Shown: one piece after another, positions 1 through 64,000 of the stretch | How positions within the stretch are numbered: the stretch's first letter is position 1 | Layout: each line of letters begins with the position of its first letter | Source: a virus | Strand: one strand, 5' to 3' | DNA: 64,000 bases | Virus record (IMG/VR): IMGVR_UViG_3300025162_000024 | Span: 60,319-124,318 of that record | Program-made: the position numbers and the translations under genes | The notes under the pieces: generated by a model | Told to the model about the DNA's origin: nothing | Database searches by the model: none | What the model saw: only the letters and a program-made list of their open reading frames with translations

Positions 1-123
1 TTCAGCCATCTTGGCCAGCCGCTTGGCCTTCTTCTGACTCGTTTTCCCCTTGAACCGAGGAGTACGCTGCACTGGGGTCTCGAATGGCTTGTCCGGCCTC
101 CAGTTGGCATTGGCTAAAGCCAC
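1..123 (-). CDS. hypothetical protein, 3' end beyond window
   Basis: GTG start overlapping the upstream ORF; open to the window edge (MALANANWRPDKPF...). Confidence 0.4.
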   Translation of the reverse strand, partial: MALANANWRPDKPFETPVQRTPRFKGKTSQKKAKRLAKMAE

Positions 124-248
124 TTGACTCCCTTCCCGCACAGACGGCACCTATGATTATCTCCGGACCAGCGGAACTCACTGTTCTTGGTCGGGCGGTA
201 CCAGTGCAGCCCCAAGTCGCAGAACATGAGCTTAAGAAGGGTACGCAT
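114..248 (-). CDS. small Cys/His hypothetical protein
   Basis: MRTLLKLMFCDLGLHW...CRLCG, 44 aa; overlaps neighbouring genes. Confidence 0.5.
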   Translation of the reverse strand: MRTLLKLMFCDLGLHWYRPTKNSEFRWSGDNHRCRLCGKGVKWL

Positions 249-1245
249 TGGACCGGCCCCTCTTGTACTCGGAGAGCATTGACAATATGCAATCGGGATC
301 GTGCAGTACCCCTGACTCAACATCTGCCCGTTCCGCACAATCACTACACCAGTATGCGCCAGACACAACGTCAAACTCGACAATATTCTCACACAGTGTC
401 TCTTCCAGCTGATCGATCAGGGCATCAGCCTCCTTCAGCCTGTACTCAGCCGTCTTACCAGCCTTGGCCATACGGAAGATGCCGCGAAGATCATCGCAGT
501 TCTTGGCCTTGGAGAGCCTCCGGCACTCGTCACTCCCGCACTTTCCGGCTACGCACCCCGTACACACCCAATACTCGTCGGTCTCCGGGACCAGCTCGTA
601 GGAGACCCCGTCGATCACCCCGGACCAGAGAACCTTTGGCTCGACCTTCTTCGCCCATTCGGCCAGCGACTTCTTAGCCTGCTCATCCGGTATCCGCTTC
701 AAAGAGCTCGAATCCTCTGTGCGTGTGGCAGGCTCTGACTTCCCGTCATCCCGGTGGAAGACACCGGCGGGGAACTCGTAGATCCCGTGACGACCCTCTC
801 CGATATCGTAATACCGAGGCTTCTTCTCCCTCTCAGCCGCCCACCGGGCCATGATCCCCCTGGCCAACCTGAGCGAGATCGGGCGGATGCAACTGTTATC
901 CTCTTCGGACAGGGCCGAGGCGATCCCCTCTTTCTGGTGGACGAGGCGGGCCGGGAACTCCCAGATCGCCCTGATCTCTTCGTCTGTGGTCGATGTAGAC
1001 GCGTAGAACCGGACGGACTCTGCAGGCTTCCACGGGAATTCGGAGAGGAACGGGGCTCGAAGCACGTAGCTATCCCCGTACGCCCCCTTCAACAGGCACT
1101 GGCCGTCGTAAACCGCCAGGTCCTCGTAGGTGCACGGTCCGACGGCCAGCACCGGCAGCAGCCGGTCAATCCATACGATCTTGTCTCCAACACGGATCGG
1201 CTGACCCTGTTTGGGGTCGCCATTTGCATATGTAGGGGTCATCAT
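232..1245 (-). CDS. RWY-repeat family protein (2 repeats, Cys-rich IDGV-YE domain, C-terminal CxxC...H..C)
   Basis: AAGGAG SD; repeats RFY...IWEFPA...IS...W and RYY...IYEFPAG...IP.EQAK..LAEW. Confidence 0.85.
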   Translation of the reverse strand: MMTPTYANGDPKQGQPIRVGDKIVWIDRLLPVLAVGPCTYEDLAVYDGQCLLKGAYGDSYVLRAPFLSEFPWKPAESVRFYASTSTTDEEIRAIWEFPARLVHQKEGIASALSEEDNSCIRPISLRLARGIMARWAAEREKKPRYYDIGEGRHGIYEFPAGVFHRDDGKSEPATRTEDSSSLKRIPDEQAKKSLAEWAKKVEPKVLWSGVIDGVSYELVPETDEYWVCTGCVAGKCGSDECRRLSKAKNCDDLRGIFRMAKAGKTAEYRLKEADALIDQLEETLCENIVEFDVVSGAYWCSDCAERADVESGVLHDPDCILSMLSEYKRGRSNAYPS

Positions 1246-1256
1246 TTCTCCTTATC

Positions 1257-1349
1257 TCACGGCAGAATCCACCGCAACAAGTAAAGTACAAGTCCGGCCA
1301 CCCCGGCCAGACTAACCAAGATCACGACTGCCTTCTCCACTCTGCTCAC
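1257..1349 (-). CDS. 30-aa single-TM membrane peptide
   Basis: MSRVEKAVVILVSLAGVAGLVLYLLRWILP; GTGA overlap with upstream stop; fills the gap. Confidence 0.55.
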   Translation of the reverse strand: MSRVEKAVVILVSLAGVAGLVLYLLRWILP

Positions 1350-1771
1350 TTGGCCCTCGCCTTCTTCCACCGGGCTATCTGGGCCAAAGCCACCTTCTGA
1401 GAGATACGCTTGTCCTTAAACTCCTGGCACATCTCCTCAGGGCAAGTTGGCCATGATTCGCCGCGTGGGAAGTACACTTTTCGATCCGGGTAACTCCGAA
1501 TAATGTCCCTACACCGATACCAGCGAAGAGCCGGCTTTGTAGTCTTCTTCCATGTCCGCAGGGCTCTCCCGATCTGGATAGCCAGATCCTTGGCCGCCGT
1601 AAGATCGAGGTTTAGGAGATTACCGTTGAATCCATGGGAGATAGCCAACCTATCGTCTGCAGTGAACTGTAGGCTTCCACAGAGACCAGTGCCTTTCAAT
1701 GGGAAGCCCCATGTGACATTCCCCGCCCTCAAATATTCTCTCGTATACCGCTTAGAACTGCGTTTGGTCAT
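1346..1771 (-). CDS. hypothetical protein with one C-terminal RWY repeat
   Basis: GAGGAGG SD; C-terminus RWYRCRDIIRSYPDRKVY...ISQKVALAQIARW. Confidence 0.8.
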   Translation of the reverse strand: MTKRSSKRYTREYLRAGNVTWGFPLKGTGLCGSLQFTADDRLAISHGFNGNLLNLDLTAAKDLAIQIGRALRTWKKTTKPALRWYRCRDIIRSYPDRKVYFPRGESWPTCPEEMCQEFKDKRISQKVALAQIARWKKARAK

Positions 1772-1991
1772 TTTCGGCCTCCTCAGCCATCTGTTCTGCT
1801 ATCCGCCAATCACGAGCCCTACGAGCTTCCCGGGCACGGTCATCCGCAGCCTGAATCTCCCTGCGGGCCTCCGCCGCCCGCCACCCATCCTGGTAGTCGC
1901 GGGCATCCCTTTCCCATCCATAGTAAAGACGGCTGCCTGTACGGCCCAGCCCGTAATCATCAAAGCCCTGATCGTACGTCTTTCGGCTCAC
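1752..1991 (-). CDS. hypothetical protein
   Basis: AAGGAG SD before GTG at 1991 (MSRKTYDQG...). Confidence 0.65.
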   Translation of the reverse strand: MSRKTYDQGFDDYGLGRTGSRLYYGWERDARDYQDGWRAAEARREIQAADDRAREARRARDWRIAEQMAEEAENDQTQF

Positions 1992-2155
1992 TTTGCTCCT
2001 TTCTTGGCCACATGCGGATCCAACCGCTTCAGGTACTTGCATATGCATCGGCCGTAGTGCCGCTGCTTACGCCCGTCCATACACCCGTGCTGCTTTATTT
2101 GCCGCGGGGTCATTGCCCGTCTGTGCTTGCTGCAATAGGCTGCACGTAGTTTCAT
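1988..2155 (-). CDS. small basic Cys/His protein
   Basis: MKLRAAYCSKH...GC...CICKYL, 55 aa; abuts both neighbours. Confidence 0.55.
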   Translation of the reverse strand: MKLRAAYCSKHRRAMTPRQIKQHGCMDGRKQRHYGRCICKYLKRLDPHVAKKGAK

Positions 2156-2395
2156 TCAGCTCCTGAGCTTGACGGAGGTCTCCGCACTCTTCAGCAGGGT
2201 CTGCCCGGCCACGGTCAGCATGGTAACCCTCTGTGTGGACCCAGTACGTTCCAGTACAGTGTTGAGCAGGGCCGCCTGCTGGACGACCGCCGAGTATACA
2301 GCATCCTCGCCCGCCGCATCATGGACGTTGCACGTGGTATGGAGCTCGTCACCCTCGGCCATCGTCCGGAGCTTCAGGATCTCTCTGTTCTTCAC
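2156..2395 (-). CDS. hypothetical protein
   Basis: GGAG SD, GTGA coupling. Confidence 0.65.
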   Translation of the reverse strand: MKNREILKLRTMAEGDELHTTCNVHDAAGEDAVYSAVVQQAALLNTVLERTGSTQRVTMLTVAGQTLLKSAETSVKLRS

Positions 2396-2871
2396 TCTGA
2401 CTCCGGGTAGCCCCTACGATACTTGGCGATCGCCTCACAGGTGCCCCGGTAAGACCCAGGGTAGGGACTAAAGCGATCCTCGATCTCCCCGATCAGCTTA
2501 TTGGCATCCGCCAGCTGCCGGTTGAGCCTGTCGTTGATACGACTCATAATCCATAGCCTACCCTCAGCCTGCGACATGCTCACAAGCTCGTCGCTAGTCT
2601 CCGGAAATATACTAGGAGTGGTCCTACCGTCATAGTGGCAGACGCTGGCCGGGAACTCCCAAATCACCCAGGGAGGGTTACAACCCAACTTCGATCGGTA
2701 GTAGCGTGGACCTTCCTCTTCCGCGGCCTTCCCGGCCAGCTCCTCCTTGATCTCCTTCTTCAACTCCTGGCCGTATGCGGTGATCGCCTCGGCCAATCCA
2801 TGGGCCTCCGGGACGAGCATACTGGTCTTGGTATAGATATCGTCGTACAACTTCTCGGTCTTCGTGTCCAT
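2392..2871 (-). CDS. RWY-repeat family protein (1 repeat)
   Basis: AAGGAG SD before ATG 2871 (MDTKTEK); PRYYRS...IWEFPAS...MSQAEG. Confidence 0.8.
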   Translation of the reverse strand: MDTKTEKLYDDIYTKTSMLVPEAHGLAEAITAYGQELKKEIKEELAGKAAEEEGPRYYRSKLGCNPPWVIWEFPASVCHYDGRTTPSIFPETSDELVSMSQAEGRLWIMSRINDRLNRQLADANKLIGEIEDRFSPYPGSYRGTCEAIAKYRRGYPESE

Positions 2872-2881
2872 CCCAGTCTCC

Positions 2882-3190
2882 TTATCTGGGCAGGGCCAGG
2901 GCCGCTGCCAGTTTGCATCCTTGGTCGTGGCCCTCCTCCATGGGAAAGCCACACTCGGGGCAGAACGAACTTCCGTACTCGCCACACGCATCAAGCCCAG
3001 GCTGCCACTCCACTGCTTTCAAGGCCTTTTCCATCGCCCTGATCTTCTTGTCGGCCGTGTCCAGCATCCTCCTCAGGTCCGCAATCCTCTTCTGCTGGCC
3101 GACATCAGCCTCCTCCAGCAGCTGGAGCCTGGACCGGGCACAGCCACTGAAATGAAGGTCTCCACGGCATTTCATGTCACTCATCTTCAA
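2882..3190 (-). CDS. coiled-coil / CxxC-H-C hypothetical protein
   Basis: CPECG...GHDQGCKLAAAL motif resembles the C-terminus of the 232..1245 protein. Confidence 0.7.
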   Translation of the reverse strand: MKMSDMKCRGDLHFSGCARSRLQLLEEADVGQQKRIADLRRMLDTADKKIRAMEKALKAVEWQPGLDACGEYGSSFCPECGFPMEEGHDQGCKLAAALALPR

Positions 3191-3434
3191 ACTCCAGGCT
3201 AGTCATGTCATGATCGCAGGTAACCGAGGGGCTGGTCAGTGATTCTCCGGCCAAGGCTGCGTGGTACACCGCTCGCAGGTCCCTCTTCAGGTCTTTCATC
3301 TCTGTAGCAGACATCCCACTCTGGCCCTCAGCGTTCGCCACGGTACACGCCTTGATCAGCCCTTCCAGGACATCGAGCACCCCATAGGCCTTTACAGCCT
3401 CGTCAATGGCCACCCTAAGAAATGGACTTATCAT
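3177..3434 (-). CDS. hypothetical protein
   Basis: SD before MISPFL; operon-like packing. Confidence 0.6.
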   Translation of the reverse strand: MISPFLRVAIDEAVKAYGVLDVLEGLIKACTVANAEGQSGMSATEMKDLKRDLRAVYHAALAGESLTSPSVTCDHDMTSLEFEDE

Positions 3435-3666
3435 GCTTCTTTCCTCTCCGGGCTTCCCGCTTCTCAGCGGCACTAAAGCTCAACCATCGCTCTACCGCCT
3501 CTTTGAGACAGGCAGGGCACATCTTACGGGTCAGGTTGGGGTCTCCACCGGTTACTCGGACCACGGTAAAGCAGTGATTCTTGCACTTACAACAGATATG
3601 TCTCTGTCCGCGGCCCCTGGTTGGGTATGCCATGCTCGCCCACGGGGCTCTCTGTTCTTTGGCCAT
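3415..3666 (-). CDS. zinc-ribbon hypothetical protein
   Basis: AGGAG SD; CCKC...CPAC. Confidence 0.6.
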   Translation of the reverse strand: MAKEQRAPWASMAYPTRGRGQRHICCKCKNHCFTVVRVTGGDPNLTRKMCPACLKEAVERWLSFSAAEKREARRGKKHDKSIS

Positions 3667-3673
3667 GAGTCTC

Positions 3674-3919
3674 CTACCGGTTGAACCAGACAACGTGCGT
3701 TGCGTCGGACGGGATATCCTCGGCGGCCGTAGACGGGCAGATGACTATGGACGTATCCGACATCCCGTCTCGAACAGGATGGCCGTATCCATCGTAGTCT
3801 ATGAACGCACCGCTCTCAACGGCCTGTATGAACTCTGCAACGGTATAAACGTCGTCCTCGTGCCCACACCCATAACAGTTGGTTTTGCTGAACTTAACTG
3901 GCTCGGTGTACGCCATCAC
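3674..3919 (-). CDS. phage hypothetical protein
   Basis: AAGGAG SD; FIDYDGYGH...ATHVVWFNR. Confidence 0.7.
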   Translation of the reverse strand: MMAYTEPVKFSKTNCYGCGHEDDVYTVAEFIQAVESGAFIDYDGYGHPVRDGMSDTSIVICPSTAAEDIPSDATHVVWFNR

Positions 3920-4566
3920 TTCTCCTTATTCTCTTCCACCCATTTACGCAGGTATGTCTTAACATTCCGATGCCATTCACGGGGATCATCGCTCGGCAGG
4001 TTCATTGCCGCATACCTGGTCGTAGTCAGACCCATGGCCTCTTGCAGCTCCCCTGATGCTCTAGCCAGTGGCAAATATAGCCATGACGGGGTCAGCACAA
4101 TAGCCAGCTTGTCCGCTACGCACAGACGAGAGAACAGCTTCCCATCCCGCTTAGCGTAGAACCGGGAGTGATAGAGGCAGAAGTCTTGCCAGTAAAATCG
4201 CAGCTGACAGCTGCAATACGGGGCCTCGACAGACACCCATTTAGTCCTACAATGGGGGCACTTCCACTCTGAGCAGTTGATTCCCGGATAAGTGTCATAC
4301 CATTCGCACTTCTCGGCCCCCTTCTTAATGAAAGGCCGATCGAACAGCCAGTGCATCAGGCGGGCACCAAACTCAACGTGCTTCTCGCCCTCGGCATCAT
4401 CCATTTTCCGACAGCCTACGTACCCCAAATCATGTGTGAAGAACGCCACCCAGAGCCTGGGATCCCAGGGGAAACCATAAAGAGACCACCATGCCCACAT
4501 AACGAACCAGCCATGGAGAAGAAAGCAGTGGGCTCCGAATAGAACTGACTTAGTCCCTCGCGTCAA
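3916..4566 (-). CDS. putative HD-like phosphohydrolase with Cys-rich insertion
   Basis: H...HDLGY...H...YHSRFY...ADKL pattern. Confidence 0.5.
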   Translation of the reverse strand: MTRGTKSVLFGAHCFLLHGWFVMWAWWSLYGFPWDPRLWVAFFTHDLGYVGCRKMDDAEGEKHVEFGARLMHWLFDRPFIKKGAEKCEWYDTYPGINCSEWKCPHCRTKWVSVEAPYCSCQLRFYWQDFCLYHSRFYAKRDGKLFSRLCVADKLAIVLTPSWLYLPLARASGELQEAMGLTTTRYAAMNLPSDDPREWHRNVKTYLRKWVEENKEK

Positions 4567-4783
4567 CTGAACCCACCTTCCCCCATCTCCTAATGGCCTT
4601 CTTCATATCCTTCATGAGCACAGGGACATCCACGGTCTTCCTGACGATCTCATTGCCGCCAGTCCCATCCCTGCGTATAACGTCCACTACGAGCAACCCG
4701 GTTGTCTCGTTGAAGAAGAACGACAGGCTATGGCCGTTGGCCAGCTCTACGTAATGATTGTGTATGATGTTTTCTTCATCCAT
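4550..4783 (-). CDS. hypothetical protein
   Basis: ORF overlaps neighbours in operon fashion. Confidence 0.65.
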   Translation of the reverse strand: MDEENIIHNHYVELANGHSLSFFFNETTGLLVVDVIRRDGTGGNEIVRKTVDVPVLMKDMKKAIRRWGKVGSVDARD

Positions 4784-4991
4784 TGGCCTGCTTCTCCGTA
4801 AACGCTGTCAAGGTCTCCCTGAACGCCAGATTCTCTTCGCAGATCTCGGCCAACTCCGTGGCCTGCTGGATCTGCTTGAGCCACCCGGGGGCCGCCGGGC
4901 AATCTGGCCAATTCGTATACTTCCGCTGGAACTCCGCAGCCTGCTGTCGGTAGTTAGCTGCCCGCTCCGCTATCCGCTTTGAACTAGGCAT
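4776..4991 (-). CDS. hypothetical protein
   Basis: GGGAGG SD. Confidence 0.65.
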   Translation of the reverse strand: MPSSKRIAERAANYRQQAAEFQRKYTNWPDCPAAPGWLKQIQQATELAEICEENLAFRETLTAFTEKQANG

Positions 4992-5003
4992 TATCCTCCC
5001 ATC

Positions 5004-5039
5004 AAAAGAGCCAGGCCCCAGACTGGCCGGGGCCTGGCT
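5004..5039 (-). terminator. rho-independent terminator-like hairpin
   Basis: 11-bp stem AGCCAGGCCCC/GGGGCCTGGCT followed by CTTTT on the minus strand. Confidence 0.6.
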
Positions 5040-5132
5040 GACCTGTCTTCATCCCTACCGGCTGACGAGCTCGGCTACCCGCTTCTCCAGCCTGGAGATC
5101 GTCTCACGCTGATCATAGTTCAGCTGCCGCTG

Positions 5133-6395
5133 TTAGGCAGCCCAGTCCTCGAGCTGCTTGATCTTCTCATTTCGCTTGACGAGCTCAGCACTCTCCTCCT
5201 CGTTCAACTCTTTGAACTGAACCAGGCGAGTCTCGAGATCCTTGATCAACGTATCCCGCTCCTTGAGCAGCTGATCGTGGAGCTTGACGGTGACAAACTC
5301 TACATCACCCTGCACCGTACTGTAGGGATTCCTGATTCCGGCACGAATCACATGCATACCCTCTGAATCCTGGCGAACAGTTATGCACGGGCTCTGCTCC
5401 GGATTCCAGACATTAGCCGGCTTCTTCGCCTTCTTCCACCCCGCGATCAGCTCTTCGGCCTTCTCGGCAGTGACCAGCTTGGCACCCCAGCCAATCGCTT
5501 CTTGCTCCGAGCACTCGCACGCTTCGCCCTCTGGAATACTGCAGCTGTAGAATCTGCCTTCGGGGAACGCACGTAGAGTGTTGTTATGCCTGAGCAGATA
5601 CCAGCGGGTTGCCGGCTTCGGCTTCCACCCTGAGATGACTCTCTGGGCTTCCTCGGGTGTCACCTTCTCTGTCTTGTCCCGTATAAGCCACCACTCACGG
5701 CCAACATGGGAGATCGCGGATCCATCTGGCTGGGAACAAATATAAAACATACGCCCCGGGTAGGTCCAGAGAACAGTCTTGTCAGAGCTCCGGTACCAGC
5801 GCTCGCCCGGCATCTGCTGAACACGCCAGGCGGCGATCATAGCCTTGGCATCTTCCTCCGGGATCAGCTCGCTCCCGTTGGTCTTGACCTCAGACTCAAC
5901 GATAGCCACGCGGCCTTGCGGATAGTTCGACGTATAGAACTTACCGGCCGGGTACTCCCAGAGCAGATTCTCATCCTTCAGATACCAGCGGATGGCCTCT
6001 ACAGGCTTCGGAGTCCACTGAGCAATGAGCTCCTTGGCCCGCTCCTGGGTGACCTGAGGATGCCCGTCTCGGATCACTTCCCACTCGGATACATAGCACT
6101 GGAAGCCGTCTGAACGCCCTGAACCATACGCCAGGCCGGCCGGGAACTCCCAGAGATACATCGAACTCGCGTACCAGCGGACCAGGCTCCGACTTTCCCG
6201 TTTCCACACCTCGATCCTGGCCCTAGCCTCTTCAGCCGAGATCAGCTTATGCTTTCCCTTGTGGAAATCCTCAGTGTCCATGGCCAGCCCGCCCCCCGTG
6301 TTCCCCTTGTAGTAGAATCTCCGGGCAGGATATTCCCAGATCCCGTCATTGTCCCTCAGATACCAGCGGGTCTCTTCTGTTGTCTTGGTGTTCAT
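5133..6395 (-). CDS. RWY-repeat family protein (5 repeats + coiled coil)
   Basis: AAAGGAGATTGCT-ATG; five RWY...W(E/T)YP...(I/V)(S/T)xExA...W units. Confidence 0.9.
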   Translation of the reverse strand: MNTKTTEETRWYLRDNDGIWEYPARRFYYKGNTGGGLAMDTEDFHKGKHKLISAEEARARIEVWKRESRSLVRWYASSMYLWEFPAGLAYGSGRSDGFQCYVSEWEVIRDGHPQVTQERAKELIAQWTPKPVEAIRWYLKDENLLWEYPAGKFYTSNYPQGRVAIVESEVKTNGSELIPEEDAKAMIAAWRVQQMPGERWYRSSDKTVLWTYPGRMFYICSQPDGSAISHVGREWWLIRDKTEKVTPEEAQRVISGWKPKPATRWYLLRHNNTLRAFPEGRFYSCSIPEGEACECSEQEAIGWGAKLVTAEKAEELIAGWKKAKKPANVWNPEQSPCITVRQDSEGMHVIRAGIRNPYSTVQGDVEFVTVKLHDQLLKERDTLIKDLETRLVQFKELNEEESAELVKRNEKIKQLEDWAA

Positions 6396-6418
6396 AGCAA
6401 TCTCCTTTGTTTGGCATG

Positions 6419-6443
6419 GGGGCCCTCCACGGTGGAGGGCCCC
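6419..6443. terminator. GC-rich intergenic palindrome (terminator or RNA stabiliser)
   Basis: GGGGCCCTCCAC-G-GTGGAGGGCCCC. Confidence 0.45.
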
Positions 6444-6459
6444 TAGGACCTAGACGTGG

Positions 6460-7728
6460 CTAGGCCGACTTCTCGTTGATCTCTTTGAGCGTACCTTGCA
6501 GCTCGCGGATATGTCTGGCCTGGGCCAGTCCCCGATCAGTCAGATCCGAGATCTTCCTGCGAAGCTCTGTGTCCTGCTCTTTCTGAGCCTCCCAGCCGGC
6601 GAATACAGCTTTCGCCACATCCATCGAGATCTTCACATACTCGCGATCAGGGCCTGAGTAGACCGATTCGTGCTCATACCCATAGAGCTTACCTCCCTTG
6701 GGCTCGTGCGGGCTGTAATAGGTGTGATCAGGGTAGGTCACGATATGCTGCCCGCCCGTCGCCAGATATGCCCGCTTCTCCTCGACCTTCGGAGCTCGCC
6801 ACTCAGCGAGGAGCGCCTGAGCCTGCTCAGGAGTGATACTGAGGTACTGCGAACCCATATCTTTCTCTCCCCATTGGAGGGTACGGCCATCGGCAGAGTA
6901 TTCGGAGTACCCTTTACCGGCCGGGAACTCAACCAGAAACTTGTGGTCGGAGGTGATGAACCACCGGACCTTAGGGGCCTTCCACTCAGCGATCTGCTTC
7001 TCGAACTGCTCCCGACTGATCTGGGTGAAATCTTTGTTCTTAGAATAAACGGTCTCCGCCTCTTCCCCCGACAGTTTCACGCCATTCAGATTGTTCTGGC
7101 GGTAACAGATGCAGTCCGGGTACTCCACGATATTCCCAGTCACCTTCGACTGGTGATACCGCTTCGGAGCCCAGTCCGCCAGCTGCTTCTTGGCCTCCTC
7201 CGTAGAGATCCGGGCGTATCCACGCCATTTGCCGGAGATGACGTCGGACTCGGCCATGCACGTTGAATCCCCTGCCCTGGTCTCAGAGTTGTAGTACATG
7301 TTCGCCGGGTACATCACCAGGTGCAGCCCGTCATGAAACCTGTACCACCGTTCCTCCACTAGCTGGGTCGGAGACAGACGATCGTCAATCGCCTGGTTGA
7401 TCGCCTTGGTCAGCCGGGTGGCGGCCGATCCGTTGTAGCCATCCTGGGCCTCTGCCAACGCCATTTCAACCTGGTCTTTTACCTTGTTCATGGACCTCTC
7501 CTTTATCCTTTGAAGTTTCTCGTATATCTGGGCCAGACGGTTGTCCTGCTTCCAAGACAACCGGCGTGACCGCCATGACCCGCTCAGGCTGAGGACGAAC
7601 CCGACTTCCCAGTAGGTAAGGTCACGGTCCGCCCCCAGCGCACAATCCAGCATCTCACACTGCTCTGCAGTCACCTGGTATATCCTGCCGGACAATGTCC
7701 GGCCCTGGATAGGTGTGGCTATTGCCAC
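6460..7728 (-). CDS. RWY-repeat family protein (4 repeats + coiled coil); strong internal start at 7491
   Basis: four repeats; AAGGAGAGG SD before in-frame ATG 7491 (MNKVKDQ). Confidence 0.85.
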   Translation of the reverse strand: MAIATPIQGRTLSGRIYQVTAEQCEMLDCALGADRDLTYWEVGFVLSLSGSWRSRRLSWKQDNRLAQIYEKLQRIKERSMNKVKDQVEMALAEAQDGYNGSAATRLTKAINQAIDDRLSPTQLVEERWYRFHDGLHLVMYPANMYYNSETRAGDSTCMAESDVISGKWRGYARISTEEAKKQLADWAPKRYHQSKVTGNIVEYPDCICYRQNNLNGVKLSGEEAETVYSKNKDFTQISREQFEKQIAEWKAPKVRWFITSDHKFLVEFPAGKGYSEYSADGRTLQWGEKDMGSQYLSITPEQAQALLAEWRAPKVEEKRAYLATGGQHIVTYPDHTYYSPHEPKGGKLYGYEHESVYSGPDREYVKISMDVAKAVFAGWEAQKEQDTELRRKISDLTDRGLAQARHIRELQGTLKEINEKSA

Positions 7729-9071
7729 AAAACTCGGACCAGCTGCTTGGTCTGAGCCAGCTGAAGCTCCTCCCGGAGATCGGACAGCTCCTCTTTGAGC
7801 TCGGAGACCTGCGTAGTCAGCTCGTTGATCTCATCCTCGTCCTCGTCCGCGGCCGTCTCGAGCTCGTCGATCTCGTCCTGGAGCCCGTTGTTCTCCTTGT
7901 GGAGCAGTTCGATCTGCTCCCGGAGCCCGGTACGCTCTAATCCCATCTCAGACAGGCGACGATCACTGTCCTTCAGAGCCGACCGCAGGTAGGCCACATC
8001 CCCCTGAAGCCCTTCGATCTTCTCCTCGACAGCCGGCTGCTTGGGAAAGGCCCTCTGCTGTTCCCAGGCCTGGATCTGGGCAGCGGCCTCCTCGGCAGAG
8101 ATCGGCTGATGGTTGGCATCTCTCTCAAGATCTCCTGCACGAACCGGACCATCGTAGGCATCCCAGTAGACACCTGTGCCGTTCGCGTACTTCCAGATCA
8201 CACGGATAGGTCCGCCCACGCTCCGATACCAGTGCTCTTCCCGGGCCTTACGGGCATCTTCCCAGGCCTTGACCTGGGCCATGCCCTCTTCTGCCGAGAT
8301 CCGAACATGATAAGTGTCAAGCTCGTGGTCCGGCGCTGGGAGTGGCCCACAGGCCTTATTCCAGAACTCACCTTTTCCGTTCTGGTACCGCCAGACAACC
8401 GTACGATCGCAATCGGTATACCATCGCACCTCAGCGATCTTCCGGGCCTCTTCCCAGGTCTTGATCAGCATCTGGGCGTCCGAGGCCGCGATCGGAACTG
8501 TCATCAGTGACTCGTAGCAGCTTGAAGGTCTCGGACCGCCCCCTTCATTCCAGAACTCGCCCTCGCCCGCTACAAACCGCCAGATACCAGAGCGGTAGGT
8601 ATCCGTGTACCAATGCTCTTCCCGGGTCTTGCGAGCATCTTCCCACGCCTTGAGCTGAGCCTGCCCCTCTTCTGCAGAGATCGGCAGGTGCCACGAGGCG
8701 GTCTCGTCATCCGTAGCCGTGAACGCGATGCGGTTCTTGTTCCACCACTCACCCTTGTGATCGGTATACCGCCAGATGGTCAGGCCCGTGACGTACCCGG
8801 TGTCCTCGCTCTTATACCAGCGTTCTTCTACGGGCTGGGGTGTCTCTCGGGTCAGCGGGCCGTACTGAACGAACTCCAGGCCATTCCCGGTCCGGGCCCA
8901 GACCACTCCGCCATCCGGGAGGCCGAGGCACACGCCCAGCTCCTGCGAGAAGCACTCCACTTCGCCCATCTGGCCGAGGCTGGTCCGCACCACATGCCCG
9001 ACTTCAACCGGCTGTCCGTTACGGACGCCGCGAGTATAGTAAGGACGCTCTGTCATATTCTTCGATTCCAT
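7719..9071 (-). CDS. RWY-repeat family protein, WRY..G.GEFWN subtype (4 repeats + acidic coiled coil)
   Basis: repeats end in ISAEEGxAQxKAWEDARK-like motifs; start placed at MESKN. Confidence 0.88.
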   Translation of the reverse strand: MESKNMTERPYYTRGVRNGQPVEVGHVVRTSLGQMGEVECFSQELGVCLGLPDGGVVWARTGNGLEFVQYGPLTRETPQPVEERWYKSEDTGYVTGLTIWRYTDHKGEWWNKNRIAFTATDDETASWHLPISAEEGQAQLKAWEDARKTREEHWYTDTYRSGIWRFVAGEGEFWNEGGGPRPSSCYESLMTVPIAASDAQMLIKTWEEARKIAEVRWYTDCDRTVVWRYQNGKGEFWNKACGPLPAPDHELDTYHVRISAEEGMAQVKAWEDARKAREEHWYRSVGGPIRVIWKYANGTGVYWDAYDGPVRAGDLERDANHQPISAEEAAAQIQAWEQQRAFPKQPAVEEKIEGLQGDVAYLRSALKDSDRRLSEMGLERTGLREQIELLHKENNGLQDEIDELETAADEDEDEINELTTQVSELKEELSDLREELQLAQTKQLVRVLWQ

Positions 9072-9109
9072 CTTCAAACCCTTTCTCGGCCATCTACGTG
9101 GCCTTAAGT

Positions 9110-9457
9110 TCATTCCACTAGATCTGCACGATCCTCAAACGCCTGGACAAGGTTGTCCCACTCATTCCTGGAATACTTGACACTCACGTTCAGCCTGTAG
9201 GTAACCGTCACCTGGTCATAAGCCACATACCGCATGGGGCTCCCACCGCCCAGGTCAGGCCAGACCTTGGCCGGTAGATCCCGACAATCAGAACAGCGGA
9301 CTCCACCACTCCCACGCAGCCGGCACCCGCACTGGGCACAGACCCGGCCACGGACGCTGCACTCTGCCTCGTACCGGGCCTCGCACTCATTGGAGCAAAA
9401 CGGGAAGCGGTGGGAAGGGATCTTCCCACCGCACATCGGACACAAGTTCCTGTCCAA
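9110..9457 (-). CDS. multi-CxxC zinc-finger protein
   Basis: AAGGAGGT SD before TTG; CPMC, CSNEC, CAQC, CSDC. Confidence 0.6.
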   Translation of the reverse strand: MDRNLCPMCGGKIPSHRFPFCSNECEARYEAECSVRGRVCAQCGCRLRGSGGVRCSDCRDLPAKVWPDLGGGSPMRYVAYDQVTVTYRLNVSVKYSRNEWDNLVQAFEDRADLVE

Positions 9458-9680
9458 CCGACCTCCTTGGGTAATCCGAATCCTCTGCGGCCTTGAGCAT
9501 AGCGGCGATCGTCGCCTTATCAACAGTCGCCTCCCCCTGCATCGACCTATGCCACTCAAAGCAATTCTCAGAGCAGCAGAGGAATACCCCGTATTGGTCT
9601 TTCAAGAGATCTCCACACACGGGGCAAGTCCGCAGCCTGCCCTTCTGAACCTTCGGCGTTAAACTGCTTCGCCCTCGCAT
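9387..9680 (-). CDS. zinc-ribbon hypothetical protein
   Basis: GGAGG SD; CPVCG...CCSENC. Confidence 0.6.
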   Translation of the reverse strand: MRGRSSLTPKVQKGRLRTCPVCGDLLKDQYGVFLCCSENCFEWHRSMQGEATVDKATIAAMLKAAEDSDYPRRSVGQELVSDVRWEDPFPPLPVLLQ

Positions 9681-9690
9681 AAACACCTCC

Positions 9691-10776
9691 TCAAGTCGCG
9701 GCCTCCTTGGACGGAGCAGCAAAGGATTTCATAACGCTGTCAGATACGCCCTTCGGACCTGCTGCCCTCGCTGCATCACGGTCTTCCGTACGCCGTGGGA
9801 TGATAACCCCAGGAAGTGGAGCATCGGGATCGTATGCCACATTCCAGAAATTATTCGTCCAGTAGCAGTCCCAGGCCAGCAGACAATGTACGTAAACTTC
9901 GTGCTTGCTCGGAAGGCGTTTACTCGCGGTATCTTTGCGGTCCTCCCTACGCTCGGATACAGCCTCCTCTTCAAGCCATCTTGCCAACTGGCGCGTAGCA
10001 CTGTGGAAGCTGCCGTGCTTCTTGTTCTGCACCAGACCCCAGAATTGGTTCAAGCTCTCTGTTCCGCGATGTCTATTCCAGGTGGCGAGCATAGCGGCCA
10101 CCACCCCCTCGCGAAGCATGTAATCTGGCCGCAAATAGGGCTTCGCCCAGACCATAAAGTCAACGAACTCGTGGCATAGACATGCTCGGTCCTCCTGTGA
10201 CATTGTTCGCCTTCCGCCACTGACGTTCATGTCGATTCCACCGGTCAGCGTGGTCATGACCTTGGCATTTGTGCCTCTGAGCTTGGGCTCCTTATCGAAC
10301 TCCGCTCTGTGCAGAATCTCCTGATCCTGCTTGGCCTCGAAGTTATGGCCGCGCTTCCTACCGCCTCGCTTACCCGGCTTCACAAGATCCGTCGGCTTCT
10401 CTGGCTCTGCGTCCTTTGCAGGAATCTCCAATTCCAGGACCTTCGCAGGCTTCGCCTTGACCTCTCCCGGTGCCAGTTTCTCTGGAGCCGGGGGAAGATC
10501 CAGTGCAAGATCATCTTTCGCTGGCTTGATCGACTCTCCCCCCACGGGATCTGCCGCGACCACAGGCCTAACCTCCTTGACCGGAGCGGGAAGCATAATA
10601 ACCTTCTGCTTGACCTCTTTCGCAGGGATCAGCGGAGCCTCACTCACAGGCTCCTTGCTCCAATCAAAGCCGCTGGCGAATGCAGAGAGGCCTATCTTAC
10701 CCTGGGCCACAGCGATACCGCCCGGGCCTCCTGCCACACTCAGCTCAATACCGTAAACTCCATTACTAGTTTCCAT
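9691..10776 (-). CDS. hypothetical protein with Pro/Lys/Glu-rich linker and helical C-terminal domain
   Basis: AGGAG SD before METSNG. Confidence 0.75.
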   Translation of the reverse strand: METSNGVYGIELSVAGGPGGIAVAQGKIGLSAFASGFDWSKEPVSEAPLIPAKEVKQKVIMLPAPVKEVRPVVAADPVGGESIKPAKDDLALDLPPAPEKLAPGEVKAKPAKVLELEIPAKDAEPEKPTDLVKPGKRGGRKRGHNFEAKQDQEILHRAEFDKEPKLRGTNAKVMTTLTGGIDMNVSGGRRTMSQEDRACLCHEFVDFMVWAKPYLRPDYMLREGVVAAMLATWNRHRGTESLNQFWGLVQNKKHGSFHSATRQLARWLEEEAVSERREDRKDTASKRLPSKHEVYVHCLLAWDCYWTNNFWNVAYDPDAPLPGVIIPRRTEDRDAARAAGPKGVSDSVMKSFAAPSKEAAT

Positions 10777-10786
10777 ACTCAATCTC

Positions 10787-11323
10787 CTACTTTCTGGTCT
10801 TCCAACCGGTACTGGCCAGCATCTCCATGGCCTGGCCGATCCCCTCACCCCGGAACCTCGAGGCGACCAGGGACATACAGGCCGTCACAAGATGGGCCGT
10901 CTCCTGCCCGAGCACTCTTCGATCAATCCGTTTAGCTCGGATCGTGCCTGGCGTGCACCTTACGATATACACGTGCTGCTGTTGGGCCCGGGTCAAAGAG
11001 GATAGGACATCCGAGGCATCGAACCGTCCCTGGCACTCACTGAACCTGTGGGGAAGGTGCTGGTGCATGGGGATCTCGCAGAGCTCGGCTGCCCCTATGA
11101 GATGGATACACGCGGCACCCACCGATTCCATGCCCGCCTCAGGCCCCCACCTGACAGCCTGTCCTATCTGGTACAAGCCTATCGCGAACCGGAGCAGGCT
11201 ACCCCCGCCATCCCAATCGCAGTACTGGCGGATCCACTCACAAGACTCAAGAACCAGATCGGGGTCAAACTGGTCCACTACGCACGCCGGGAAACTGCTG
11301 TTCTTGAACTCGGGGATCATCAA
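10787..11323 (-). CDS. hypothetical protein
   Basis: coupled to the thyX stop. Confidence 0.65.
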   Translation of the reverse strand: MMIPEFKNSSFPACVVDQFDPDLVLESCEWIRQYCDWDGGGSLLRFAIGLYQIGQAVRWGPEAGMESVGAACIHLIGAAELCEIPMHQHLPHRFSECQGRFDASDVLSSLTRAQQQHVYIVRCTPGTIRAKRIDRRVLGQETAHLVTACMSLVASRFRGEGIGQAMEMLASTGWKTRK

Positions 11324-12012
11324 ACGGCCACCGGAACGATGTCATCGAACAGTACGGGTACCGCGGCCTTGAACATGACAAGGGCCTTGCAGGCTAGGTC
11401 CCGCATCTGAGGATGAGCCGCAGTCGCTGTTCTCAGCGTGAAGAAGTGTCGCCACTCCCGCATATTCGCGGTCATCACAATCTCTGTCTTCAAACTATTG
11501 GGGAGCACTGAGCGAGCTTCCTGGGCTGTTGCTCCCTCTGCAATCAGCCTAAGATACTGCTTCTCGACGTACTGCATAGTCTCAAACCAGGTGTCGAATT
11601 TCACCTCATCCTTGCCTCCAGGACCGCGATCCATCCAGAACACGGGATCCACGTAGGTTACCTCGCCGCCGAATCCATCGCGGCTGTAGTTGCAGTACCG
11701 CGTGCTCTCCTGGCTATACGAATCGGGGGATGGATGAAACATGTCCTCGTGTTCATCGTGGATCGTGGCTACTCGGTGCCGGACCTGCTCGTGGGTCACA
11801 CCCCGGTCGGTGACGAACAGCATCGAGGCTGAGACATGCTCAATGACGCTGGCATGACCACTCTTCATGATTCTACGGACGAACTCCGCAGCACTATCTG
11901 CAGTGATCTTTGCCTCGCTCTTGTAGCAAGTTCGACCTGCCCGCTCGATCACCTGTAAGGCGTCGGCAGGCAACTCCTGAATCCACTTACACGACTGTTC
12001 GACAATCCTCAT
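11320..12012 (-). CDS. thyX: FAD-dependent thymidylate synthase
   Basis: IERAGRTCYKS, GHASVIEH, RGVTHEQVRHR, SQESTRY, ARSVLPNS, N.REWRHF..LR, AHPQMR. Confidence 0.95.
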   Translation of the reverse strand: MRIVEQSCKWIQELPADALQVIERAGRTCYKSEAKITADSAAEFVRRIMKSGHASVIEHVSASMLFVTDRGVTHEQVRHRVATIHDEHEDMFHPSPDSYSQESTRYCNYSRDGFGGEVTYVDPVFWMDRGPGGKDEVKFDTWFETMQYVEKQYLRLIAEGATAQEARSVLPNSLKTEIVMTANMREWRHFFTLRTATAAHPQMRDLACKALVMFKAAVPVLFDDIVPVAV

Positions 12013-12704
12013 AACTTAGTTTCCTCTTCATTAACAACTTCTGTGGGTACCCGATTTGGCGTCGTCTTACCTTCGCCAAACGAGCTTTCTCGACAGATTA
12101 AACCAACTGCCTGGGCATCCGGCCAACCTCGCCTACGTCTTGTGCATATCAATCTGCTATCAATCCCAGCCACTCTCGCCCACTGAGCTACAGTGCGGGT
12201 AAAGCCTCCTGCCGTAATCCAAACATTAGACCGCATGTTACTAGCCTGCTCAAACCGCGGAATCCACTTACAATTCGAAGGCTCATAATCCCCGTTAACA
12301 TCTACTCGCTCAAGAGAATAACCAGAAGGACGCGGTCCCATGTCCTTGATGAAACTGTTAAATGTCTGCCACCGATCGCATACTTTTATACCGCGGCCGC
12401 CGTACCACTTAAAAACGGCACAAGAGATGTTGGAGCACCTGTGTTTCATCGCTGCCCAAATTGAGTGAGTTGGAGTGCGGCTCAGCCCGAGCTGACTACG
12501 CCCCGCTCCACGGCATCCGCAAGAAGACGTGTGACCATTTCTAAGATGACCCTGCAGCACCTCTACGACGTTGCCACACTTGCAGTGGCACACCCACTGC
12601 TTCTTAACGTTCTTCTTATACGGTACAAGCGAGACAACAGTCAACTCTCCGAAGAGCTGTCCAGTGAGGTCTGCCCCTCTCGTGATTGATCTACTAGATG
12701 CCAA
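12009..12704 (-). CDS. HNH-type free-standing (homing) endonuclease
   Basis: DLTGQLFGELTV, CHCKCGN, SCGC, W..MK.RC, YGGRGIKVCDRW, DMGPRP.GYSLERVDVNGDYEPSNCKW; appears less GC-rich than flanks. Confidence 0.85.
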   Translation of the reverse strand: MASSRSITRGADLTGQLFGELTVVSLVPYKKNVKKQWVCHCKCGNVVEVLQGHLRNGHTSSCGCRGAGRSQLGLSRTPTHSIWAAMKHRCSNISCAVFKWYGGRGIKVCDRWQTFNSFIKDMGPRPSGYSLERVDVNGDYEPSNCKWIPRFEQASNMRSNVWITAGGFTRTVAQWARVAGIDSRLICTRRRRGWPDAQAVGLICRESSFGEGKTTPNRVPTEVVNEEETKL

Positions 12705-12743
12705 TTATGTCAATCTCCAGTCAGAATCTCTCGCATCGCATTG

Positions 12744-12959
12744 TCATACGGTTCCATCAGATACATCAGTCTGCATCCTCCTAATAAAGACCTCAGTCGG
12801 CCACTCACTGTACGGATCACACTCCCACTCGTCCAGGGGCGGACACGGGCAGTCTGCTACGTGCCCCCCGTGGATCAGGCATAGGAAGTCGTCACACTGA
12901 TCGCACCGGACCCAGGCAGCCTGGGCCTGGGTCCGGGTTAGAACTCGATCTCGGCTCAC
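12744..12959 (-). CDS. small Cys-rich protein
   Basis: CDQCDDFLCLIHGGHVADCPCP. Confidence 0.6.
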   Translation of the reverse strand: MSRDRVLTRTQAQAAWVRCDQCDDFLCLIHGGHVADCPCPPLDEWECDPYSEWPTEVFIRRMQTDVSDGTV

Positions 12960-13369
12960 TCCTGGCCGCCGACGAGGACCCCGCACTTGTGGGGTGTGCC
13001 ACCGTTCTCGGAGATCAGCTGCGGACTATCCAGCAAGTCTGAGAACAACCGTCGACTTGTACTGGCCCCGATGAACACACCTGCTTCGCTGATCTCTACC
13101 ACACGACATCTACCGATATCAGGGTAGATAATCTCGCACGTGCCAAGGTCCGGGAACGTCTCGAGCGTGTACGGAACCCACTTGGCGGGTTCCGGCTTGT
13201 TCCGTAGGCTTGTCTCAAAGAAGTAATTCCAGGTCAGCTCACCGGTTACACTGCTCCTGTACTCCACAAAATACGTGGTCTTCTCTGCCAACCGGGTGAA
13301 CCCAGCAAGAGTCACGTCCATCCACTGGTCGTTCCTCTTCATCTGAATCGGCTTGGTCGTATCAATCAT
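12956..13369 (-). CDS. hypothetical protein
   Basis: AAGGAG SD; MIDTTKPIQ...LRNKPEP. Confidence 0.7.
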   Translation of the reverse strand: MIDTTKPIQMKRNDQWMDVTLAGFTRLAEKTTYFVEYRSSVTGELTWNYFFETSLRNKPEPAKWVPYTLETFPDLGTCEIIYPDIGRCRVVEISEAGVFIGASTSRRLFSDLLDSPQLISENGGTPHKCGVLVGGQE

Positions 13370-13400
13370 CTCTCGATCTCCTTTTGTTCGTCGTTTACCG

Positions 13401-15134
13401 TTAGCTAGGCTTGTTCACATAGAGCTGCTTGGAACCTGACCACGTACCTGACGTGAACCAGACTTGATCCCCACCGTATTTGGCGTCAACCCGGGAGACA
13501 ACCATCTGGTACGGATCCAAACTCCTGGAGGAGGGCCTGAACCAGAGGGTATCCCCTATGTTGAACCGGCCGTCGGCACACTCATACTGACCCTGCTTCT
13601 TCTTCGGCTGGATAGGCTTGTTCACGTACAGATGTGAGGGTGTTGCGTACGTCCCCTCGGTCAGCCAAACCCTGCGACCACATTCCATGTCTTCTACCCG
13701 CTCTACAACCACTTCTTCTGGATCCTTGTCAGGTTGGCTGTAGTCGAACCACAGGGTGTCACCCAGGTCAAATCGGCCATCGGCACACTCGTACTGCCCG
13801 TTCTTCTTCTTAGACTTGAGCTTGGTCAACTCCTCCTGCAGCTCGTCGATCTGGCTGATCCGCTCATGGGCATCATCCACCAGCTCATCGGCATCATCCT
13901 CCAGCTGCTTGATCTTCTCGCTCTTGGTCACAAGTGTGTCCTTGAGCTCCATGACCTGAGTCTGCAGCTGGGTGATAGTCTGGGCCTGCCGGTTGACCTT
14001 GCCCTGGAGGCCGCGGACCACCTCGTTCTCGCCCCGAATCTTCTGGGTCAGATCGTTGATCTGCACATGCTGCTCCAGATCAGACTTCTGGAACTCAGCG
14101 ATCGTCTTGTACTGCTCAGAGTGCATGCGGTCAAGACTCTCGATCTCCTTGGCCTGCCTGGCGTTTTCATCCTTGAGCCTGCTTACGTGCAGCTCACAGG
14201 TGATCCCCGATGGTGGGTCTATCGCCTTGACCAGCTTGGCCAAGACCTCTGAATCTGGAGTCAAGCTTGGCGACGTCCACCGAACGCTGATATCCCCAGT
14301 GATCACCAACGGTGCAGAATCCGGGCACGACGCATACCGCCCAGCCGGCTGCCACCGGCTAAGTATTTCCTGGGCCTCCCGCACCGAGAGCGGCTGACAG
14401 TCCCAGAGGATGCAGTCCTTTTCCGAGACGGGTACCTTGATCCCTTCAGGGACCAGCGTCTCGTGATACCCACGGGTGGCCGGGAACTCGTAGATCCGGC
14501 CAGTCTCCTTGTTCTGATACCAGCGAACTGCTTCGGTCCATGTCCGGCGGATGGCCTGGGCCTGAGCAGGGGTGATACTGAAGCAATTGTGGTCCGCCTT
14601 GACCTCCTGCTCAGTGGACGACGACTGGCACCCGTCCGTTCGATACGAGCGGCTGTAGTGAACGCCCTTAGGATACTCCCAGATAAACATCAGCCCATCA
14701 CTGGAGTAGAACCTGGGCTCTTCCTTCGGCCGGAAGTCGCCGGGGCCCAGCTGCTTGTGGCCATTCTTGATGCAGTCAAACTCGGTCCATGAGGTGCCAC
14801 CCCCGTTGATCTCGCCAGTCTTATCGTCACAGAACCTGGCGTCCGGATATTTCCGAACGTACCCGCTCTCTTCCGCGTACCACCGTACCGGCTCGGACCA
14901 CGATCGCCGAACGGCCTGAGCCTGCTCCTGGGTAATCCGGAAGACACCGGAGTAGCCCAGTACGGTCTGTTCGGAGATCGCACTGCTCGTGTAATCAGCA
15001 CTGTAGGCGTTCGCAGCCGGGTACTCCCAGACGTACGCCAGGCTCTTGCAGGTATAGAACCGCGGCTCTTCTCTGTGCTTGAGCACGCTAACCACGCAGC
15101 AGCCATTTCCACAATTGCAATCACTTTTAGCCAT
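13401..15134 (-). CDS. RWY-repeat family protein (4 repeats, long coiled coil, duplicated GQYECADGRF domain)
   Basis: AAGGAG SD before MAKSDC; repeats and tandem C-terminal domain visible. Confidence 0.88.
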   Translation of the reverse strand: MAKSDCNCGNGCCVVSVLKHREEPRFYTCKSLAYVWEYPAANAYSADYTSSAISEQTVLGYSGVFRITQEQAQAVRRSWSEPVRWYAEESGYVRKYPDARFCDDKTGEINGGGTSWTEFDCIKNGHKQLGPGDFRPKEEPRFYSSDGLMFIWEYPKGVHYSRSYRTDGCQSSSTEQEVKADHNCFSITPAQAQAIRRTWTEAVRWYQNKETGRIYEFPATRGYHETLVPEGIKVPVSEKDCILWDCQPLSVREAQEILSRWQPAGRYASCPDSAPLVITGDISVRWTSPSLTPDSEVLAKLVKAIDPPSGITCELHVSRLKDENARQAKEIESLDRMHSEQYKTIAEFQKSDLEQHVQINDLTQKIRGENEVVRGLQGKVNRQAQTITQLQTQVMELKDTLVTKSEKIKQLEDDADELVDDAHERISQIDELQEELTKLKSKKKNGQYECADGRFDLGDTLWFDYSQPDKDPEEVVVERVEDMECGRRVWLTEGTYATPSHLYVNKPIQPKKKQGQYECADGRFNIGDTLWFRPSSRSLDPYQMVVSRVDAKYGGDQVWFTSGTWSGSKQLYVNKPS

Positions 15135-15162
15135 TTTCTTCTCCTTTTGGGTTGAATCACTT

Positions 15163-15477
15163 CTAGTACGGACGATCCTCGTCCTCCCACGGTAGGTCAT
15201 CAACAGCCTCTCCCGCATCCCACTCCAGGCCCCTGCTCATAGCCCGAGGCTCGCTATCCTCCGTCTGCCCCATGTTCAGAGTCTCGCACAGCTCGTCTAT
15301 CTCCTCATCGGTCGGCAGGCTGAGCTCCTCATCCGTGAAATACATCTGGACCATTTCATCGCAGAGCATGTCGCCCCGAAGATCCTGAAACATCCTGAGA
15401 GACATGAGCACAGTAGCCAACAGCTTAGGACTGAGCTTTACTGGCTTGTCCTTTCCTACTTGAACCTTAGTCGACAT
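15163..15477 (-). CDS. phage hypothetical protein
   Basis: AAGGAGG SD; LATVL..LR.FQ...EIDELCETLN. Confidence 0.7.
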   Translation of the reverse strand: MSTKVQVGKDKPVKLSPKLLATVLMSLRMFQDLRGDMLCDEMVQMYFTDEELSLPTDEEIDELCETLNMGQTEDSEPRAMSRGLEWDAGEAVDDLPWEDEDRPY

Positions 15478-15742
15478 CTTCGACCTCCTTTGGCATCCAG
15501 ACCCATGCTTGGACCCACGTACCGTGTGGTGCTACGCTGAACGCTGCGTCCTCGTCGATCTCCAGGTTGTCATCGCTCGGATCGGCATAGACCCGGGTGG
15601 CCAGCTCCCTGAGTGCCCGGTCAGCTCGGCTCCGCATAGACCTGTGCTCATTGTTCAGCCTGCGGACGATACCCTCGAACCCGAATGAGGCTAATGCCTG
15701 CTGGACGCCCTCGTACTCTTTGGGGTCAATCCTGATCCACAT
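15467..15742 (-). CDS. phage hypothetical protein
   Basis: LEIDEDA..S...GTWVQAWVW motif. Confidence 0.65.
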   Translation of the reverse strand: MWIRIDPKEYEGVQQALASFGFEGIVRRLNNEHRSMRSRADRALRELATRVYADPSDDNLEIDEDAAFSVAPHGTWVQAWVWMPKEVEDVD

Positions 15743-16253
15743 CCTGATCCCCCCAAAGACGATGGTACGCCGCTCGGAGGTATCCGCTGGCATCCATGAG
15801 TTCGGCGGAAACACAACCGCAAACAAGGCTGAGAGACGACTCATCCTTACACGACGTTACGCACACCACGTCATTTCCGTCGCAGAATATCCGGATGTGC
15901 TCATCGTGCTCGAAGCCGATGTTGTCAGCAACCTCTTCCCTCGCCATCTTCAAGGCATTGAGCGCATCTCGCTGGGTTGCGTATTCCGCTCGGAGCATAG
16001 CCGCACACCCTAACTTTTCCTTGGGCTTGCTCAGGTCGAAGTAGGTCCCGCCCTGCTCCTCGCAATACTTTTTCATCTTGTCCACGTACCGCTGGGCATC
16101 GGCAATCACCCTATCGTGCTGTACCTCCAGATCACGGTTGAGAGTGCGGAACGCAGTCATCATAGCACTGCGAAGTCCAACGTCGCTGTCCTGCCCGCCA
16201 AGCGGAAAAAGTACCCGGCTAAGCTGGTACTCGAACTCTTCTTGTGTCAGCAT
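15726..16253 (-). CDS. hypothetical protein
   Basis: AAGGAG SD. Confidence 0.65.
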   Translation of the reverse strand: MLTQEEFEYQLSRVLFPLGGQDSDVGLRSAMMTAFRTLNRDLEVQHDRVIADAQRYVDKMKKYCEEQGGTYFDLSKPKEKLGCAAMLRAEYATQRDALNALKMAREEVADNIGFEHDEHIRIFCDGNDVVCVTSCKDESSLSLVCGCVSAELMDASGYLRAAYHRLWGDQDVDQD

Positions 16254-16265
16254 CTTCGTCTCCTT

Positions 16266-17162
16266 TTAATTGACCGAACCAGGTTCTACGTAGAACTTCC
16301 GATACAGATCGGCATCCGAGTTCATCCAGGTCCACAAGACCTGAAGATCATCGTCCTTCTGGTACTCTTTGGGTATCTCCTGATGCCCTGTGCCGATCCC
16401 GCCCCGCCCGGGCATCCCCTTGATCCCCACGGCCGATGGGACCTGCGAAGGCCTCCAGATGGTTCCACCCGTCGCCCAAATACGCAGGTCGACAAACGGA
16501 TTATCCCCGTCCAATGACTCTCTCAGCGCCCTGTACTTCTCTGGCCTCAGCCCTGTTTGGCACAGACTGGCATGCCCCAGGTTGTCATGGATGAAATACC
16601 GGCGGGCTGCAACGTTGTAGTAGTGGGCTAGACCTTCACCGGCCAGCTCGTGATCGTACAAGGCACATGCCATCAGATCCAGGTAGTTCGGAGAGTAGTA
16701 GTCGTCATCCTCTATGAACAGGGTGGCCTCCCCCTGCAACACCCCGGGCTCGAACGCTGCCCTGAGGTTGGCACACAGGGTATGGCCCTCTCCCGGGGCC
16801 CGGCGTACCACCTGCTGGACAAAATGGGTGTGAGTCTCCTTGCGTCCGTCGTCGACCACCACCCACTGGATCTTCCCCTTATACGATTGGTGGTACATCC
16901 AGAGCTCGCACAGGTCGAAGGCCGTCGGACGATCACCGGTACACGTCAGCAGCGTCAAACTCTTCAACTGCCTGCTCTGATCAATGACCGGCTTGGAGAC
17001 AAGTTTGATATGGGCGTCCTGGGCCATCCTTGTGAGCTGGGCGGCCACCGAGTTGTACTCCATGCCCTTGAGCAACCCGGTCAACGCCTGCCTCAACCTC
17101 GGGTCAGGATTCTTCATCTCGGGGAGCTTCTGGAGCAAAGCTTCAGTCTCCTTCTGATTCAT
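16266..17162 (-). CDS. GT-A fold glycosyltransferase (GT2-like)
   Basis: LTCTGDRP, QSY, WVVVDDG, FIEDDDYYSPNYL. Confidence 0.8.
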   Translation of the reverse strand: MNQKETEALLQKLPEMKNPDPRLRQALTGLLKGMEYNSVAAQLTRMAQDAHIKLVSKPVIDQSRQLKSLTLLTCTGDRPTAFDLCELWMYHQSYKGKIQWVVVDDGRKETHTHFVQQVVRRAPGEGHTLCANLRAAFEPGVLQGEATLFIEDDDYYSPNYLDLMACALYDHELAGEGLAHYYNVAARRYFIHDNLGHASLCQTGLRPEKYRALRESLDGDNPFVDLRIWATGGTIWRPSQVPSAVGIKGMPGRGGIGTGHQEIPKEYQKDDDLQVLWTWMNSDADLYRKFYVEPGSVN

Positions 17163-17953
17163 CTCAAAAGCTCCTTGTACTTCGATTGGGTCAGTCTAAG
17201 CGAGAATCGCAGAGCACTATGATCGACGACCGTCGCGGCCCTATCCAAGTCCTCCATCTCACTCATCTTCCTCTGGTGTTCGGAGTCTGCGACATCCGGA
17301 CGACCTCGGGCCGCTTTGGCCCCGAACTCCGCCCTCGACTTCGTCCAGTAGTGGTTGATCGCCATTCGCGAATAGCATACGGGACTAACCAGAGGACCGG
17401 TGCACGGGGTTAGCCCGGTGTCCACCGCCAGCCGGCTCTCAGTATACGAAAACGAGTGGATGCCCACGCCGTTCGGGCAGACGCATTCTGGGCGAACCAA
17501 GCTCTTTACGTGCTGGCACACCGGATTCGAGTCAGGCACACGCATCACATAGTTATCCATCACCAACCCTGGCGGTTTAACCGGGTGCCCAGAACTCCCA
17601 AACATCTTCCAATGGAGGCAGATCCCAACCTGGTCCTCGAACGGACTGAGATCAAGGCGATCGCCCTCCTGGGGGATGATGAACTCATCGGCATCGATCA
17701 CAGCAAGCCACCGGGTATTCCCCCGGGCCCGCATCAGTCCGTCACGGTAGACGGGCCTCTGCTGGACCCTGCCCGGCCAATCGATGAGCTCATAGAACTC
17801 CTTGAACGGCTCCAGGGCCCGGCACAAATCGTCAGAACTCTCGTTATTGAAAATATAGAAATGATCGACACCCAGCAGTAGATGATGGACCAGCCATTCC
17901 CTAAGGTACGGAGCTTCGTCCTTGACCATGACCAGCACAGATAAGTTGTACGT
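17159..17953 (-). CDS. glycosyltransferase, GT92/GT2_4-like; start inferred at ACG 17953
   Basis: KDEAPYLREWL.HHLLLGVDHFYIFNNES.D, WLAVIDADEFI, INHYWTKS; AGGAGG 4 nt before ACG. Confidence 0.8.
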   Translation of the reverse strand, partial: TYNLSVLVMVKDEAPYLREWLVHHLLLGVDHFYIFNNESSDDLCRALEPFKEFYELIDWPGRVQQRPVYRDGLMRARGNTRWLAVIDADEFIIPQEGDRLDLSPFEDQVGICLHWKMFGSSGHPVKPPGLVMDNYVMRVPDSNPVCQHVKSLVRPECVCPNGVGIHSFSYTESRLAVDTGLTPCTGPLVSPVCYSRMAINHYWTKSRAEFGAKAARGRPDVADSEHQRKMSEMEDLDRAATVVDHSALRFSLRLTQSKYKELLR

Positions 17954-17965
17954 ACGCCCTCCTGT

Positions 17966-18079
17966 TCACAGATCGAGGATCACGTTGTTCACGTCACCCT
18001 CTGGATCGAAAAACACATCGGCAAAGTCCTCTGGGTATATGGAGTCCGCACACGGATTTTGTGGGAAATGCGTGGCCAT
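17966..18079 (-). CDS. 37-aa acidic peptide / possible leader ORF
   Basis: MATHFPQNPCADSIYPEDFADVFFDPEGDVNNVILDL; same frame as the downstream glycosyltransferase. Confidence 0.4.
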   Translation of the reverse strand: MATHFPQNPCADSIYPEDFADVFFDPEGDVNNVILDL

Positions 18080-18182
18080 CCCTCCAGGTTACCCCAGGGG
18101 GCTCCTACTAACCTGGGGGGTCCCCGGCCGACCTGAGAACCCCCCTGGACCAGACCATGGCCACCGCAGGAGCGGCGCAAGC

Positions 18183-18341
18183 TTACCACCACATGCGGCA
18201 TATCCCGTAGACCATGCAGACGATGACCGCGGCCACCACGGCCATCCCCACCCACAGGCCCAGGGCGTGACACATCTCTTCGAGAAGTGTCCGCCTTGGC
18301 CCCATGACCGAGGCTACTTGCTCATCTCTTTTTTTAGCCAT
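18183..18341 (-). CDS. 52-aa single-TM membrane protein
   Basis: GGAGG SD; LGLWVGMAVVAAVIVCMVYGIC. Confidence 0.6.
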   Translation of the reverse strand: MAKKRDEQVASVMGPRRTLLEEMCHALGLWVGMAVVAAVIVCMVYGICRMWW

Positions 18342-18354
18342 TGGCCTCCGGCGA

Positions 18355-19107
18355 TCACGTATATACCTGGCAGTCCGGCATATTGTCCAGAGCCGAGAAA
18401 TCCTTGACCCGACTTCCGTACAGTCGCACGCAACGCAGCTTGCGTAGTTTGGCGAGGGGCCGTACGTCGCTGACCGAGGTGCCCACTATACTCAGCCATC
18501 TCAGGTTCCGGCAGTGGGCCAGGGCCGAGATATCCTTGACCCCCGTGTCTCCCAGGTTCAGGTCATCGAGCTTCATGCAGTGGGCCAGGGACGAGATATC
18601 CCTGACGTTGGTATCAGTCAGATAGAGATTACTGAGTCTCTTGCACTTGGCCAGCCCGCTGATATCTCGGATCGTAGTTCCACTCAGATCCAGCATCTCC
18701 AGTTTCGGGCACTCGGAGAGCCTCTCGCTGACCACCGCCGCCTTGATCCCTCGCCTGTATGGCATGTCGAGTTCGGTAATATCCCGAAGGAACCTTTGGG
18801 GCAGGATCTCAAACAGGTTGTCGGCCGCCGCATTCAAGTCCGCGGCTATCATCCGATTCAGGCGGCCAGCGGCTATATCTCGGAGCATCCCCCGGGGTAC
18901 TCCTTGGCGGCCCTCGCAATCCTCTCCCCAGGTCACCCCGTGCACCCTGCGGATTGCACTGTGCCCGACCGCCTCCTCCCAGGTCATCTCCCCATTCGCG
19001 ATCAAGGCCTTCACATCGTTGTCCGTGTTCCAGACTGCCTTGGCCTTTTTTCCAGTAGCAGTGTAGGTCGCACCCGTGATCCAACTAGGTATATCGCACA
19101 TGTTCAA
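18355..19107 (-). CDS. leucine-rich repeat protein (22-aa internalin-like LRRs)
   Basis: five LxxLxLxxTxVxDISxLAxC-type units; near-identical 66-bp DNA period at about 18511 and 18577. Confidence 0.88.
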   Translation of the reverse strand: MNMCDIPSWITGATYTATGKKAKAVWNTDNDVKALIANGEMTWEEAVGHSAIRRVHGVTWGEDCEGRQGVPRGMLRDIAAGRLNRMIAADLNAAADNLFEILPQRFLRDITELDMPYRRGIKAAVVSERLSECPKLEMLDLSGTTIRDISGLAKCKRLSNLYLTDTNVRDISSLAHCMKLDDLNLGDTGVKDISALAHCRNLRWLSIVGTSVSDVRPLAKLRKLRCVRLYGSRVKDFSALDNMPDCQVYT

Positions 19108-19129
19108 ATCTCCTTGTTTGTCAGCACTC

Positions 19130-19465
19130 TCACGCCACTCTTCTCGTGTGTACCGGTGGATCAGGGATCCAAGCCAGGTACTGGTCCCAGCCCAATCCCC
19201 ACTCCCTGCGGTAGACGATCCCCCCGAACTCCAGCAGAAGACTCATCTGTAGCCTTCCCTTCCGATCAGGCTGGTAACTCGGCAGGGTCCTGGACCCTCT
19301 GTAGATCAGGATGTCCCCGGCCTTCGCCAGGATCGCGGGCGTCCCGTCCATCTCATACAGGTTCAGGGCCTGGATGACCTCAAACCGCTGGCCACCCTCC
19401 CAGAGATGCCCGTCTTCTCCCAATACCACATGATCAGGCTGATACTTCTCAGATGCTCGACGCAT
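19130..19465 (-). CDS. hypothetical protein
   Basis: AGGAG SD. Confidence 0.6.
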   Translation of the reverse strand: MRRASEKYQPDHVVLGEDGHLWEGGQRFEVIQALNLYEMDGTPAILAKAGDILIYRGSRTLPSYQPDRKGRLQMSLLLEFGGIVYRREWGLGWDQYLAWIPDPPVHTRRVA

Positions 19466-19500
19466 GATATCTCCTGGTAAAAACTCAAACCAGATTCAGG

Positions 19501-20157
19501 TCACGCTGCAGTCTCCCGCCGCTTTCGCTCGTCTTGGACCATCTCGATGAGCCCGGCATAGCCCGCAACGTCCACGATCGAGTCTCGGTGCCCTGGACTC
19601 TGTACGAGCCGGGCAAGCTTTGTCCCGACCATGCACAAGATCGCTTGTTCAGGAGTAACCTGAGTTCCTAGGATCTCCGACCAGATCCGAGCTGTACGCC
19701 CCCAGTTGTCCAGCGGATGGCCGTACGCCGCCTGTCTGTTCTGGTTGATCAGCCGATGGGCTTCGACCAAGACCGGCTCCGATGCGGGTTCTGCCACCTT
19801 GGCCACCTGTGGAGATGTGGGCTTGATCTGCACTACAGGCTCATCCTGGATATATGAGTCCTTGAGGATCTCCCGGATCTGCTCCATGAACCCGCTGTTC
19901 GCCGGATCAGTCAGAGGCACGGCCATCGCATGATCAAGCTTCTCCATGGTCTCAGCCAGGATCATTGCTGCAACGATCGCTTGGGGCTTGAATGAGTGTC
20001 CGACACCCTCGCTGAATCGTTTCCGGATAAAGTCACGCAGCTCGGAGAGTAACGCAGTATTCTCCGGCTTCCACTTAGTCATGGATCCCGTCGCGTAGAC
20101 CAGTGCGTTACACACCTGCCCTACATACGTCTCTACCGCTTTGAACTCTTCGCTCAT
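19501..20157 (-). CDS. DUF6378-like protein (phage nucleotide-metabolism associated)
   Basis: LINQNRQAAYGHPLDNW..TA.IWS.ILG...CM...KLARL...HRDS.VDVAGYA. Confidence 0.7.
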   Translation of the reverse strand: MSEEFKAVETYVGQVCNALVYATGSMTKWKPENTALLSELRDFIRKRFSEGVGHSFKPQAIVAAMILAETMEKLDHAMAVPLTDPANSGFMEQIREILKDSYIQDEPVVQIKPTSPQVAKVAEPASEPVLVEAHRLINQNRQAAYGHPLDNWGRTARIWSEILGTQVTPEQAILCMVGTKLARLVQSPGHRDSIVDVAGYAGLIEMVQDERKRRETAA

Positions 20158-20174
20158 CTTACGTATCTCCTTTT

Positions 20175-20396
20175 CTATCGTTCTCTCGAGAGCCGGGCCG
20201 GTGTAGCCATCCGCCCATCGAAAACTCGGTCACAACTGGCACAGAGGCTAATACCGGGCAACCTCGGCTCCTTGCGGCACTTAGTACACAACTTCCGATC
20301 AGCTGCTCTGACCACTGGCATTGGATACCGGTTCGGAAGTCGGTCTCCTTTGTACCCGGTCAACGAGTAGCCCGGCGGGAGCCTTTTCCTTGCCAA
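20175..20396 (-). CDS. small zinc-finger protein
   Basis: GGAGGAGG SD; CTKC...CASC. Confidence 0.6.
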   Translation of the reverse strand: MARKRLPPGYSLTGYKGDRLPNRYPMPVVRAADRKLCTKCRKEPRLPGISLCASCDRVFDGRMATPARLSRER

Positions 20397-20659
20397 CCTG
20401 AACCTCCTCCGTAGCCTCCAAGGTCTTTCTTCACCAGATTCCCAAACCCATGTTGGGCCAGGAACGCGTCAGCCTGCTTCTCCAGGTCCCCGCCGCCCTC
20501 CGCAGCCCGCCGCTTTAGCTCTGCGTCTGCCTCGTCCGCCAGATTAGCGAAGTCCCCGTCCTGGAGCTCCCCGACCATCCACCGCAGATAGTCGTCGGGG
20601 AGCTCGCTGATCTTACTGCCCTGATAGTTTCCGAATGGAATACGCGTAGAAGAACTCAC
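20360..20659 (-). CDS. DUF3820/YpeB-like small protein
   Basis: IPFGNYQGSKISELPDDYLRWM. Confidence 0.75.
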   Translation of the reverse strand: MSSSTRIPFGNYQGSKISELPDDYLRWMVGELQDGDFANLADEADAELKRRAAEGGGDLEKQADAFLAQHGFGNLVKKDLGGYGGGSGWQGKGSRRATR

Positions 20660-21174
20660 TAGTAGACCTCCGCCATCGCCTGCCAGTCCACCTTACCCGC
20701 CGACCGGAAGCTGCTCCCGACCTGAGCCCCAAGCTCGACCCGGGGGAAGCCCGGAATGCAGATCTCGCCGTCGGCCGCGAAGTAGAAGCCGTACACTTCC
20801 TCGAACTCGGCACAGGGCGTTCTCCGCACGGTCAGGATGCTCGTCGGACTCTCTGGCAGGGTCCATCCGGCTTCCCAGGTGCCTGCCGTCGGCAGCTGGA
20901 GGCTCTCTACACGCTTATCCAGGAGCGACCCAGTGAACCGGCGGAGCCACCCAGGCAACCGGCTTGGATCTGTGTTCTTCACCCGCTGGAGACCTCGTAC
21001 TACGATCAGCGATCGGCTCACGGCGTCCATCCGGGCGAGCATCTCACCGTTCGTCGCCAGGATGGTGAACGGCGTGTCATGATCCATGTAGATCTGGTGA
21101 TAGTCCTCGATCGGCGAAACACGCCCCGAAGGGACGATGAAGCAGCACTTGGTCACGAGAAATCCTTTCCCCAC
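20659..21174 (-). CDS. hypothetical protein
   Basis: 171-aa ORF coupled to the downstream gene. Confidence 0.6.
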   Translation of the reverse strand: MGKGFLVTKCCFIVPSGRVSPIEDYHQIYMDHDTPFTILATNGEMLARMDAVSRSLIVVRGLQRVKNTDPSRLPGWLRRFTGSLLDKRVESLQLPTAGTWEAGWTLPESPTSILTVRRTPCAEFEEVYGFYFAADGEICIPGFPRVELGAQVGSSFRSAGKVDWQAMAEVY

Positions 21175-21185
21175 GCCGGGGAAGT

Positions 21186-21314
21186 TCAGGTTTGCTTGCG
21201 TACGGAGAGTGCAACAAGCACTACTCCTAGAGCTCCGAAGAGCAACGGGCTAGTCAGCAAAAGCAGCAGTAAAATAAGCATGCCGCTCAGCTTCAGACCT
21301 AAGTTAGTATTCAT
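21186..21314 (-). CDS. 42-aa hydrophobic membrane peptide
   Basis: MNTNLGLKLSGMLILLLLLLTSPLLFGALGVVLVALSVRKQT. Confidence 0.45.
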   Translation of the reverse strand: MNTNLGLKLSGMLILLLLLLTSPLLFGALGVVLVALSVRKQT

Positions 21315-21318
21315 CTTA

Positions 21319-21340
21319 ATATTTCAGCGCGCTAAAATAT
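21319..21340. promoter_or_regulatory. near-perfect palindrome ATATTTCAGCGCGCTAAAATAT (candidate operator), copy 1
   Basis: 19 bp identical to 35755-35773. Confidence 0.55.
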
Positions 21341-21677
21341 CTCCAGAAAATTCACCTCAATTTAGCCGTGTATTCTGAGCCTGTTTTCACTTAAGTGCAG
21401 TTTGTACCTACACTTATGAATCTCACGCTCAGACACATTCTCCTGATGTTGGTTTCCAGAAGCCACAAAAGGTCGTTTGCAGAGGTTTGACAGGCTATAG
21501 ATCAGGCCTGTTCGGCCCTAAACTAGCCTGTGGACCCCCCTGTTAGGCCACTTAGGAGCAGCCTAAATCAACTCGTGTAAACTTCTCAGCTCTGTAAACC
21601 ACCTCAATCAGGTAAATGTTACCCAGCTAGATCGCAGATCTCCTCGGTTTGCGCCGACGGGTTTACAACCAATAGAC

Positions 21678-21711
21678 AGAGGAGACCGGTCGTCCGTGAC
21701 CGACCTCCTCT
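21678..21711 (-). terminator. hairpin after the 21726 gene
   Basis: AGAGGAG/CTCCTCT outer stem plus CGGTC/GACCG inner stem. Confidence 0.45.
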
Positions 21712-21725
21712 CGTAGGCCGGTGGA

Positions 21726-22340
21726 TTACGCCAGGAGCTTGCGGATGGAAGCGGGAAGGATGGTCATTGCGTCGAGCGACCCGAGCATCTTCTGGCCTTC
21801 GTCGCTACTCCCGAGTGATGCACGGGTCAATTTGGCCTGGGCAACACGGGCCGCAGTCGGCAGCTTGTTGATCGCCTCGTTCAGCTCACAACGAAGGCCG
21901 TGGAGCTCCTCGAAGTTCTTGGCCGCTCTGTCCAGCTCCTCCGCCTTCTTCTGGTAGGCAGGGGACGTCTTGGACTTGATATCGAACGAGAATCTTACCT
22001 GGGCACTTCCCGTGATCTGCCCGTCGGAGACCCGTTCTTCAACGGTCAGGCTGTACTCGATCTTGAGCCGTTTCAGGAGCTCTTCGATCTCGGCCAGGCC
22101 CTTGATCGAGGCCCTAGCCTCTTCCGTGCCCAACTTCTCCAGGTCCTCGCGGATCCGGGTCATGCCGGCCTGGACATCTTTGATCTGCCCGTTGGTCTCG
22201 AGTACCTTCTCTTGCAGCAGCTGCTCGTTCTCCGCGACGAGCATGTTGATAACGTCTGCAGATCCCAGATTGATCTTCAGGGCGATCTCGGGCTTACTCG
22301 AATCAACCGCAGTCGCCTGTACCTGTTGCACCTTCGCCAT
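21726..22340 (-). CDS. coiled-coil hypothetical protein
   Basis: AAAGGAG SD before MAKVQ. Confidence 0.75.
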   Translation of the reverse strand: MAKVQQVQATAVDSSKPEIALKINLGSADVINMLVAENEQLLQEKVLETNGQIKDVQAGMTRIREDLEKLGTEEARASIKGLAEIEELLKRLKIEYSLTVEERVSDGQITGSAQVRFSFDIKSKTSPAYQKKAEELDRAAKNFEELHGLRCELNEAINKLPTAARVAQAKLTRASLGSSDEGQKMLGSLDAMTILPASIRKLLA

Positions 22341-22911
22341 CAGAATTCTCCTTTGACACGCCCGCCGTATCCTCTTCTTGGAGGAAGGCTGGCAACTCCA
22401 GACCACTACCCACTAACCGGACACGCACCAATCCGCAGCCCGGAACCTCTTGGATATCCGAGCACACCACGATCAGCCCGCCATCCGCCAGGCGGTAGAA
22501 ATCAGCCGAGAGCCGTACCCTGCCCTTTCCCCGTTTCTCGGCCTCGAGCCATAGCCAATACCTGAACTCATCACTCTTCAGGACGACCCACGCACTATCC
22601 CCACGGGCCGCGGCCAGCCTGATCCTGCGTATATCCCCTCTCTGGGGCTCTCCTACGAGTGGCGGGCTCTCCCCGTACGCTGGCTGGACCGGGAACAGCT
22701 GATCATCGAAATCCTGTACTTCTAGCAGCTCTGCCCACAGCTTGGGCACGCTCAGGGTAGCTGCCTTCTCCACTGCCAGCCTCCGGTCTGCCGGGGTCAG
22801 ATCCCGGATCACCTGTATATCTTTAGGAGATAGGTACTCACGACCCAGATAGAGAGACACCCTAAGCAATCGGACGGCCGCATCTACGTCTGCCAATAAC
22901 CACCCCGCCAA
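22303..22911 (-). CDS. hypothetical protein
   Basis: 202-aa ORF overlapping neighbours. Confidence 0.55.
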   Translation of the reverse strand: MAGWLLADVDAAVRLLRVSLYLGREYLSPKDIQVIRDLTPADRRLAVEKAATLSVPKLWAELLEVQDFDDQLFPVQPAYGESPPLVGEPQRGDIRRIRLAAARGDSAWVVLKSDEFRYWLWLEAEKRGKGRVRLSADFYRLADGGLIVVCSDIQEVPGCGLVRVRLVGSGLELPAFLQEEDTAGVSKENSDGEGATGTGDCG

Positions 22912-23132
22912 CTTCTTGCATACCCTTGACTACCCTGACCGGCACGATCGTGGACCACAAAGCACTCTCGATCCCGCACCCATACCGCCTGATTAGTGTC
23001 GAGAGTTACCTGCACTCTCTCCTTACACACACTCTGGACTGTTCCGAACCTTCGACAATGGCCATCGAACGGTATGTTGACCCTCAGCCCGTTAAACAGC
23101 CGCTCTCCACAGCATGACACGGCTTCATACAC
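22884..23132 (-). CDS. small beta-rich hypothetical protein
   Basis: AAGGAG SD. Confidence 0.5.
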   Translation of the reverse strand: MYEAVSCCGERLFNGLRVNIPFDGHCRRFGTVQSVCKERVQVTLDTNQAVWVRDRECFVVHDRAGQGSQGYARSWRGGYWQT

Positions 23133-23145
23133 CGGTCATCTCCTT

Positions 23146-23337
23146 TCAACCTGCAGCCAGCCTGAGCTGACCTGGTACTACTTCAGATCGTTCTGCTCTG
23201 CTCGCCTTGCCCAAGGCCTCCTTGGCCTTACCCGCAGCTTCCACCAGCTGCTTACGACCGGCAGGGGACCATGGGCGTACCTTGAGCTCGTCCAGGGCCT
23301 CTCCGAGGTTCTGGATTACTTCTTCATAATTTGTCAT
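23146..23337 (-). CDS. hypothetical protein
   Basis: fills operon gap. Confidence 0.55.
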   Translation of the reverse strand: MTNYEEVIQNLGEALDELKVRPWSPAGRKQLVEAAGKAKEALGKASRAERSEVVPGQLRLAAG

Positions 23338-23340
23338 AGG

Positions 23341-23796
23341 TTATGGAAGAGAAAGGACTGTGATCGGGGCCAACCCGAGCTTCTGCTGCTCTTTGATCAG
23401 CTTCCTAATCTCTTTCTCTTCCTTGATCACTATCGCATAGATCTCGAGGAGCTTGGAGTACCCGGCTAGGTCCCCAGCCCTCAGCGGCTGGCTGGGAAAG
23501 TCCGGATCTCCGACCATCTTTGCCAAAGTCACGAGCTCACCTACACTTCCAGACCAGTCGAAGCTCGGACCGACCCCTGTCGAGAGCAGGGTGCTCATGG
23601 GGAGCGCAGGGTCATATATGAACTGGATCAGACCAGCGCGTTCCCCGAAAATAACCAGGGCCCAGCTCTGCCCTTCTTCGCCAGTATCTATGGCCGTAGC
23701 ATAGACGAAAAACTCAACCTGCCGGTGGGAGAGTGGGATGTCCTGGCCCGGAACCGGCTCTTTCATCTTCACAGGACTAAATCCTGTTTGTTCCAA
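23341..23796 (-). CDS. hypothetical protein
   Basis: 151-aa ORF. Confidence 0.6.
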   Translation of the reverse strand: MEQTGFSPVKMKEPVPGQDIPLSHRQVEFFVYATAIDTGEEGQSWALVIFGERAGLIQFIYDPALPMSTLLSTGVGPSFDWSGSVGELVTLAKMVGDPDFPSQPLRAGDLAGYSKLLEIYAIVIKEEKEIRKLIKEQQKLGLAPITVLSLP

Positions 23797-24464
23797 AGTT
23801 TACCCATCCTTTCTGAGGGTAGACCGACCAGAGCACAAAAGATGCGTGCCGTGGCCCGGACGTCGGCCAATGCGTCATGTGCACCGACAAACGCACACTT
23901 ACAGAGCTTCTGGTGGGCTTCCTGGGCCTTTGGCCATTTGTAACCATTGCGGGTCCCTGGGATCTTGCAGATGTCCGTGGACTGGCGCATGGTGCAGATC
24001 ACGGGTTTGGCCAGCTCTAGGGACATGTCGATCCCGGCCCTGTGGGCAGCCGATCGCATGATCTTCAGATCGAACTCTAGGTTATGCCCCACCTGGATAT
24101 CCGAGACGGCCAACAGATCCTTCAGCAGTCTGACCGCGGACGCCCTGGGCACCCCCATCTTCCGAGTCTTATCCCGGGAGATTCCGTGCACCTCAAATGC
24201 CCCTTGATCGACAGGGATCTCCCCATGGACCAACAGGCTCAACTGGGAAATGATCTCTACATCCCCCGTCTCTGAGGCCTCCGGTACGCTCAAGAGCATT
24301 GCAGCCAGCTGGACGATGTCCGGCTGGCTCGGATCCTCTGGCGGCAGATTCTTGGTGAATCCGGTAGTCTCGGTATCCCAAACGGTGTACAGCATACGAT
24401 CACCTCGGCTAGTTGCGGGCTCCGGACTCCCGGGACCCGCGTCAAACTCGGTTATTACGCTCAT
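23769..24464 (-). CDS. DEDDh 3'-5' exonuclease (DnaQ-like)
   Basis: WDTETTG, VHGIS, VGHNLEFD, AHDALADV. Confidence 0.92.
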   Translation of the reverse strand: MSVITEFDAGPGSPEPATSRGDRMLYTVWDTETTGFTKNLPPEDPSQPDIVQLAAMLLSVPEASETGDVEIISQLSLLVHGEIPVDQGAFEVHGISRDKTRKMGVPRASAVRLLKDLLAVSDIQVGHNLEFDLKIMRSAAHRAGIDMSLELAKPVICTMRQSTDICKIPGTRNGYKWPKAQEAHQKLCKCAFVGAHDALADVRATARIFCALVGLPSERMGKLWNKQDLVL

Positions 24465-24724
24465 TTGAAACCTAGATCATTTAGTTTGCTTCGGAATTCA
24501 GTGGCCACCACATTCAGTGCCTTCCGATGCTCGTCTTTCAATGCCTGCAGATCAGCGAGTATCTTGCGGCCAGCCTTGCCCTCTACGAGTCTGGATGGCT
24601 TAAACAGGTATCCCGGACCGTACCCCTTGATCTCAACGCTTTCCCCGCTCATCTTCACGACCCGCCCGCCAAGATAGTACGGGAACAGATCGTAGGGCCA
24701 GAACGCGTACAGCTCATCTTGCAT
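24461..24724 (-). CDS. hypothetical protein
   Basis: SD; YAFWPYDLFPYYLGG. Confidence 0.65.
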   Translation of the reverse strand: MQDELYAFWPYDLFPYYLGGRVVKMSGESVEIKGYGPGYLFKPSRLVEGKAGRKILADLQALKDEHRKALNVVATEFRSKLNDLGFK

Positions 24725-25148
24725 TGATCTCCCTCACCTGTTTAGCAGTAAGGACCCTCATAAACTTGATCGATCCAGCAATCAGCCATTCTCCACCCTG
24801 GTTCTTAGGACGAGGAAAGCGGTAGAAGCCCCCTGTTGGCATATTCCCCATCAGATCACCGGAAGGCGTCATGTCCGCCAGCCACTGCCAGTCAGATCCG
24901 GGGATCCTCGCTTCGACCCACACCCGGTCCTCGGCAAGCGTCCCATCCCGCTTCAGCAGATGAGGAGCCCAGGGCTTTATACTCACGTGCCAACCCGGCC
25001 TGACCGCGTACCCCGTGGTCTTCAGGCACTCTGCAGGCATCCACCTTCCGAACAGTACAGGTTGGCTCTTTCCAATGAACAGCGGAAAGAGCTGTCCCGG
25101 CCTGCTCTTAAGCCTCCTCAGTAACTTGTAACACTTTAACGTCTTCAA
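24714..25148 (-). CDS. phage protein with RPGWH motif
   Basis: YKL...LFPLFI...YAVRPGWH...APHL...RVWVE...WLIAGSIK. Confidence 0.7.
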   Translation of the reverse strand: MKTLKCYKLLRRLKSRPGQLFPLFIGKSQPVLFGRWMPAECLKTTGYAVRPGWHVSIKPWAPHLLKRDGTLAEDRVWVEARIPGSDWQWLADMTPSGDLMGNMPTGGFYRFPRPKNQGGEWLIAGSIKFMRVLTAKQVREINAR

Positions 25149-25920
25149 CCGACTTCTTCCTTTTGCTAAGTCCTTCTATCGCCGGGATCAGCCTGTCCAG
25201 GGCGTCTCTAGCCTTACCCAAGTCTGCAGTAAACCCGTGAGGGACTCCGGCCATCACCTGGGCCAAAGCCTCCTGCCTATTGTGAGTCCACCGGCCAAGG
25301 TTCTCAACGTCAACCCCGAGCCCGACCAAATCCGCTCTGAAATCCTGGAGGGCATGTACACTCTGTCGGATATGGTTGTTCTCATCCTGCAGGGCTGTCA
25401 TCTTCTCTCGGATCTTACCTTTGATCTGGTATGAAATGTCAGAAGCGGCCCGCTTACTCTCAAGGCGAGCCCGCCACAACCCCAACCGGTACTCCCTGTT
25501 ATCTGAGTCTGGCGGACCCAGCCGGCACATCAGTATGTACCTGTACAGGTCCTCAGGGACCTGTACCTGCCTGCTCGGAGCCTTTTTCTTCGTGGTCAGC
25601 CCGCGGCCCGTCTTCTGCACCCAGAGAAGGCCGGCTTCGGCCGGCAACTCTTCAGGCTTGATCAGACCGCTGGGGCAGACGAAGTAGAAGTCAGTACAGA
25701 GCGGCAGATAGTTCCTCCACTTAGTGTCACGCAGAAAATCTCCGCGATCGACCTTGACCTCGTAGCCGTAGCTGATCGGGTTGGACCAGCTCTTGAGCAT
25801 GGCCCAGGCGTCCAGACGCAGGTGATTGCCGTAGACGGTCGGACCATCTTTGCACTCTTGTACAAAGACGTCCGCAGCATGCTTCGCAGCCAGTAGTTTT
25901 ACGATCTGATCAGCGGTCAA
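25108..25920 (-). CDS. MmcB-like PD-(D/E)XK nuclease
   Basis: RLDAWA...YEVKVDRGDFLRDTKW..YL..C..FYFVCP.GLI..EELP..AGLL. Confidence 0.8.
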   Translation of the reverse strand: MTADQIVKLLAAKHAADVFVQECKDGPTVYGNHLRLDAWAMLKSWSNPISYGYEVKVDRGDFLRDTKWRNYLPLCTDFYFVCPSGLIKPEELPAEAGLLWVQKTGRGLTTKKKAPSRQVQVPEDLYRYILMCRLGPPDSDNREYRLGLWRARLESKRAASDISYQIKGKIREKMTALQDENNHIRQSVHALQDFRADLVGLGVDVENLGRWTHNRQEALAQVMAGVPHGFTADLGKARDALDRLIPAIEGLSKRKKSVEDVKVLQVTEEA

Positions 25921-26322
25921 TCACACCCAATTTAAATCAATACACAACTTCAGCAACTTGATCGAACGGCAGAGAATGGTTCCATCCGGAAGACTGTCCA
26001 TTTTAGTTCTTTGAAAGCCGCCCTCAATTCGCTGCCAAGCGTGCTTGCTTCTGGAGAGTACCGCCTCACACCGATACACCCGCCACCCGTAGTCTCCGAA
26101 CAACTTTCGTGCGAAGTAACGAGCCTGCCACTCGTAGTCAAATGCACAGAGCGGCCCGCAGTCAGCAGCAGGCTTTACCGTTCGTCCGATCTTATATTTC
26201 ACCGGCTTCAACACTCGAAGATTAGATCGAACCATCCATGACTTGTTGCCGGCGACCGCCGACAGCAGGCTAAACCGGACCACCTTGTACACCTGAATCG
26301 TCTTCTGTCTTCTCTTGACCAT
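25921..26322 (-). CDS. hypothetical protein
   Basis: AAGGAG SD; VYKVV...GPLCAF...PDGTILC. Confidence 0.65.
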   Translation of the reverse strand: MVKRRQKTIQVYKVVRFSLLSAVAGNKSWMVRSNLRVLKPVKYKIGRTVKPAADCGPLCAFDYEWQARYFARKLFGDYGWRVYRCEAVLSRSKHAWQRIEGGFQRTKMDSLPDGTILCRSIKLLKLCIDLNWV

Positions 26323-27256
26323 TGCTCACTCCTTGTTCATCCACAGGCGGATCCACCTGTCCATCGATCTTCACCTCTCCCTTGCCCATCCAACTGCACC
26401 AGACCCGTTCAGCCCTACGCGGTAGCTTCGTATGCCCCTGACTACTCCGATTAGGAACGTCCAGGGCCAGCCAACCCCAGGGGAGGGCTTCTTCATACAG
26501 CTGGCTGGGAGCCCCCATGATCATCACCAAGTGGCCCTCTGCGGCCCTCGCTTGGGCCAGCCCCAACATCTCCCGATGACGATCGTCGGACATCTCTCGC
26601 TGGCCAAAGATCCTCGTACTGGTCCTACACGACTTCACATACGGAGGATCCAGCAGGTAGAGGAACGGGCCTGGGAACATCGTGAGCCTGATGCTCATCA
26701 CTCTGCTGAAGTCCTGGCAGGTCACATTGGCCCCTTTGAGGACAGCGGCATACTCATCCAGATCTCGTAGAAACGTGTTCCACGCATGGAGACTCTCGGG
26801 CTCTCCACCCCGCAATCGCTTAGCCTCACAGAATCCTCCCATCAGCCCGCCACGGCTAAACCGGCGGACGACTGTTGAGACGATCGCCGTGTGCAACACA
26901 TCTGCGGTCTCCCCCGCATCTCTCATTCGCCGATATTCCGTGCGATATGTCAGAAAGGTGGGTTTGTCGTAGGTCAGAGGGAGGAGGGCCGCTTTGTACT
27001 TGGCGTATAGCAGGGGCTCTGCCAGGCACTGAAAGATCGAGGCCAGGAACGGATCCACATCGTTCACCACGCGACGAACGCCGGGAGGAGCGTTAAACAC
27101 GATACTCCCCCCGCCACAGAACGGATCGACCAGCGTCGAATAGGGGTGGCCCCTGGCCAGGTCCAGGATCCTCCGGCAGGTGTAGAACCGACCCCCATGG
27201 GTCTTGACCACCGGCCGATATTTTGCTCGCGTAAAGGTCAATATCTTCTTCGGCAT
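26270..27256 (-). CDS. DNA adenine methyltransferase (Dam/D12 class)
   Basis: GGRF, LVDPFCGGGSI, VVNDVD, YLLDPPY. Confidence 0.88.
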   Translation of the reverse strand: MPKKILTFTRAKYRPVVKTHGGRFYTCRRILDLARGHPYSTLVDPFCGGGSIVFNAPPGVRRVVNDVDPFLASIFQCLAEPLLYAKYKAALLPLTYDKPTFLTYRTEYRRMRDAGETADVLHTAIVSTVVRRFSRGGLMGGFCEAKRLRGGEPESLHAWNTFLRDLDEYAAVLKGANVTCQDFSRVMSIRLTMFPGPFLYLLDPPYVKSCRTSTRIFGQREMSDDRHREMLGLAQARAAEGHLVMIMGAPSQLYEEALPWGWLALDVPNRSSQGHTKLPRRAERVWCSWMGKGEVKIDGQVDPPVDEQGVSNGQEKTEDDSGVQGGPV

Positions 27257-27262
27257 AGCGAT

Positions 27263-27718
27263 CTACCCTCCTTTCTCAGAGTCGGTTTCCCATCCGGGGA
27301 TGACCGCCCGCATCTTCGGCCCGTTCTCCCTGAACCACTTCGAGTCAATCACCCGCAGTCGGACCAGTGGGTGATATTTTGCCATCCGCTTGAGCTTGGT
27401 CTTGCTCTTAGGGTCGAGCCAACCTTTTACTTCGTGATAGATTATTGCTCCATCTCGCTCTGTGACCCGGAAGTCTGGAAGGTAGGACCGGACCCCTCTG
27501 CGGATCTTCTCGAACCAGAAGGTCTCCGGTTCGTGAGCCCAGCCTACGATCTGGCCCTGGTCGACCAGGAACTGGAGGTAGCAAGCATAGTTGTACTCCC
27601 AGCGGCTGCGAAAGAAGATCTTCTTCCCGGCAATCTCCCGCCAACCCGCTTTACTCGTGTGCGTCCCGCCCTTGGTTTGTCTGAAGTTCATAGCGGCCCA
27701 TAATTGTACTGGGGTGAT
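27263..27718 (-). CDS. DUF1064-like PD-(D/E)XK endonuclease; start inferred at ATC 27718
   Basis: FRSRWE..YA.YL, W.HEP..F, YLPDF, YHEVKG; the 5' extension in the ORF track runs through a terminator. Confidence 0.75.
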   Translation of the reverse strand: MTPVQLWAAMNFRQTKGGTHTSKAGWREIAGKKIFFRSRWEYNYACYLQFLVDQGQIVGWAHEPETFWFEKIRRGVRSYLPDFRVTERDGAIIYHEVKGWLDPKSKTKLKRMAKYHPLVRLRVIDSKWFRENGPKMRAVIPGWETDSEKGG

Positions 27719-27760
27719 CTGGTCTCCTTTCTCCAGCCTAGGAAAACTGGGATATACGCC

Positions 27761-27799
27761 AAAACAAGAGCGGCGCGACACAGTATGTCGCGCCGCTCT
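27761..27799 (-). terminator. rho-independent terminator
   Basis: 14-bp stem AGAGCGGCGCGACA/TGTCGCGCCGCTCT then TGTTTT. Confidence 0.75.
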
Positions 27800-27812
27800 A
27801 CACGTCAGCCGG

Positions 27813-29114
27813 TTACTTCTTCAAGCTCGCTTCGAGCTTCCAGAGGTCAAGAAGCTTATGAGCGTCCTCGGCCGAGATCAGCTTGCAGCACCGCTGGCAG
27901 TTCCTGGTCAGGTAGGACTCCTCGACAGCGTTACTTGTGCCACTCAGGCACCACTTCGCATAGAACATATTGCCAGGATACTTCCGCAGCTCTGTCGACC
28001 CGTGATAGTACCAGCGCTCCTCTGGCTTCTTCCAGCTCTCGATAAGCCTACGAGCCTCTTCGGCCGTCACCCGCTTGCAGCAGGTGAGAGCGGTTACCGC
28101 TTTCTCCTCTGCGAACGCGTCGAACCCGCCCGTGCAGTTCTTGGAATAGAACTTCTTGGACGGGAACAGCCAAAGGCAGTTGTCTGTGGAGCACAGATAC
28201 CAGCGTTCCTCGGGCTCCGCCTTCTTCGGCTGCCAGCTCTCGAGGAGCTTATGTGCCTCGTCAACCGAGATTCGATCGTTGGGATATAGCGAGTCCTCGG
28301 TCTCGATGGCGTAGACCGGCTCTCCCTTGGGGATACAGCAGCTGTAGAATATGCCAGCCGGGTACACCCGTAGACATCCGCAGGACTTGTACCAGCGTTC
28401 GGTGGGCTCCGCTTTCTTCACCTTCTCAGCCTGTGCTCTAGCCCACCCGGCGATCATCTCGCGGGCCTTGGCCGGAGATACACGCTGGTTCTTCCACGTG
28501 GTGATAAGCGACCGCTCATCCGAACTGTTAGAATAGCCCTCGGGGGTAGCTGCATCGTATGTCTTCTGCTCTGGGAACGACCGCAGACTGAGCTTTCCCG
28601 ACCACTCTGAGGTGTCCAGAAGCCACCGCTCTGGCTGGGACGCCCACCAGCCTTCGATCTTCTCAAGAGCCTCTTTCTCGGAGATGCTCTCGTAGTTCAG
28701 AGTGATCAGACCTTCCTCAGTGGACGCGGCGTATAACCCGGCTGGCGTGCCCTTCGTGTGACAGATCTTTGAAGGGTAGGTCCAGAGAGCCCCGTTCCCA
28801 GTGTACCACCGGGAAACCCCCTGGAGGGTCCATGCGGCGATGATCCTGGTGGCCTGTTCGGACGTAACCTCTTTATGGCTTGATTGCACCTGTTGCTCGG
28901 TGTTAGTCTCTGGATGTGCGCTGGGAGCGGTCCGCGTATACTTCATGGCCTTCGGATAAACCCAGAGGATCCCGTCGCTTGTGTCCAGATACCAACGGGG
29001 CTCTTCTCGGGCCTCTTTGGCCTTTTTACAGCCATCGATGATCTTCTGGGCCTCGGCCGACGAGTCCTGATACCGATGAACGTTATCCACGTATTTGTAA
29101 GCTTCCTGAACCAT
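27813..29114 (-). CDS. RWY-repeat family protein (6 repeats)
   Basis: AAAGGAG SD; six tandem units. Confidence 0.9.
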   Translation of the reverse strand: MVQEAYKYVDNVHRYQDSSAEAQKIIDGCKKAKEAREEPRWYLDTSDGILWVYPKAMKYTRTAPSAHPETNTEQQVQSSHKEVTSEQATRIIAAWTLQGVSRWYTGNGALWTYPSKICHTKGTPAGLYAASTEEGLITLNYESISEKEALEKIEGWWASQPERWLLDTSEWSGKLSLRSFPEQKTYDAATPEGYSNSSDERSLITTWKNQRVSPAKAREMIAGWARAQAEKVKKAEPTERWYKSCGCLRVYPAGIFYSCCIPKGEPVYAIETEDSLYPNDRISVDEAHKLLESWQPKKAEPEERWYLCSTDNCLWLFPSKKFYSKNCTGGFDAFAEEKAVTALTCCKRVTAEEARRLIESWKKPEERWYYHGSTELRKYPGNMFYAKWCLSGTSNAVEESYLTRNCQRCCKLISAEDAHKLLDLWKLEASLKK

Positions 29115-29115
29115 G

Positions 29116-29643
29116 CTAAGCTCCTTTCACACGAACAATCCAATTGCCGGCCGACACGACTTCTGGAACACCCAGAACCTCTTGTACGGCTTTCATCACT
29201 CCGGGCCAGCCCTCTACGTAATCGTGGCCCCCGATATACCCACCTGCCTTCACCTTGGGCAGCCAAAGCCCCGAATCCTGCTTGACCGCCTCGTAGGTGT
29301 GTGTCGCATCGATGTAAACAAAATCCTGGCTTCCGTCCAGGATCTTATGAGATGCCTCGAGGCTCGACATCTTCATCTTGAACACATTCTCCAACGGCTT
29401 CGTCCGCCGGTCGAAGATTGCCTCAATCTCGGCCATGGGGCAGCAGGAGGACGCCGGGTCCCCCGCATCATACCCAAGCTCCCAGCTGTCCACGGCACAC
29501 ACCGAGAGCATGTACTTGGCGAAAATACAGGTACTCCAGCCAGCATACGAGCCGACCTCGACCATCCGCCCACCCCGGACCAGATCGAGAAGTGGTTTTA
29601 AGCCATCTTCTCTCCCCGAGTCATCCATCCACGCAGTATCCAT
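29116..29643 (-). CDS. class I SAM-dependent methyltransferase (Methyltransf_24-like)
   Basis: MVEVGSYAGWST, AVDSW, DFVYIDATHTYEAVKQD, KAGGYIGGHDY. Confidence 0.88.
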   Translation of the reverse strand: MDTAWMDDSGREDGLKPLLDLVRGGRMVEVGSYAGWSTCIFAKYMLSVCAVDSWELGYDAGDPASSCCPMAEIEAIFDRRTKPLENVFKMKMSSLEASHKILDGSQDFVYIDATHTYEAVKQDSGLWLPKVKAGGYIGGHDYVEGWPGVMKAVQEVLGVPEVVSAGNWIVRVKGA

Positions 29644-29675
29644 TCACTGTCCTTTCAAATTGTTTCGTGATTATA

Positions 29676-30107
29676 TCAATCTCCTTTTACTGAGTCCTCG
29701 TAGATCTCCGCCATCGGATGTGCCTCTCTCCAGGCGGCGACCGCCCTGGCCAGTGTCGGATGCCTGGCCGAGAACTGCCCGTCTCTCTTCTTTGGGTGGA
29801 ACATGAGCTTCAGGTGTCGCATACACGGGTTTACCTCGACGCGGATCGCCATATCATGGGCTAGAAAAACCAACCTGGTCAACATGTCAAAGTCGAACGT
29901 GGATAGGCATCCATCGTCCCAGAGCAGCTCTTGCCAGATGGGATTGGCCCAATCGACTTTAGCCAGGTGCTTCTCCTGAATGTGATGCAGGCCTACCCAT
30001 CGGTCCAGAAGGTCGGCCACCCTGAGCCCTGATTCGCTAGGGGATCGGCCGACCTTTAGGCACCGCTTGACATGAGAAAGTACTCTGGTCATTCGAGGCT
30101 CGAGCAT
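29676..30107 (-). CDS. phage hypothetical protein
   Basis: GLHH...LSTFDFD.LTRLVFLAHD.AIRVE...RHPTL. Confidence 0.75.
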   Translation of the reverse strand: MLEPRMTRVLSHVKRCLKVGRSPSESGLRVADLLDRWVGLHHIQEKHLAKVDWANPIWQELLWDDGCLSTFDFDMLTRLVFLAHDMAIRVEVNPCMRHLKLMFHPKKRDGQFSARHPTLARAVAAWREAHPMAEIYEDSVKGD

Positions 30108-31489
30108 CAGCGAGACCTCAGGTTGTGCTCAAACCGCCAGTTCTCCAGAAGCTTGAGGGCCTCGTCCTGGGTCACTTTTCGATAAGAGCCACACTGAGTT
30201 GCAGTCTCGTCCATCCCGGTCGGCGACCCATCTGGCTGCGAGTAGGCATATCGCATGCCGGCCGGATACTTGAACAGACTGCCCAGCGAGTGCAGATACC
30301 AGCGGGGCTCCTCGGGCTGTACTGCAGACCGGACGAAGATCACCTGGTTATTGCCACAGTGGAACGTTTTGGCAACAGGACTAACCCAGGGACCCTGGCA
30401 GGTGCTGAGGAACGTGCATCCCGCACACTTCCACCGAGCGTACTGAGGGCCTGAGGTGGGCTCGGGCCGTGTCTCGTACTGAACACCGTCGATGATCCCG
30501 GTCCATTTGGGCTTGGCCTCAGCCTCTCTCTTGGCCTTTTCCTCGTCCCACTTGGCAATCATCTCCCGAGCCTTCTCAGTGGTCACCCGGTGGGCTGTGG
30601 ACTCGGCTACCCCCTTCACCCAGTTAGATTCCGGGACCGTGATCGTATCACCCTCAGGCTTGAGCGAACTGTAGAAGATGGCCGCCGGATACGCCACGAG
30701 ACTATAGGACGTAGCATACCACCGCACATCCTGCTTCATCCAGAGCCCTTCCCTGAGCTGGTCTGCCTGCTTAGAATCGATCCGGACGATGCCTCCCTGC
30801 AGGATGTACGACTCTTCGGATGCTGAGGCCTTGGCCCCCTCAGGATTGCCAGTATAGACCCGGGAGGCCGGAAACTGCCCAAACCAGGCGATCCGCTCGC
30901 TCTTGTACCAGCGTTCGACAGTCGGCTGGCTCTTGGCCTCGGTCCACGCCCTGATCAGCATCTGAGCCGTTTTGGCCGGGATCAACTTGGTCGTAGATAG
31001 GAGCTTTACTCTCTCCTCAGACTCTAAGGATACATCGGCCTCGGGGAACATCGCTGTGTACACCTTATGCGCTGGATACTCTCTGAGCAGCTCGCCGTCG
31101 TCCGTGTAGTACCAGCGGGACGTCTCCTTCCGCCAGCCATCCAGGATCCGGATGACCGTGTCATATGAGATCTCTTCGTCAGTCCCGCTCACGAATGATT
31201 CGATGGCCGTAGCCGGATACCCCTTAGGATCGCTCCGGGTATAGCACGTAGCCTGGGGATATACCCTGAGCAGCTCGCCGTCCGGTGATCGGTACCAGCG
31301 GTAACCCTCAGGCTTGGCCGGGGCCAGGACCTCTCGAGCCACCTGGTACATGAGACTGACCTCAGCAGCGGCCAGCTTCTGGTATCCCTCGAACTCTGTG
31401 AGATCCCCGGACTCCACCCTCGTCCCGAGATTGGCATAGGTGTTGGTCAAAACCTGAACCTTCATCTGATCCACTGATCCATTAGACAT
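30107..31489 (-). CDS. RWY-repeat family protein (5 repeats + Cys-rich IDGV-YE domain)
   Basis: AAGGAG SD; repeats plus WTGIIDGVQYE...WKCAGC. Confidence 0.9.
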   Translation of the reverse strand: MSNGSVDQMKVQVLTNTYANLGTRVESGDLTEFEGYQKLAAAEVSLMYQVAREVLAPAKPEGYRWYRSPDGELLRVYPQATCYTRSDPKGYPATAIESFVSGTDEEISYDTVIRILDGWRKETSRWYYTDDGELLREYPAHKVYTAMFPEADVSLESEERVKLLSTTKLIPAKTAQMLIRAWTEAKSQPTVERWYKSERIAWFGQFPASRVYTGNPEGAKASASEESYILQGGIVRIDSKQADQLREGLWMKQDVRWYATSYSLVAYPAAIFYSSLKPEGDTITVPESNWVKGVAESTAHRVTTEKAREMIAKWDEEKAKREAEAKPKWTGIIDGVQYETRPEPTSGPQYARWKCAGCTFLSTCQGPWVSPVAKTFHCGNNQVIFVRSAVQPEEPRWYLHSLGSLFKYPAGMRYAYSQPDGSPTGMDETATQCGSYRKVTQDEALKLLENWRFEHNLRSR

Positions 31490-31545
31490 CGCAAACTCCT
31501 TTAGGACAAAGACTTATAGTTGCCTTCAGAACACCTGGAGGCCTG

Positions 31546-31878
31546 CTAACTGCAGTAGGCAGGCCTCGTGGCCTCTTCTCCCTGCCCAACCCGCTCAGCG
31601 ACACACTCAGGGCACCTCTGATACTCTCCGTGCTCCGGTGTAAACCGTTTCCGGCATATGGAGCATCCACGGGCACCGCGGACAACGTCAATCGCTGACC
31701 TCAAGGCAGCCAAGAACTCGGGGTGAACCAGGGTGTCATACCTGTCTAACTTGAAGCCACCATTATACTTAGAGATCAAACAGTAGGCTTCTCCAGAGGT
31801 GACCTCGACTACCCCATTGTCGTATACAGTTACCTGGGCTATCCCGATAACCCGCGGAAGACCTTTCAAGTCCATCAA
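31546..31878 (-). CDS. hypothetical protein with C-terminal zinc ribbon
   Basis: GGAGGAG SD; CSIC...CPEC. Confidence 0.65.
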   Translation of the reverse strand: MMDLKGLPRVIGIAQVTVYDNGVVEVTSGEAYCLISKYNGGFKLDRYDTLVHPEFLAALRSAIDVVRGARGCSICRKRFTPEHGEYQRCPECVAERVGQGEEATRPAYCS

Positions 31879-31928
31879 ACTCCTCCAATCAGTTAAATGA
31901 AGTCCATAGACAGGATCAAGACCCTGAC

Positions 31929-32204
31929 TAATGATGGCGTTTACGCCTTTCTATCTTCGATAGAAAGAGTAATACGAAGAAAGAGAAGAAGAGGAGGAAG
32001 GGAAAGAAGACAGAGAAATAAAGAAGTAAATCCATATTGTAGCAACATCTCGTTAAGATATTGGAAAAGCGGAAATGACCAACTTGCAAGTCGGTCACCA
32101 GGCACGGACTTGGTCTCTTCTCTTCTCTTTCTTTTCTTCCTCTTCTTCTCTTTCTTCGTATTACTCTTTCTATCGAAGATAGAAAGGCGTAAACGCCATC
32201 ATTA
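31929..32204. repeat. 67-bp perfect inverted repeat with 142-bp spacer (candidate replication origin)
   Basis: arms 31929-31995 and 32138-32204 are exact reverse complements. Confidence 0.9.
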
Positions 32205-32226
32205 TTGGGCAGTTGCGCTGCTCTAC

Positions 32227-33108
32227 CTACTCAGGTTGACCTTCAATGGTCTCTGGGGATAGAGATGGACTTGGGAGAGCCTTGGACTTGGGAATGCTCT
32301 TTATCCCGAGGATTGGATCAAATCTGCGGTCTCCTTTTACGCCTATGCCACGTATGGCTTGGGCTATTCCAAACCGGGTAGCGAGCTTGGCTGGATCGAG
32401 CTTCTCGTCCAGGAACAGGTTGTTGACGTATGGCTCGTACTTGCTATTGAGTCCTACCAGAGGCTGGTCGTGGGTGATGAACAGGTACAGAGCGTGGCGT
32501 GTCTCTCCGAGCTTGACGTATACGGAGTACCCTTCTGCCTCTCGTCCCAGGTTCCTCCTGAGCCATTGGCCCATGTTGTTACGGCCCTTGGCTAGGTCAG
32601 CGACGGTCTCGAACTCTAAGCCTATGGTTGACATAAGCTTACGCTCGAAACCCGCTGATCCCCAGGTGCGCCATGCCCTGCTAAGCTCAAAGACAGAACA
32701 GAACAGGCACTCTCGGTACTTGCACCTATGGAGCTTTACGGCCTCGGATCGTCCGCCGTTCTTTGTACGCTTCCTATGGGCTGCCCTCGCTATCTGCCGA
32801 TAATTAGGGCAGAAGAGCAGGCCTTTGAAGTGAGGGTCCATGGGCGTCTTGTTCAACTCCAGGTTACGCTTTGCAGCCTCTGCTCTCCCCCGGAGATTGT
32901 CCATGTACGCATGAACAGCTCTCAGTTTGATCTTCCAATGACTATCTGGTTCCGGGTCGGTCGGAGGCTGTTGTCCGGCCAGCTCCTTGTACTGGGCCTC
33001 ATACGTAACGTTCCATCTGGCTCTCTTCCAAACTAAGCGACGTTTGTCCTTCTCACGCTTGACTTCTTTGCCCAGTTGGCTGAGGACCGCCCTCTTCTCT
33101 TTGCTCAT
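32227..33108 (-). CDS. basic Zn-binding protein, Rep/HUH-like (putative origin-binding)
   Basis: AAAGGA SD before MSKEKR; C...RCKYRECLFC motif. Confidence 0.55.
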   Translation of the reverse strand: MSKEKRAVLSQLGKEVKREKDKRRLVWKRARWNVTYEAQYKELAGQQPPTDPEPDSHWKIKLRAVHAYMDNLRGRAEAAKRNLELNKTPMDPHFKGLLFCPNYRQIARAAHRKRTKNGGRSEAVKLHRCKYRECLFCSVFELSRAWRTWGSAGFERKLMSTIGLEFETVADLAKGRNNMGQWLRRNLGREAEGYSVYVKLGETRHALYLFITHDQPLVGLNSKYEPYVNNLFLDEKLDPAKLATRFGIAQAIRGIGVKGDRRFDPILGIKSIPKSKALPSPSLSPETIEGQPE

Positions 33109-33183
33109 CCGACTTCCTTTCACAAATGGTAGAGGGGCGACCTGGGCAATCCCAGGCCGCCCCAAATAGTGTCTACCTGTCTC

Positions 33184-33519
33184 TCATCGACCCAGCTGCA
33201 GACGGGGGCTGGCGGCTAGGACTGGCCTGCCACAGACGATCGAGGTGATCCTGGGGGCTCGACGCCCCTCAAGCCTCCGCCTCTCTCTGAGTTCGTCCTG
33301 TAGCCTTTGCTGAAGGGCCAATCCCTCCTCAATCCCCTGCGCATAGGACTTCTCCCAGCTCCAATCTGCTATACTGCTAGTGGCCTTGGCCGTCGGTGTC
33401 AGCTGTGTCTCTTTCTGCGTGAGCAGGTCACGGACCTGTCCGCAGATAGTAGAGAACAGCTTGACCCCCTGGCCGACGCCGTAGATCACTGGGTCCAGAG
33501 AGGACTCCGGGTAGCTCAT
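33184..33519 (-). CDS. hypothetical protein
   Basis: GGAG 5 nt before ATG (MSYPESS). Confidence 0.55.
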   Translation of the reverse strand: MSYPESSLDPVIYGVGQGVKLFSTICGQVRDLLTQKETQLTPTAKATSSIADWSWEKSYAQGIEEGLALQQRLQDELRERRRLEGRRAPRITSIVCGRPVLAASPRLQLGR

Positions 33520-35434
33520 GCAGACTCCAATAGTGCCGCCAGCCTCGGGTAGGAACTTAGTACCCGACCTGCTCCGTGTGTTGACGGCGGCCAGCACAGA
33601 GCTCGGCCAGGCACAGGGAAACGCTTATGCGACGTCCGTGGCCGTCGGTAATCTGTATCGATCCATTGGATCTTTGCGTCTCCCGAATATAGCCCCTGTA
33701 CTCCCCTTGCTCATGTCAATCAAGGGCAAGCCAATGTCCCTCACCTCGCGGTTCCCGTTTGAGGTGCTGTTCAAGATGGTGGGGGTGCCCAGGAGACTGA
33801 CGCTGGTCACAGGACGTCAGGTCTCGAAAACGACAAGCATCTTCTCGTCTGAGATAGTGACCAGGAGCCTGCCGAACCCTTATTTCAACTCAGCATTCGT
33901 CCAACCGCAGTTCGACCAGATCCGCAGGTTCTCTACCACTGTAGCCCGCCCGATGCTCCTTGATTCTCCTATACGATCAATGATCGTCGGGGACTCTGTG
34001 GTAGCCGCTGGCAACGTGCTGCAAAGGACACTGAAGAATGGGTCGAACATATTCTTTACGTTTGGCGGTGTGGATACCGAGCGCAATCGTGGTATGCCCC
34101 TGGACAGCCTGATCATGGACGAGGCCCAGGATTTCAGTGTGGACGCTGCCGAGATCCTTGAGGCGTGTCTGGACGCTTCGGACTGGAAACTGATCAGAAA
34201 CAGTGGAACTCCCAAGACCGAGTCCACCTTCCTCCACAACCGGTGGATGGACAGCTCCCAGGCCCAGTGGACGATCCCCTGCTCCTGCGGGTATACGAAC
34301 ACCTGCTGCCGGGCCCTGGACATGGATCAGATGATCCAGCCAAAGGGCCTCTCTTGCCGGAAGTGCGGGGCTATCGTCAACCCTAGGCTGGGGCATTGGC
34401 AGCATATGGTGACCGGCGGAAACCGCCTGACGTTCCATCATGGGTATCACATCCCTCAGACTATCATGCCCATGCATTGCGAGAGGCCCTATGAATGGCG
34501 GATGATCCTCGCCAAGAAATCAGGAACCTCTCAGGTCACGTACGTCAACGAATGCCTTGGAGAAGCTGTAGGGGTCAGCCAGGGCCTGATCACCGAGCAG
34601 CAGCTCCAGGCGGCCGCGGTCCTCCCCTGGAACAACCGCCTGGAAGAGGCGGTCCCGCTACGTAACAAGTACTCGTTCCGCGTGCTGGCCGTGGACTGGG
34701 GCGGCGGGGGTGCCGGCCAGGTCCGGTACCGCAACGGGCGTATCACGGTCCAGAACGGTACGTGCTCATTTACCCATGTGGCTATCCTCGGGTTCCTCCC
34801 CTACAGCCTGATCCCGCACGTCCTGTACGCTGAGAGATTCCCGATCGAGCTGGACGAAGTGGACGAAGTGGGCCGCGTCCTTCGCCTGTACGCCTCGTTC
34901 AACTGTGACCTGCTCTCCCATGACTTCGGGGGGTCCGGAGGCGTACGAGATACGATCATCCTCCGCAATGGGTTCCCCGCCAACCGGTTGTTCCCCTGCC
35001 TGTACGTAGCTTCCAGGAACAAGATCCTCGTGTACAAGCACGAGTCGGACAACGTCGATGGCCGGATGTATTACGGAGTGGACAAAGCCCGATTGCTGCG
35101 GCTGATGTGCATGGCGATCCGGACCCAGCCGACGGTCAACGGCGGACATTTCCCCCGCTGGGAGAGCTCCAGGACCTCGGTAAGCGACTACCTGGCCCTG
35201 CTCCCAAACCGCCACTCCTCGGAGTCCGGTGCCGAAGTAACCACGATCATCCGTGATCCGACGAAGCCCGATGACTTCGCGAATGCCCACGCATACGGGT
35301 GCGCCGCCTACTGGTTCACCCGCCAGCAGTACCCCGATTTTGCCCCTGAACTGGTCTTCCCCCAAGGATCGGCCATGCAAGCGGTGCTCACCCCGGACTA
35401 CGGGGCGGGACTCGCCGGATGGGATCCAGGATAG
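33518..35434 (+). CDS. terL: terminase large subunit (GpA-like)
   Basis: Walker A TGRQVSKTT, RGMPLD.LIMDEAQD, SGTPKT, CxC/CxxC zinc motif, NECLG, nuclease AVDWGGG, PDDFA.A. Confidence 0.88.
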   Translation: MQTPIVPPASGRNLVPDLLRVLTAASTELGQAQGNAYATSVAVGNLYRSIGSLRLPNIAPVLPLLMSIKGKPMSLTSRFPFEVLFKMVGVPRRLTLVTGRQVSKTTSIFSSEIVTRSLPNPYFNSAFVQPQFDQIRRFSTTVARPMLLDSPIRSMIVGDSVVAAGNVLQRTLKNGSNIFFTFGGVDTERNRGMPLDSLIMDEAQDFSVDAAEILEACLDASDWKLIRNSGTPKTESTFLHNRWMDSSQAQWTIPCSCGYTNTCCRALDMDQMIQPKGLSCRKCGAIVNPRLGHWQHMVTGGNRLTFHHGYHIPQTIMPMHCERPYEWRMILAKKSGTSQVTYVNECLGEAVGVSQGLITEQQLQAAAVLPWNNRLEEAVPLRNKYSFRVLAVDWGGGGAGQVRYRNGRITVQNGTCSFTHVAILGFLPYSLIPHVLYAERFPIELDEVDEVGRVLRLYASFNCDLLSHDFGGSGGVRDTIILRNGFPANRLFPCLYVASRNKILVYKHESDNVDGRMYYGVDKARLLRLMCMAIRTQPTVNGGHFPRWESSRTSVSDYLALLPNRHSSESGAEVTTIIRDPTKPDDFANAHAYGCAAYWFTRQQYPDFAPELVFPQGSAMQAVLTPDYGAGLAGWDPG

Positions 35435-35733
35435 GCCTCGGCCGGCAGCCGATCGGCAGGCTTGGTGATCAGCGTGGTTCTCTGCTGGGAAGCGAACTGA
35501 TCTGTGGGCGTCGAGCTCACATTTGTTATGGTCAGATCAGGATGCTCCTGAGAAAACTTGCTGACCCCGGCATTGATCTGATAAGAACTCGACTCGAAGA
35601 CCCAGACGTTCGGGGCTATCTGCTTGGTCACCGGTGAGATCGATACTTTCCCAGTGATGATCGCAGCGATGATCGCGACGATCACCACTACGATCAGTAA
35701 CTCTATCAGAGTAAACGCTTTACAACTTTTCAT
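35398..35733 (-). CDS. prepilin-type N-terminal cleavage/methylation domain protein (type IV pilin-like)
   Basis: AAGGAG SD; MKSCKA|FTLIELLIVVVIVAIIAAII with Glu at +5. Confidence 0.85.
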   Translation of the reverse strand: MKSCKAFTLIELLIVVVIVAIIAAIITGKVSISPVTKQIAPNVWVFESSSYQINAGVSKFSQEHPDLTITNVSSTPTDQFASQQRTTLITKPADRLPAEAYPGSHPASPAP

Positions 35734-35754
35734 GCCATCTCCTTGGTTGAGAAC

Positions 35755-35773
35755 ATATTTCAGCGCGCTAAAA
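35755..35773. promoter_or_regulatory. palindromic motif ATATTTCAGCGCGCTAAAA, copy 2
   Basis: identical to 21319-21337; just upstream of the pilin SD. Confidence 0.55.
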
Positions 35774-35800
35774 AATTGAGCCAGGCACTAACCTGGCTTT
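35770..35800 (-). terminator. terminator-like hairpin
   Basis: AGCCAGG/CCTGGCT stem followed by CAATTTTTT on the minus strand. Confidence 0.5.
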
Positions 35801-35839
35801 GGATCAAAGTGCAGGTACTTATCAACATCTACCGACGTT

Positions 35840-36178
35840 TTAGACCAACTCCATCTCCACGTCGCACTGGTCACAAATAGGATTTCCAACCTCGGCCAGC
35901 TGCGAGTAGGACACAGCAGCCTTCCACCCACAGTCCGGACATTCCCAGGTCCGGACATACTCGACATTCTTCTCTTCTTCCGAAAGATCCTCAGGGCAGC
36001 TTAGGTAGACGGCCTTCCGGAACAGATCCCCCTTCTCGTCCGTCTCCAGCTCCTGCTCGTCGCAACCCTCCACGTCGTAATCGTGGATCTCGACCTGGAC
36101 CCCAAGCGGGATGAACCACGGATGGGCCACACCCCCCTCTACGATGATCCCTACTCTGAACTTGTTCTCATCTTCCAT
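35840..36178 (-). CDS. acidic hypothetical protein with zinc ribbon
   Basis: GAGGTG SD; IIVEGGV...IHDYD; CPDC...CDQC. Confidence 0.7.
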   Translation of the reverse strand: MEDENKFRVGIIVEGGVAHPWFIPLGVQVEIHDYDVEGCDEQELETDEKGDLFRKAVYLSCPEDLSEEEKNVEYVRTWECPDCGWKAAVSYSQLAEVGNPICDQCDVEMELV

Positions 36179-36180
36179 AC

Positions 36181-36714
36181 TCACCTCACAGTTATCCACA
36201 TATAACCGTTCCATCTGTACTGCTGGCGATCCTCGCCGCTCGCATAGACCACGATGTACCGATCTGCCGGCAGCTTTGCTGTCATCTTCTCCCAGTCGTC
36301 TTCCACCGCTTCCTGCGGAGTCCGGCCGTTCCCGTACCGGCCTTCGAGCATCCCATTACCGCCCACTTCGCGAGCGTAGGCTGAGACATACCAATCACCT
36401 GGTGCTCGCATCTCCAGGTGCGTGTTGGCCAAAGCCTTTAACGCTGCAAGTTTCTCTTCCCAAGTCATCCGAAAATCTCCTTCTTGATCCTGTCGAGCAA
36501 CTCTACGCTGCACTTTTCCACCGGTGACCAGCTCACGACAGGCGACCGGAACAGGCGAGGTGTGACCATAAATACGCGGTACAGGCCGGTCACATATGAA
36601 TCGGACATCCCCTACACCCAAGCCGCTCTCCCGGCTGACGAATACCGATCCCCAGCCTCCGCACCACTCGTACTCACGCCCGCAGGCGTAAAACCACTGC
36701 TTGACAACTTCCAT
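36181..36714 (-). CDS. hypothetical protein; strong internal start at 36468
   Basis: GGAG SD at 36714; AAGGAG SD before in-frame MTWEEKL. Confidence 0.6.
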   Translation of the reverse strand: MEVVKQWFYACGREYEWCGGWGSVFVSRESGLGVGDVRFICDRPVPRIYGHTSPVPVACRELVTGGKVQRRVARQDQEGDFRMTWEEKLAALKALANTHLEMRAPGDWYVSAYAREVGGNGMLEGRYGNGRTPQEAVEDDWEKMTAKLPADRYIVVYASGEDRQQYRWNGYMWITVR

Positions 36715-36723
36715 TTACTCTCC

Positions 36724-36762
36724 AAAAACAAGAACGCCGCGGGTGTCATCCCACGGCGTTCT
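36724..36762 (-). terminator. rho-independent terminator
   Basis: AGAACGCCG(C/T)GGG stem then TGTTTTT. Confidence 0.7.
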
Positions 36763-36779
36763 CTAGCTCTACTTTTCTA

Positions 36780-37775
36780 TCAGTTGATTACAGCCTTCAG
36801 CCCGAGCAGCAAGCTGTCTGCCTGCTCCCGGCTCAGCCCGGCCAACCCCCCTACGAGGTCTTTGTCCAGGGCCATGATGCACTCAGGGTCGAGGATGGCC
36901 GCGGCCTTCCCCAGATGCTCGGCAACCTGCTCCAGATCGAGCTTCGCGCCGTTATTTAGGGTCACTTCGACCTTAGCCCGTTTCGGGACCATCCCAAGCT
37001 CTTCGGGCAGGGCCAGGCCCATCGTGTAATGCTGGTACAGGCCAGTTTCCATATCCAGGTCTTCGACCATCTGGAACATGGCCTGAGCCGCCTGCTTGTT
37101 CCACGAGTCGTCCGAGAGCCCGTTGAACTCATGGGCGACCACCGCGTTCCGGCTCAGGTAGCAGGGGTATCGCTCAGCGATCAGCTGGTTGGGGACAAAT
37201 TCAAGGTCATCGGAGAGCGAGGCACGCTTAGCCCAGTCTTCGACCTGATCGCTTAGGGTCAGACCAAGCTCTTTGGCCTTGAGGAGCAAGGCAGACGCAG
37301 CCTTGGTCCGGTCCGCAAACGGCAGGCGACAGCGGGCATCGTACAGGTCTGAGGCACTCTTGGCCGTGTTCTGCTCGTCGGTGGCCGGGAACATCTTCAG
37401 CTTGCGGCCGCCACTCTCCGTAGTCAGCAAGAACGCGGAGTCGGGGATCACCCCCTGATACCGATCGACGTCGTCAGCGACCTGGGACATAACGCTTCCA
37501 ACTTCTTTATCGATCCCCCAGTAGGCAGCGAACTTCAGGAGGGACCCAGCCACATCCAGCCCCTCCCGGCTATCGTATACGGCGTTCGGAAAGTACTCGA
37601 CAGCCGCCAAGTAGCAGGCAGCCTTGGTATGGCACGGGAACCGTCGGCGACCCGGGTCGGCAAACGACTCGTCGGGCAGCTCTGCAAGCTCCTTGGCCGT
37701 CGAAACAGACGCCTCTTTGATAAACTCGGGGGGTCCGAATCGGTCAACACGGCTGAAAAGGGAGATCGGGTCCAT
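36780..37775 (-). CDS. probable virion/head protein with DUF6582-like motifs
   Basis: LPDESFADPGRRRFPCHTKAA and IPDSAF...KMFP; recurring K-x-A(S/A). Confidence 0.55.
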   Translation of the reverse strand: MDPISLFSRVDRFGPPEFIKEASVSTAKELAELPDESFADPGRRRFPCHTKAACYLAAVEYFPNAVYDSREGLDVAGSLLKFAAYWGIDKEVGSVMSQVADDVDRYQGVIPDSAFLLTTESGGRKLKMFPATDEQNTAKSASDLYDARCRLPFADRTKAASALLLKAKELGLTLSDQVEDWAKRASLSDDLEFVPNQLIAERYPCYLSRNAVVAHEFNGLSDDSWNKQAAQAMFQMVEDLDMETGLYQHYTMGLALPEELGMVPKRAKVEVTLNNGAKLDLEQVAEHLGKAAAILDPECIMALDKDLVGGLAGLSREQADSLLLGLKAVIN

Positions 37776-37795
37776 ACCCGTATTCTACTCAACTT

Positions 37796-40312
37796 ATGGC
37801 TAGCAGTCCGCTCATCTCGAAGTTCGACGCTGGGTTCTCCCTGGTCAGTTCCCAGCAAGCCCTCCGGATCCAGCCGAAGGAGGGCGAACCCGGCCTTTAC
37901 CTCTGTCCTATGTGCAAGAAGCCCGAGCTCCGGGTGTATCCGGTGATGGGTCCATGGTGGCACTGTCACCACTGTCAGAAGGGTGGATGGACTCTAGACA
38001 TGTTCTGTGCCATGCACAAGCTTCCCCTGGATCGGATGACCATCCCAAAGTTCTACGCGTCCACCGGCGGGATGGTACCGGCCACCACCGTAGCCGAAGG
38101 CTTGTACAGAGAGCTGGCCGCTGCCAGACAGATCAGAAATCAGCTTAGGGAAGCCTGGGGCAAATGCCATCGGCTGCGGCAGACTAACCCATCGAGGCTC
38201 CTGGAAGTACAGGAATCCATTGAAATATACGCCCCGGTCGACCCTGGGAGCGGCCCAGGCGCACTCGACGATCTGATGGGGGCCTGGGATCCCTCCACTC
38301 ACGTACATGGACTGCCCGATGTCCCCGGCTGGTTCTCGGGCGGGATGGTCTTCCCCCTGGAACTGGCTCCTGGACTGATCTCTGGATTCCTCGTCTGCTG
38401 CAAACGCAAGGGTTACCTAAGCTGGAAACTGGCGTCAATGACCAAGACGGACGTGGGAGGCATAGGCCTTGGACAACTCCCGGCCATGGCCAAAGATGGG
38501 ATCCTCCTGCTCAATGACCCTATGAGCCTCGTATGCCTAGGCTGGCATTGGGATAAAGACGGTCACGGACCGCTCCCCGCGGTGGCCGCCCCTGTCGTAG
38601 GCCAATACCCAGACCAGGCCGAGGGCTGCTCTGAGCTGATCATTAGCTCGCTGGGCCAGTACCGGACGTGCTCTGCCCTGCCCCCGGATCAAACCTTCTA
38701 CCTGTGTGCAGACCTGCTCCCGACGGCCGTCGTCTGCTCAGAGCTCTCTCAAGGTGAGATCCACGACACCTGTCAGAATATGGGCACAGTCCACATGCTC
38801 AGAGAGTGGCTTAGATCGGCGCGACCCTGGGCATACGTAGCAAGACGCCGGTTGATGAAAGGTTCGCTCTCCGAGGCTGCCCGGTGGATGTACGATGTGA
38901 ACGTCCCTCAAACGTCCAAGATGCTCACTGCCCTCATCCAGGGGGCGACCCCCCAAGAGAGGCTGCGAATTACTCACCTGTTTAGTTCCTCGGACAAGGC
39001 AAGGCCCTTCGTGTACGAGGGAAACCCGTTCATGGAAAAGCCGGGTATGGGCATATTTGAGATCTCCGGTTCCTCCGAGATCCAGGTGTCGAACGTGAGT
39101 TTGGCCCTGGTCCAGGGGGAGGCCGATGGAGACCAGATCAGATGGTCTGGGAAACTGGTTGGACCCGGGTTCCAGATACCGTTCTCGATCCTGGAGCGAG
39201 AACTGCGGAAGAATCCGATGGCCGTCCTCCAATGGCTGATGACCACCGCGGGCTCCTCCGAACGTTTGGAATTGCATAGTAAGTGGCGGACGAGGTTCTT
39301 AGACCTGTGCCTGGCCGCCTACCCGGTGGCCCACGTGGTCCCCGATACCCCCCTGGGCTGGGACGGTCATGTCCTCAGGTTGCCCAGGATGACCATAAGC
39401 CAAGAGAAACAAGAAGACCTTAGCCCGGAGCTCCAAAGGGCGAGCGGCCCATACCGTGATCTGAGAAGCTCTGTGAGCGAGATACCCCCCAATATCCGAG
39501 AGGCATGGGCCGCCCACCCTGCGTCCATCCACTTGCTGATCTGCGGGTTGTACCCGCTATACACAGCTATACACGGACAAAGGGCGGGGACCGTGGTCTG
39601 CGTGGGCCAAGAGGCGGGCGAAGTTGATCTACAGCTTCAGCAGCTTGCCGAGTGGCTGAACCTGCCGGGGGCCCGCCCCGGCGACGGACGGCTAGGCCGG
39701 GACCTTGCCGATCGCGTACGAGGATACAAACACGCTGCCTGGCACGTTCTGAGGCTCGCAGAGCCCTGGGACGGTGCAGGGCTACAAGATCTCTTGGAGG
39801 GCGGGCTTGGCTCTGTCCTCTCCCCCGCAACCCCCCTGCAATCACTGTCAGCCGTAGCCCACGGATGCCCCGTACTCCGCCTGAACGGGGAGATCCAGGC
39901 CCTGGACTCGCTGAACACGTATCTACCCGCGATGGCCCAGGACCTGCTCTCGTTCGAGCCTGGATTGGCCCTGCACCAGCTTATGCTCCGGATGTGCAAC
40001 TCATTCTCGATCAGGCTCCCACGGGGGCTGCCCCCGGCACCCACCCCGATCGACAATCTACTGACGGCATTGGCCGGTCTCGGGGAGATGGGCCAGGAGA
40101 AGGCGGTGGCCACCGTCCTCAGCCGCGAACCGGGGAAGGATCAGATCAATCTAGCAGTGGACAAAATAGCCTGGCTGGACAAGACACACTTCAGGTGCCC
40201 GTCCGTCTCCAGCATAGCCCAGTGCGGATACCCCGTGGAAGGCTCCAGCCTGGTCATTCCCCTTCCGGCCTGGCAGGAGGCAGTGGCCAGGGCGAAGTCG
40301 GTCTATCCCTGA
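37796..40312 (+). CDS. large primase-like protein (N-terminal zinc ribbon, degenerate catalytic core)
   Basis: CPMC...WHCHHC..GG; MVFPLE..PG.ISGF; 838-aa open frame. Confidence 0.6.
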   Translation: MASSPLISKFDAGFSLVSSQQALRIQPKEGEPGLYLCPMCKKPELRVYPVMGPWWHCHHCQKGGWTLDMFCAMHKLPLDRMTIPKFYASTGGMVPATTVAEGLYRELAAARQIRNQLREAWGKCHRLRQTNPSRLLEVQESIEIYAPVDPGSGPGALDDLMGAWDPSTHVHGLPDVPGWFSGGMVFPLELAPGLISGFLVCCKRKGYLSWKLASMTKTDVGGIGLGQLPAMAKDGILLLNDPMSLVCLGWHWDKDGHGPLPAVAAPVVGQYPDQAEGCSELIISSLGQYRTCSALPPDQTFYLCADLLPTAVVCSELSQGEIHDTCQNMGTVHMLREWLRSARPWAYVARRRLMKGSLSEAARWMYDVNVPQTSKMLTALIQGATPQERLRITHLFSSSDKARPFVYEGNPFMEKPGMGIFEISGSSEIQVSNVSLALVQGEADGDQIRWSGKLVGPGFQIPFSILERELRKNPMAVLQWLMTTAGSSERLELHSKWRTRFLDLCLAAYPVAHVVPDTPLGWDGHVLRLPRMTISQEKQEDLSPELQRASGPYRDLRSSVSEIPPNIREAWAAHPASIHLLICGLYPLYTAIHGQRAGTVVCVGQEAGEVDLQLQQLAEWLNLPGARPGDGRLGRDLADRVRGYKHAAWHVLRLAEPWDGAGLQDLLEGGLGSVLSPATPLQSLSAVAHGCPVLRLNGEIQALDSLNTYLPAMAQDLLSFEPGLALHQLMLRMCNSFSIRLPRGLPPAPTPIDNLLTALAGLGEMGQEKAVATVLSREPGKDQINLAVDKIAWLDKTHFRCPSVSSIAQCGYPVEGSSLVIPLPAWQEAVARAKSVYP

Positions 40313-40461
40313 TCGCGGTTAATCGTGATCACCTGATCAAGTCTCACACACAGAGCGGTGAGCTCTGCGATGGTCTCCTGGTCGATCTCTTCTATCTCCG
40401 CGATCGTCAGTTCTTCAAGAGCCTCTTGAAGACCTACTGCATAATGCATGAAATCAGCCAT
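40303..40461 (-). CDS. 52-aa acidic protein
   Basis: AAAGGAGAGG SD; MADFMHYAVGLQEALEELTIAEIEEIDQETIAEL... Confidence 0.6.
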   Translation of the reverse strand: MADFMHYAVGLQEALEELTIAEIEEIDQETIAELTALCVRLDQVITINRDQG

Positions 40462-40472
40462 GTACCTCTCCT

Positions 40473-41162
40473 TTAACCGGATCTTTCACCGGTCATTAAC
40501 TTTGTCAATCGCTTCTTGATCTCTTCTCCTCCCCCGCCATGCTCCAGCGGAAGGCGTACAATCCGCTCAAAGAGCTCTTTCGTCCGCTTCGCCACCAATA
40601 GATCGATCTCGCCCGCTTCCCGGGCACATGCTGAGTGGAACGAGGCCAAGGCCTCTGGGTTCTCCGCTGAGGCCCCTGAGAACGGCTGGTCATGCTGTGG
40701 ATAGTCCGCCCACGTCAAGCTCTTGGGCGGCACGTGAATCCCTTGCCAGGCGAGGATGGTACCCACGTACCGGCAGACCTCCGGGCTAAACAACCCTTCT
40801 GGCATATCCCCTGCCCGTAGCAGCTGGATCTGGGCTGAGCCCCAGGCGATGACCTCGGTATCGATCGGTTCTAGGTTCTCGGCGACCCCGCCGTCCAACC
40901 CGACTATGACCCGGATGAAATCGTCGACCTGGGAAAAGATCTTGTCCGAGGTCAAGACGACCGAGGCGGCCATGATCTTGTTGACGACCTCCTCGGGCAG
41001 CTCCTGGCCAACGTAATCCCTGAGATCCATCTGGACGGTGCTCGGAGTCCAGTTCAAGCACTCTACGCCGAGCTTGTCCACGGTCAGCACGAGGAGGACC
41101 ACGGCGTCCTCTGCCGGATTGACCAGAACATCCCGTGTCTGCCGTTGCATAGTGGTTAGCAT
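40473..41162 (-). CDS. hypothetical protein (possibly virion/late)
   Basis: 229-aa ORF; shares the AGTAGAATA-N5-ATG upstream motif with 37775. Confidence 0.75.
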   Translation of the reverse strand: MLTTMQRQTRDVLVNPAEDAVVLLVLTVDKLGVECLNWTPSTVQMDLRDYVGQELPEEVVNKIMAASVVLTSDKIFSQVDDFIRVIVGLDGGVAENLEPIDTEVIAWGSAQIQLLRAGDMPEGLFSPEVCRYVGTILAWQGIHVPPKSLTWADYPQHDQPFSGASAENPEALASFHSACAREAGEIDLLVAKRTKELFERIVRLPLEHGGGGEEIKKRLTKLMTGERSG

Positions 41163-41166
41163 GCTC

Positions 41167-41478
41167 TTATTCTACTTCCTTAGACAGAAACACCATACGG
41201 CCCACAGGCTTCTCCAGCAGGTCGTGACCCCTCCGGCTGTCTTTCACGGGCAGGGCCGGATCCAGATGGAACACTTTATCCAGCCCTGCGTCGGCCACTG
41301 CCTTCTTGGCCTGGTTCAAATGGGATGGCCGCAGGCCCCGGACAGAGACAGACACTTCGAGGCCGGCCGGCTCCGATCTGGGGCGGACCCGGACGGGTGC
41401 CGAGCGATCGATGGGGATCCCCGCCTGGATCAAAATCTGTTTGAGACGATCGACATTCTTGTTACTTTGCCCCTTCAA
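41167..41478 (-). CDS. hypothetical protein
   Basis: GAGGTG SD before TTG. Confidence 0.6.
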   Translation of the reverse strand: MKGQSNKNVDRLKQILIQAGIPIDRSAPVRVRPRSEPAGLEVSVSVRGLRPSHLNQAKKAVADAGLDKVFHLDPALPVKDSRRGHDLLEKPVGRMVFLSKEVE

Positions 41479-42625
41479 CTTTCACCTCATTCTTCTTGAT
41501 ACTAGGATCGATCGGGAACAACACGTCCAACGCCTCCTGGAGCAGCCGACGTTCTCTGGCATACTTCCGGGGGAGCTTGAGCGGACCAGACGAGTTCCGG
41601 TAGGCTTCAGGGCTCCTGAATGTCCGGCGACCCCGGGCCTTCCGGACCAGTTCCATGTACTTCTTCAACACCCTAGCGAACTTCTGCAGCTCTCGGCGGA
41701 CTCTACCAGGGTTATCCGTGATCTCCTGGAACAGTTCACACGTCTTTTTCAGATACTCACAGATCCGGTCATACCCGTGGATATCGACCAGCACACTCTC
41801 CAGAGATGTCCGAGGGGTCCACGCAATTGCATCCAACCGTGGTCTACGCTTAAGGCTGAGGGCACCGGAATACAGCTGGCGTATAGCTTTCTTAATCCCA
41901 GCTTTGTCCACGAGCGTCGCCTGGGGCGTCTGACCGTTTTCACCCTTCTCTCGCCGTTCGTCCTGCTTTTTGAGAGTCTTTAGCTGTTTCTCGGACAGCT
42001 CAGACTCGGTCACGATCTTCCCAGTAGCGTGGCAGAAGACGAAGCCCGGGATATCCTGCCTTGCACTGTAATCTCCGCTGATCCGGGCATATAGCCTAGA
42101 GTAGGCTGCAGTATGGTTGTACACCCTAAGCCAATCAATCTTGTGCGAATACTTCCGTCTCAGCTCATCGATAGCCACACCGTCCGCGGCCGCGGTTGCC
42201 ACCATCCTCAAGGCTTCCTCGGTAGACTGTGGAGCTACACACGTTCGCAGCGTGGGGCTGGACAGGAGCTGGACGACGCAGGGCTGGCCATTATCGTACC
42301 CACCCTCTTTCGCTTTGAGATAGGAGTTCTCGAATCCTGTGAGGTAATGGTAGTATGAGTGCCGCCAGTCACAGCTGGTGAGGATCTGGCTGGCGTGGTT
42401 TCGGTCCAGCTTCTGGCTCAGATCGTCCAGGTTCCGGGCGAATACCAGATCATCGGGGGACTCAGCCTGCTCCATGAGCTTGATACGAGATGCTGTGTCC
42501 TTGGGCCGGAACAGCAGGTATACGCTCTCTCCTTTCCCCTTCAGATGCTTGGGTCGCAGTGCTATAAGACTGTCTGACCTTGCCAGAGACTCAGAGGTCT
42601 CCTCAAGTCCGGTCACTGTCGTCAT
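41462..42625 (-). CDS. hypothetical protein, basic C-terminus
   Basis: AAGGAG SD; 387 aa. Confidence 0.75.
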   Translation of the reverse strand: MTTVTGLEETSESLARSDSLIALRPKHLKGKGESVYLLFRPKDTASRIKLMEQAESPDDLVFARNLDDLSQKLDRNHASQILTSCDWRHSYYHYLTGFENSYLKAKEGGYDNGQPCVVQLLSSPTLRTCVAPQSTEEALRMVATAAADGVAIDELRRKYSHKIDWLRVYNHTAAYSRLYARISGDYSARQDIPGFVFCHATGKIVTESELSEKQLKTLKKQDERREKGENGQTPQATLVDKAGIKKAIRQLYSGALSLKRRPRLDAIAWTPRTSLESVLVDIHGYDRICEYLKKTCELFQEITDNPGRVRRELQKFARVLKKYMELVRKARGRRTFRSPEAYRNSSGPLKLPRKYARERRLLQEALDVLFPIDPSIKKNEVKVEGAK

Positions 42626-42637
42626 CTACGCTCCTTC

Positions 42638-42674
42638 AAAAAGAAGAAGGCCCCAGGTTTCCCTGGGACCTTCT
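42638..42674 (-). terminator. rho-independent terminator
   Basis: AGAAGGTCCCAGG-GAAA-CCTGGGGCCTTCT then TCTTTT. Confidence 0.7.
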
Positions 42675-42711
42675 AACTGCTTCGCAGAGGTCATTGCCAC
42701 GCCGTGCCTGG

Positions 42712-43404
42712 TTAGACCGCTGGCGGATCGGAAGACGGCTTCTGCTGGCCTGCGACGGACGTCAGGCTCTGGCCAATGTCCTGCAGAAGCTTTCCTGACT
42801 CTTCCAGAGAATGCTTGACCTCAGTGGCCTTCTCGGGGGCCGCCCCCTTCATCTGCTTGTCCATCTCGGTCAAGAGCCTGGAGATGGTCACGAGTGACTC
42901 GTGGATCTTATCAGCGATGTCCGAGGGGCCGGGGACCACCACTTCCTTACGGAGGCCGGGGACCCGCTCGAGCAGGACCTTCTTGACATCGGCCTGGGCC
43001 AGCTTGCCCTCTGCCGCCTCTTTGATCAGATCGGCTGCCACATCGTCTGGCACCTGCTTACCAGTCAGCTGCAGGATCTGCCGGATGGACCAGCCCTTTT
43101 CGGCCAGCGGCTTGATCTGCGGTTCGTCGACCGCCGCGTGGACCCGGGCGTAGGCGTACAGCGAGTTGGTGCTCACCTTCAACCCGTGGATCTTCTTGAG
43201 GTCAGCTGACAGCTTGGCCACACTCTTCGCCCCGTACTTCTTCGGCTGGACCTGCAGGTCCCGGACGATCCCGCCCAGCTCATGAAACTCAGCGAGACCC
43301 GAGCTCTCCGCTTTCTTCAGCAGAGTACTCACATTGCCGACGAGCTTGCCATACTCAACCTGTGACTCGTTCTTTGCCACAGGCTTATTTGCACCTTTTG
43401 CCAT
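42712..43404 (-). CDS. DUF1016/YhcG N-terminal-like DNA-binding protein
   Basis: FHELG.IV...KYGAKSVAKLSADL....GLKVSTNSLY. Confidence 0.6.
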   Translation of the reverse strand: MAKGANKPVAKNESQVEYGKLVGNVSTLLKKAESSGLAEFHELGGIVRDLQVQPKKYGAKSVAKLSADLKKIHGLKVSTNSLYAYARVHAAVDEPQIKPLAEKGWSIRQILQLTGKQVPDDVAADLIKEAAEGKLAQADVKKVLLERVPGLRKEVVVPGPSDIADKIHESLVTISRLLTEMDKQMKGAAPEKATEVKHSLEESGKLLQDIGQSLTSVAGQQKPSSDPPAV

Positions 43405-43408
43405 ACTG

Positions 43409-43909
43409 TCATTCCTGGAATAAAGTTATCTTTGAGGCGGCCACAGCCTTATAGAAGTCGGCCAGTCGCTGAACAATCAGCACCCGGGATCCGCCTTCGA
43501 CCTCGATCCTAAAGTGTACAGGGCCGTGATTGAATATGCCGTTTGGGGCGTTATGGATCAGCAGGTCTTCAACCGCATCCCCCATTCTATCGAAGGCCAG
43601 ACCTACAAACCGGTTGCTTTCCGCCCAGTTCTGGCATACTTCTTCGTACACGGACCAGAACTCGCACCGGGATGACGGCCCTTTGAACAGTTGGGAGATC
43701 GTTACGTCCCCCCGGAGCTTCCTCCCCTCCAGGGACATCGGGAAGCTCGGGTAGTTCTCCGAGAACCAGTGAAGCCCGAACTCAGGGCCGGCCGCACGGG
43801 CCAGCCCTGAGATCTGATTGAATGTCAGGCCCAGAGCCTTGAGCAGGTCGCGGAGGACCTTGACCTCGTAGTTACTCTGTTTCTGCGACGACCACTTCGC
43901 CAGGTCCAT
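43409..43909 (-). CDS. hypothetical protein
   Basis: GAGGAG SD before MDLAKW. Confidence 0.65.
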   Translation of the reverse strand: MDLAKWSSQKQSNYEVKVLRDLLKALGLTFNQISGLARAAGPEFGLHWFSENYPSFPMSLEGRKLRGDVTISQLFKGPSSRCEFWSVYEEVCQNWAESNRFVGLAFDRMGDAVEDLLIHNAPNGIFNHGPVHFRIEVEGGSRVLIVQRLADFYKAVAASKITLFQE

Positions 43910-45281
43910 CAGTGATCTCCTCTGGCTTCTTCTCAGGCTTGGCCTTGCCCTTCTTCGGCTTTGTCTCTTCCTCGGGCTCCCCGGGTGTCCACCTGTACTC
44001 AGGGGTCCACCGTGGGTACATGTATAAGCCCAACGCCTTCTGAAGCTCAGCGCGAACCACCGGATCAGCCTGTATTTTCCGGCCAAGTTCTTGGGCGGTC
44101 AACTTCTGCTTATCCTTCGGATCGCACGAGACTCCGACCCGCTCGCAGCCATACTTGCCCTCGGTCATCTCGACGATCTCCAGGACACTCCTGATGTCGT
44201 AGGCATCGTCCGCCTGCAGATTGAGCAGCAGTTTGACCAAGGTAGTATCCCAATCGAAGTAGGACACTTTGTCATCGCCATGCCCTTCCTCGACATAGGT
44301 AATGGGCAGCTTCCGGCGGCAGGTGCCGTACGAGGAGTGCTTCAGCTCCCAGTAAAGGGTCAGTATCTCTCTGTTACCCTTTTTCTCCCGGCTCGGGGGA
44401 CTCACTCGAATGTCCAGAGCACAGTGGAAACCAATGGCGTCCCCGCCCACCACACGGGTCTTTGGCGGGCCAAACGAAGGCATCGACCCCGTCTTGATCT
44501 CTACTTTCTCATGGTTGGTCAGGCAGATGATCAGGGGTAGGCCCGTCAACCGGCTGGCATTAGAGGCGAGAAACGTTGAGAGCAGAAGTGGCCGGTCCTG
44601 ATGGGCACGGCCAACAGAGCCCTCGGCATCGACCTTCTCGTTCATCTCCCCGGTCTGAGCCCCGGCCACCGAATCGATCCCCAAGAAGATCGGACAGGGA
44701 GCGTCTGGCAGCTCACTGGCCTTGGCGGAGACCGCCGCGTTATAGACCAGGATCCCCTTGTGGATAGCCATTCGTAGGCTACCCGCGTTTTTCATCCATT
44801 CTTCGACCTGCTGGCAGGGCAGCTGGTTCAGGAGAGGTGCCCGCTTCCCCAGCATGTTATAGACCTTGCCCGAGGAGTACTTGCCCTCGGTGGTCATGAT
44901 CATGGCCGACCCCTGGATGTTCGGGGCTGTATCTGGGAGCTCCGGAGGACGGGGCATAAACCAGCTGGCCAGTTCGATGAGTGCCGAGCTCTTATAGCTC
45001 TTCAGGGGCCCAGCCAGCTGCATAAAGATCTGTAGGGGGAGGACACTGCACTCGATGAACCACTGGAAGGCCAAGGAGTAGGGCTCGATCCCCACGGTAC
45101 GGGCCCTGACCTCTTCTGCCGTCAAGATCTCTGTGCCCTTGAACCGCTTGCTTACCGATTTGATCAGGTTCGACATGAACCCTTTGCTCGCGGCGATCCC
45201 CTCTTCGTACGAGGCACCGGCCGAGACCTGCGTAGGATCGAGGCTCACATCGGCCTCTGATAATTCCTTCTTCTTCGCCAT
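43872..45281 (-). CDS. RecA/UvsX-like recombinase (divergent)
   Basis: QLAGPLKSYKS (Walker A variant), TTEGK, LGIDSVAG, IICLTNH, GGDAIGFH. Confidence 0.8.
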   Translation of the reverse strand: MAKKKELSEADVSLDPTQVSAGASYEEGIAASKGFMSNLIKSVSKRFKGTEILTAEEVRARTVGIEPYSLAFQWFIECSVLPLQIFMQLAGPLKSYKSSALIELASWFMPRPPELPDTAPNIQGSAMIMTTEGKYSSGKVYNMLGKRAPLLNQLPCQQVEEWMKNAGSLRMAIHKGILVYNAAVSAKASELPDAPCPIFLGIDSVAGAQTGEMNEKVDAEGSVGRAHQDRPLLLSTFLASNASRLTGLPLIICLTNHEKVEIKTGSMPSFGPPKTRVVGGDAIGFHCALDIRVSPPSREKKGNREILTLYWELKHSSYGTCRRKLPITYVEEGHGDDKVSYFDWDTTLVKLLLNLQADDAYDIRSVLEIVEMTEGKYGCERVGVSCDPKDKQKLTAQELGRKIQADPVVRAELQKALGLYMYPRWTPEYRWTPGEPEEETKPKKGKAKPEKKPEEITDGPGEVVVAETE

Positions 45282-45305
45282 TCAGTAACTCCGTAGATAG
45301 TTGTT

Positions 45306-45341
45306 CAAACAAGCGGGAGGGCCGCCCATGGCCCTCCCGCT
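45306..45341 (-). terminator. rho-independent terminator
   Basis: 12-bp stem AGCGGGAGGGCC/GGCCCTCCCGCT then TGTTT. Confidence 0.7.
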
Positions 45342-45365
45342 CGGAACACCACACAATACACTAGA

Positions 45366-46589
45366 CTAGGCAGCAGCCGACGGGGCTGAGATCGCCCCGC
45401 GGATCCGGGCCATTACCGAGTCGACCTTCGCCTTATCCGTTGCCGGAGGGGTCGGGGTCGGCAGGGGTGCCGCTACCTGGGGGGCTGTAGGCCCCTGCGG
45501 AGCCTGGGGCACCGAGATCTTGGGCTCTGCCGGAAGATCCGAATCCTCGAAATGGAACGGATCGGGGGACCCACCGAACGGATCAGAGTTCTGACCCTGG
45601 GGTGTCCCTGCCGTTTCCTGGACCTCACCGAGGTTCTCCTGCTTGCCCGCCTCGGGTTGGGCCAGAGACGCCCCGATCTTCGTCGACTTCACATACGCCG
45701 GAAGCATCTGACCGAATCGGGAGTCGGCCAGACCAAACCGCATCCAGACAGCCGGATAGATCTCACACAGCTGTTCGATGAGCTCCTGTGAGGACATCCG
45801 GTTGATCGCATTCTCCCAGGGCTCCCAGCACCGGGCGATGATCTTGTCGGGGAGGGGCACGGTCTTCATGAACTTGACCGTGTACTTCTTCGCCTGCATC
45901 TGGCCCTGGCCGCCGCTGAACACGTCAGAAACGTCCCCAAGGTCGCCCCCGCCATCGACGTCCTCTGCGAACTTCTCGAAGAGCACGGTGCCCCCGATCT
46001 TCGCGTCGAACACGTCGGGATGGGCATACTTCGACCGCCAATCCTCGGGCGGGAACGGGGACTTATCGTCCGGGGCCCGAACCGTGAACATCAGCTCTTT
46101 GAGCCCGAGTCGGGCGGTTTTCGGGAGCATGAAGTGCACGTCTCGCGGCGTTTGCATCTTCTTGTCCTTGTAATAGACAAGGATGCCCTGAGCTATCACC
46201 CCGCCTGCAGCTTTCGGGAGCTTCGAGTACCGTTCGCCCTTCTTCAGCTGGTTCTTGAACTGATCGTCCTGCTTGGCGGCCGCCGTCAGCTTGGAGAACA
46301 GAAGATCATACGGACTGATCTTCGAGTCGTTGACATTGGCAAGGAACGATCGTTCCGTGGTGTGCCCGGCGAGCTTCACATAGTCGGGAACCGCGTAGAA
46401 CGTCTGGGGGTGCCAATCGGTCTCCGACTCGCGGACGACCTGGACCTTACCGTCGACGACCGGGGGGACAAACCGGATTACTGCCCGGCCATCCCAGCAG
46501 GGGGCCCACATCCCCTTAGAACCTTTCAGAACCAGATCGTTGCTAGACTGGCGATTCGCTTCGCCCTGACCAAAAATATCCATTCCCAT
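45366..46589 (-). CDS. putative single-stranded DNA-binding protein
   Basis: lies between the polymerase and RecA-like genes; VIRFVPP motif reminiscent of gp32-type SSBs; low-complexity tail. Confidence 0.5.
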   Translation of the reverse strand: MGMDIFGQGEANRQSSNDLVLKGSKGMWAPCWDGRAVIRFVPPVVDGKVQVVRESETDWHPQTFYAVPDYVKLAGHTTERSFLANVNDSKISPYDLLFSKLTAAAKQDDQFKNQLKKGERYSKLPKAAGGVIAQGILVYYKDKKMQTPRDVHFMLPKTARLGLKELMFTVRAPDDKSPFPPEDWRSKYAHPDVFDAKIGGTVLFEKFAEDVDGGGDLGDVSDVFSGGQGQMQAKKYTVKFMKTVPLPDKIIARCWEPWENAINRMSSQELIEQLCEIYPAVWMRFGLADSRFGQMLPAYVKSTKIGASLAQPEAGKQENLGEVQETAGTPQGQNSDPFGGSPDPFHFEDSDLPAEPKISVPQAPQGPTAPQVAAPLPTPTPPATDKAKVDSVMARIRGAISAPSAAA

Positions 46590-46664
46590 ATAGGGAGTTT
46601 CCTTAGAAAAAGAGATAGTATGCCCAAATGACGCCACATTGGCTAAGTTGGGCAAATAAGACTA

Positions 46665-46673
46665 TACCACAAG
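46665..46673 (-). promoter_or_regulatory. extended -10-like promoter TGGTATAGT
   Basis: intergenic, upstream of the putative SSB. Confidence 0.35.
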
Positions 46674-46691
46674 TAGGCAGACATTGCCGCC

Positions 46692-49600
46692 CTACTTTTT
46701 GACCCCGACCAGATCTAAGCAGGCTGGGGTCAGCCCTGCATCCAACAGCTGAGCGCGATGCTCATGCTCGCCCCATCTAAGCTCAAGGTCAATATCACCA
46801 AGTGAATACTGTAACCCGAAGCCAGGGACTACCACATTCTCCACCATGCACCAGGGGAAGACCTTGGCGGCCACTTCCTCAGCCCGGTCTACCTTGACCT
46901 CGAGGGTCACTGCATCGTGGATCGACATGATGATCCGGTACTCTGGGGAGTCCGTAAACTTACGCCGATAGTCCGTGAAGTTACAGAGAGCCGCGGACAT
47001 CGAGTCGCCGACCGTCCCCTGAATCAGACAGTTACAGGCCTCCCGGTGGAAGCCCGCGATCGTATTGCGATCCTCTGCCCTCGGAAACCGGCGGCGGCGA
47101 CCATAGGGATTGACCAAGTACCCCGGGTTGGTCACCCTCCGTTTGCAATCCTCCAGGAACCGGTAGATAGGCTCGTACCGGCCGAAGAACGCATCAATCC
47201 ACCCTTGGGCCGTATCGCGTGACACGGTGATCCCATACCTACGCACTTTGCGGACGATGGCACCAGCCGAAATCTGATATGCCACGCCAAAGTTGAGCAC
47301 CTTTCCGACAGCCCCACGCAAATTATCCAACACTTTGTCAGACTTGCGGAGGGTGTTGAACTCCTGGACCGACATGTCCCCCAGCCGGCGGCCACCGTGC
47401 ATGTAGTCTTTCAACGCGGTGAGCGTCGTCTGTGTATGAACATCTGACGCTGCCAGATCGTGCAGGAACAGATCACACTTGGAGAGGGCCCCGATCGTCC
47501 AGAGCTCAGCCTGGTTCCAGTCCCCGGTCATCAGACAGTATCCGGGATCGGCCACCACACAGGAGCGTAGTGGGTAGTACCCTGGGTGTAGCATATGCCT
47601 CAGGACGGGGATGAACCCCTTTCCCTCAGCACGAGACACCCTAATGTGCAGCCCGCAGTCCGGAACGCTCAGGAAGGGAGCTGCCTGGGTCTCATCCGGA
47701 GTCTCATGCCCAGCTCCATCCAAGTACACCATATCCCCCTGGACCGTAGAGGTGGCCGCGACAAAGAACAGTCGGCTGAATGCCTTCTGGATGTCCGCCT
47801 CCTGCTTCTTGGGCCAGTTCTGGGTATTAGGGCTAGTCGCATATCTGCCAGTTTCAACAGTCTGCCGGAAGCTAGTGCGGAGCCGGCCATCGTCGTCAAT
47901 GGCCTGGCCAACCCCACCATCCCATACGAGGTTCCCGTTCTTGTCCTCCACCTCCTGGCGAAGGAAGCTCTTGGTGAGCTGCCCAAGTCGCTGATAGTGA
48001 AGGAGCAGTTCCAGGTCTGGACAGTTCTCAGACAGGATCGCGATGCTCTCCGAGTCACAGGAGGGTGCGTGCCTCCTCTGCTCGGCTTCCTCCAGCTCCA
48101 TAACCTGGGTCCAGGCCAAGGTCTGCTTCTTTTTGTCCCCAGTGGTCTTGATCGGGGTAAGCCCATAGATCCGGGCCCCTGGGGGGCTCACAACCTTGTC
48201 CTGCTCGTCCCAGGGCCTCCACCCATAGAGCAACTCTCGCATCTGGGGGGTAGAACCAGGGTTGAACGTGGGCCAGTGCACAGACTGCCTTAACCTGTCT
48301 AGGGATTCATCCTTGCACGTATGGGCCAGCCCCACTTCGTGGCGGAGCCTCGGGAGGTCCATGGGCATCCCGACCGTCTCCATCTCGTTCAGGGCCGAGT
48401 GCACCCGGTGGACAAGACGAGTGTAGAGCTCTGCAAGCCCCTGGGCCTCGATCTCCTTGCGGATCGGGCCTTCCAGGTTCAGACTGGCTATTGCGTCCAT
48501 ACCCGCATATGGATGGATGATCTCGTCGGGGATCATCCCATAGCCCATACGGTCCTTGTCCTCTTCACTCACCTTGTTCGCAACCAGCCAATCCCGCAAT
48601 GGCCGATCATACCGCTCCATGCCCAGCCAGGTCAGTGCCTGTAACTCCAGCTGCAGTGCAAAGTTCTCGTTAACCAGGTGAGCGGCGAGCATCGTATCGA
48701 ACCCGTTGGCGACGAACTCCTCGTGGAGGTCGACGCCCATCGAGGCAAGCCACTGCAGATCCTGGCGGGCACTGTGCCCTACCAAGTGGATCCCAGGCCG
48801 CTTCAGCAATCTTCGCAGCTGTTCTGCGACCTGCACGGACTGCGTGCAGAGCTCCGGCCGATTGTGCTGCCGACGCATGATGATGACCGCGGCCTGATCC
48901 CCAGGCCACGCCAGCTGTATAGTCCGAAGATTTCCCGTCCGGTAGGTTCCGTCAGCCCATTCACAGTCAAATCCGTATGAGAGATTCCCAGAAGCGATCT
49001 GGGAATCGACCATCTTGGTCAGGTCGGCGATCGTCGAGATCTCCGATATGGTGTACACGGGCTTCACCTCCGCGGCAGCCGGCGGATACAGCAGGTTACG
49101 GACGATCTCCAGGTCCCGGGCCAGATCCTGGTCAGTGGCCCGCCCGGCAATGATCTGCCTGGGGCTTAGTACGGCCACCATCTGGCAGTTCTCAGCCAGC
49201 TGCTGAGGGACCCCTCTCAGGTCGTCAAAGGCCCAGCTACCCTCTCCTGACTCCTTGAGGCTCATACAGCTTTTGGCCGCATCGGCCCCCACAGCCACGA
49301 CCAGCCTCGGGCGTACCAGGTTGATGGTCATGGCGGTCACCGGCCTAAAGTCTTTCCAGAACCCGGCCTTCCAGGGAAATGCCTTCTGGTCCATGGCCAG
49401 GGGGCAGCAACAGGTGAGCATCGCACTAGTCAGGTCGAGGCCCACCCCTTTAGCCGCCCGGAGGATGCCCTTGACCTCTTCGCTCTCCCCATAGCGGCCG
49501 AACTGATAGTCGATGACATCCGGGGTCTTGAACAGGAAGAGAACCTCCCGCTCTTTGATCCCGGAGATCCCGACGAATGTCGAGGGTGGAAGCGTCACAT

Positions 49601-49757
49601 TCGGATGTTCGGCCCCCGACTTGTCAGTCATCGGGATGACCACCGATTCGGTGCAGCACCTTCCGATCAGCTCGACGGGGTCCTGAGCATACCGCTCGGC
49701 GGCCACCGTCAGCAGGCTCTTCTTATCGATCTCTGGGATAGTCAGCAGTTCAGGCAA
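46692..49757 (-). CDS. polA: DNA polymerase family A with N-terminal UDG-like domain and 3'-5' exonuclease
   Basis: GFDCEW, GHSARQD, DTMLAAHL, YAGMDA; TGR, PNTQN, motif A DWNQAEL, motif B GKVLNFGVAY, N..IQG, motif C IHDAV. Confidence 0.93.
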   Translation of the reverse strand: MPELLTIPEIDKKSLLTVAAERYAQDPVELIGRCCTESVVIPMTDKSGAEHPNVTLPPSTFVGISGIKEREVLFLFKTPDVIDYQFGRYGESEEVKGILRAAKGVGLDLTSAMLTCCCPLAMDQKAFPWKAGFWKDFRPVTAMTINLVRPRLVVAVGADAAKSCMSLKESGEGSWAFDDLRGVPQQLAENCQMVAVLSPRQIIAGRATDQDLARDLEIVRNLLYPPAAAEVKPVYTISEISTIADLTKMVDSQIASGNLSYGFDCEWADGTYRTGNLRTIQLAWPGDQAAVIIMRRQHNRPELCTQSVQVAEQLRRLLKRPGIHLVGHSARQDLQWLASMGVDLHEEFVANGFDTMLAAHLVNENFALQLELQALTWLGMERYDRPLRDWLVANKVSEEDKDRMGYGMIPDEIIHPYAGMDAIASLNLEGPIRKEIEAQGLAELYTRLVHRVHSALNEMETVGMPMDLPRLRHEVGLAHTCKDESLDRLRQSVHWPTFNPGSTPQMRELLYGWRPWDEQDKVVSPPGARIYGLTPIKTTGDKKKQTLAWTQVMELEEAEQRRHAPSCDSESIAILSENCPDLELLLHYQRLGQLTKSFLRQEVEDKNGNLVWDGGVGQAIDDDGRLRTSFRQTVETGRYATSPNTQNWPKKQEADIQKAFSRLFFVAATSTVQGDMVYLDGAGHETPDETQAAPFLSVPDCGLHIRVSRAEGKGFIPVLRHMLHPGYYPLRSCVVADPGYCLMTGDWNQAELWTIGALSKCDLFLHDLAASDVHTQTTLTALKDYMHGGRRLGDMSVQEFNTLRKSDKVLDNLRGAVGKVLNFGVAYQISAGAIVRKVRRYGITVSRDTAQGWIDAFFGRYEPIYRFLEDCKRRVTNPGYLVNPYGRRRRFPRAEDRNTIAGFHREACNCLIQGTVGDSMSAALCNFTDYRRKFTDSPEYRIIMSIHDAVTLEVKVDRAEEVAAKVFPWCMVENVVVPGFGLQYSLGDIDLELRWGEHEHRAQLLDAGLTPACLDLVGVKK

Positions 49758-50043
49758 TCTTAAACTCCCCTCTGGCCATTCGCCCCTGCCTCGGGCTGGT
49801 GTTCACCCCTACACCCAGGCCCAGTGCTTTGCTGAACCCTACCTCATGGGGCAACGCGTACTCTTCACGCATCCCCTTCAGCCGGTAGGTAATCACCGAC
49901 GGGGTCACACGGACGATCTCTATCTGACGGTCTTTACCCTTATCGAACGAGGTTTTGACCGTCTCGAACGGGCCAAGTTGGCCCTTGATCTGACGAGCCC
50001 TCTGCCGCTTCTCGGGCAGAGGGCTCTTGTCTACTTCAGCCAT
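49750..50043 (-). CDS. small basic hypothetical protein
   Basis: AAGGAG SD; ITYRLKGMREEY. Confidence 0.65.
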   Translation of the reverse strand: MAEVDKSPLPEKRQRARQIKGQLGPFETVKTSFDKGKDRQIEIVRVTPSVITYRLKGMREEYALPHEVGFSKALGLGVGVNTSPRQGRMARGEFKIA

Positions 50044-50056
50044 CGAACTCCTTGGG

Positions 50057-51355
50057 TTACACGGGTATCCGCGTGTACGGTACCCAGATCCGGCCGTCAG
50101 CCGAGAACTGAGCTGTCTTCGTATCTATCTGGACTGGTCGAGACCTGTCCACGGTCCGAGAAGGACTTTGCGGAGTCAGCCGGAACATCCAGCCTTCCGG
50201 AACATTGGGCAGCCCGTTCTCCGCCCGGAAATAAAACACGCGGTCAGAGCTGCTATACGTGTCGTACGGGTACCAGGGACCCATCAGGCTCTTGGAGATG
50301 TAAATCACGTTCCGGGGATCTCCGGGATTCGCCCTTTCCCAGAAGTGCGGATAGCAGTAGCTGCCCGCCGCGACAATCCCGATCAGTGATTTCCATGCGT
50401 GGCCGACAGACTTCCACTCGTAGACCTCCCCGTTCTGGCACAGGGCGTAGTTAACCTCATCGAGTACGGGGTATCCCGAAGCTCCTCTCTCGAAGCCACT
50501 GACAAGCGGCTTTGGGGCAGCCTTGAGGTTGCAGCCGTACCGGGCGTTGTACCAGCGGGCGACCACCTTCGTGGCCGCGTCGGCCGGAACCATGATATGG
50601 CCATAGGAATTGCACTGCAATTCCGCGATGGTCACAGAGAAGCCAGCGGGGTCCTCGCTGGTATATTCCAGGTCACAGAGGCCCACGCCATACCGACGGA
50701 GAGCACCGCTCTTGCGATCGAAGTACCAGCGGCCGGACAGTGTGGAGAACGTCCCGTACGAGCTCCGGATGAGCTCAAACTCATCTTGCGTGAGGCGGGT
50801 TTGACCGTCGTTCTCGGCCTGCTCTGCAGAGTAAAACACGCTCTGTACGGTCCTTCCGCTCTTCATATATCCGGTGCACGCCGGGAACTCCCAGATATAC
50901 CCGTCATCCTCATCCATATACCAGGAGGGCGCATCCGACTTCAGATTGTTATTGGCCGTAGTGACCAGAAACGGATTGGAGGCCACTGCCGATTGCTTCA
51001 GGCACCGCCATTCGGAGATAACCTTCTGGGCCTCCTCGTAAGTCAGCCGTCGGTCCTCCCTCTTGCACATGGCCTCATCAACGTACGTCTTGATCCCATC
51101 CGGATCTTCTCGGGTGAACACCAGGGGCGTGTTCTCCCCGTCGTATCGCCGGATAGTCCCGTACTCGGGGTCCTGGTACCAGCGGACCTCTGCAGGTGCC
51201 ATGACCTGCAATACTGTGCCGGCACCTGAGTACGCACTTTCGTAGTAGGCCTCTTTGACCGCTTTCTTCAGCTGTTTACGGCCATCAGCGGAATCCAGGT
51301 ACTCGGCGATCTTCACCTTAAACTGCTTGTCATCGATCTTTACCGTTGCGTCCAT
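50057..51355 (-). CDS. RWY-repeat family protein (3 divergent repeats)
   Basis: AAGGAG SD before MDATVK; VRWYQD...LTYEEAQKVISEW; SWYMD..IWEFPA; GRWYFD. Confidence 0.82.
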   Translation of the reverse strand: MDATVKIDDKQFKVKIAEYLDSADGRKQLKKAVKEAYYESAYSGAGTVLQVMAPAEVRWYQDPEYGTIRRYDGENTPLVFTREDPDGIKTYVDEAMCKREDRRLTYEEAQKVISEWRCLKQSAVASNPFLVTTANNNLKSDAPSWYMDEDDGYIWEFPACTGYMKSGRTVQSVFYSAEQAENDGQTRLTQDEFELIRSSYGTFSTLSGRWYFDRKSGALRRYGVGLCDLEYTSEDPAGFSVTIAELQCNSYGHIMVPADAATKVVARWYNARYGCNLKAAPKPLVSGFERGASGYPVLDEVNYALCQNGEVYEWKSVGHAWKSLIGIVAAGSYCYPHFWERANPGDPRNVIYISKSLMGPWYPYDTYSSSDRVFYFRAENGLPNVPEGWMFRLTPQSPSRTVDRSRPVQIDTKTAQFSADGRIWVPYTRIPV

Positions 51356-51365
51356 CTTCTTCTCC

Positions 51366-52583
51366 TTATCGTTTTTCATCGATCAAACTTCCTAACACGG
51401 GGGTCAACGCCGACCAGATCTGCCCGTGGGTCGCTTCTCCCGGATCCTTCGTCGGGAGCTTCACGCGGGTCACACCCCGCTCGAAGATCCCCCCGAACTG
51501 GGTCATTACCCCGGCGATCTCCGCGTCGGGCACGTCACTATCCAGTAGGACTACGGCCATCCCGGTACCCCACTCTCTCTTGAGCAGGGCTATCTGGTCC
51601 AGACTGGGTGTCTTTCCGAACAGGCATATGGCGGGCCCTGGTTTCTCCGGATCGGTCGGGGTCCCTACCCGGAGCACGTCAAACACCCCTTCGCAGATCA
51701 CCACATAGGGGTAGGTCCGGGCACTGCTCAGGTTGTACACATGCTGGCTCTTCTGGAACCCGGGGCATGTAAAGTACTTGGGGACCGGCGTAAGATGCCG
51801 ACCGCATGTGCAGGTATGGTTGGCCTCGGCCAGCTTGGCCAGGAACTTGTCCATCCCCGAGAGGTCCACAGAGATCAGCCCGCACTCAGAACAGAACTTG
51901 AGGTTCTTGGTATTGCCATCCCCCTTGGGCCCCAGGTACCTAGCCTGCCACCCGAGGAGCTTCCGGTTATCGGTCACAGGGAAGATCAGGCGGTGGCGAG
52001 CATGGGCCATGCTGCTGGCCGTGCAATAGCTCAGACTGTAGTTATCACCGACCACCCTAGGATCGTACCCGCGGGACCTGAGGTAGACAGACGCTGGATG
52101 CTCCGGCCGCAGCTGCGAGACGGGCACGGTCGGTCCGGGCATCGTAATCCGGTGGACAGGACGGGTCCCGTGTGCCTGCTGGGCCAGGGCCATATCTGGC
52201 ATCGTACTTAGAGTGAATACGTCGAGCATCTCTTCGAGCTTCGCTACGTTGCCCGGCGTCCTGGTGCATTCCTCATTGAAACACTTGATCAGATAGTGGA
52301 GCTTCCCGGCCCTAGGGTCCTCTGTCAACCATAGGTGGTTTATTGACAGGCGGCCTCGGGTATCCCGGCACAGTGGACAGTTAATGGCATAGGCCTCGCC
52401 CTGCACCTGGATCTTGGCCAAGATCTTCTTTCCATCCTTGACCCGCTCATACCTGAGGATAGTCTGCTGGCCGGGGCGGACCGTCTCTATCCGGTTGCCG
52501 GGGGCAGAGACGATCCCCTTGGCCATCGCCATCCACAGTGAGTGGTATAGCCCTGGATTCAGCGGATTAGTTGATGGAGGCAT
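51366..52583 (-). CDS. dnaG: DNA primase (DnaG-type, zinc finger + TOPRIM)
   Basis: CPLC...KCFNEEC, YLRSRG, RLIFPV...GWQAR, PKY, VICEGVFD, LLDSD, KDPG. Confidence 0.88.
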   Translation of the reverse strand: MPPSTNPLNPGLYHSLWMAMAKGIVSAPGNRIETVRPGQQTILRYERVKDGKKILAKIQVQGEAYAINCPLCRDTRGRLSINHLWLTEDPRAGKLHYLIKCFNEECTRTPGNVAKLEEMLDVFTLSTMPDMALAQQAHGTRPVHRITMPGPTVPVSQLRPEHPASVYLRSRGYDPRVVGDNYSLSYCTASSMAHARHRLIFPVTDNRKLLGWQARYLGPKGDGNTKNLKFCSECGLISVDLSGMDKFLAKLAEANHTCTCGRHLTPVPKYFTCPGFQKSQHVYNLSSARTYPYVVICEGVFDVLRVGTPTDPEKPGPAICLFGKTPSLDQIALLKREWGTGMAVVLLDSDVPDAEIAGVMTQFGGIFERGVTRVKLPTKDPGEATHGQIWSALTPVLGSLIDEKR

Positions 52584-52968
52584 CAGTCTCCTCGAAATCG
52601 ATCACCTCACACAGAGCGATGCCCAAGGCGTTGGATACCTCTTGGACAATTCGCTCGATCTCCGCATCGGGCGGGCACTGACCACAGTACTTGAATGCAC
52701 GGTGAACCCCGTATTTCACGGCATCCTCGTACGTCCCGGTGATCAGCTGGTACAGATTCACCTTAATGGAGCTGGCCGGGACCTTCTGCTCTTTCAAGAT
52801 TTGCTCCCACATGCAGGAGTTTTTGGAGCAGAATCCTTCTCCAATCCCGTCAGCTTGGTGGATGTCCAAGCAGAGACTTGTACCGTACTCTCCTGCAGCG
52901 CACCCCGAGCAGCTCCAGGAAGCTCCCGGTACTTTTCTGTATCGTTCTCCGTCTACTTCGATCTCCAT
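52567..52968 (-). CDS. hypothetical protein with Cys-rich VDG.RY...CSGC domain
   Basis: AAGGAG SD; N-terminus resembles the Cys domain of the 232 and 30107 proteins. Confidence 0.7.
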   Translation of the reverse strand: MEIEVDGERYRKVPGASWSCSGCAAGEYGTSLCLDIHQADGIGEGFCSKNSCMWEQILKEQKVPASSIKVNLYQLITGTYEDAVKYGVHRAFKYCGQCPPDAEIERIVQEVSNALGIALCEVIDFEETDASIN

Positions 52969-52977
52969 GAATTCTCC

Positions 52978-54411
52978 TTAGCTCAACTTTCCACTCTTTG
53001 GGGTGACCGGGGGACCGACGGGTAACGAGGCCACAACGCTATCGTTTGCCTCCAGCCTTTGTCCGCCTCCGGCATACACGTACGAGTACTCCTTGTCCTC
53101 GACATGCACCTGATGATAATCCGGGTCGATCCGGCACCAGATGCTCTGCTCGAACGACTTGCCACGGCACTTTGGCGATCCGATCTTGGTCAGATTAGTA
53201 GCCGGATCCTTAGCGTTGACAGTGATCAACGTATCCATCAGCACCGGGAACATCGAAAACTCGGCAGCCGCATACTGGCTGGATTGGCTATCCGCTTTCT
53301 TCTGGCCGGCTGCCGCATTCAACTGGTGCAGTAGGAGTACGGCACACTTGTATTTATCGCTGATCGAGTTCAACTCAGACACGATCTGCTGGTACACGTG
53401 CCGGGTATCTCCAAAGTCGGTCTTATGACTACGCATGTACCTGGTGACCATCTCACCCAGGAAATCAACTACGATCATGGCCGGATGCCGTCCGAGTGCT
53501 TTTGCCCGATAGAGGACCGCGTCGATATCGGCCACGCCATTCATACCAGCGGCACCCGCCTGCATATCGCTGATACTGATCAGGTCGCCGATCTCCTTGC
53601 TTACGCTGGTAACCCGTTTCCTGGTGTCTTCTGACCACTGGTCGTACTGTTTCTCCAGCTCTGACCGATGGATGTTCGCCAGGTGATTGATGAACCTGGG
53701 TTTTAGCTGGTCTTTCGACTGCTCGTACGTGAAGTAGATGACCCGTTCTTTCCAGGAAGAGGCCAGGGTACACGCCAGGTTAATGCCATTCAGTGACTTA
53801 CCGCCACCGATCGGACCGAGCAGCCCTATGAAATCAGTGGCCCGCATCCCCTGGGTCAGCCGATCGAACGGCAGGTAGTTAGTGAGCCTCAGGGGAAGCT
53901 CGTTCTTGTACCCCCGGGTCATGTCGAACGGATTGAACAGCTCGGGGAGCCCCAACTGGTACGTGGAACACAGCTGCCCCATATTCGAGATAAGCTTGGG
54001 CAGATCTGTGATATCCGAGTGGGATGCCGAGCGGATTGAGGGGAGGACCACCCGTTCCTGGAAGAACGTCTGCAACAGATTTTGCCCGTAGTCCTCGGAG
54101 AACTCTTCGGCCGGAGTCTCGTAGACAACCGTAAGAAGATTGTCCACGGCCACCTCTAACTCTGCTTCGTCCAGGGTATCGAGGTTCATCCTGATGAGCA
54201 TCTCCAGAAGCTTCGGCCGCATCAGGAGTTTGGGGAGCAGCTCTTTGTACTCCCGGTAGTGATCCAGGGCCACCGACCAGAGGAAGCCAACGAGCTCCTC
54301 TCCCTTCTGGGTGAAATGAGCCGGCAGAAGCTTGTCTGCCGCCTGCATGAACAGCGTGGGGGTCCGCAGGGTGCAGGCAACCATATACGTAATGTACTCA
54401 GGCGCGATCAT
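52978..54411 (-). CDS. dnaB: DnaB-like replicative helicase
   Basis: LLGPIGGGKS, YFTYEQ, IVVDFL, LLHQLN. Confidence 0.85.
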   Translation of the reverse strand: MIAPEYITYMVACTLRTPTLFMQAADKLLPAHFTQKGEELVGFLWSVALDHYREYKELLPKLLMRPKLLEMLIRMNLDTLDEAELEVAVDNLLTVVYETPAEEFSEDYGQNLLQTFFQERVVLPSIRSASHSDITDLPKLISNMGQLCSTYQLGLPELFNPFDMTRGYKNELPLRLTNYLPFDRLTQGMRATDFIGLLGPIGGGKSLNGINLACTLASSWKERVIYFTYEQSKDQLKPRFINHLANIHRSELEKQYDQWSEDTRKRVTSVSKEIGDLISISDMQAGAAGMNGVADIDAVLYRAKALGRHPAMIVVDFLGEMVTRYMRSHKTDFGDTRHVYQQIVSELNSISDKYKCAVLLLHQLNAAAGQKKADSQSSQYAAAEFSMFPVLMDTLITVNAKDPATNLTKIGSPKCRGKSFEQSIWCRIDPDYHQVHVEDKEYSYVYAGGGQRLEANDSVVASLPVGPPVTPKSGKLS

Positions 54412-54926
54412 ATTTCCAAACCTTCTGTGTGCTTTCCGAGCAGCTTTTGATAGTGCGGGTACAGTCGTAAAAAGGCCGCTGCTGGTTCGGCCGTCTCCCG
54501 CTTAATGTCTTCTAGTTTCAATTCGTTGGCCAGGCACCAGACGAATGCCACATTCAACTTTAGCCCGGGGTCGGCCAGTATCTCCCTAAACTCCCGGCCC
54601 CGTCCCCGCTGGACGGCGACCGAACTGGACATGGCATTCAGGTATACCCGAGCCCGGCTCTCCGCGTCATCCCGGTTCTCTTGGCTCTGTACTTCGTCAG
54701 CATACCTTGGACTCTTCAGGGCCTCTGGTGGCGGGGCCTGGGGGTACCAGGCACGAAACACGTAATCCAGCCACAGATCAGGGTGAAGTCCACGGGTCTC
54801 CGCAAACTCGGCTGCCGACTCCCAGAATTTCTCTCCCCATCTCTTCTGATTAAGCTTAAAGTATCGGAACCGTTGACTACGTCGGCGGCAGTAACCCTCC
54901 ATCAACGCACTAGCCAAAGAGTTCAT
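54408..54926 (-). CDS. hypothetical protein
   Basis: 172-aa ORF between the helicases. Confidence 0.7.
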   Translation of the reverse strand: MNSLASALMEGYCRRRSQRFRYFKLNQKRWGEKFWESAAEFAETRGLHPDLWLDYVFRAWYPQAPPPEALKSPRYADEVQSQENRDDAESRARVYLNAMSSSVAVQRGRGREFREILADPGLKLNVAFVWCLANELKLEDIKRETAEPAAAFLRLYPHYQKLLGKHTEGLEI

Positions 54927-56457
54927 TCTTGACGACCTCTTTCAGCAGGTGGGCTGGCGGGTTAACCACCTCTATGGTCCACCCCATCTTCCTATAGCTT
55001 TTCATGCGTTCTCGGCTCTTTCGTTCGGCGACCGTATCGAACGTGTCGATCGTGTCGATAAGTAGACCATACTCCAATTCGCCTATGCGTGAGAGACGAC
55101 CGGGGATCTGCGTGTTGTTGATCCCCCCACTCTCGGCGTCGGCCCGGACCAGCACCGGGAGCTTCGGGAAGTCAACTCCCTGCTTCCATTTCATGGTCGC
55201 TATGGCCTTCCTCAACGTCTGCTCTTTGAACGCAGTCCTAAGCCCGTCCAGCTCTTTCGTGGACAGCGGACATATCTCTTCCTCTTTGGCCACTCCGGTC
55301 TTCACCAGGTTCTCTTTTACACCCTCGGTCATGTTCCCGTAGATGAGCGTGTACTCGGGCAGAAACTGCTTCAGGTGGTAGGCATGATCCGACTTGGATA
55401 CCATTACTAGTATCTGGGGGTCTGGGACCGGTGATCGGGTAGGGACCAGCTCGTTGCACGCCCAGGCCAAGATCCGGTTGCGATCCGCGTTCCGCCATAC
55501 GGCCTTCCTCTGCCACCCGACTGAGGTCGGATCCATCTGGTTGTCATACCCCGGTATCGGAGGGATCCGGATGGCCACTACCTTGATCGGGCGGACCGCA
55601 TTGTTCTCGACCGCCTCGTCATACGGAATCTCGAGCCGGACAGGCCCGACCCATGCCTCGATCAACGAGTCTCCACCATCGGCGCGTTTGCCCTGGCTGG
55701 CTGTAAACCCCACGATCTTCGCGTCGATCCACGTCCTGCTGAATATGTCCATCCGCCGGTTAGCGGCCAGGCAGTGGACTTCGTCTATGATCAGAAGGTC
55801 GTCGGCGGCGAAGTTGTGCTTGTGCATCGAATCCATCGAGAGCAGGGTCACCCGGTGCCCCGGCTCGTCGTAGCCGATACCGACGATCCCCACGTCGAAC
55901 CCCTTGGAGACCAGGGCTGCATGCAGATCACGGAGCAAGGATTCTCCGGGGGCGACGAACGTGATATGGTTCTCGTGGTAGATCTCACAGAGCATCATGG
56001 CCAGCGTGCTCTTCCCCCAGCCGGTGGGTGCCACGATCACCATGTTCTCGTCGTACGCCTCGATCGTCGCGAGTACCTCGTCCTGCTTATGCCTGAACTT
56101 GGTGATACCGATGCCTGCCAGTCTGTCGTACTGAGGTTCTCCCAACCTACGTCTCCTGAGATCTTGCAGGGTCGAGGAGTGCCCCAGATAGGTCAACCCG
56201 AACTCAAGCTTATGCCGGAGGCCAGCGGGCATCATCAGACTATCCCCGGTAGGCGCGAACAGGTCTATCCGCTTGAAGCTCATATTGGGGTTCTCCCCGA
56301 GCTTCCCGGCCTTCTTCAACCGCTTCCGCTTAAACAGGTCGAGGCCCCTGTAGTACTGTATATGTGTGTAAGAGAGGAACGGCCTGAGCTGATTGGCGAG
56401 GGATGCCCCGCCAACCAGCTCAATGCAGTTCCCGTCTCTCTTGATCGTGTAGGTCGT
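54910..56457 (-). CDS. SF2 helicase (UvsW-like); start inferred at ACG 56457
   Basis: APTGWGKS, IIDEVH, GFTAS, QGVDFPKL, QIPGRLSR. Confidence 0.9.
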   Translation of the reverse strand, partial: TTYTIKRDGNCIELVGGASLANQLRPFLSYTHIQYYRGLDLFKRKRLKKAGKLGENPNMSFKRIDLFAPTGDSLMMPAGLRHKLEFGLTYLGHSSTLQDLRRRRLGEPQYDRLAGIGITKFRHKQDEVLATIEAYDENMVIVAPTGWGKSTLAMMLCEIYHENHITFVAPGESLLRDLHAALVSKGFDVGIVGIGYDEPGHRVTLLSMDSMHKHNFAADDLLIIDEVHCLAANRRMDIFSRTWIDAKIVGFTASQGKRADGGDSLIEAWVGPVRLEIPYDEAVENNAVRPIKVVAIRIPPIPGYDNQMDPTSVGWQRKAVWRNADRNRILAWACNELVPTRSPVPDPQILVMVSKSDHAYHLKQFLPEYTLIYGNMTEGVKENLVKTGVAKEEEICPLSTKELDGLRTAFKEQTLRKAIATMKWKQGVDFPKLPVLVRADAESGGINNTQIPGRLSRIGELEYGLLIDTIDTFDTVAERKSRERMKSYRKMGWTIEVVNPPAHLLKEVVKNELFG

Positions 56458-56470
56458 AGCAATCTCCTTT

Positions 56471-56794
56471 TTACCAGTCAAATTGTGGAAGATCATCGTA
56501 CTCGGTGCCGTCACAGCCCAACCTTAGCACGCTGCACCCCGACTCCTGCACCTTCTGAACTAGGCTTACGGCCTCTGCCGAGAATCCGAGATCCACCATG
56601 CGAATTATGATCGATGCCTGGTAGTCAGGATCGGTACCGACGCATACGAAGTATCCCTCGTAGTATTCACTAACGCAGAAATCCGAAGGTCTGCCGTTTG
56701 CCTCAGCATCGGCAAGCATGGTCAGCAGTTCGCTGTCTTTGAGATCAATGTGGCAAGTGGAACAGTCAACGTAGCAGTAGGTATCAAACTTCAC
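56471..56794 (-). CDS. DUF5983-like protein
   Basis: AAGGAG SD; STCHI...EGYFV...GC..LRL..DG....LPQFDW. Confidence 0.6.
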   Translation of the reverse strand: MKFDTYCYVDCSTCHIDLKDSELLTMLADAEANGRPSDFCVSEYYEGYFVCVGTDPDYQASIIIRMVDLGFSAEAVSLVQKVQESGCSVLRLGCDGTEYDDLPQFDW

Positions 56795-56802
56795 GTTTCT
56801 CC

Positions 56803-59001
56803 TTAACCGGCAACCGCCTGGATCTGACCCATGTCGATACACTGGTCAAATGCAGACGAGAACCGCTCGTCGTGGGTGATCATGAGCATTTGCAGCCCCT
56901 GGGTCTTGGCATACCCGCTGACCGCTGCCAGCATATCCCGGACCTTAACGACGTGGGCTGCGTTCAGCCCGTAGGTCGGTTCGTCCAGGCACATGAACCG
57001 GATGTTTGAAGCGCACTGCCTGTGCACCGTGCACAGTAGGCAGATGGCGGCACAGCACAGCTGCCCGCCCGACAACTCCTCAATCGCCTGCTCGCCCCAC
57101 CCAAATTTGGCGGTCATCGACAGGTCGGGGTTCACCCCGATCGTGAACGGTACATCGACCATCGACAGAAGCTCGTTCCAGCTCCGGTTGAGCCTGGAGA
57201 GCGAGTGGCGTATACGGGCCGTGGGATAAGCCGATCGGTGGAGGACCCCGTACGTCCGGTTCAGGATATCCCGGTAGTGGACGACCCCGGCCGAGGCCGC
57301 TTCGGCCTCTTTGGCCTTAGCCAGTCTCTGGCCCATGTCAGTCACCTGCTTCTGCCACTCTCCGAGCTTAGCCTGGAGGCCAGCGCGTTTCGCGACAGTC
57401 GCAGAGATCTGAGCGAGCTCTTCCTTCTTCTTATCCCAGCCTACGTACTTGGCAGAGGCCAGCGAGGCCTGGACCTCGGCCAGAACCTCCAGAGCCTTGT
57501 CCACAGCCGTATATTCCGCTTCGGCCCGAGCCTGGTCGGCACCGGTCGTGGCCACGGCCTGCTGAGCTCTGGCCGCAGCCTGCTGTAGACTCTTCTCTCT
57601 GGCCAGCAGGTCTTCGCAGGATTTGCGGTCCTCTGCGGACATCTGCTGAACGTCTGCCGTAGCCTGGCTGGCCGCGGCTTCCGCGGCCGCCATCTGCTGA
57701 GATAACGACTGGGCCTGGGCCATACTCGTCTCCCACCCCCGACGCTTCTGCCTCCCGGCCAAGACCGTAGCCCGGTACTCTGCAAGCATCTTTCGGCCTT
57801 CGGCAACCTCCTTACGCAAGGTGGCCGCCTGGTCCCGGTTCTCTTTAACCTTAGTCTCCAGGTTAGTAAGCTGCCCGTCTTGATCGACTATGGCCCGGGT
57901 CCCGCACGTGGGACACACGCCTTTAGCGAAGCTCTGGGCGAACCGCTCCAGGCTGAGCATTGATTGCTCGGCCGGGATGATCACCTCAGTCTCAAGCTTC
58001 TGCCAGGCGGCGTCCTGATCCTCGGGCTCCGGGGGTTCCATCGTCTTCAGCTTATCGACTCGGGTCCGGGCCGCGGCCACCCGGCTAGTATGGCTCTCGA
58101 GCTCGGCGTGAAGCTTGGCGGCTCTTCCGGCACTCTCCAATAGTGCCCGGGCCTCTTGGGCCATCGGGGCGATCTCCTCTACCTGCTTGCGCAGATTGAG
58201 AGAAGCGAGTACCGCGGATTCCGATCGCTCCGCACTATTCGCCCGCTCCAGGTTAGCCCTGACCTCTGCCTCGGTCATCGCCCACAGCCCAGTCTTGGCA
58301 TCGGCCAGCCTGAGGGTCATGTTCTCAGCCTCGCGGACCAGAGCCTCATCCTCCTTAAGCTTCTGACCGTCCACGGGCGGCAATCCCTCTAGTTCCTTAG
58401 TAGCCTGCTCAATCTGAGCCGTAAGCTGCTGCAGCTGCTGTGGCAGAAGTTCTATGCCCATGATCACCGAGGGGGGTGGAGTCAGCTGGAGGCTCGTACT
58501 GATCAGGGTCCGAAGGGTCTCGCAGTTCTCTAGCCCGAACAGCCGGGTCAGAGCAGTCTCTCGCTCGGAGGGCCGTGCAGACAAGAGACGGGCGGTTTCC
58601 CCCTGAGGGATGAACACAGCGGTATCCAGTTGCTTGCTGGACGCTCCCAGGATATCGGCCAATACCTCTGCGACGGCCGCTTCGGACCTGGCTGTTTTAT
58701 CCCCGAACCTAAGGCTTCGGCTGGACCCACCTGACCGGCTCAGGCTACGGGTGAGGGTCCCGGGCATCCCCAGATGGGAGAAAGTCAAGGTGGCTGCCCC
58801 TTTGTCCTCCTGTTTATAAATGCGGCGGACCTGGGTTCCGTATCCCTTGAAGTCACCGGTCAACAACCACTGGATGATTTTTATCACATGGCTCTTACCA
58901 CACCCTATGGGTCCAAGGATCCCGGTCAAGCCCGGTCCAAACTTCAGGGATGCGTGGCGGATAGGGCCTAGATGCTCAATATCAAGCTGTAACAGATCCA
59001 C
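56803..59001 (-). CDS. sbcC: SbcC/Rad50-like ATPase
   Basis: GPIGCGKS, FIPQG, coiled coil with CPTCG hook, LSGGQ, LDEPT, ITHD. Confidence 0.92.
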   Translation of the reverse strand: MDLLQLDIEHLGPIRHASLKFGPGLTGILGPIGCGKSHVIKIIQWLLTGDFKGYGTQVRRIYKQEDKGAATLTFSHLGMPGTLTRSLSRSGGSSRSLRFGDKTARSEAAVAEVLADILGASSKQLDTAVFIPQGETARLLSARPSERETALTRLFGLENCETLRTLISTSLQLTPPPSVIMGIELLPQQLQQLTAQIEQATKELEGLPPVDGQKLKEDEALVREAENMTLRLADAKTGLWAMTEAEVRANLERANSAERSESAVLASLNLRKQVEEIAPMAQEARALLESAGRAAKLHAELESHTSRVAAARTRVDKLKTMEPPEPEDQDAAWQKLETEVIIPAEQSMLSLERFAQSFAKGVCPTCGTRAIVDQDGQLTNLETKVKENRDQAATLRKEVAEGRKMLAEYRATVLAGRQKRRGWETSMAQAQSLSQQMAAAEAAASQATADVQQMSAEDRKSCEDLLAREKSLQQAAARAQQAVATTGADQARAEAEYTAVDKALEVLAEVQASLASAKYVGWDKKKEELAQISATVAKRAGLQAKLGEWQKQVTDMGQRLAKAKEAEAASAGVVHYRDILNRTYGVLHRSAYPTARIRHSLSRLNRSWNELLSMVDVPFTIGVNPDLSMTAKFGWGEQAIEELSGGQLCCAAICLLCTVHRQCASNIRFMCLDEPTYGLNAAHVVKVRDMLAAVSGYAKTQGLQMLMITHDERFSSAFDQCIDMGQIQAVAG

Positions 59002-60085
59002 TGACTACCTCCTTCGGGGCTACGCATTTGTCCCGAAAATCCGAGAGGATCTTCCGGGGGTCTGCGGACTGGAGCAGGGTGCTGGCGAACGCGACGGTCT
59101 CCGAGTCCCCCTCCAGCTCCTGCAATATCTGAAGATCGGTCCGGACCTCGTCAGATTCGGCGACGGTCACTTCGATCTTCTCCTTGGCCGATGGGATCAG
59201 CATAAGACTGGCCACAGGCTCGACAGCCGCCCTGACCTTCCCCTCATCCCCGGCCGCGGCCTCCGCCAAGCGGATGGCAGCCAGCGGCTTAAGCTCAGGA
59301 TCATCGGCCGCCGTCGGTTTCAGATCCGCTACTAACTTAGCCAGGTCCGACTGGAGCTGGGAGGCCCCCAGGATATCCCGGTACACGATCCGACGGTTCT
59401 TGACCGGTATCCGGCAATAGCTGAGCCCTTCGTTCAGGACCAAGAATGACCTGGGGGACAGCTCATCCAACCCCAGGGGGTAGAGCGAACCAGTATAGAT
59501 CAGGGTCTTGTCCCCAACCTTATGCTCGCTCGGCATATGCGAATCGCCGAACACTGCGAGTTTGATCCACGCTGGGAGCCACTCAGGATCGAGATTCCAC
59601 CGGCCGGGGATGTCAATAATCCACCGGCCCATCTGATGACCGATGAGCAGCTTGGCGTCCGGAGGGCACTGGGCCAGCGTCTTCTGCAGGGCCTCAGTAT
59701 CGGCCGTGAACGGAACCAGGTAGGTCGGTACCCCCTCCAGCGGAAGCAGGCTGGGGACCACCGCATTTCGGATCCCGCATACATTCAGCCAGTCGGTGCC
59801 CTGATCGTGCCCAGGATTACCCGTGATCCCCAAGCAGAACACTTCCATCGCGTGCAGTTCTTGTACCGCTTTTTGCAGGGTGCGGACCACCTCATCCATC
59901 GGATACGGATCGTCGAAAGTATCACCGGCGAATACGACTGTCCCTATCCGCGGCTCGCCCTGCCGATCGCGAACCACCTCGACCAGTTGGCGGATAGTCG
60001 ATTCCAGATCTCCGCGGATATCCGGGCGACCCGCCCAGATCTGCTTCTTACAGTGTAGGTCACCTACAACCAGAATTCTACCCAT
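58982..60085 (-). CDS. sbcD: SbcD/Mre11-like metallophosphoesterase nuclease
   Basis: GDLH, AGDTFD, GN..HD, GHQ, GDSH, YTGS. Confidence 0.9.
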   Translation of the reverse strand: MGRILVVGDLHCKKQIWAGRPDIRGDLESTIRQLVEVVRDRQGEPRIGTVVFAGDTFDDPYPMDEVVRTLQKAVQELHAMEVFCLGITGNPGHDQGTDWLNVCGIRNAVVPSLLPLEGVPTYLVPFTADTEALQKTLAQCPPDAKLLIGHQMGRWIIDIPGRWNLDPEWLPAWIKLAVFGDSHMPSEHKVGDKTLIYTGSLYPLGLDELSPRSFLVLNEGLSYCRIPVKNRRIVYRDILGASQLQSDLAKLVADLKPTAADDPELKPLAAIRLAEAAAGDEGKVRAAVEPVASLMLIPSAKEKIEVTVAESDEVRTDLQILQELEGDSETVAFASTLLQSADPRKILSDFRDKCVAPKEVVSGSVTA

Positions 60086-60086
60086 G

Positions 60087-61082
60087 TTAATCGGTATCCT
60101 TATATAACCTGGAGACGATTTTGAACCCCGCGACTCGCCCGTTCCCGAACAACTCCGGGGGGTCGATTCTAACGACTATGCCCTCGGCCGGCTTCCCATT
60201 CGGAAGCTTCTGAGCATCGGCCAGGGCCTGCAGCTGATCGGTGGTCTGGTACTTACCGGCCTCACAGAATCCGATGAGCGGAACGGTGTTAGCCCCAATA
60301 TCGACAGCAAGGTTGCTCATGCCGGGCCAGGCCATAGGAGCATGGTTCGCTCCGAACACGTTGAACACGAAGATCTCGGGCTCTGTCAGCTCAAGCTGGT
60401 TCCCCTGGACGCCGGGTCCCATCAGCTCGCCTTGGATCACACAGTCAGGTATAGTCTTGGTAATCTTGAGCTTCTTGGCCGCGTGCCAGAAGGCATTCCC
60501 TGGCTGATCGACCAGCGACAAGTTACGAGAGCAGACCTGGGAGATCTGACCGCCCTCGACGATCACCGTGCAGCTCGATCCGTCCATCTTCTTCGTGATG
60601 TACACCGGATGTTTCAGGACGTGGGCGACAATATCCAGGTTACTGAGGCCGTTATCCTCGTCGGTCTTCGGAGCTAGATGGGTGGGGAATGTCGAGCGGG
60701 CCTGTCCGCTGAGGGCCAGGCTCAACTCCTTTTCATACTTGGTGATCCCAAGTTCTCCTCCGACGTCCACCCCTTCCTGCCAACCCTGGACGCTCTCGGG
60801 CAGGACCGAGATCGGCAGGAACAGGCCCTGCGAGTACTCCCCGCGGATCTTGGCCGTCTTCAGCCGGATACGCCGGTCTGGGCGGTTCACGTCCACGAGG
60901 AACTCGGACCAGGGTGTGCGGGGGAGGATCGTGTCTATGACGATGAACACCCCGCGATCCCCAACCTTGAACTCATCTCGTTTGACGACGGTCTGCCAGC
61001 CTAGGATTTTGGCTATGGCTAGGCGATCAGCATTGGAATGATTCTTCAATTCAGCGACTGTCTCGATCGATGCCAGTTTCAT
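60087..61082 (-). CDS. ATP-dependent RNA ligase, DRB0094/Rnl5 family
   Basis: N-terminal KLASI...NADRL...GWQTVV...RG.YSQGL; KTDE, KMDGSS, QGEL.GPGVQGN, EGIVVR, FKIVS. Confidence 0.9.
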   Translation of the reverse strand: MKLASIETVAELKNHSNADRLAIAKILGWQTVVKRDEFKVGDRGVFIVIDTILPRTPWSEFLVDVNRPDRRIRLKTAKIRGEYSQGLFLPISVLPESVQGWQEGVDVGGELGITKYEKELSLALSGQARSTFPTHLAPKTDEDNGLSNLDIVAHVLKHPVYITKKMDGSSCTVIVEGGQISQVCSRNLSLVDQPGNAFWHAAKKLKITKTIPDCVIQGELMGPGVQGNQLELTEPEIFVFNVFGANHAPMAWPGMSNLAVDIGANTVPLIGFCEAGKYQTTDQLQALADAQKLPNGKPAEGIVVRIDPPELFGNGRVAGFKIVSRLYKDTD

Positions 61083-61101
61083 ACCTATCTCCTTATGAGG
61101 A

Positions 61102-61644
61102 CTATACTTGCTTCACCAACCACAGTTGGTCACTGTCCACCGAGACCTGTGCCCACCCCAGTCGGCTCGCCCTGGCCCCAAGCTGTGTCCACCATTTCGA
61201 GGCCAGCCCGTAGCCTTTATTGCCGGTCCCGGCACAGAGCAGGCAGACCCCTGGGCTTATCCCGTCCACTTCCAACTTCAACCGTTCCATCCTCTGCTTA
61301 TTCGGATTGGGCCTCAGACTCTCCCGGCGATACGCCAGGAGCATACGCTGGGCCCTCCCCCGGTCCTGGACGTCCGGCTGAATCTCGGCAGCCCCCTTGC
61401 ACAGCGGACAGGGCTCGTCGTTCTTGTTGCAGATACCGTCCACGATCAGCTTCTCGACCTCCTCGGGTAGCGGAACACGCCTCCGAGGCTCCTGGCAATC
61501 AGCGGCTTTGGCCTCCTCCAGGAACTCTGGGAGATCCGGGAAGGTCACATCGGGGACCGCCGTGTAGAACGGACCACGCAGCCCAGCGAGCTCCGCTAGC
61601 TTCTCCCGGTCCCAGAACACATCCGGATCATCCGTTTTAACCAT
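61102..61644 (-). CDS. hypothetical protein with DnaJ-type CxxCxG motifs
   Basis: CPLCKG...CLLCAGTG; start uncertain. Confidence 0.6.
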   Translation of the reverse strand: MVKTDDPDVFWDREKLAELAGLRGPFYTAVPDVTFPDLPEFLEEAKAADCQEPRRRVPLPEEVEKLIVDGICNKNDEPCPLCKGAAEIQPDVQDRGRAQRMLLAYRRESLRPNPNKQRMERLKLEVDGISPGVCLLCAGTGNKGYGLASKWWTQLGARASRLGWAQVSVDSDQLWLVKQV

Positions 61645-61676
61645 AGTTACGAACCGACCCTGGAGCACTGGTATTT

Positions 61677-61934
61677 CTATGCTCGGTGGGCCGGTACCGG
61701 TACCTGATTCATTTCCAACCATTCTTTCTCCCAATTCAAAGCTGCTTGTCTACTCTCAAACTTACGCCGAGGGCCCTGGACTGGGGCGAGGTCTGCGACC
61801 CACCCGAGTCCCTCGGGCTCCACATGACTCGCCCTTTCCACTCGAGACTCTCCCAGCTGGAGGAGCCCGCGGAGCGCGTCGTCATAAACGAACCTGAGCC
61901 CTTCCGGGCTGCAGAATATCTTTAGCTGTCGCGT
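61677..61934 (-). CDS. conserved small protein (RASHVEP motif); start inferred at ACG 61934
   Basis: FVYDD.L...RASHVEP...WVADLAPV.GP...F.SR.AAL..E.EWL. Confidence 0.7.
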   Translation of the reverse strand, partial: TRQLKIFCSPEGLRFVYDDALRGLLQLGESRVERASHVEPEGLGWVADLAPVQGPRRKFESRQAALNWEKEWLEMNQVPVPAHRA

Positions 61935-62123
61935 ACGGACCTCCAGTATAATAGGGGTTATGGTTAAGAGAACGGCCAAGGTTTACCTCGAAAATAGAGG
62001 GTATAGGTTTAGGCCACTGCGGCCGTTGCCCCTGCTGGGACCCGGGCTGATCCACTCTGCCCAACGCCCGGATACGAGCGGAACCGCCCGCAAACCGGCT
62101 TCGGTGGATAGTCCTAACCGGGG

Positions 62124-62324
62124 CTAGCCCTGCCCTTGTACGATCTCCTGCTCAGTCTGGGCCACCAGGTACTCATCAGTCTGCTGATTATCCTGCACTT
62201 CCCCAAGCCTTCGCTCTAAGCCGGCAGTAGCCTTCTGGCAGCTGGGTCCGGAGAACCCTTCGGTCTGGACCGAAGTGGACTTGCCGTCAGCCGCGATCTT
62301 GATCGTAATCCTCTTCATTCTCAT
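62124..62324 (-). CDS. DUF2997-like protein
   Basis: ITIKI..DG....TEGFSGPSC.KAT..LE..LG. Confidence 0.8.
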   Translation of the reverse strand: MRMKRITIKIAADGKSTSVQTEGFSGPSCQKATAGLERRLGEVQDNQQTDEYLVAQTEQEIVQGQG

Positions 62325-62746
62325 CCTTTGTCCAAAATTGACCACGGGACTTCCTCGGTCTCATACGATTCGTCAGTATGCCGCGCGTAAAAGGTCCAGA
62401 GGAAGCCGGTCTCCTTGATCAGGACGCTGGACGCATCTGTCGTGAAAGTTAGCAGCGGATCAAGCTTGTAGCCGACTGGGACCTCGGCGTATCCAGGTCC
62501 GTTCAATGCCGAGCCAAACTGATCATCATCCTCACCGAGGGTCACCGGGTCGATCGTGTAATCAAAGAACTCAGCAGCGTAGAAGCCTGGTTGCTTGAAC
62601 AGCGGAGAGACCTTCTTCCGTAAGAGACTCATCCGCTTCCTGAACCCGGCGTCGATCTCCAGCAGACAAGTGTCGCAATCTCCGCCGTTCCCGCCAAAGT
62701 CATTATCACCAATATGGTTAACGCGAATCAACAGTTTTCTCGTCAT
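62321..62746 (-). CDS. hypothetical protein
   Basis: GAGGT SD, ATGA coupling. Confidence 0.65.
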   Translation of the reverse strand: MTRKLLIRVNHIGDNDFGGNGGDCDTCLLEIDAGFRKRMSLLRKKVSPLFKQPGFYAAEFFDYTIDPVTLGEDDDQFGSALNGPGYAEVPVGYKLDPLLTFTTDASSVLIKETGFLWTFYARHTDESYETEEVPWSILDKG

Positions 62747-63213
62747 ACGCCTACCTCTGTAAGCCCGTTCAACCACTCGTTCACCCGTTCCTCGGCCTGG
62801 CCATCGATGGTCAAGACGATCACCCGCTCACCCGACTCCAGGTCCTGTGTCTCTTCCGTGGCCCCCATCCCCAACAGCTGCCGGATGTCCGGAGAGGTCA
62901 AAGCACACTGGCGGTTATACTCTTTGAGCAGGCCTTGGAGCTGAGCACCCCCAGCCTTCTGGGACATCCCGAGGCCCCCGTTGTACGCGTCGTACAATAG
63001 GTCATACGACCCATCCGGGGTCCGGACCACCCCGATCTCGTAGCATCTGAGGTTCTCGGGGATCGTAATGACCCACTCGGAACCGGATCGCATCTGCCCG
63101 CCATACGTCCGGAACTTATCCCGCTTCTCCAGGGCCATCCCGAGTACCGTACAGGCCAGGCCCAACGCTTTCAGATTCTTGATCTTCATGCCTACCACAG
63201 CAATATGGCTTAT
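62743..63213 (-). CDS. DUF1257-like protein; start inferred at ATA 63213
   Basis: (M)SHIAVV..KIKNL.AL..AC..LG...YEIGV....DGSYDL.YD. Confidence 0.75.
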   Translation of the reverse strand: MSHIAVVGMKIKNLKALGLACTVLGMALEKRDKFRTYGGQMRSGSEWVITIPENLRCYEIGVVRTPDGSYDLLYDAYNGGLGMSQKAGGAQLQGLLKEYNRQCALTSPDIRQLLGMGATEETQDLESGERVIVLTIDGQAEERVNEWLNGLTEVGV

Positions 63214-63815
63214 GATTGCACCTCATCTGCAGCTGGGATAGGGGTAAGCCGACACTTGTGGTGGCTGTCCTCTTCCCAGTAAACGTTCTGCTCATTTGCC
63301 TTGTTAAAGGCGTCCACGGCCTTCTCGAACTCTTTGACCCCGTCCAGATCCTGGAAATCACTGTCTTCGACCCCTGCATTTTCCAGCAGGTTATTGACGA
63401 TCTCGACTGCGTCCAGCGAGTAGGGGATCACCTTACAGGTGTGGACGAATTCCGGCAGACCCATGTCCGGACCTTCCCTGGAGTCTGCCAGATACTCGAC
63501 GGCCTCCTCTGGATCCGGGAAATACCTGTCTCCGATGCAGACGGGTCCAGAGTAGTCCTCGATCAGCTCAGCTCGGTCCAGCCGGTCAGAGTCTATCTTA
63601 GCGTAGTAAGGGCCCCAGCACTTCCGGCAGACAGTTGCAACATGCCCACGAATACTGTCGTCGACTAGATCCGCTACCTTCCCGCAAACCAGGCATGTGC
63701 AGCACTTTGCGGAGCAGTACGCGGTACGCTCCGGGTAAACTCGCTTGCATACCCCGCACATCCAGGCCATTACCAACTGGCCGTCATTGTCCCTCAACTG
63801 AACTTCATTCGCCAT
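63210..63815 (-). CDS. Cys-rich hypothetical protein
   Basis: AAGGA SD; CGVC, CSAKCCTC..CG, CRKC. Confidence 0.7.
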   Translation of the reverse strand: MANEVQLRDNDGQLVMAWMCGVCKRVYPERTAYCSAKCCTCLVCGKVADLVDDSIRGHVATVCRKCWGPYYAKIDSDRLDRAELIEDYSGPVCIGDRYFPDPEEAVEYLADSREGPDMGLPEFVHTCKVIPYSLDAVEIVNNLLENAGVEDSDFQDLDGVKEFEKAVDAFNKANEQNVYWEEDSHHKCRLTPIPAADEVQS

Positions 63816-63826
63816 CGTTTCGTCCT

Positions 63827-64000
63827 TTAGATAGTCCGCGACCGGAGAACAGCGGTCGTCGCCTGCCTGTGCATCTCCTGGGCGACCCCTGTGACCTGGG
63901 TGCGGAATCCGGAGAGCACCGCTTTGAGCTGCTCTTGGATCTCGCTGCTCTTGTTGATCGCCTGGACCGACGTGGTCTGGAGCAGTTCTCGGATCTTCTT
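63827..64000 (-). CDS. C-terminal end of a gene starting beyond the window
   Basis: open frame from the window edge ...EIQEQLKAVLSGF...VLRSRTI*. Confidence 0.55.
   Translation of the reverse strand, partial: KKIRELLQTTSVQAINKSSEIQEQLKAVLSGFRTQVTGVAQEMHRQATTAVLRSRTI

What the first reader, a model, noticed from the sequence alone, without database searches (positions are those of the whole stretch)
17953..63213. Set of genes with strong SD aimed at non-canonical start codons (ACG x3, ATA, ATC): possible initiation-level regulon
SEEN (minus strand): SF2 helicase AAAGGAG-ATTGCT-ACG (56457); GT92-like AGGAGG-GCGT-ACG (17953); RASHVEP protein GGAGG-TCCGT-ACG (61934); DUF1257-like GAGGTG-CAATC-ATA (63213); DUF1064-like nuclease AAAGGAG-ACCAG-ATC (27718). 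In each the codon is in frame, 4-6 nt from the SD, and gives a plausible N-terminus, while the ATG/GTG/TTG alternatives have weaker or no SD. All three ACGs occur as TACG. KNOWN: IF3 discriminates against such codons (the basis of infC AUU autoregulation), and C-to-U editing creates AUG from ACG in plant organelles. INFERENCE: a phage subset is translationally gated, for example by IF3 inhibition or replacement, a phage initiator tRNA, editing, or deliberate down-tuning. Three identical ATG-to-ACG changes at start positions are unlikely as random assembly error.
Basis: partly seen in the sequence, partly recalled or inferred. Interest (0 to 1): 0.8.

Follow-up and report, generated by a model that had tools for sequence, protein, structure and literature searches.

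The report
Phage genes starting at weak codons
In this uncultured freshwater phage, at least three genes (a helicase, a glycosyltransferase and a DUF1257-like protein) have ACG or ATA, behind a strong ribosome-binding site, exactly where their relatives have the start methionine. Gene finders therefore mis-start them, and they are probably made at a low level by a known kind of translational brake.

Summary
All five motifs are in the sequence as described.

**Real DNA, not assembly error.** Contigs of 4 runs from 3 studies match the window over 56309-64000. That stretch holds two ACGs and the ATA.

**Three sites are backed by relatives' N-termini:**
- DUF1257-like gene: 21 of 21 aligned homologues begin MSH, and ours reads I(ATA)-S-H with an in-frame TGA four codons upstream.
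- Glycosyltransferase: the ACG lies in the modal start column of 59 homologues.
- Helicase: the ACG gives 8 residues before a conserved Gly. Eleven homologues have 7-12 and the canonical alternatives give 16-27. Its 13-nt leader is identical to that of an ATG gene.

**Two sites stay ambiguous.** The RASHVEP gene has TTG 61979 with its own SD. The DUF1064-like gene has ATG 27691 without one.

**The bare motif is not rare.** There are 206 SD-plus-near-cognate sites inside genes. Only position at gene starts makes these five special.

**Interpretation.** This is most likely near-cognate initiation that lowers expression, as at infC and S. aureus ccpN. I found no evidence for a coordinated regulon, editing or a phage factor, but the record is only 61% complete.

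This scan has already reported similar cases in other phage genomes.

The parts
54910..56457 (-). SF2 (ResIII/DEAD) helicase gene read from ACG 56457-56455 (515 codons plus stop)
   Evidence: Pfam ResIII 39.5 bits and DEAD 30.9 bits. From ACG there are 8 residues before the conserved Gly of I-R/K-R-x-G-N-L. Eleven homologues have 7-12 residues there.
56464..56470 (-). SD AAAGGAG of the helicase, 6 nt before ACG, directly after the upstream gene's TAA (56473-56471)
   Evidence: Duplex energy -8.7. The 13-nt leader AAAGGAGATTGCT is identical to that of the ATG gene at 6395 (2 matches, 0 expected).
6393..6408 (-). Comparator: the same leader AAAGGAGATTGCT followed by ATG (start of gene 5133-6395)
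17159..17953 (-). GT92 / Glyco_tranf_2_4 glycosyltransferase gene read from ACG 17953-17951
   Evidence: Pfam 58.4 and 45.3 bits. The ACG start leaves 12 residues before the nearly invariant Glu, which is the modal class among homologues (13 of 59; 32 of 59 have 11-14). Cyanophage and megaphage homologues start within one residue of it.
17958..17963 (-). SD AGGAGG of the GT gene, 4 nt before ACG; in-frame TGA at 17968-17966
   Evidence: Energy -10.8.
62743..63213 (-). DUF1257-like gene read from ATA 63213-63211 (156 codons plus stop)
   Evidence: 104 of 149 listed homologues align residue 1-2 to residue 1-2 (my count). 21 of 21 aligned homologues begin MSH and ours reads ISH. In the AF2 model (pLDDT 93.1) the first strand is residues 4-11.
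63219..63224 (-). SD GAGGTG, 5 nt before ATA. In-frame TGA at 63225-63223 overlaps it. The upstream gene's TAA (63212-63210) overlaps ATA as ATAA.
   Evidence: Energy -9.2.
61677..61934 (-). Small 'RASHVEP' ORF read from ACG 61934-61932 (85 codons); alternative TTG 61979-61977 (100 codons)
   Evidence: ESM Atlas structural neighbours of 69-80 aa align from residues 16-18 of the TTG form, and ACG is residue 16 (a lead only). No homologue was found in GenBank phages.
61940..61944 (-). SD GGAGG, 5 nt before ACG 61934; rival SD GAGGT at 61989-61985, 5 nt before TTG 61979
   Evidence: Energies -10.5 and -7.3.
27263..27718 (-). DUF1064-like nuclease gene read from ATC 27718-27716; alternative ATG 27691
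   Evidence: Pfam DUF1064 22.6 bits, below the 24.7 cut-off. PHROG 190 (Holliday junction resolvase) E 4.6e-20. The conserved core begins about residue 40 of the GTG-numbered ORF, so homologues do not fix the start.
27724..27730 (-). SD AAAGGAG, 5 nt before ATC 27718, about 35 nt after an intrinsic terminator
   Evidence: Energy -8.7.
27767..27799 (-). Terminator-like hairpin (15 pairs) plus T-run that contains GTG 27781

Best explanation
At least three genes of this phage, and possibly five, are translated from near-cognate start codons that differ from AUG by one base. The three are the helicase at ACG 56457, the GT92-like glycosyltransferase at ACG 17953 and the DUF1257-like gene at ATA 63213. 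The two possible ones are the RASHVEP ORF at ACG 61934 and the DUF1064-like nuclease at ATC 27718.

Proposed mechanism:
- A top-quartile Shine-Dalgarno site 4-6 nt upstream holds the 30S subunit so that the weak codon sits in the P site.
- Initiator tRNA pairs with two of the three bases. At the three ACGs the T at -1 could add the published U(-1):A37 pair.
- IF3 proofreading keeps the yield low. In E. coli reporters ACG gives about 1% of AUG, and AUA or AUC give 3-8%.
- In three cases a stop codon lies within 13 nt upstream or overlaps the start: TAA before the helicase SD, ATAA at the DUF1257-like gene, and TGA before the GT SD. Terminating ribosomes may therefore feed the site.

The likely effect is constitutive low expression of proteins needed in small amounts, and that expression would rise if initiation fidelity fell.

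Shown: the sequence, its reproducibility, and the coincidence with homologues' N-termini. Inferred: that initiation happens there, how efficient it is, and that the low level is selected.
For: 1. DUF1257-like gene.
- An in-frame TGA (63225-63223) leaves only ATC or ATA before the invariant Ser2-His3.
- 21 of 21 aligned homologues start MSH. I chose those 21 from hits whose match began at residue 1-2.
- In the unselected table, 104 of 149 rows have that register (my count).
- In the AF2 model (pLDDT 93.1) the first strand spans residues 4-11. Starts at GTG 63198 or ATG 63189 would cut it.

2. GT.
- Reading from ACG leaves 12 residues before the nearly invariant Glu. That is the modal class: 13 of 59 homologues have 12, and 32 of 59 have 11-14.
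- 0 of 59 match GTG 17938 (7 residues) and 1 of 59 matches ATG 17929 (4 residues).
- Phage homologues begin MKHYLSV... and MNLAICA..., against our (ACG)YNLSV.

3. Helicase.
- Eleven homologues have 7-12 residues before the conserved Gly. The ACG start gives 8, and the canonical alternatives give 16, 21 and 27.
- The leader is identical to that of an ATG gene.
- GTG 56514 would need a 44-nt overlap with an upstream gene whose DUF5983 match runs to its last residue.

4. The SDs score -8.7 to -10.8. The quartiles of 137 canonical starts are -8.7, -6.6 and -5.5.

5. Local context looks like real starts.
- GC is 0.45-0.52, against a median of 0.50 at real starts and 0.617 at 197 interior look-alike sites.
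- Four of the five are less folded than 90% or more of the interior sites.

6. The DNA is reproducible in 4 runs from 3 studies for three sites, and in protein variants for three sites.

7. Published precedent (passages read).
- S. aureus infC, ccpN and citZ use AUA and cvfC1 uses AUU. The paper describes extended SDs for infC, cvfC1 and ccpN; in reporters cvfC1, ccpN and citZ gave about 10-30% of AUG (PMC13009471).
- E. coli CAT reporters gave ACG 48 and 78 against AUG 7314 and 7838 (PMC3643588).
- Protein made from an ACG start carried N-terminal Met (10.1101/063800).
- U(-1):A37 pairing is described in PMC10018350.

8. T at -1 occurs at 3 of 3 ACG sites, against 30 of 137 canonical starts.
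Against: - There is no direct evidence of initiation. No RNA, Ribo-seq or proteomic data exist for this phage.
- The motif itself is common. 206 interior near-cognates have an equally strong SD, and there is no genome-wide excess of ACG behind SD-like words.
- RASHVEP has a canonical TTG with a good SD (-7.3) 15 codons upstream, and gene callers use it.
- The DUF1064-like core starts only at about residue 40, so ATG 27691 gives a perfectly plausible protein. The nine codons between ATC and ATG score poorly as coding (mean log-odds -0.22, GC3 0.44). The eight codons from ATA to ATG 63189 score similarly (-0.19, GC3 0.38).
- The helicase has in-frame GTG 56514 with a near-median SD (-5.5). 11 of 136 neighbouring gene pairs overlap by more than 20 nt in my rough calls.
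- About 20% of this genome's apparent ATG starts have weak SDs.
- The only close relatives are near-identical strains, so conservation of the odd codons over evolutionary distance is untested.
- The site around ATA 63213 is more folded (-16.2 kcal/mol) than 90% of real starts.
- Homologues' N-termini come from automatic gene calls.
- I selected the GT set by length: 59 of 119 non-self hits, 241-299 aa.
Confidence: 0.68

Rival explanations
1. Ordinary canonical starts. Each gene begins at the nearest ATG, GTG or TTG, giving a longer helicase and RASHVEP protein and shorter GT, DUF1257-like and DUF1064-like proteins. The SD next to a near-cognate codon is coincidence.
For: - Canonical candidates exist in all five genes, and gene callers used them.
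- SD plus near-cognate occurs 206 times inside genes by chance.
- TTG 61979 has SD -7.3 and GTG 56514 has -5.5.
- 20% of apparent starts have weak SDs.
- The codons between ATC and ATG (27718-27691) and between ATA and ATG (63213-63189) score poorly as coding.
Against: - The DUF1257-like protein would lose the invariant Ser2-His3 and half of its first strand.
- 0 of 59 GT homologues have the GTG-type N-terminus and 1 of 59 has the ATG-type.
- The helicase would carry a 13-19 aa extension with no counterpart in the five closest homologues or in the six loci read as DNA; three more distant gene calls (P0010, P0027, P0030) are 1-10 aa longer, and would overlap a conserved domain of the upstream gene.
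- GTG 27781 lies in a terminator stem.
- The strong SDs would have no start codon within 15-32 nt.
Confidence: 0.12
2. Start-codon loss. These are accessory genes on the way to being lost. Single transitions (ATG to ACG, ATG to ATA) killed their starts, and the proteins are no longer made in useful amounts.
For: - Each codon is one substitution from ATG.
- ATGA to ATAA keeps the upstream stop, so that change is free for the neighbouring gene.
- ACG gives only about 1% of AUG in E. coli reporters (PMC3643588, passages).
- An earlier report of this scan read a Cas12m ACG in this way (e1-5325691).
Against: - All five ORFs are otherwise intact and keep their family-invariant residues.
- By my estimate (inference, no call), nonsense changes should outnumber start-loss changes about 15 to 1 under neutral decay. 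I saw no split genes among those inspected.
- The SDs are intact and strong.
- The same codons are present in runs from 2016 to 2020.
- One of the genes is an SF2 helicase, the only helicase domain among the 15 window proteins that I scanned against Pfam.
Confidence: 0.1
3. A dedicated mechanism makes these codons efficient. Candidates are C-to-U (and A-to-I) mRNA editing, a phage initiator-like tRNA or factor encoded in the missing part of the genome, or phage interference with IF3. The genes would then form a switchable set.
For: - There are three identical ACGs, all preceded by T (p about 0.01 from a 22% background).
- 3-5 of about 140 genes is far above the 4 non-canonical starts that Ribo-RET found across the whole S. 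aureus genome (PMC13009471).
- All five lie in the non-structural half of the record.
- The record is only 61% complete, so factors could be missing.
Against: - There is no tRNA in the 124 kb.
- No IF3_C, IF1 or dCMP/cytidine-deaminase domain was found.
- No single deamination explains ACG, ATA and ATC together.
- No motif is shared beyond the SD.
- The T at -1 is already explained by ordinary tRNA-fMet A37 pairing (PMC10018350).
- This scan has found similar scattered weak starts in unrelated phages.
Confidence: 0.08

Closest known systems
S. aureus non-canonical starts behind extended SD motifs (infC AUA, ccpN AUA, citZ AUA, cvfC1 AUU; PMC13009471, passages read)
   Same: A weak single-mismatch start codon is placed behind a strong or extended SD. 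Output is lowered to a fraction of AUG. Automatic annotation misses such starts.
   Different: Those are third-position variants mapped by Ribo-RET and reporters, four in a whole bacterial genome. Here two or three are ACG (a middle-position mismatch), nothing is mapped experimentally, and the density is 3-5 in about 140 phage genes.
E. coli infC AUU start and IF3 autoregulation (recalled; cited as reference 2 in PMC3643588, passages read)
   Same: A near-cognate start makes expression sensitive to IF3 proofreading.
   Different: infC is a feedback loop on IF3 itself. Here the genes are a helicase, a glycosyltransferase, a nuclease and unknowns, with no link to IF3 shown.
Start-codon tuning by mutation in Listeria rsbW (ATG to ATA or ATT; PMC13068326, abstract read)
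   Same: Single-base start-codon changes are fixed because they lower the amount of one protein.
   Different: That work used experimental evolution in a bacterium and measured the effect. Here the effect and the selection are inferred.
ACG-to-AUG C-to-U editing of plant organelle start codons (recalled; only listings seen)
   Same: ACG stands in the DNA at the position of the start codon.
   Different: Editing needs dedicated editing factors (PPR proteins, recalled), for which I did not search; the one cytidine-deaminase family that I did search (PF00383) gave no match. It would not repair ATC, and no RNA data exist to test it.
Earlier reports of this scan on other phage genomes (e1-5596456, e1-5974323, e1-5921808, e1-5914015)
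   Same: Uncultured phages have helicase or other replication and accessory genes that begin at ACG, ATA, ATC or ATT behind strong SDs, and relatives' N-termini support those starts.
   Different: This is a different genome with no sequence relatives among noted windows. The special causes proposed in those reports (an HNH insertion, restriction-site avoidance) were not found here.

Membership tests
Near-cognate start codon behind a strong SD (infC / ccpN type attenuation) | No canonical start codon at the N-terminus fixed by homologues | tested here: met
   Met for 3 of 5 genes: DUF1257-like, GT and helicase. Not decidable for RASHVEP and DUF1064-like.
Near-cognate start codon behind a strong SD (infC / ccpN type attenuation) | Strong SD 4-9 nt upstream of a codon one base from AUG | tested here: met
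   5 of 5. Energies run from -8.7 to -10.8 with spacers of 4-6 nt.
Near-cognate start codon behind a strong SD (infC / ccpN type attenuation) | Initiation shown at that codon (Ribo-RET peak, N-terminal peptide, reporter) | not testable with these tools
   No RNA holder was listed. The phage is uncultured.
Near-cognate start codon behind a strong SD (infC / ccpN type attenuation) | Non-canonical codon conserved among diverged relatives | tested here: inconclusive
   The codons are unchanged in near-identical strains from 3 studies. The nearest other helicase is 48% identical, and the homologues' gene calls start with M or V. One DUF1257-like homologue (P0070) is also called from the internal Met, but its DNA could not be fetched.
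C-to-U editing of ACG start codons (plant organelle type) | RNA shows U where DNA has C; an editing deaminase is present | tested here: inconclusive
   No PF00383 match in the 124 kb, but the record is 61% complete. No RNA run is available. ATC cannot be repaired by deamination (sequence logic).
Restriction-site avoidance forcing a non-ATG start (idea from e1-5963956) | ATG, GTG or TTG at the site would create an under-represented word | tested here: not met
   No new 4-6-mer with observed/expected below 0.5 would arise. The palindromes that would arise are at expected counts: CATG 926 against 946, TCATGA 32 against 42, TGTACA 68 against 70.
DUF1257 (PF06868), for the 62743-63213 protein | Pfam model match | tested here: not met
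   No hit even at E<=10. ESM Atlas: 28 of 30 feature neighbours fall in the set whose clusters carry DUF1257 in 14-44% of members, and a structural neighbour has TM 0.66/0.78. The protein therefore resembles the family, but membership by the model is not shown.
Glycosyltransferase family 92 / Glyco_tranf_2_4, for 17159-17953 | Pfam match above the gathering score | tested here: met
   PF13704 58.4 bits (cut-off 27.5) and PF01697 45.3 bits (cut-off 23).
DUF1064 (PF06356), for 27263-27718 | Pfam match above the gathering score | tested here: not met
   22.6 bits against a cut-off of 24.7. PHROG 190 'Holliday junction resolvase' gives E 4.6e-20. The protein is 56% identical to an annotated phage endodeoxyribonuclease I over 110 residues.
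SF2 helicase (ResIII / DEAD), for 54910-56457 | Pfam match above the gathering score | tested here: met
   PF04851 39.5 bits (cut-off 22.5) and PF00270 30.9 bits (cut-off 26).

The most novel reading that the evidence does not exclude
The weak-start genes form a fidelity-gated set. During infection the phage would lower start-codon proofreading, for example by acting on IF3. Alternatively it would supply an initiator-like tRNA or an editing activity encoded in the roughly 39% of the genome missing from this record. ACG, ATA and ATC genes with strong SDs and U at -1 would then switch from about 1% to substantial expression at a set time.
Probability: 0.08. Interest if true: 0.85.

Novelty: new member of a known kind. 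Interest (0 to 1): 0.5.

Why it matters
Gene finders accept only ATG, GTG and TTG. They therefore mis-start these genes:
- The public calls cut the first 12 residues off the GT protein.
- They cut the first 8 residues off the DUF1257-like protein, including its invariant Ser-His.
- They add 13-19 residues to the helicase.

This distorts family alignments and structure models. If initiation at these codons is confirmed, the phage would add natural ACG starts, which are hardly documented in bacteria or phages. My two literature searches for ACG starts listed no such case. Together with the other cases this scan has found, that would suggest weak start codons are a regular way for phages to set low protein doses. 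A single phage with 3-5 such genes would also be a convenient system for asking whether infection changes start-codon fidelity.

Tried and rejected
- **Genome-wide enrichment of SD followed by ACG.** None was found: 56 observed against about 54 expected.
- **Extra candidates from my flag and orphan-SD lists.** Manual reading showed each to be internal to a gene or to have a good ATG nearby. These were -46805 CTG, -29710 and -26927 AAG, 2922 AAG, 3058 ACG, 10716 ATC, 25103 AGG, 37679 CTG, -37979 ACG (inside an AT-rich gene my finder had missed) and -43330 ATA.
- **Restriction-site avoidance.** Not supported.
- **Codon-usage scoring of the short stretches between rival starts.** The stretches are too short to decide.
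- **Sigma-70 promoter between TTG 61979 and ACG 61934.** None was found.
- **Split-RBS hairpin bringing the SD near ATG 27691.** By eye I saw only a 4-bp stem, so I dropped the idea.
- **Close relatives.**
  - The viral-contig scans with the helicase, the GT start pattern and P0070 found nothing.
  - GenBank phages gave nothing by blastn for window 54000-60000, nor by tblastn for the RASHVEP and DUF1257-like proteins.
  - The metagenome scan gave only helicase relatives at 38% identity or less, and none of the other four genes lay in those 53 loci.
- **RNA evidence.** No RNA holder was listed, so editing and expression were not tested.
- **Literature.** Searches for 'ACG start codon' with 'phage' (7 papers listed) and for 'ACG initiation codon' with 'bacteria' (14 papers held the terms, 12 listed) returned no natural phage or bacterial ACG start. 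The search for 'class IIA' codons with IF3 returned nothing, so my memory of Sussman et al. 1996 is not used as evidence. Supplements were closed and might hold start-codon tables.

Full report
**What the window is.**
- The window is the second half of a single 124,318-base virus record.
- The record is classed linear and 61% complete by CheckV.
- Nine DNA runs from three freshwater or lake studies hold it.
- A rough codon-usage gene finder of my own called 140 ORFs, 138 of them on the minus strand.
- Provisional starts were 105 ATG, 18 GTG and 14 TTG.
- ARAGORN finds no tRNA in the window or in the whole record.

**Check of the observation.**
- I scored the SDs as duplex energy with a recalled anti-SD tail. 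The five near-cognate codons score -8.7 to -10.8. The quartiles of 137 provisional canonical starts are -8.7, -6.6 and -5.5.
- The canonical alternatives score from +0.5 to -2.9, with two exceptions: GTG 56514 (-5.5) and TTG 61979 (-7.3).
- The claim that the alternatives have weaker or no SD therefore holds well for three genes, moderately for the helicase and poorly for the RASHVEP ORF.

**Is the pattern more than chance?** Taken as a bare motif, it is not.
- ACG at 4-8 nt behind 691 SD-like 5-mers occurs 56 times against about 54 expected.
- Among 31,857 interior in-frame codons, 206 near-cognates (24 of them ACG) have an SD of -8.7 or better.
- An unbiased flag asked for a near-cognate SD of -7 or better that beats the best canonical by at least 3.
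- One further SD-ACG, found, lies inside an AT-rich gene that my finder had missed.
- About 20% of apparent canonical starts have weak SDs.
- The case therefore rests on where the five sites lie, not on how often the motif occurs.

**DUF1257-like gene (ATA 63213).**
- An in-frame TGA at 63225-63223 leaves only GGT GCA ATC ATA before Ser-His.
- An exhaustive HMMER search found 243 relatives at E<=0.001. In 104 of the 149 listed non-self rows, residue 1-2 of the query aligns with residue 1-2 of the hit (my count of the table).
- I aligned 21 of those hits, chosen because their match began at residue 1-2. All 21 begin M-S-H, with Ser2 and His3 invariant, and ours reads I-S-H.
- Two hits with split matches also begin MSH.
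- An AlphaFold model built on that alignment (mean pLDDT 93.1) puts the first strand at residues 4-11. Starting at GTG 63198 or ATG 63189 would remove Ser-His and part of a core strand.
- The ATA overlaps the upstream gene's stop as ATAA. One G-to-A change from the common ATGA arrangement would give this while keeping the upstream stop.
- Pfam's DUF1257 model does not hit the protein. The family label rests on ESM Atlas neighbours.

**Glycosyltransferase (ACG 17953).**
- An in-frame TGA lies four codons upstream.
- I aligned 59 homologues, chosen as those of 241-299 aa among 119 non-self hits. I then counted residues before the nearly invariant Glu of K/R-D/N-E.
- The counts were 12 residues in 13 proteins, 13 in 10, 11 in 4 and 14 in 5.
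- Reading from ACG gives 12, the modal class: (ACG)YNLSVLVMVKDE beside MPYLSICAVYRDE.
- GTG 17938 would give 7 residues (0 of 59 homologues) and ATG 17929 would give 4 (1 of 59).
- Synechococcus phage and megaphage homologues read directly from DNA start within one residue of the ACG.
- The public gene call for this phage starts at ATG 17929.

**Helicase (ACG 56457).**
- Five protein homologues (P0007, P0008, P0009, P0026, P0028) and six loci read from DNA (L001, L002, L007, L008, L011, L016) have 7-12 residues before the conserved Gly of I-R/K-R-x-G-N-L.
- ACG gives 8. TTG 56481, ATG 56496 and GTG 56514 give 16, 21 and 27.
- Three further gene calls are longer at the N-terminus.
- The 13-nt leader AAAGGAGATTGCT occurs twice in the window, once before ATG (gene 5133-6395) and once before this ACG. 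None is expected by chance.
- The upstream gene's DUF5983 match runs to its last residue, so GTG 56514 would need 44 nt of double coding.

**The two open cases.**
- RASHVEP ORF: I found no sequence homologues.
- The ESM Atlas lists structural neighbours of 69-80 aa that align from residues 16-18 of the TTG-started form. ACG is residue 16. This is a lead only.
- DUF1064-like nuclease: the conserved core begins near residue 40, and the closest homologue carries an unrelated 134-residue N-terminal part.
- Homology therefore cannot choose between ATC 27718 (SD -8.7) and ATG 27691 (no SD). GTG 27781 lies inside a 15-pair terminator stem.

**Is the DNA real?**
- Contigs of four runs from three studies (depth about 8-57) have no difference from the window across 56309-64000, except at 61014-61032 in one run. 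They therefore agree at 56457, 61934 and 63213.
- Protein variants from JGI, ENA and Logan assemblies keep Thr in KKEIATTYT and in LEVRTRQ, and Ile in GDQITPV.
- Some of these runs may be the source of the record.
- The DNA at 17953 and 27718 was not re-checked with reads.

**Context test.**
- In 60-nt windows the five sites have GC of 0.45-0.52. Real starts have a median of 0.50 and 197 interior look-alike sites have 0.617.
- Four of the five are less folded than 90-100% of the interior sites. The ATA site is the exception at -16.2 kcal/mol.
- This mainly shows that the sites lie at gene boundaries.

**Mechanism.**
- The simplest account is ordinary initiation by tRNA-fMet on a single-mismatch codon held in place by a strong SD.
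- E. coli CAT reporters gave AUG 7314 and 7838, AUA 238 and 313, AUC 352 and 631, and ACG 48 and 78 (PMC3643588, passages read). ACG is thus about 1% of AUG, and AUA or AUC about 3-8%.
- GFP made from an ACG start carried N-terminal Met (10.1101/063800, passages read).
- S. aureus uses AUA or AUU at infC, ccpN, citZ and cvfC1; the paper describes extended SDs for infC, cvfC1 and ccpN. In reporters cvfC1, ccpN and citZ gave about 10% of AUG, rising to 30% for ccpN in rich medium (PMC13009471, passages read).
- A U at -1 pairs with A37 of the initiator tRNA and raises initiation (PMC10018350, passages read). All three ACGs have T at -1, against 30 of 137 canonical starts (roughly p 0.01, small n).
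- Three of the sites follow or overlap an upstream stop codon, which may allow coupling. This last point is inference.

**What I found no support for.**
- No IF3_C, IF1 or cytidine-deaminase domain and no tRNA is present in the 124 kb. The record is incomplete, so this is weak evidence.
- Editing cannot unify ACG, ATA and ATC.
- Canonical codons at these sites would create no under-represented word. The restriction-avoidance idea from an earlier report of this scan therefore does not apply here.
- Neutral decay is unlikely. Five start-only lesions with no nonsense or frameshift lesion in the same genes would be an odd spectrum (my estimate, not a computed result).

**Comparison and verdict.**
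- This is a new member of a known kind: near-cognate start codons behind strong SDs that set a low protein dose.
- Two or three of the codons are ACG, and the density per genome is high.
- This scan has already reported similar sets in other, unrelated phage genomes. No noted window is related in sequence to this one.
The 'regulon' and special-factor options remain untested speculation.

Noticed in passing
window 56107-56338, 54593-54819, 49852-49927, 61014-61032: Short patches of dense strain variation sit in an otherwise identical genome. Examples are 23 differences in a 232-nt contig and 17 in a 227-nt contig. Separate lower-depth contigs carry them in one or two runs each. The first patch lies inside the helicase N-terminal part.
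   Followed up: no
window 36780-37775 (-) and 37796-40312 (+): Two divergent ORFs have ATGs only 20 nt apart, and neither has an SD (energies -2.4 and +0.5). The + strand ORFs 33518-35434 and 37796-40312 are the only plus-strand calls among 140.
   Followed up: no
genome 22095-22551, minus strand (about 37,770 to 38,220 letters before the window's start): An AT-rich gene with a twin-arginine-like or signal-like N-terminus (MVTRIQFIKRLGMAAVALVALP...) was missed by my codon-usage gene finder. It holds an internal SD-ACG look-alike.
   Followed up: partly
window 27256-27270: In the D12-class adenine methyltransferase gene (26270-27256), the GGAGG lies 10 nt from the ATG. An in-frame ATC (27262) sits at 4-5 nt, right after the upstream TAG.
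   Followed up: no
window 17966-18340: A 52-codon membrane-like ORF (18340-18185) lies upstream of the GT. So does a 37-codon ORF (18079-17966) in the same frame as the GT, ended by TGA four codons before ACG. A 7-bp inverted repeat CCCCAGG/CCTGGGG lies near 18125-18092.
   Followed up: no
whole record: CheckV rates the record 61% complete, and one assembly contig in run X1 is 137,661 nt, longer than the 124,318-nt record. Part of the phage genome is therefore missing here.
   Followed up: no
protein P0070: A DUF1257-like homologue (39% identical) is called from MKIKNL..., the same internal Met as the public call of this phage's gene. It may also lack a canonical start for the MSH end. Its DNA could not be fetched.
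   Followed up: partly
window 56471-59001: The helicase lies downstream of a DUF5983-domain gene and a 732-aa SbcC/SMC-like ATPase (AAA_23, SMC_N).
   Followed up: no
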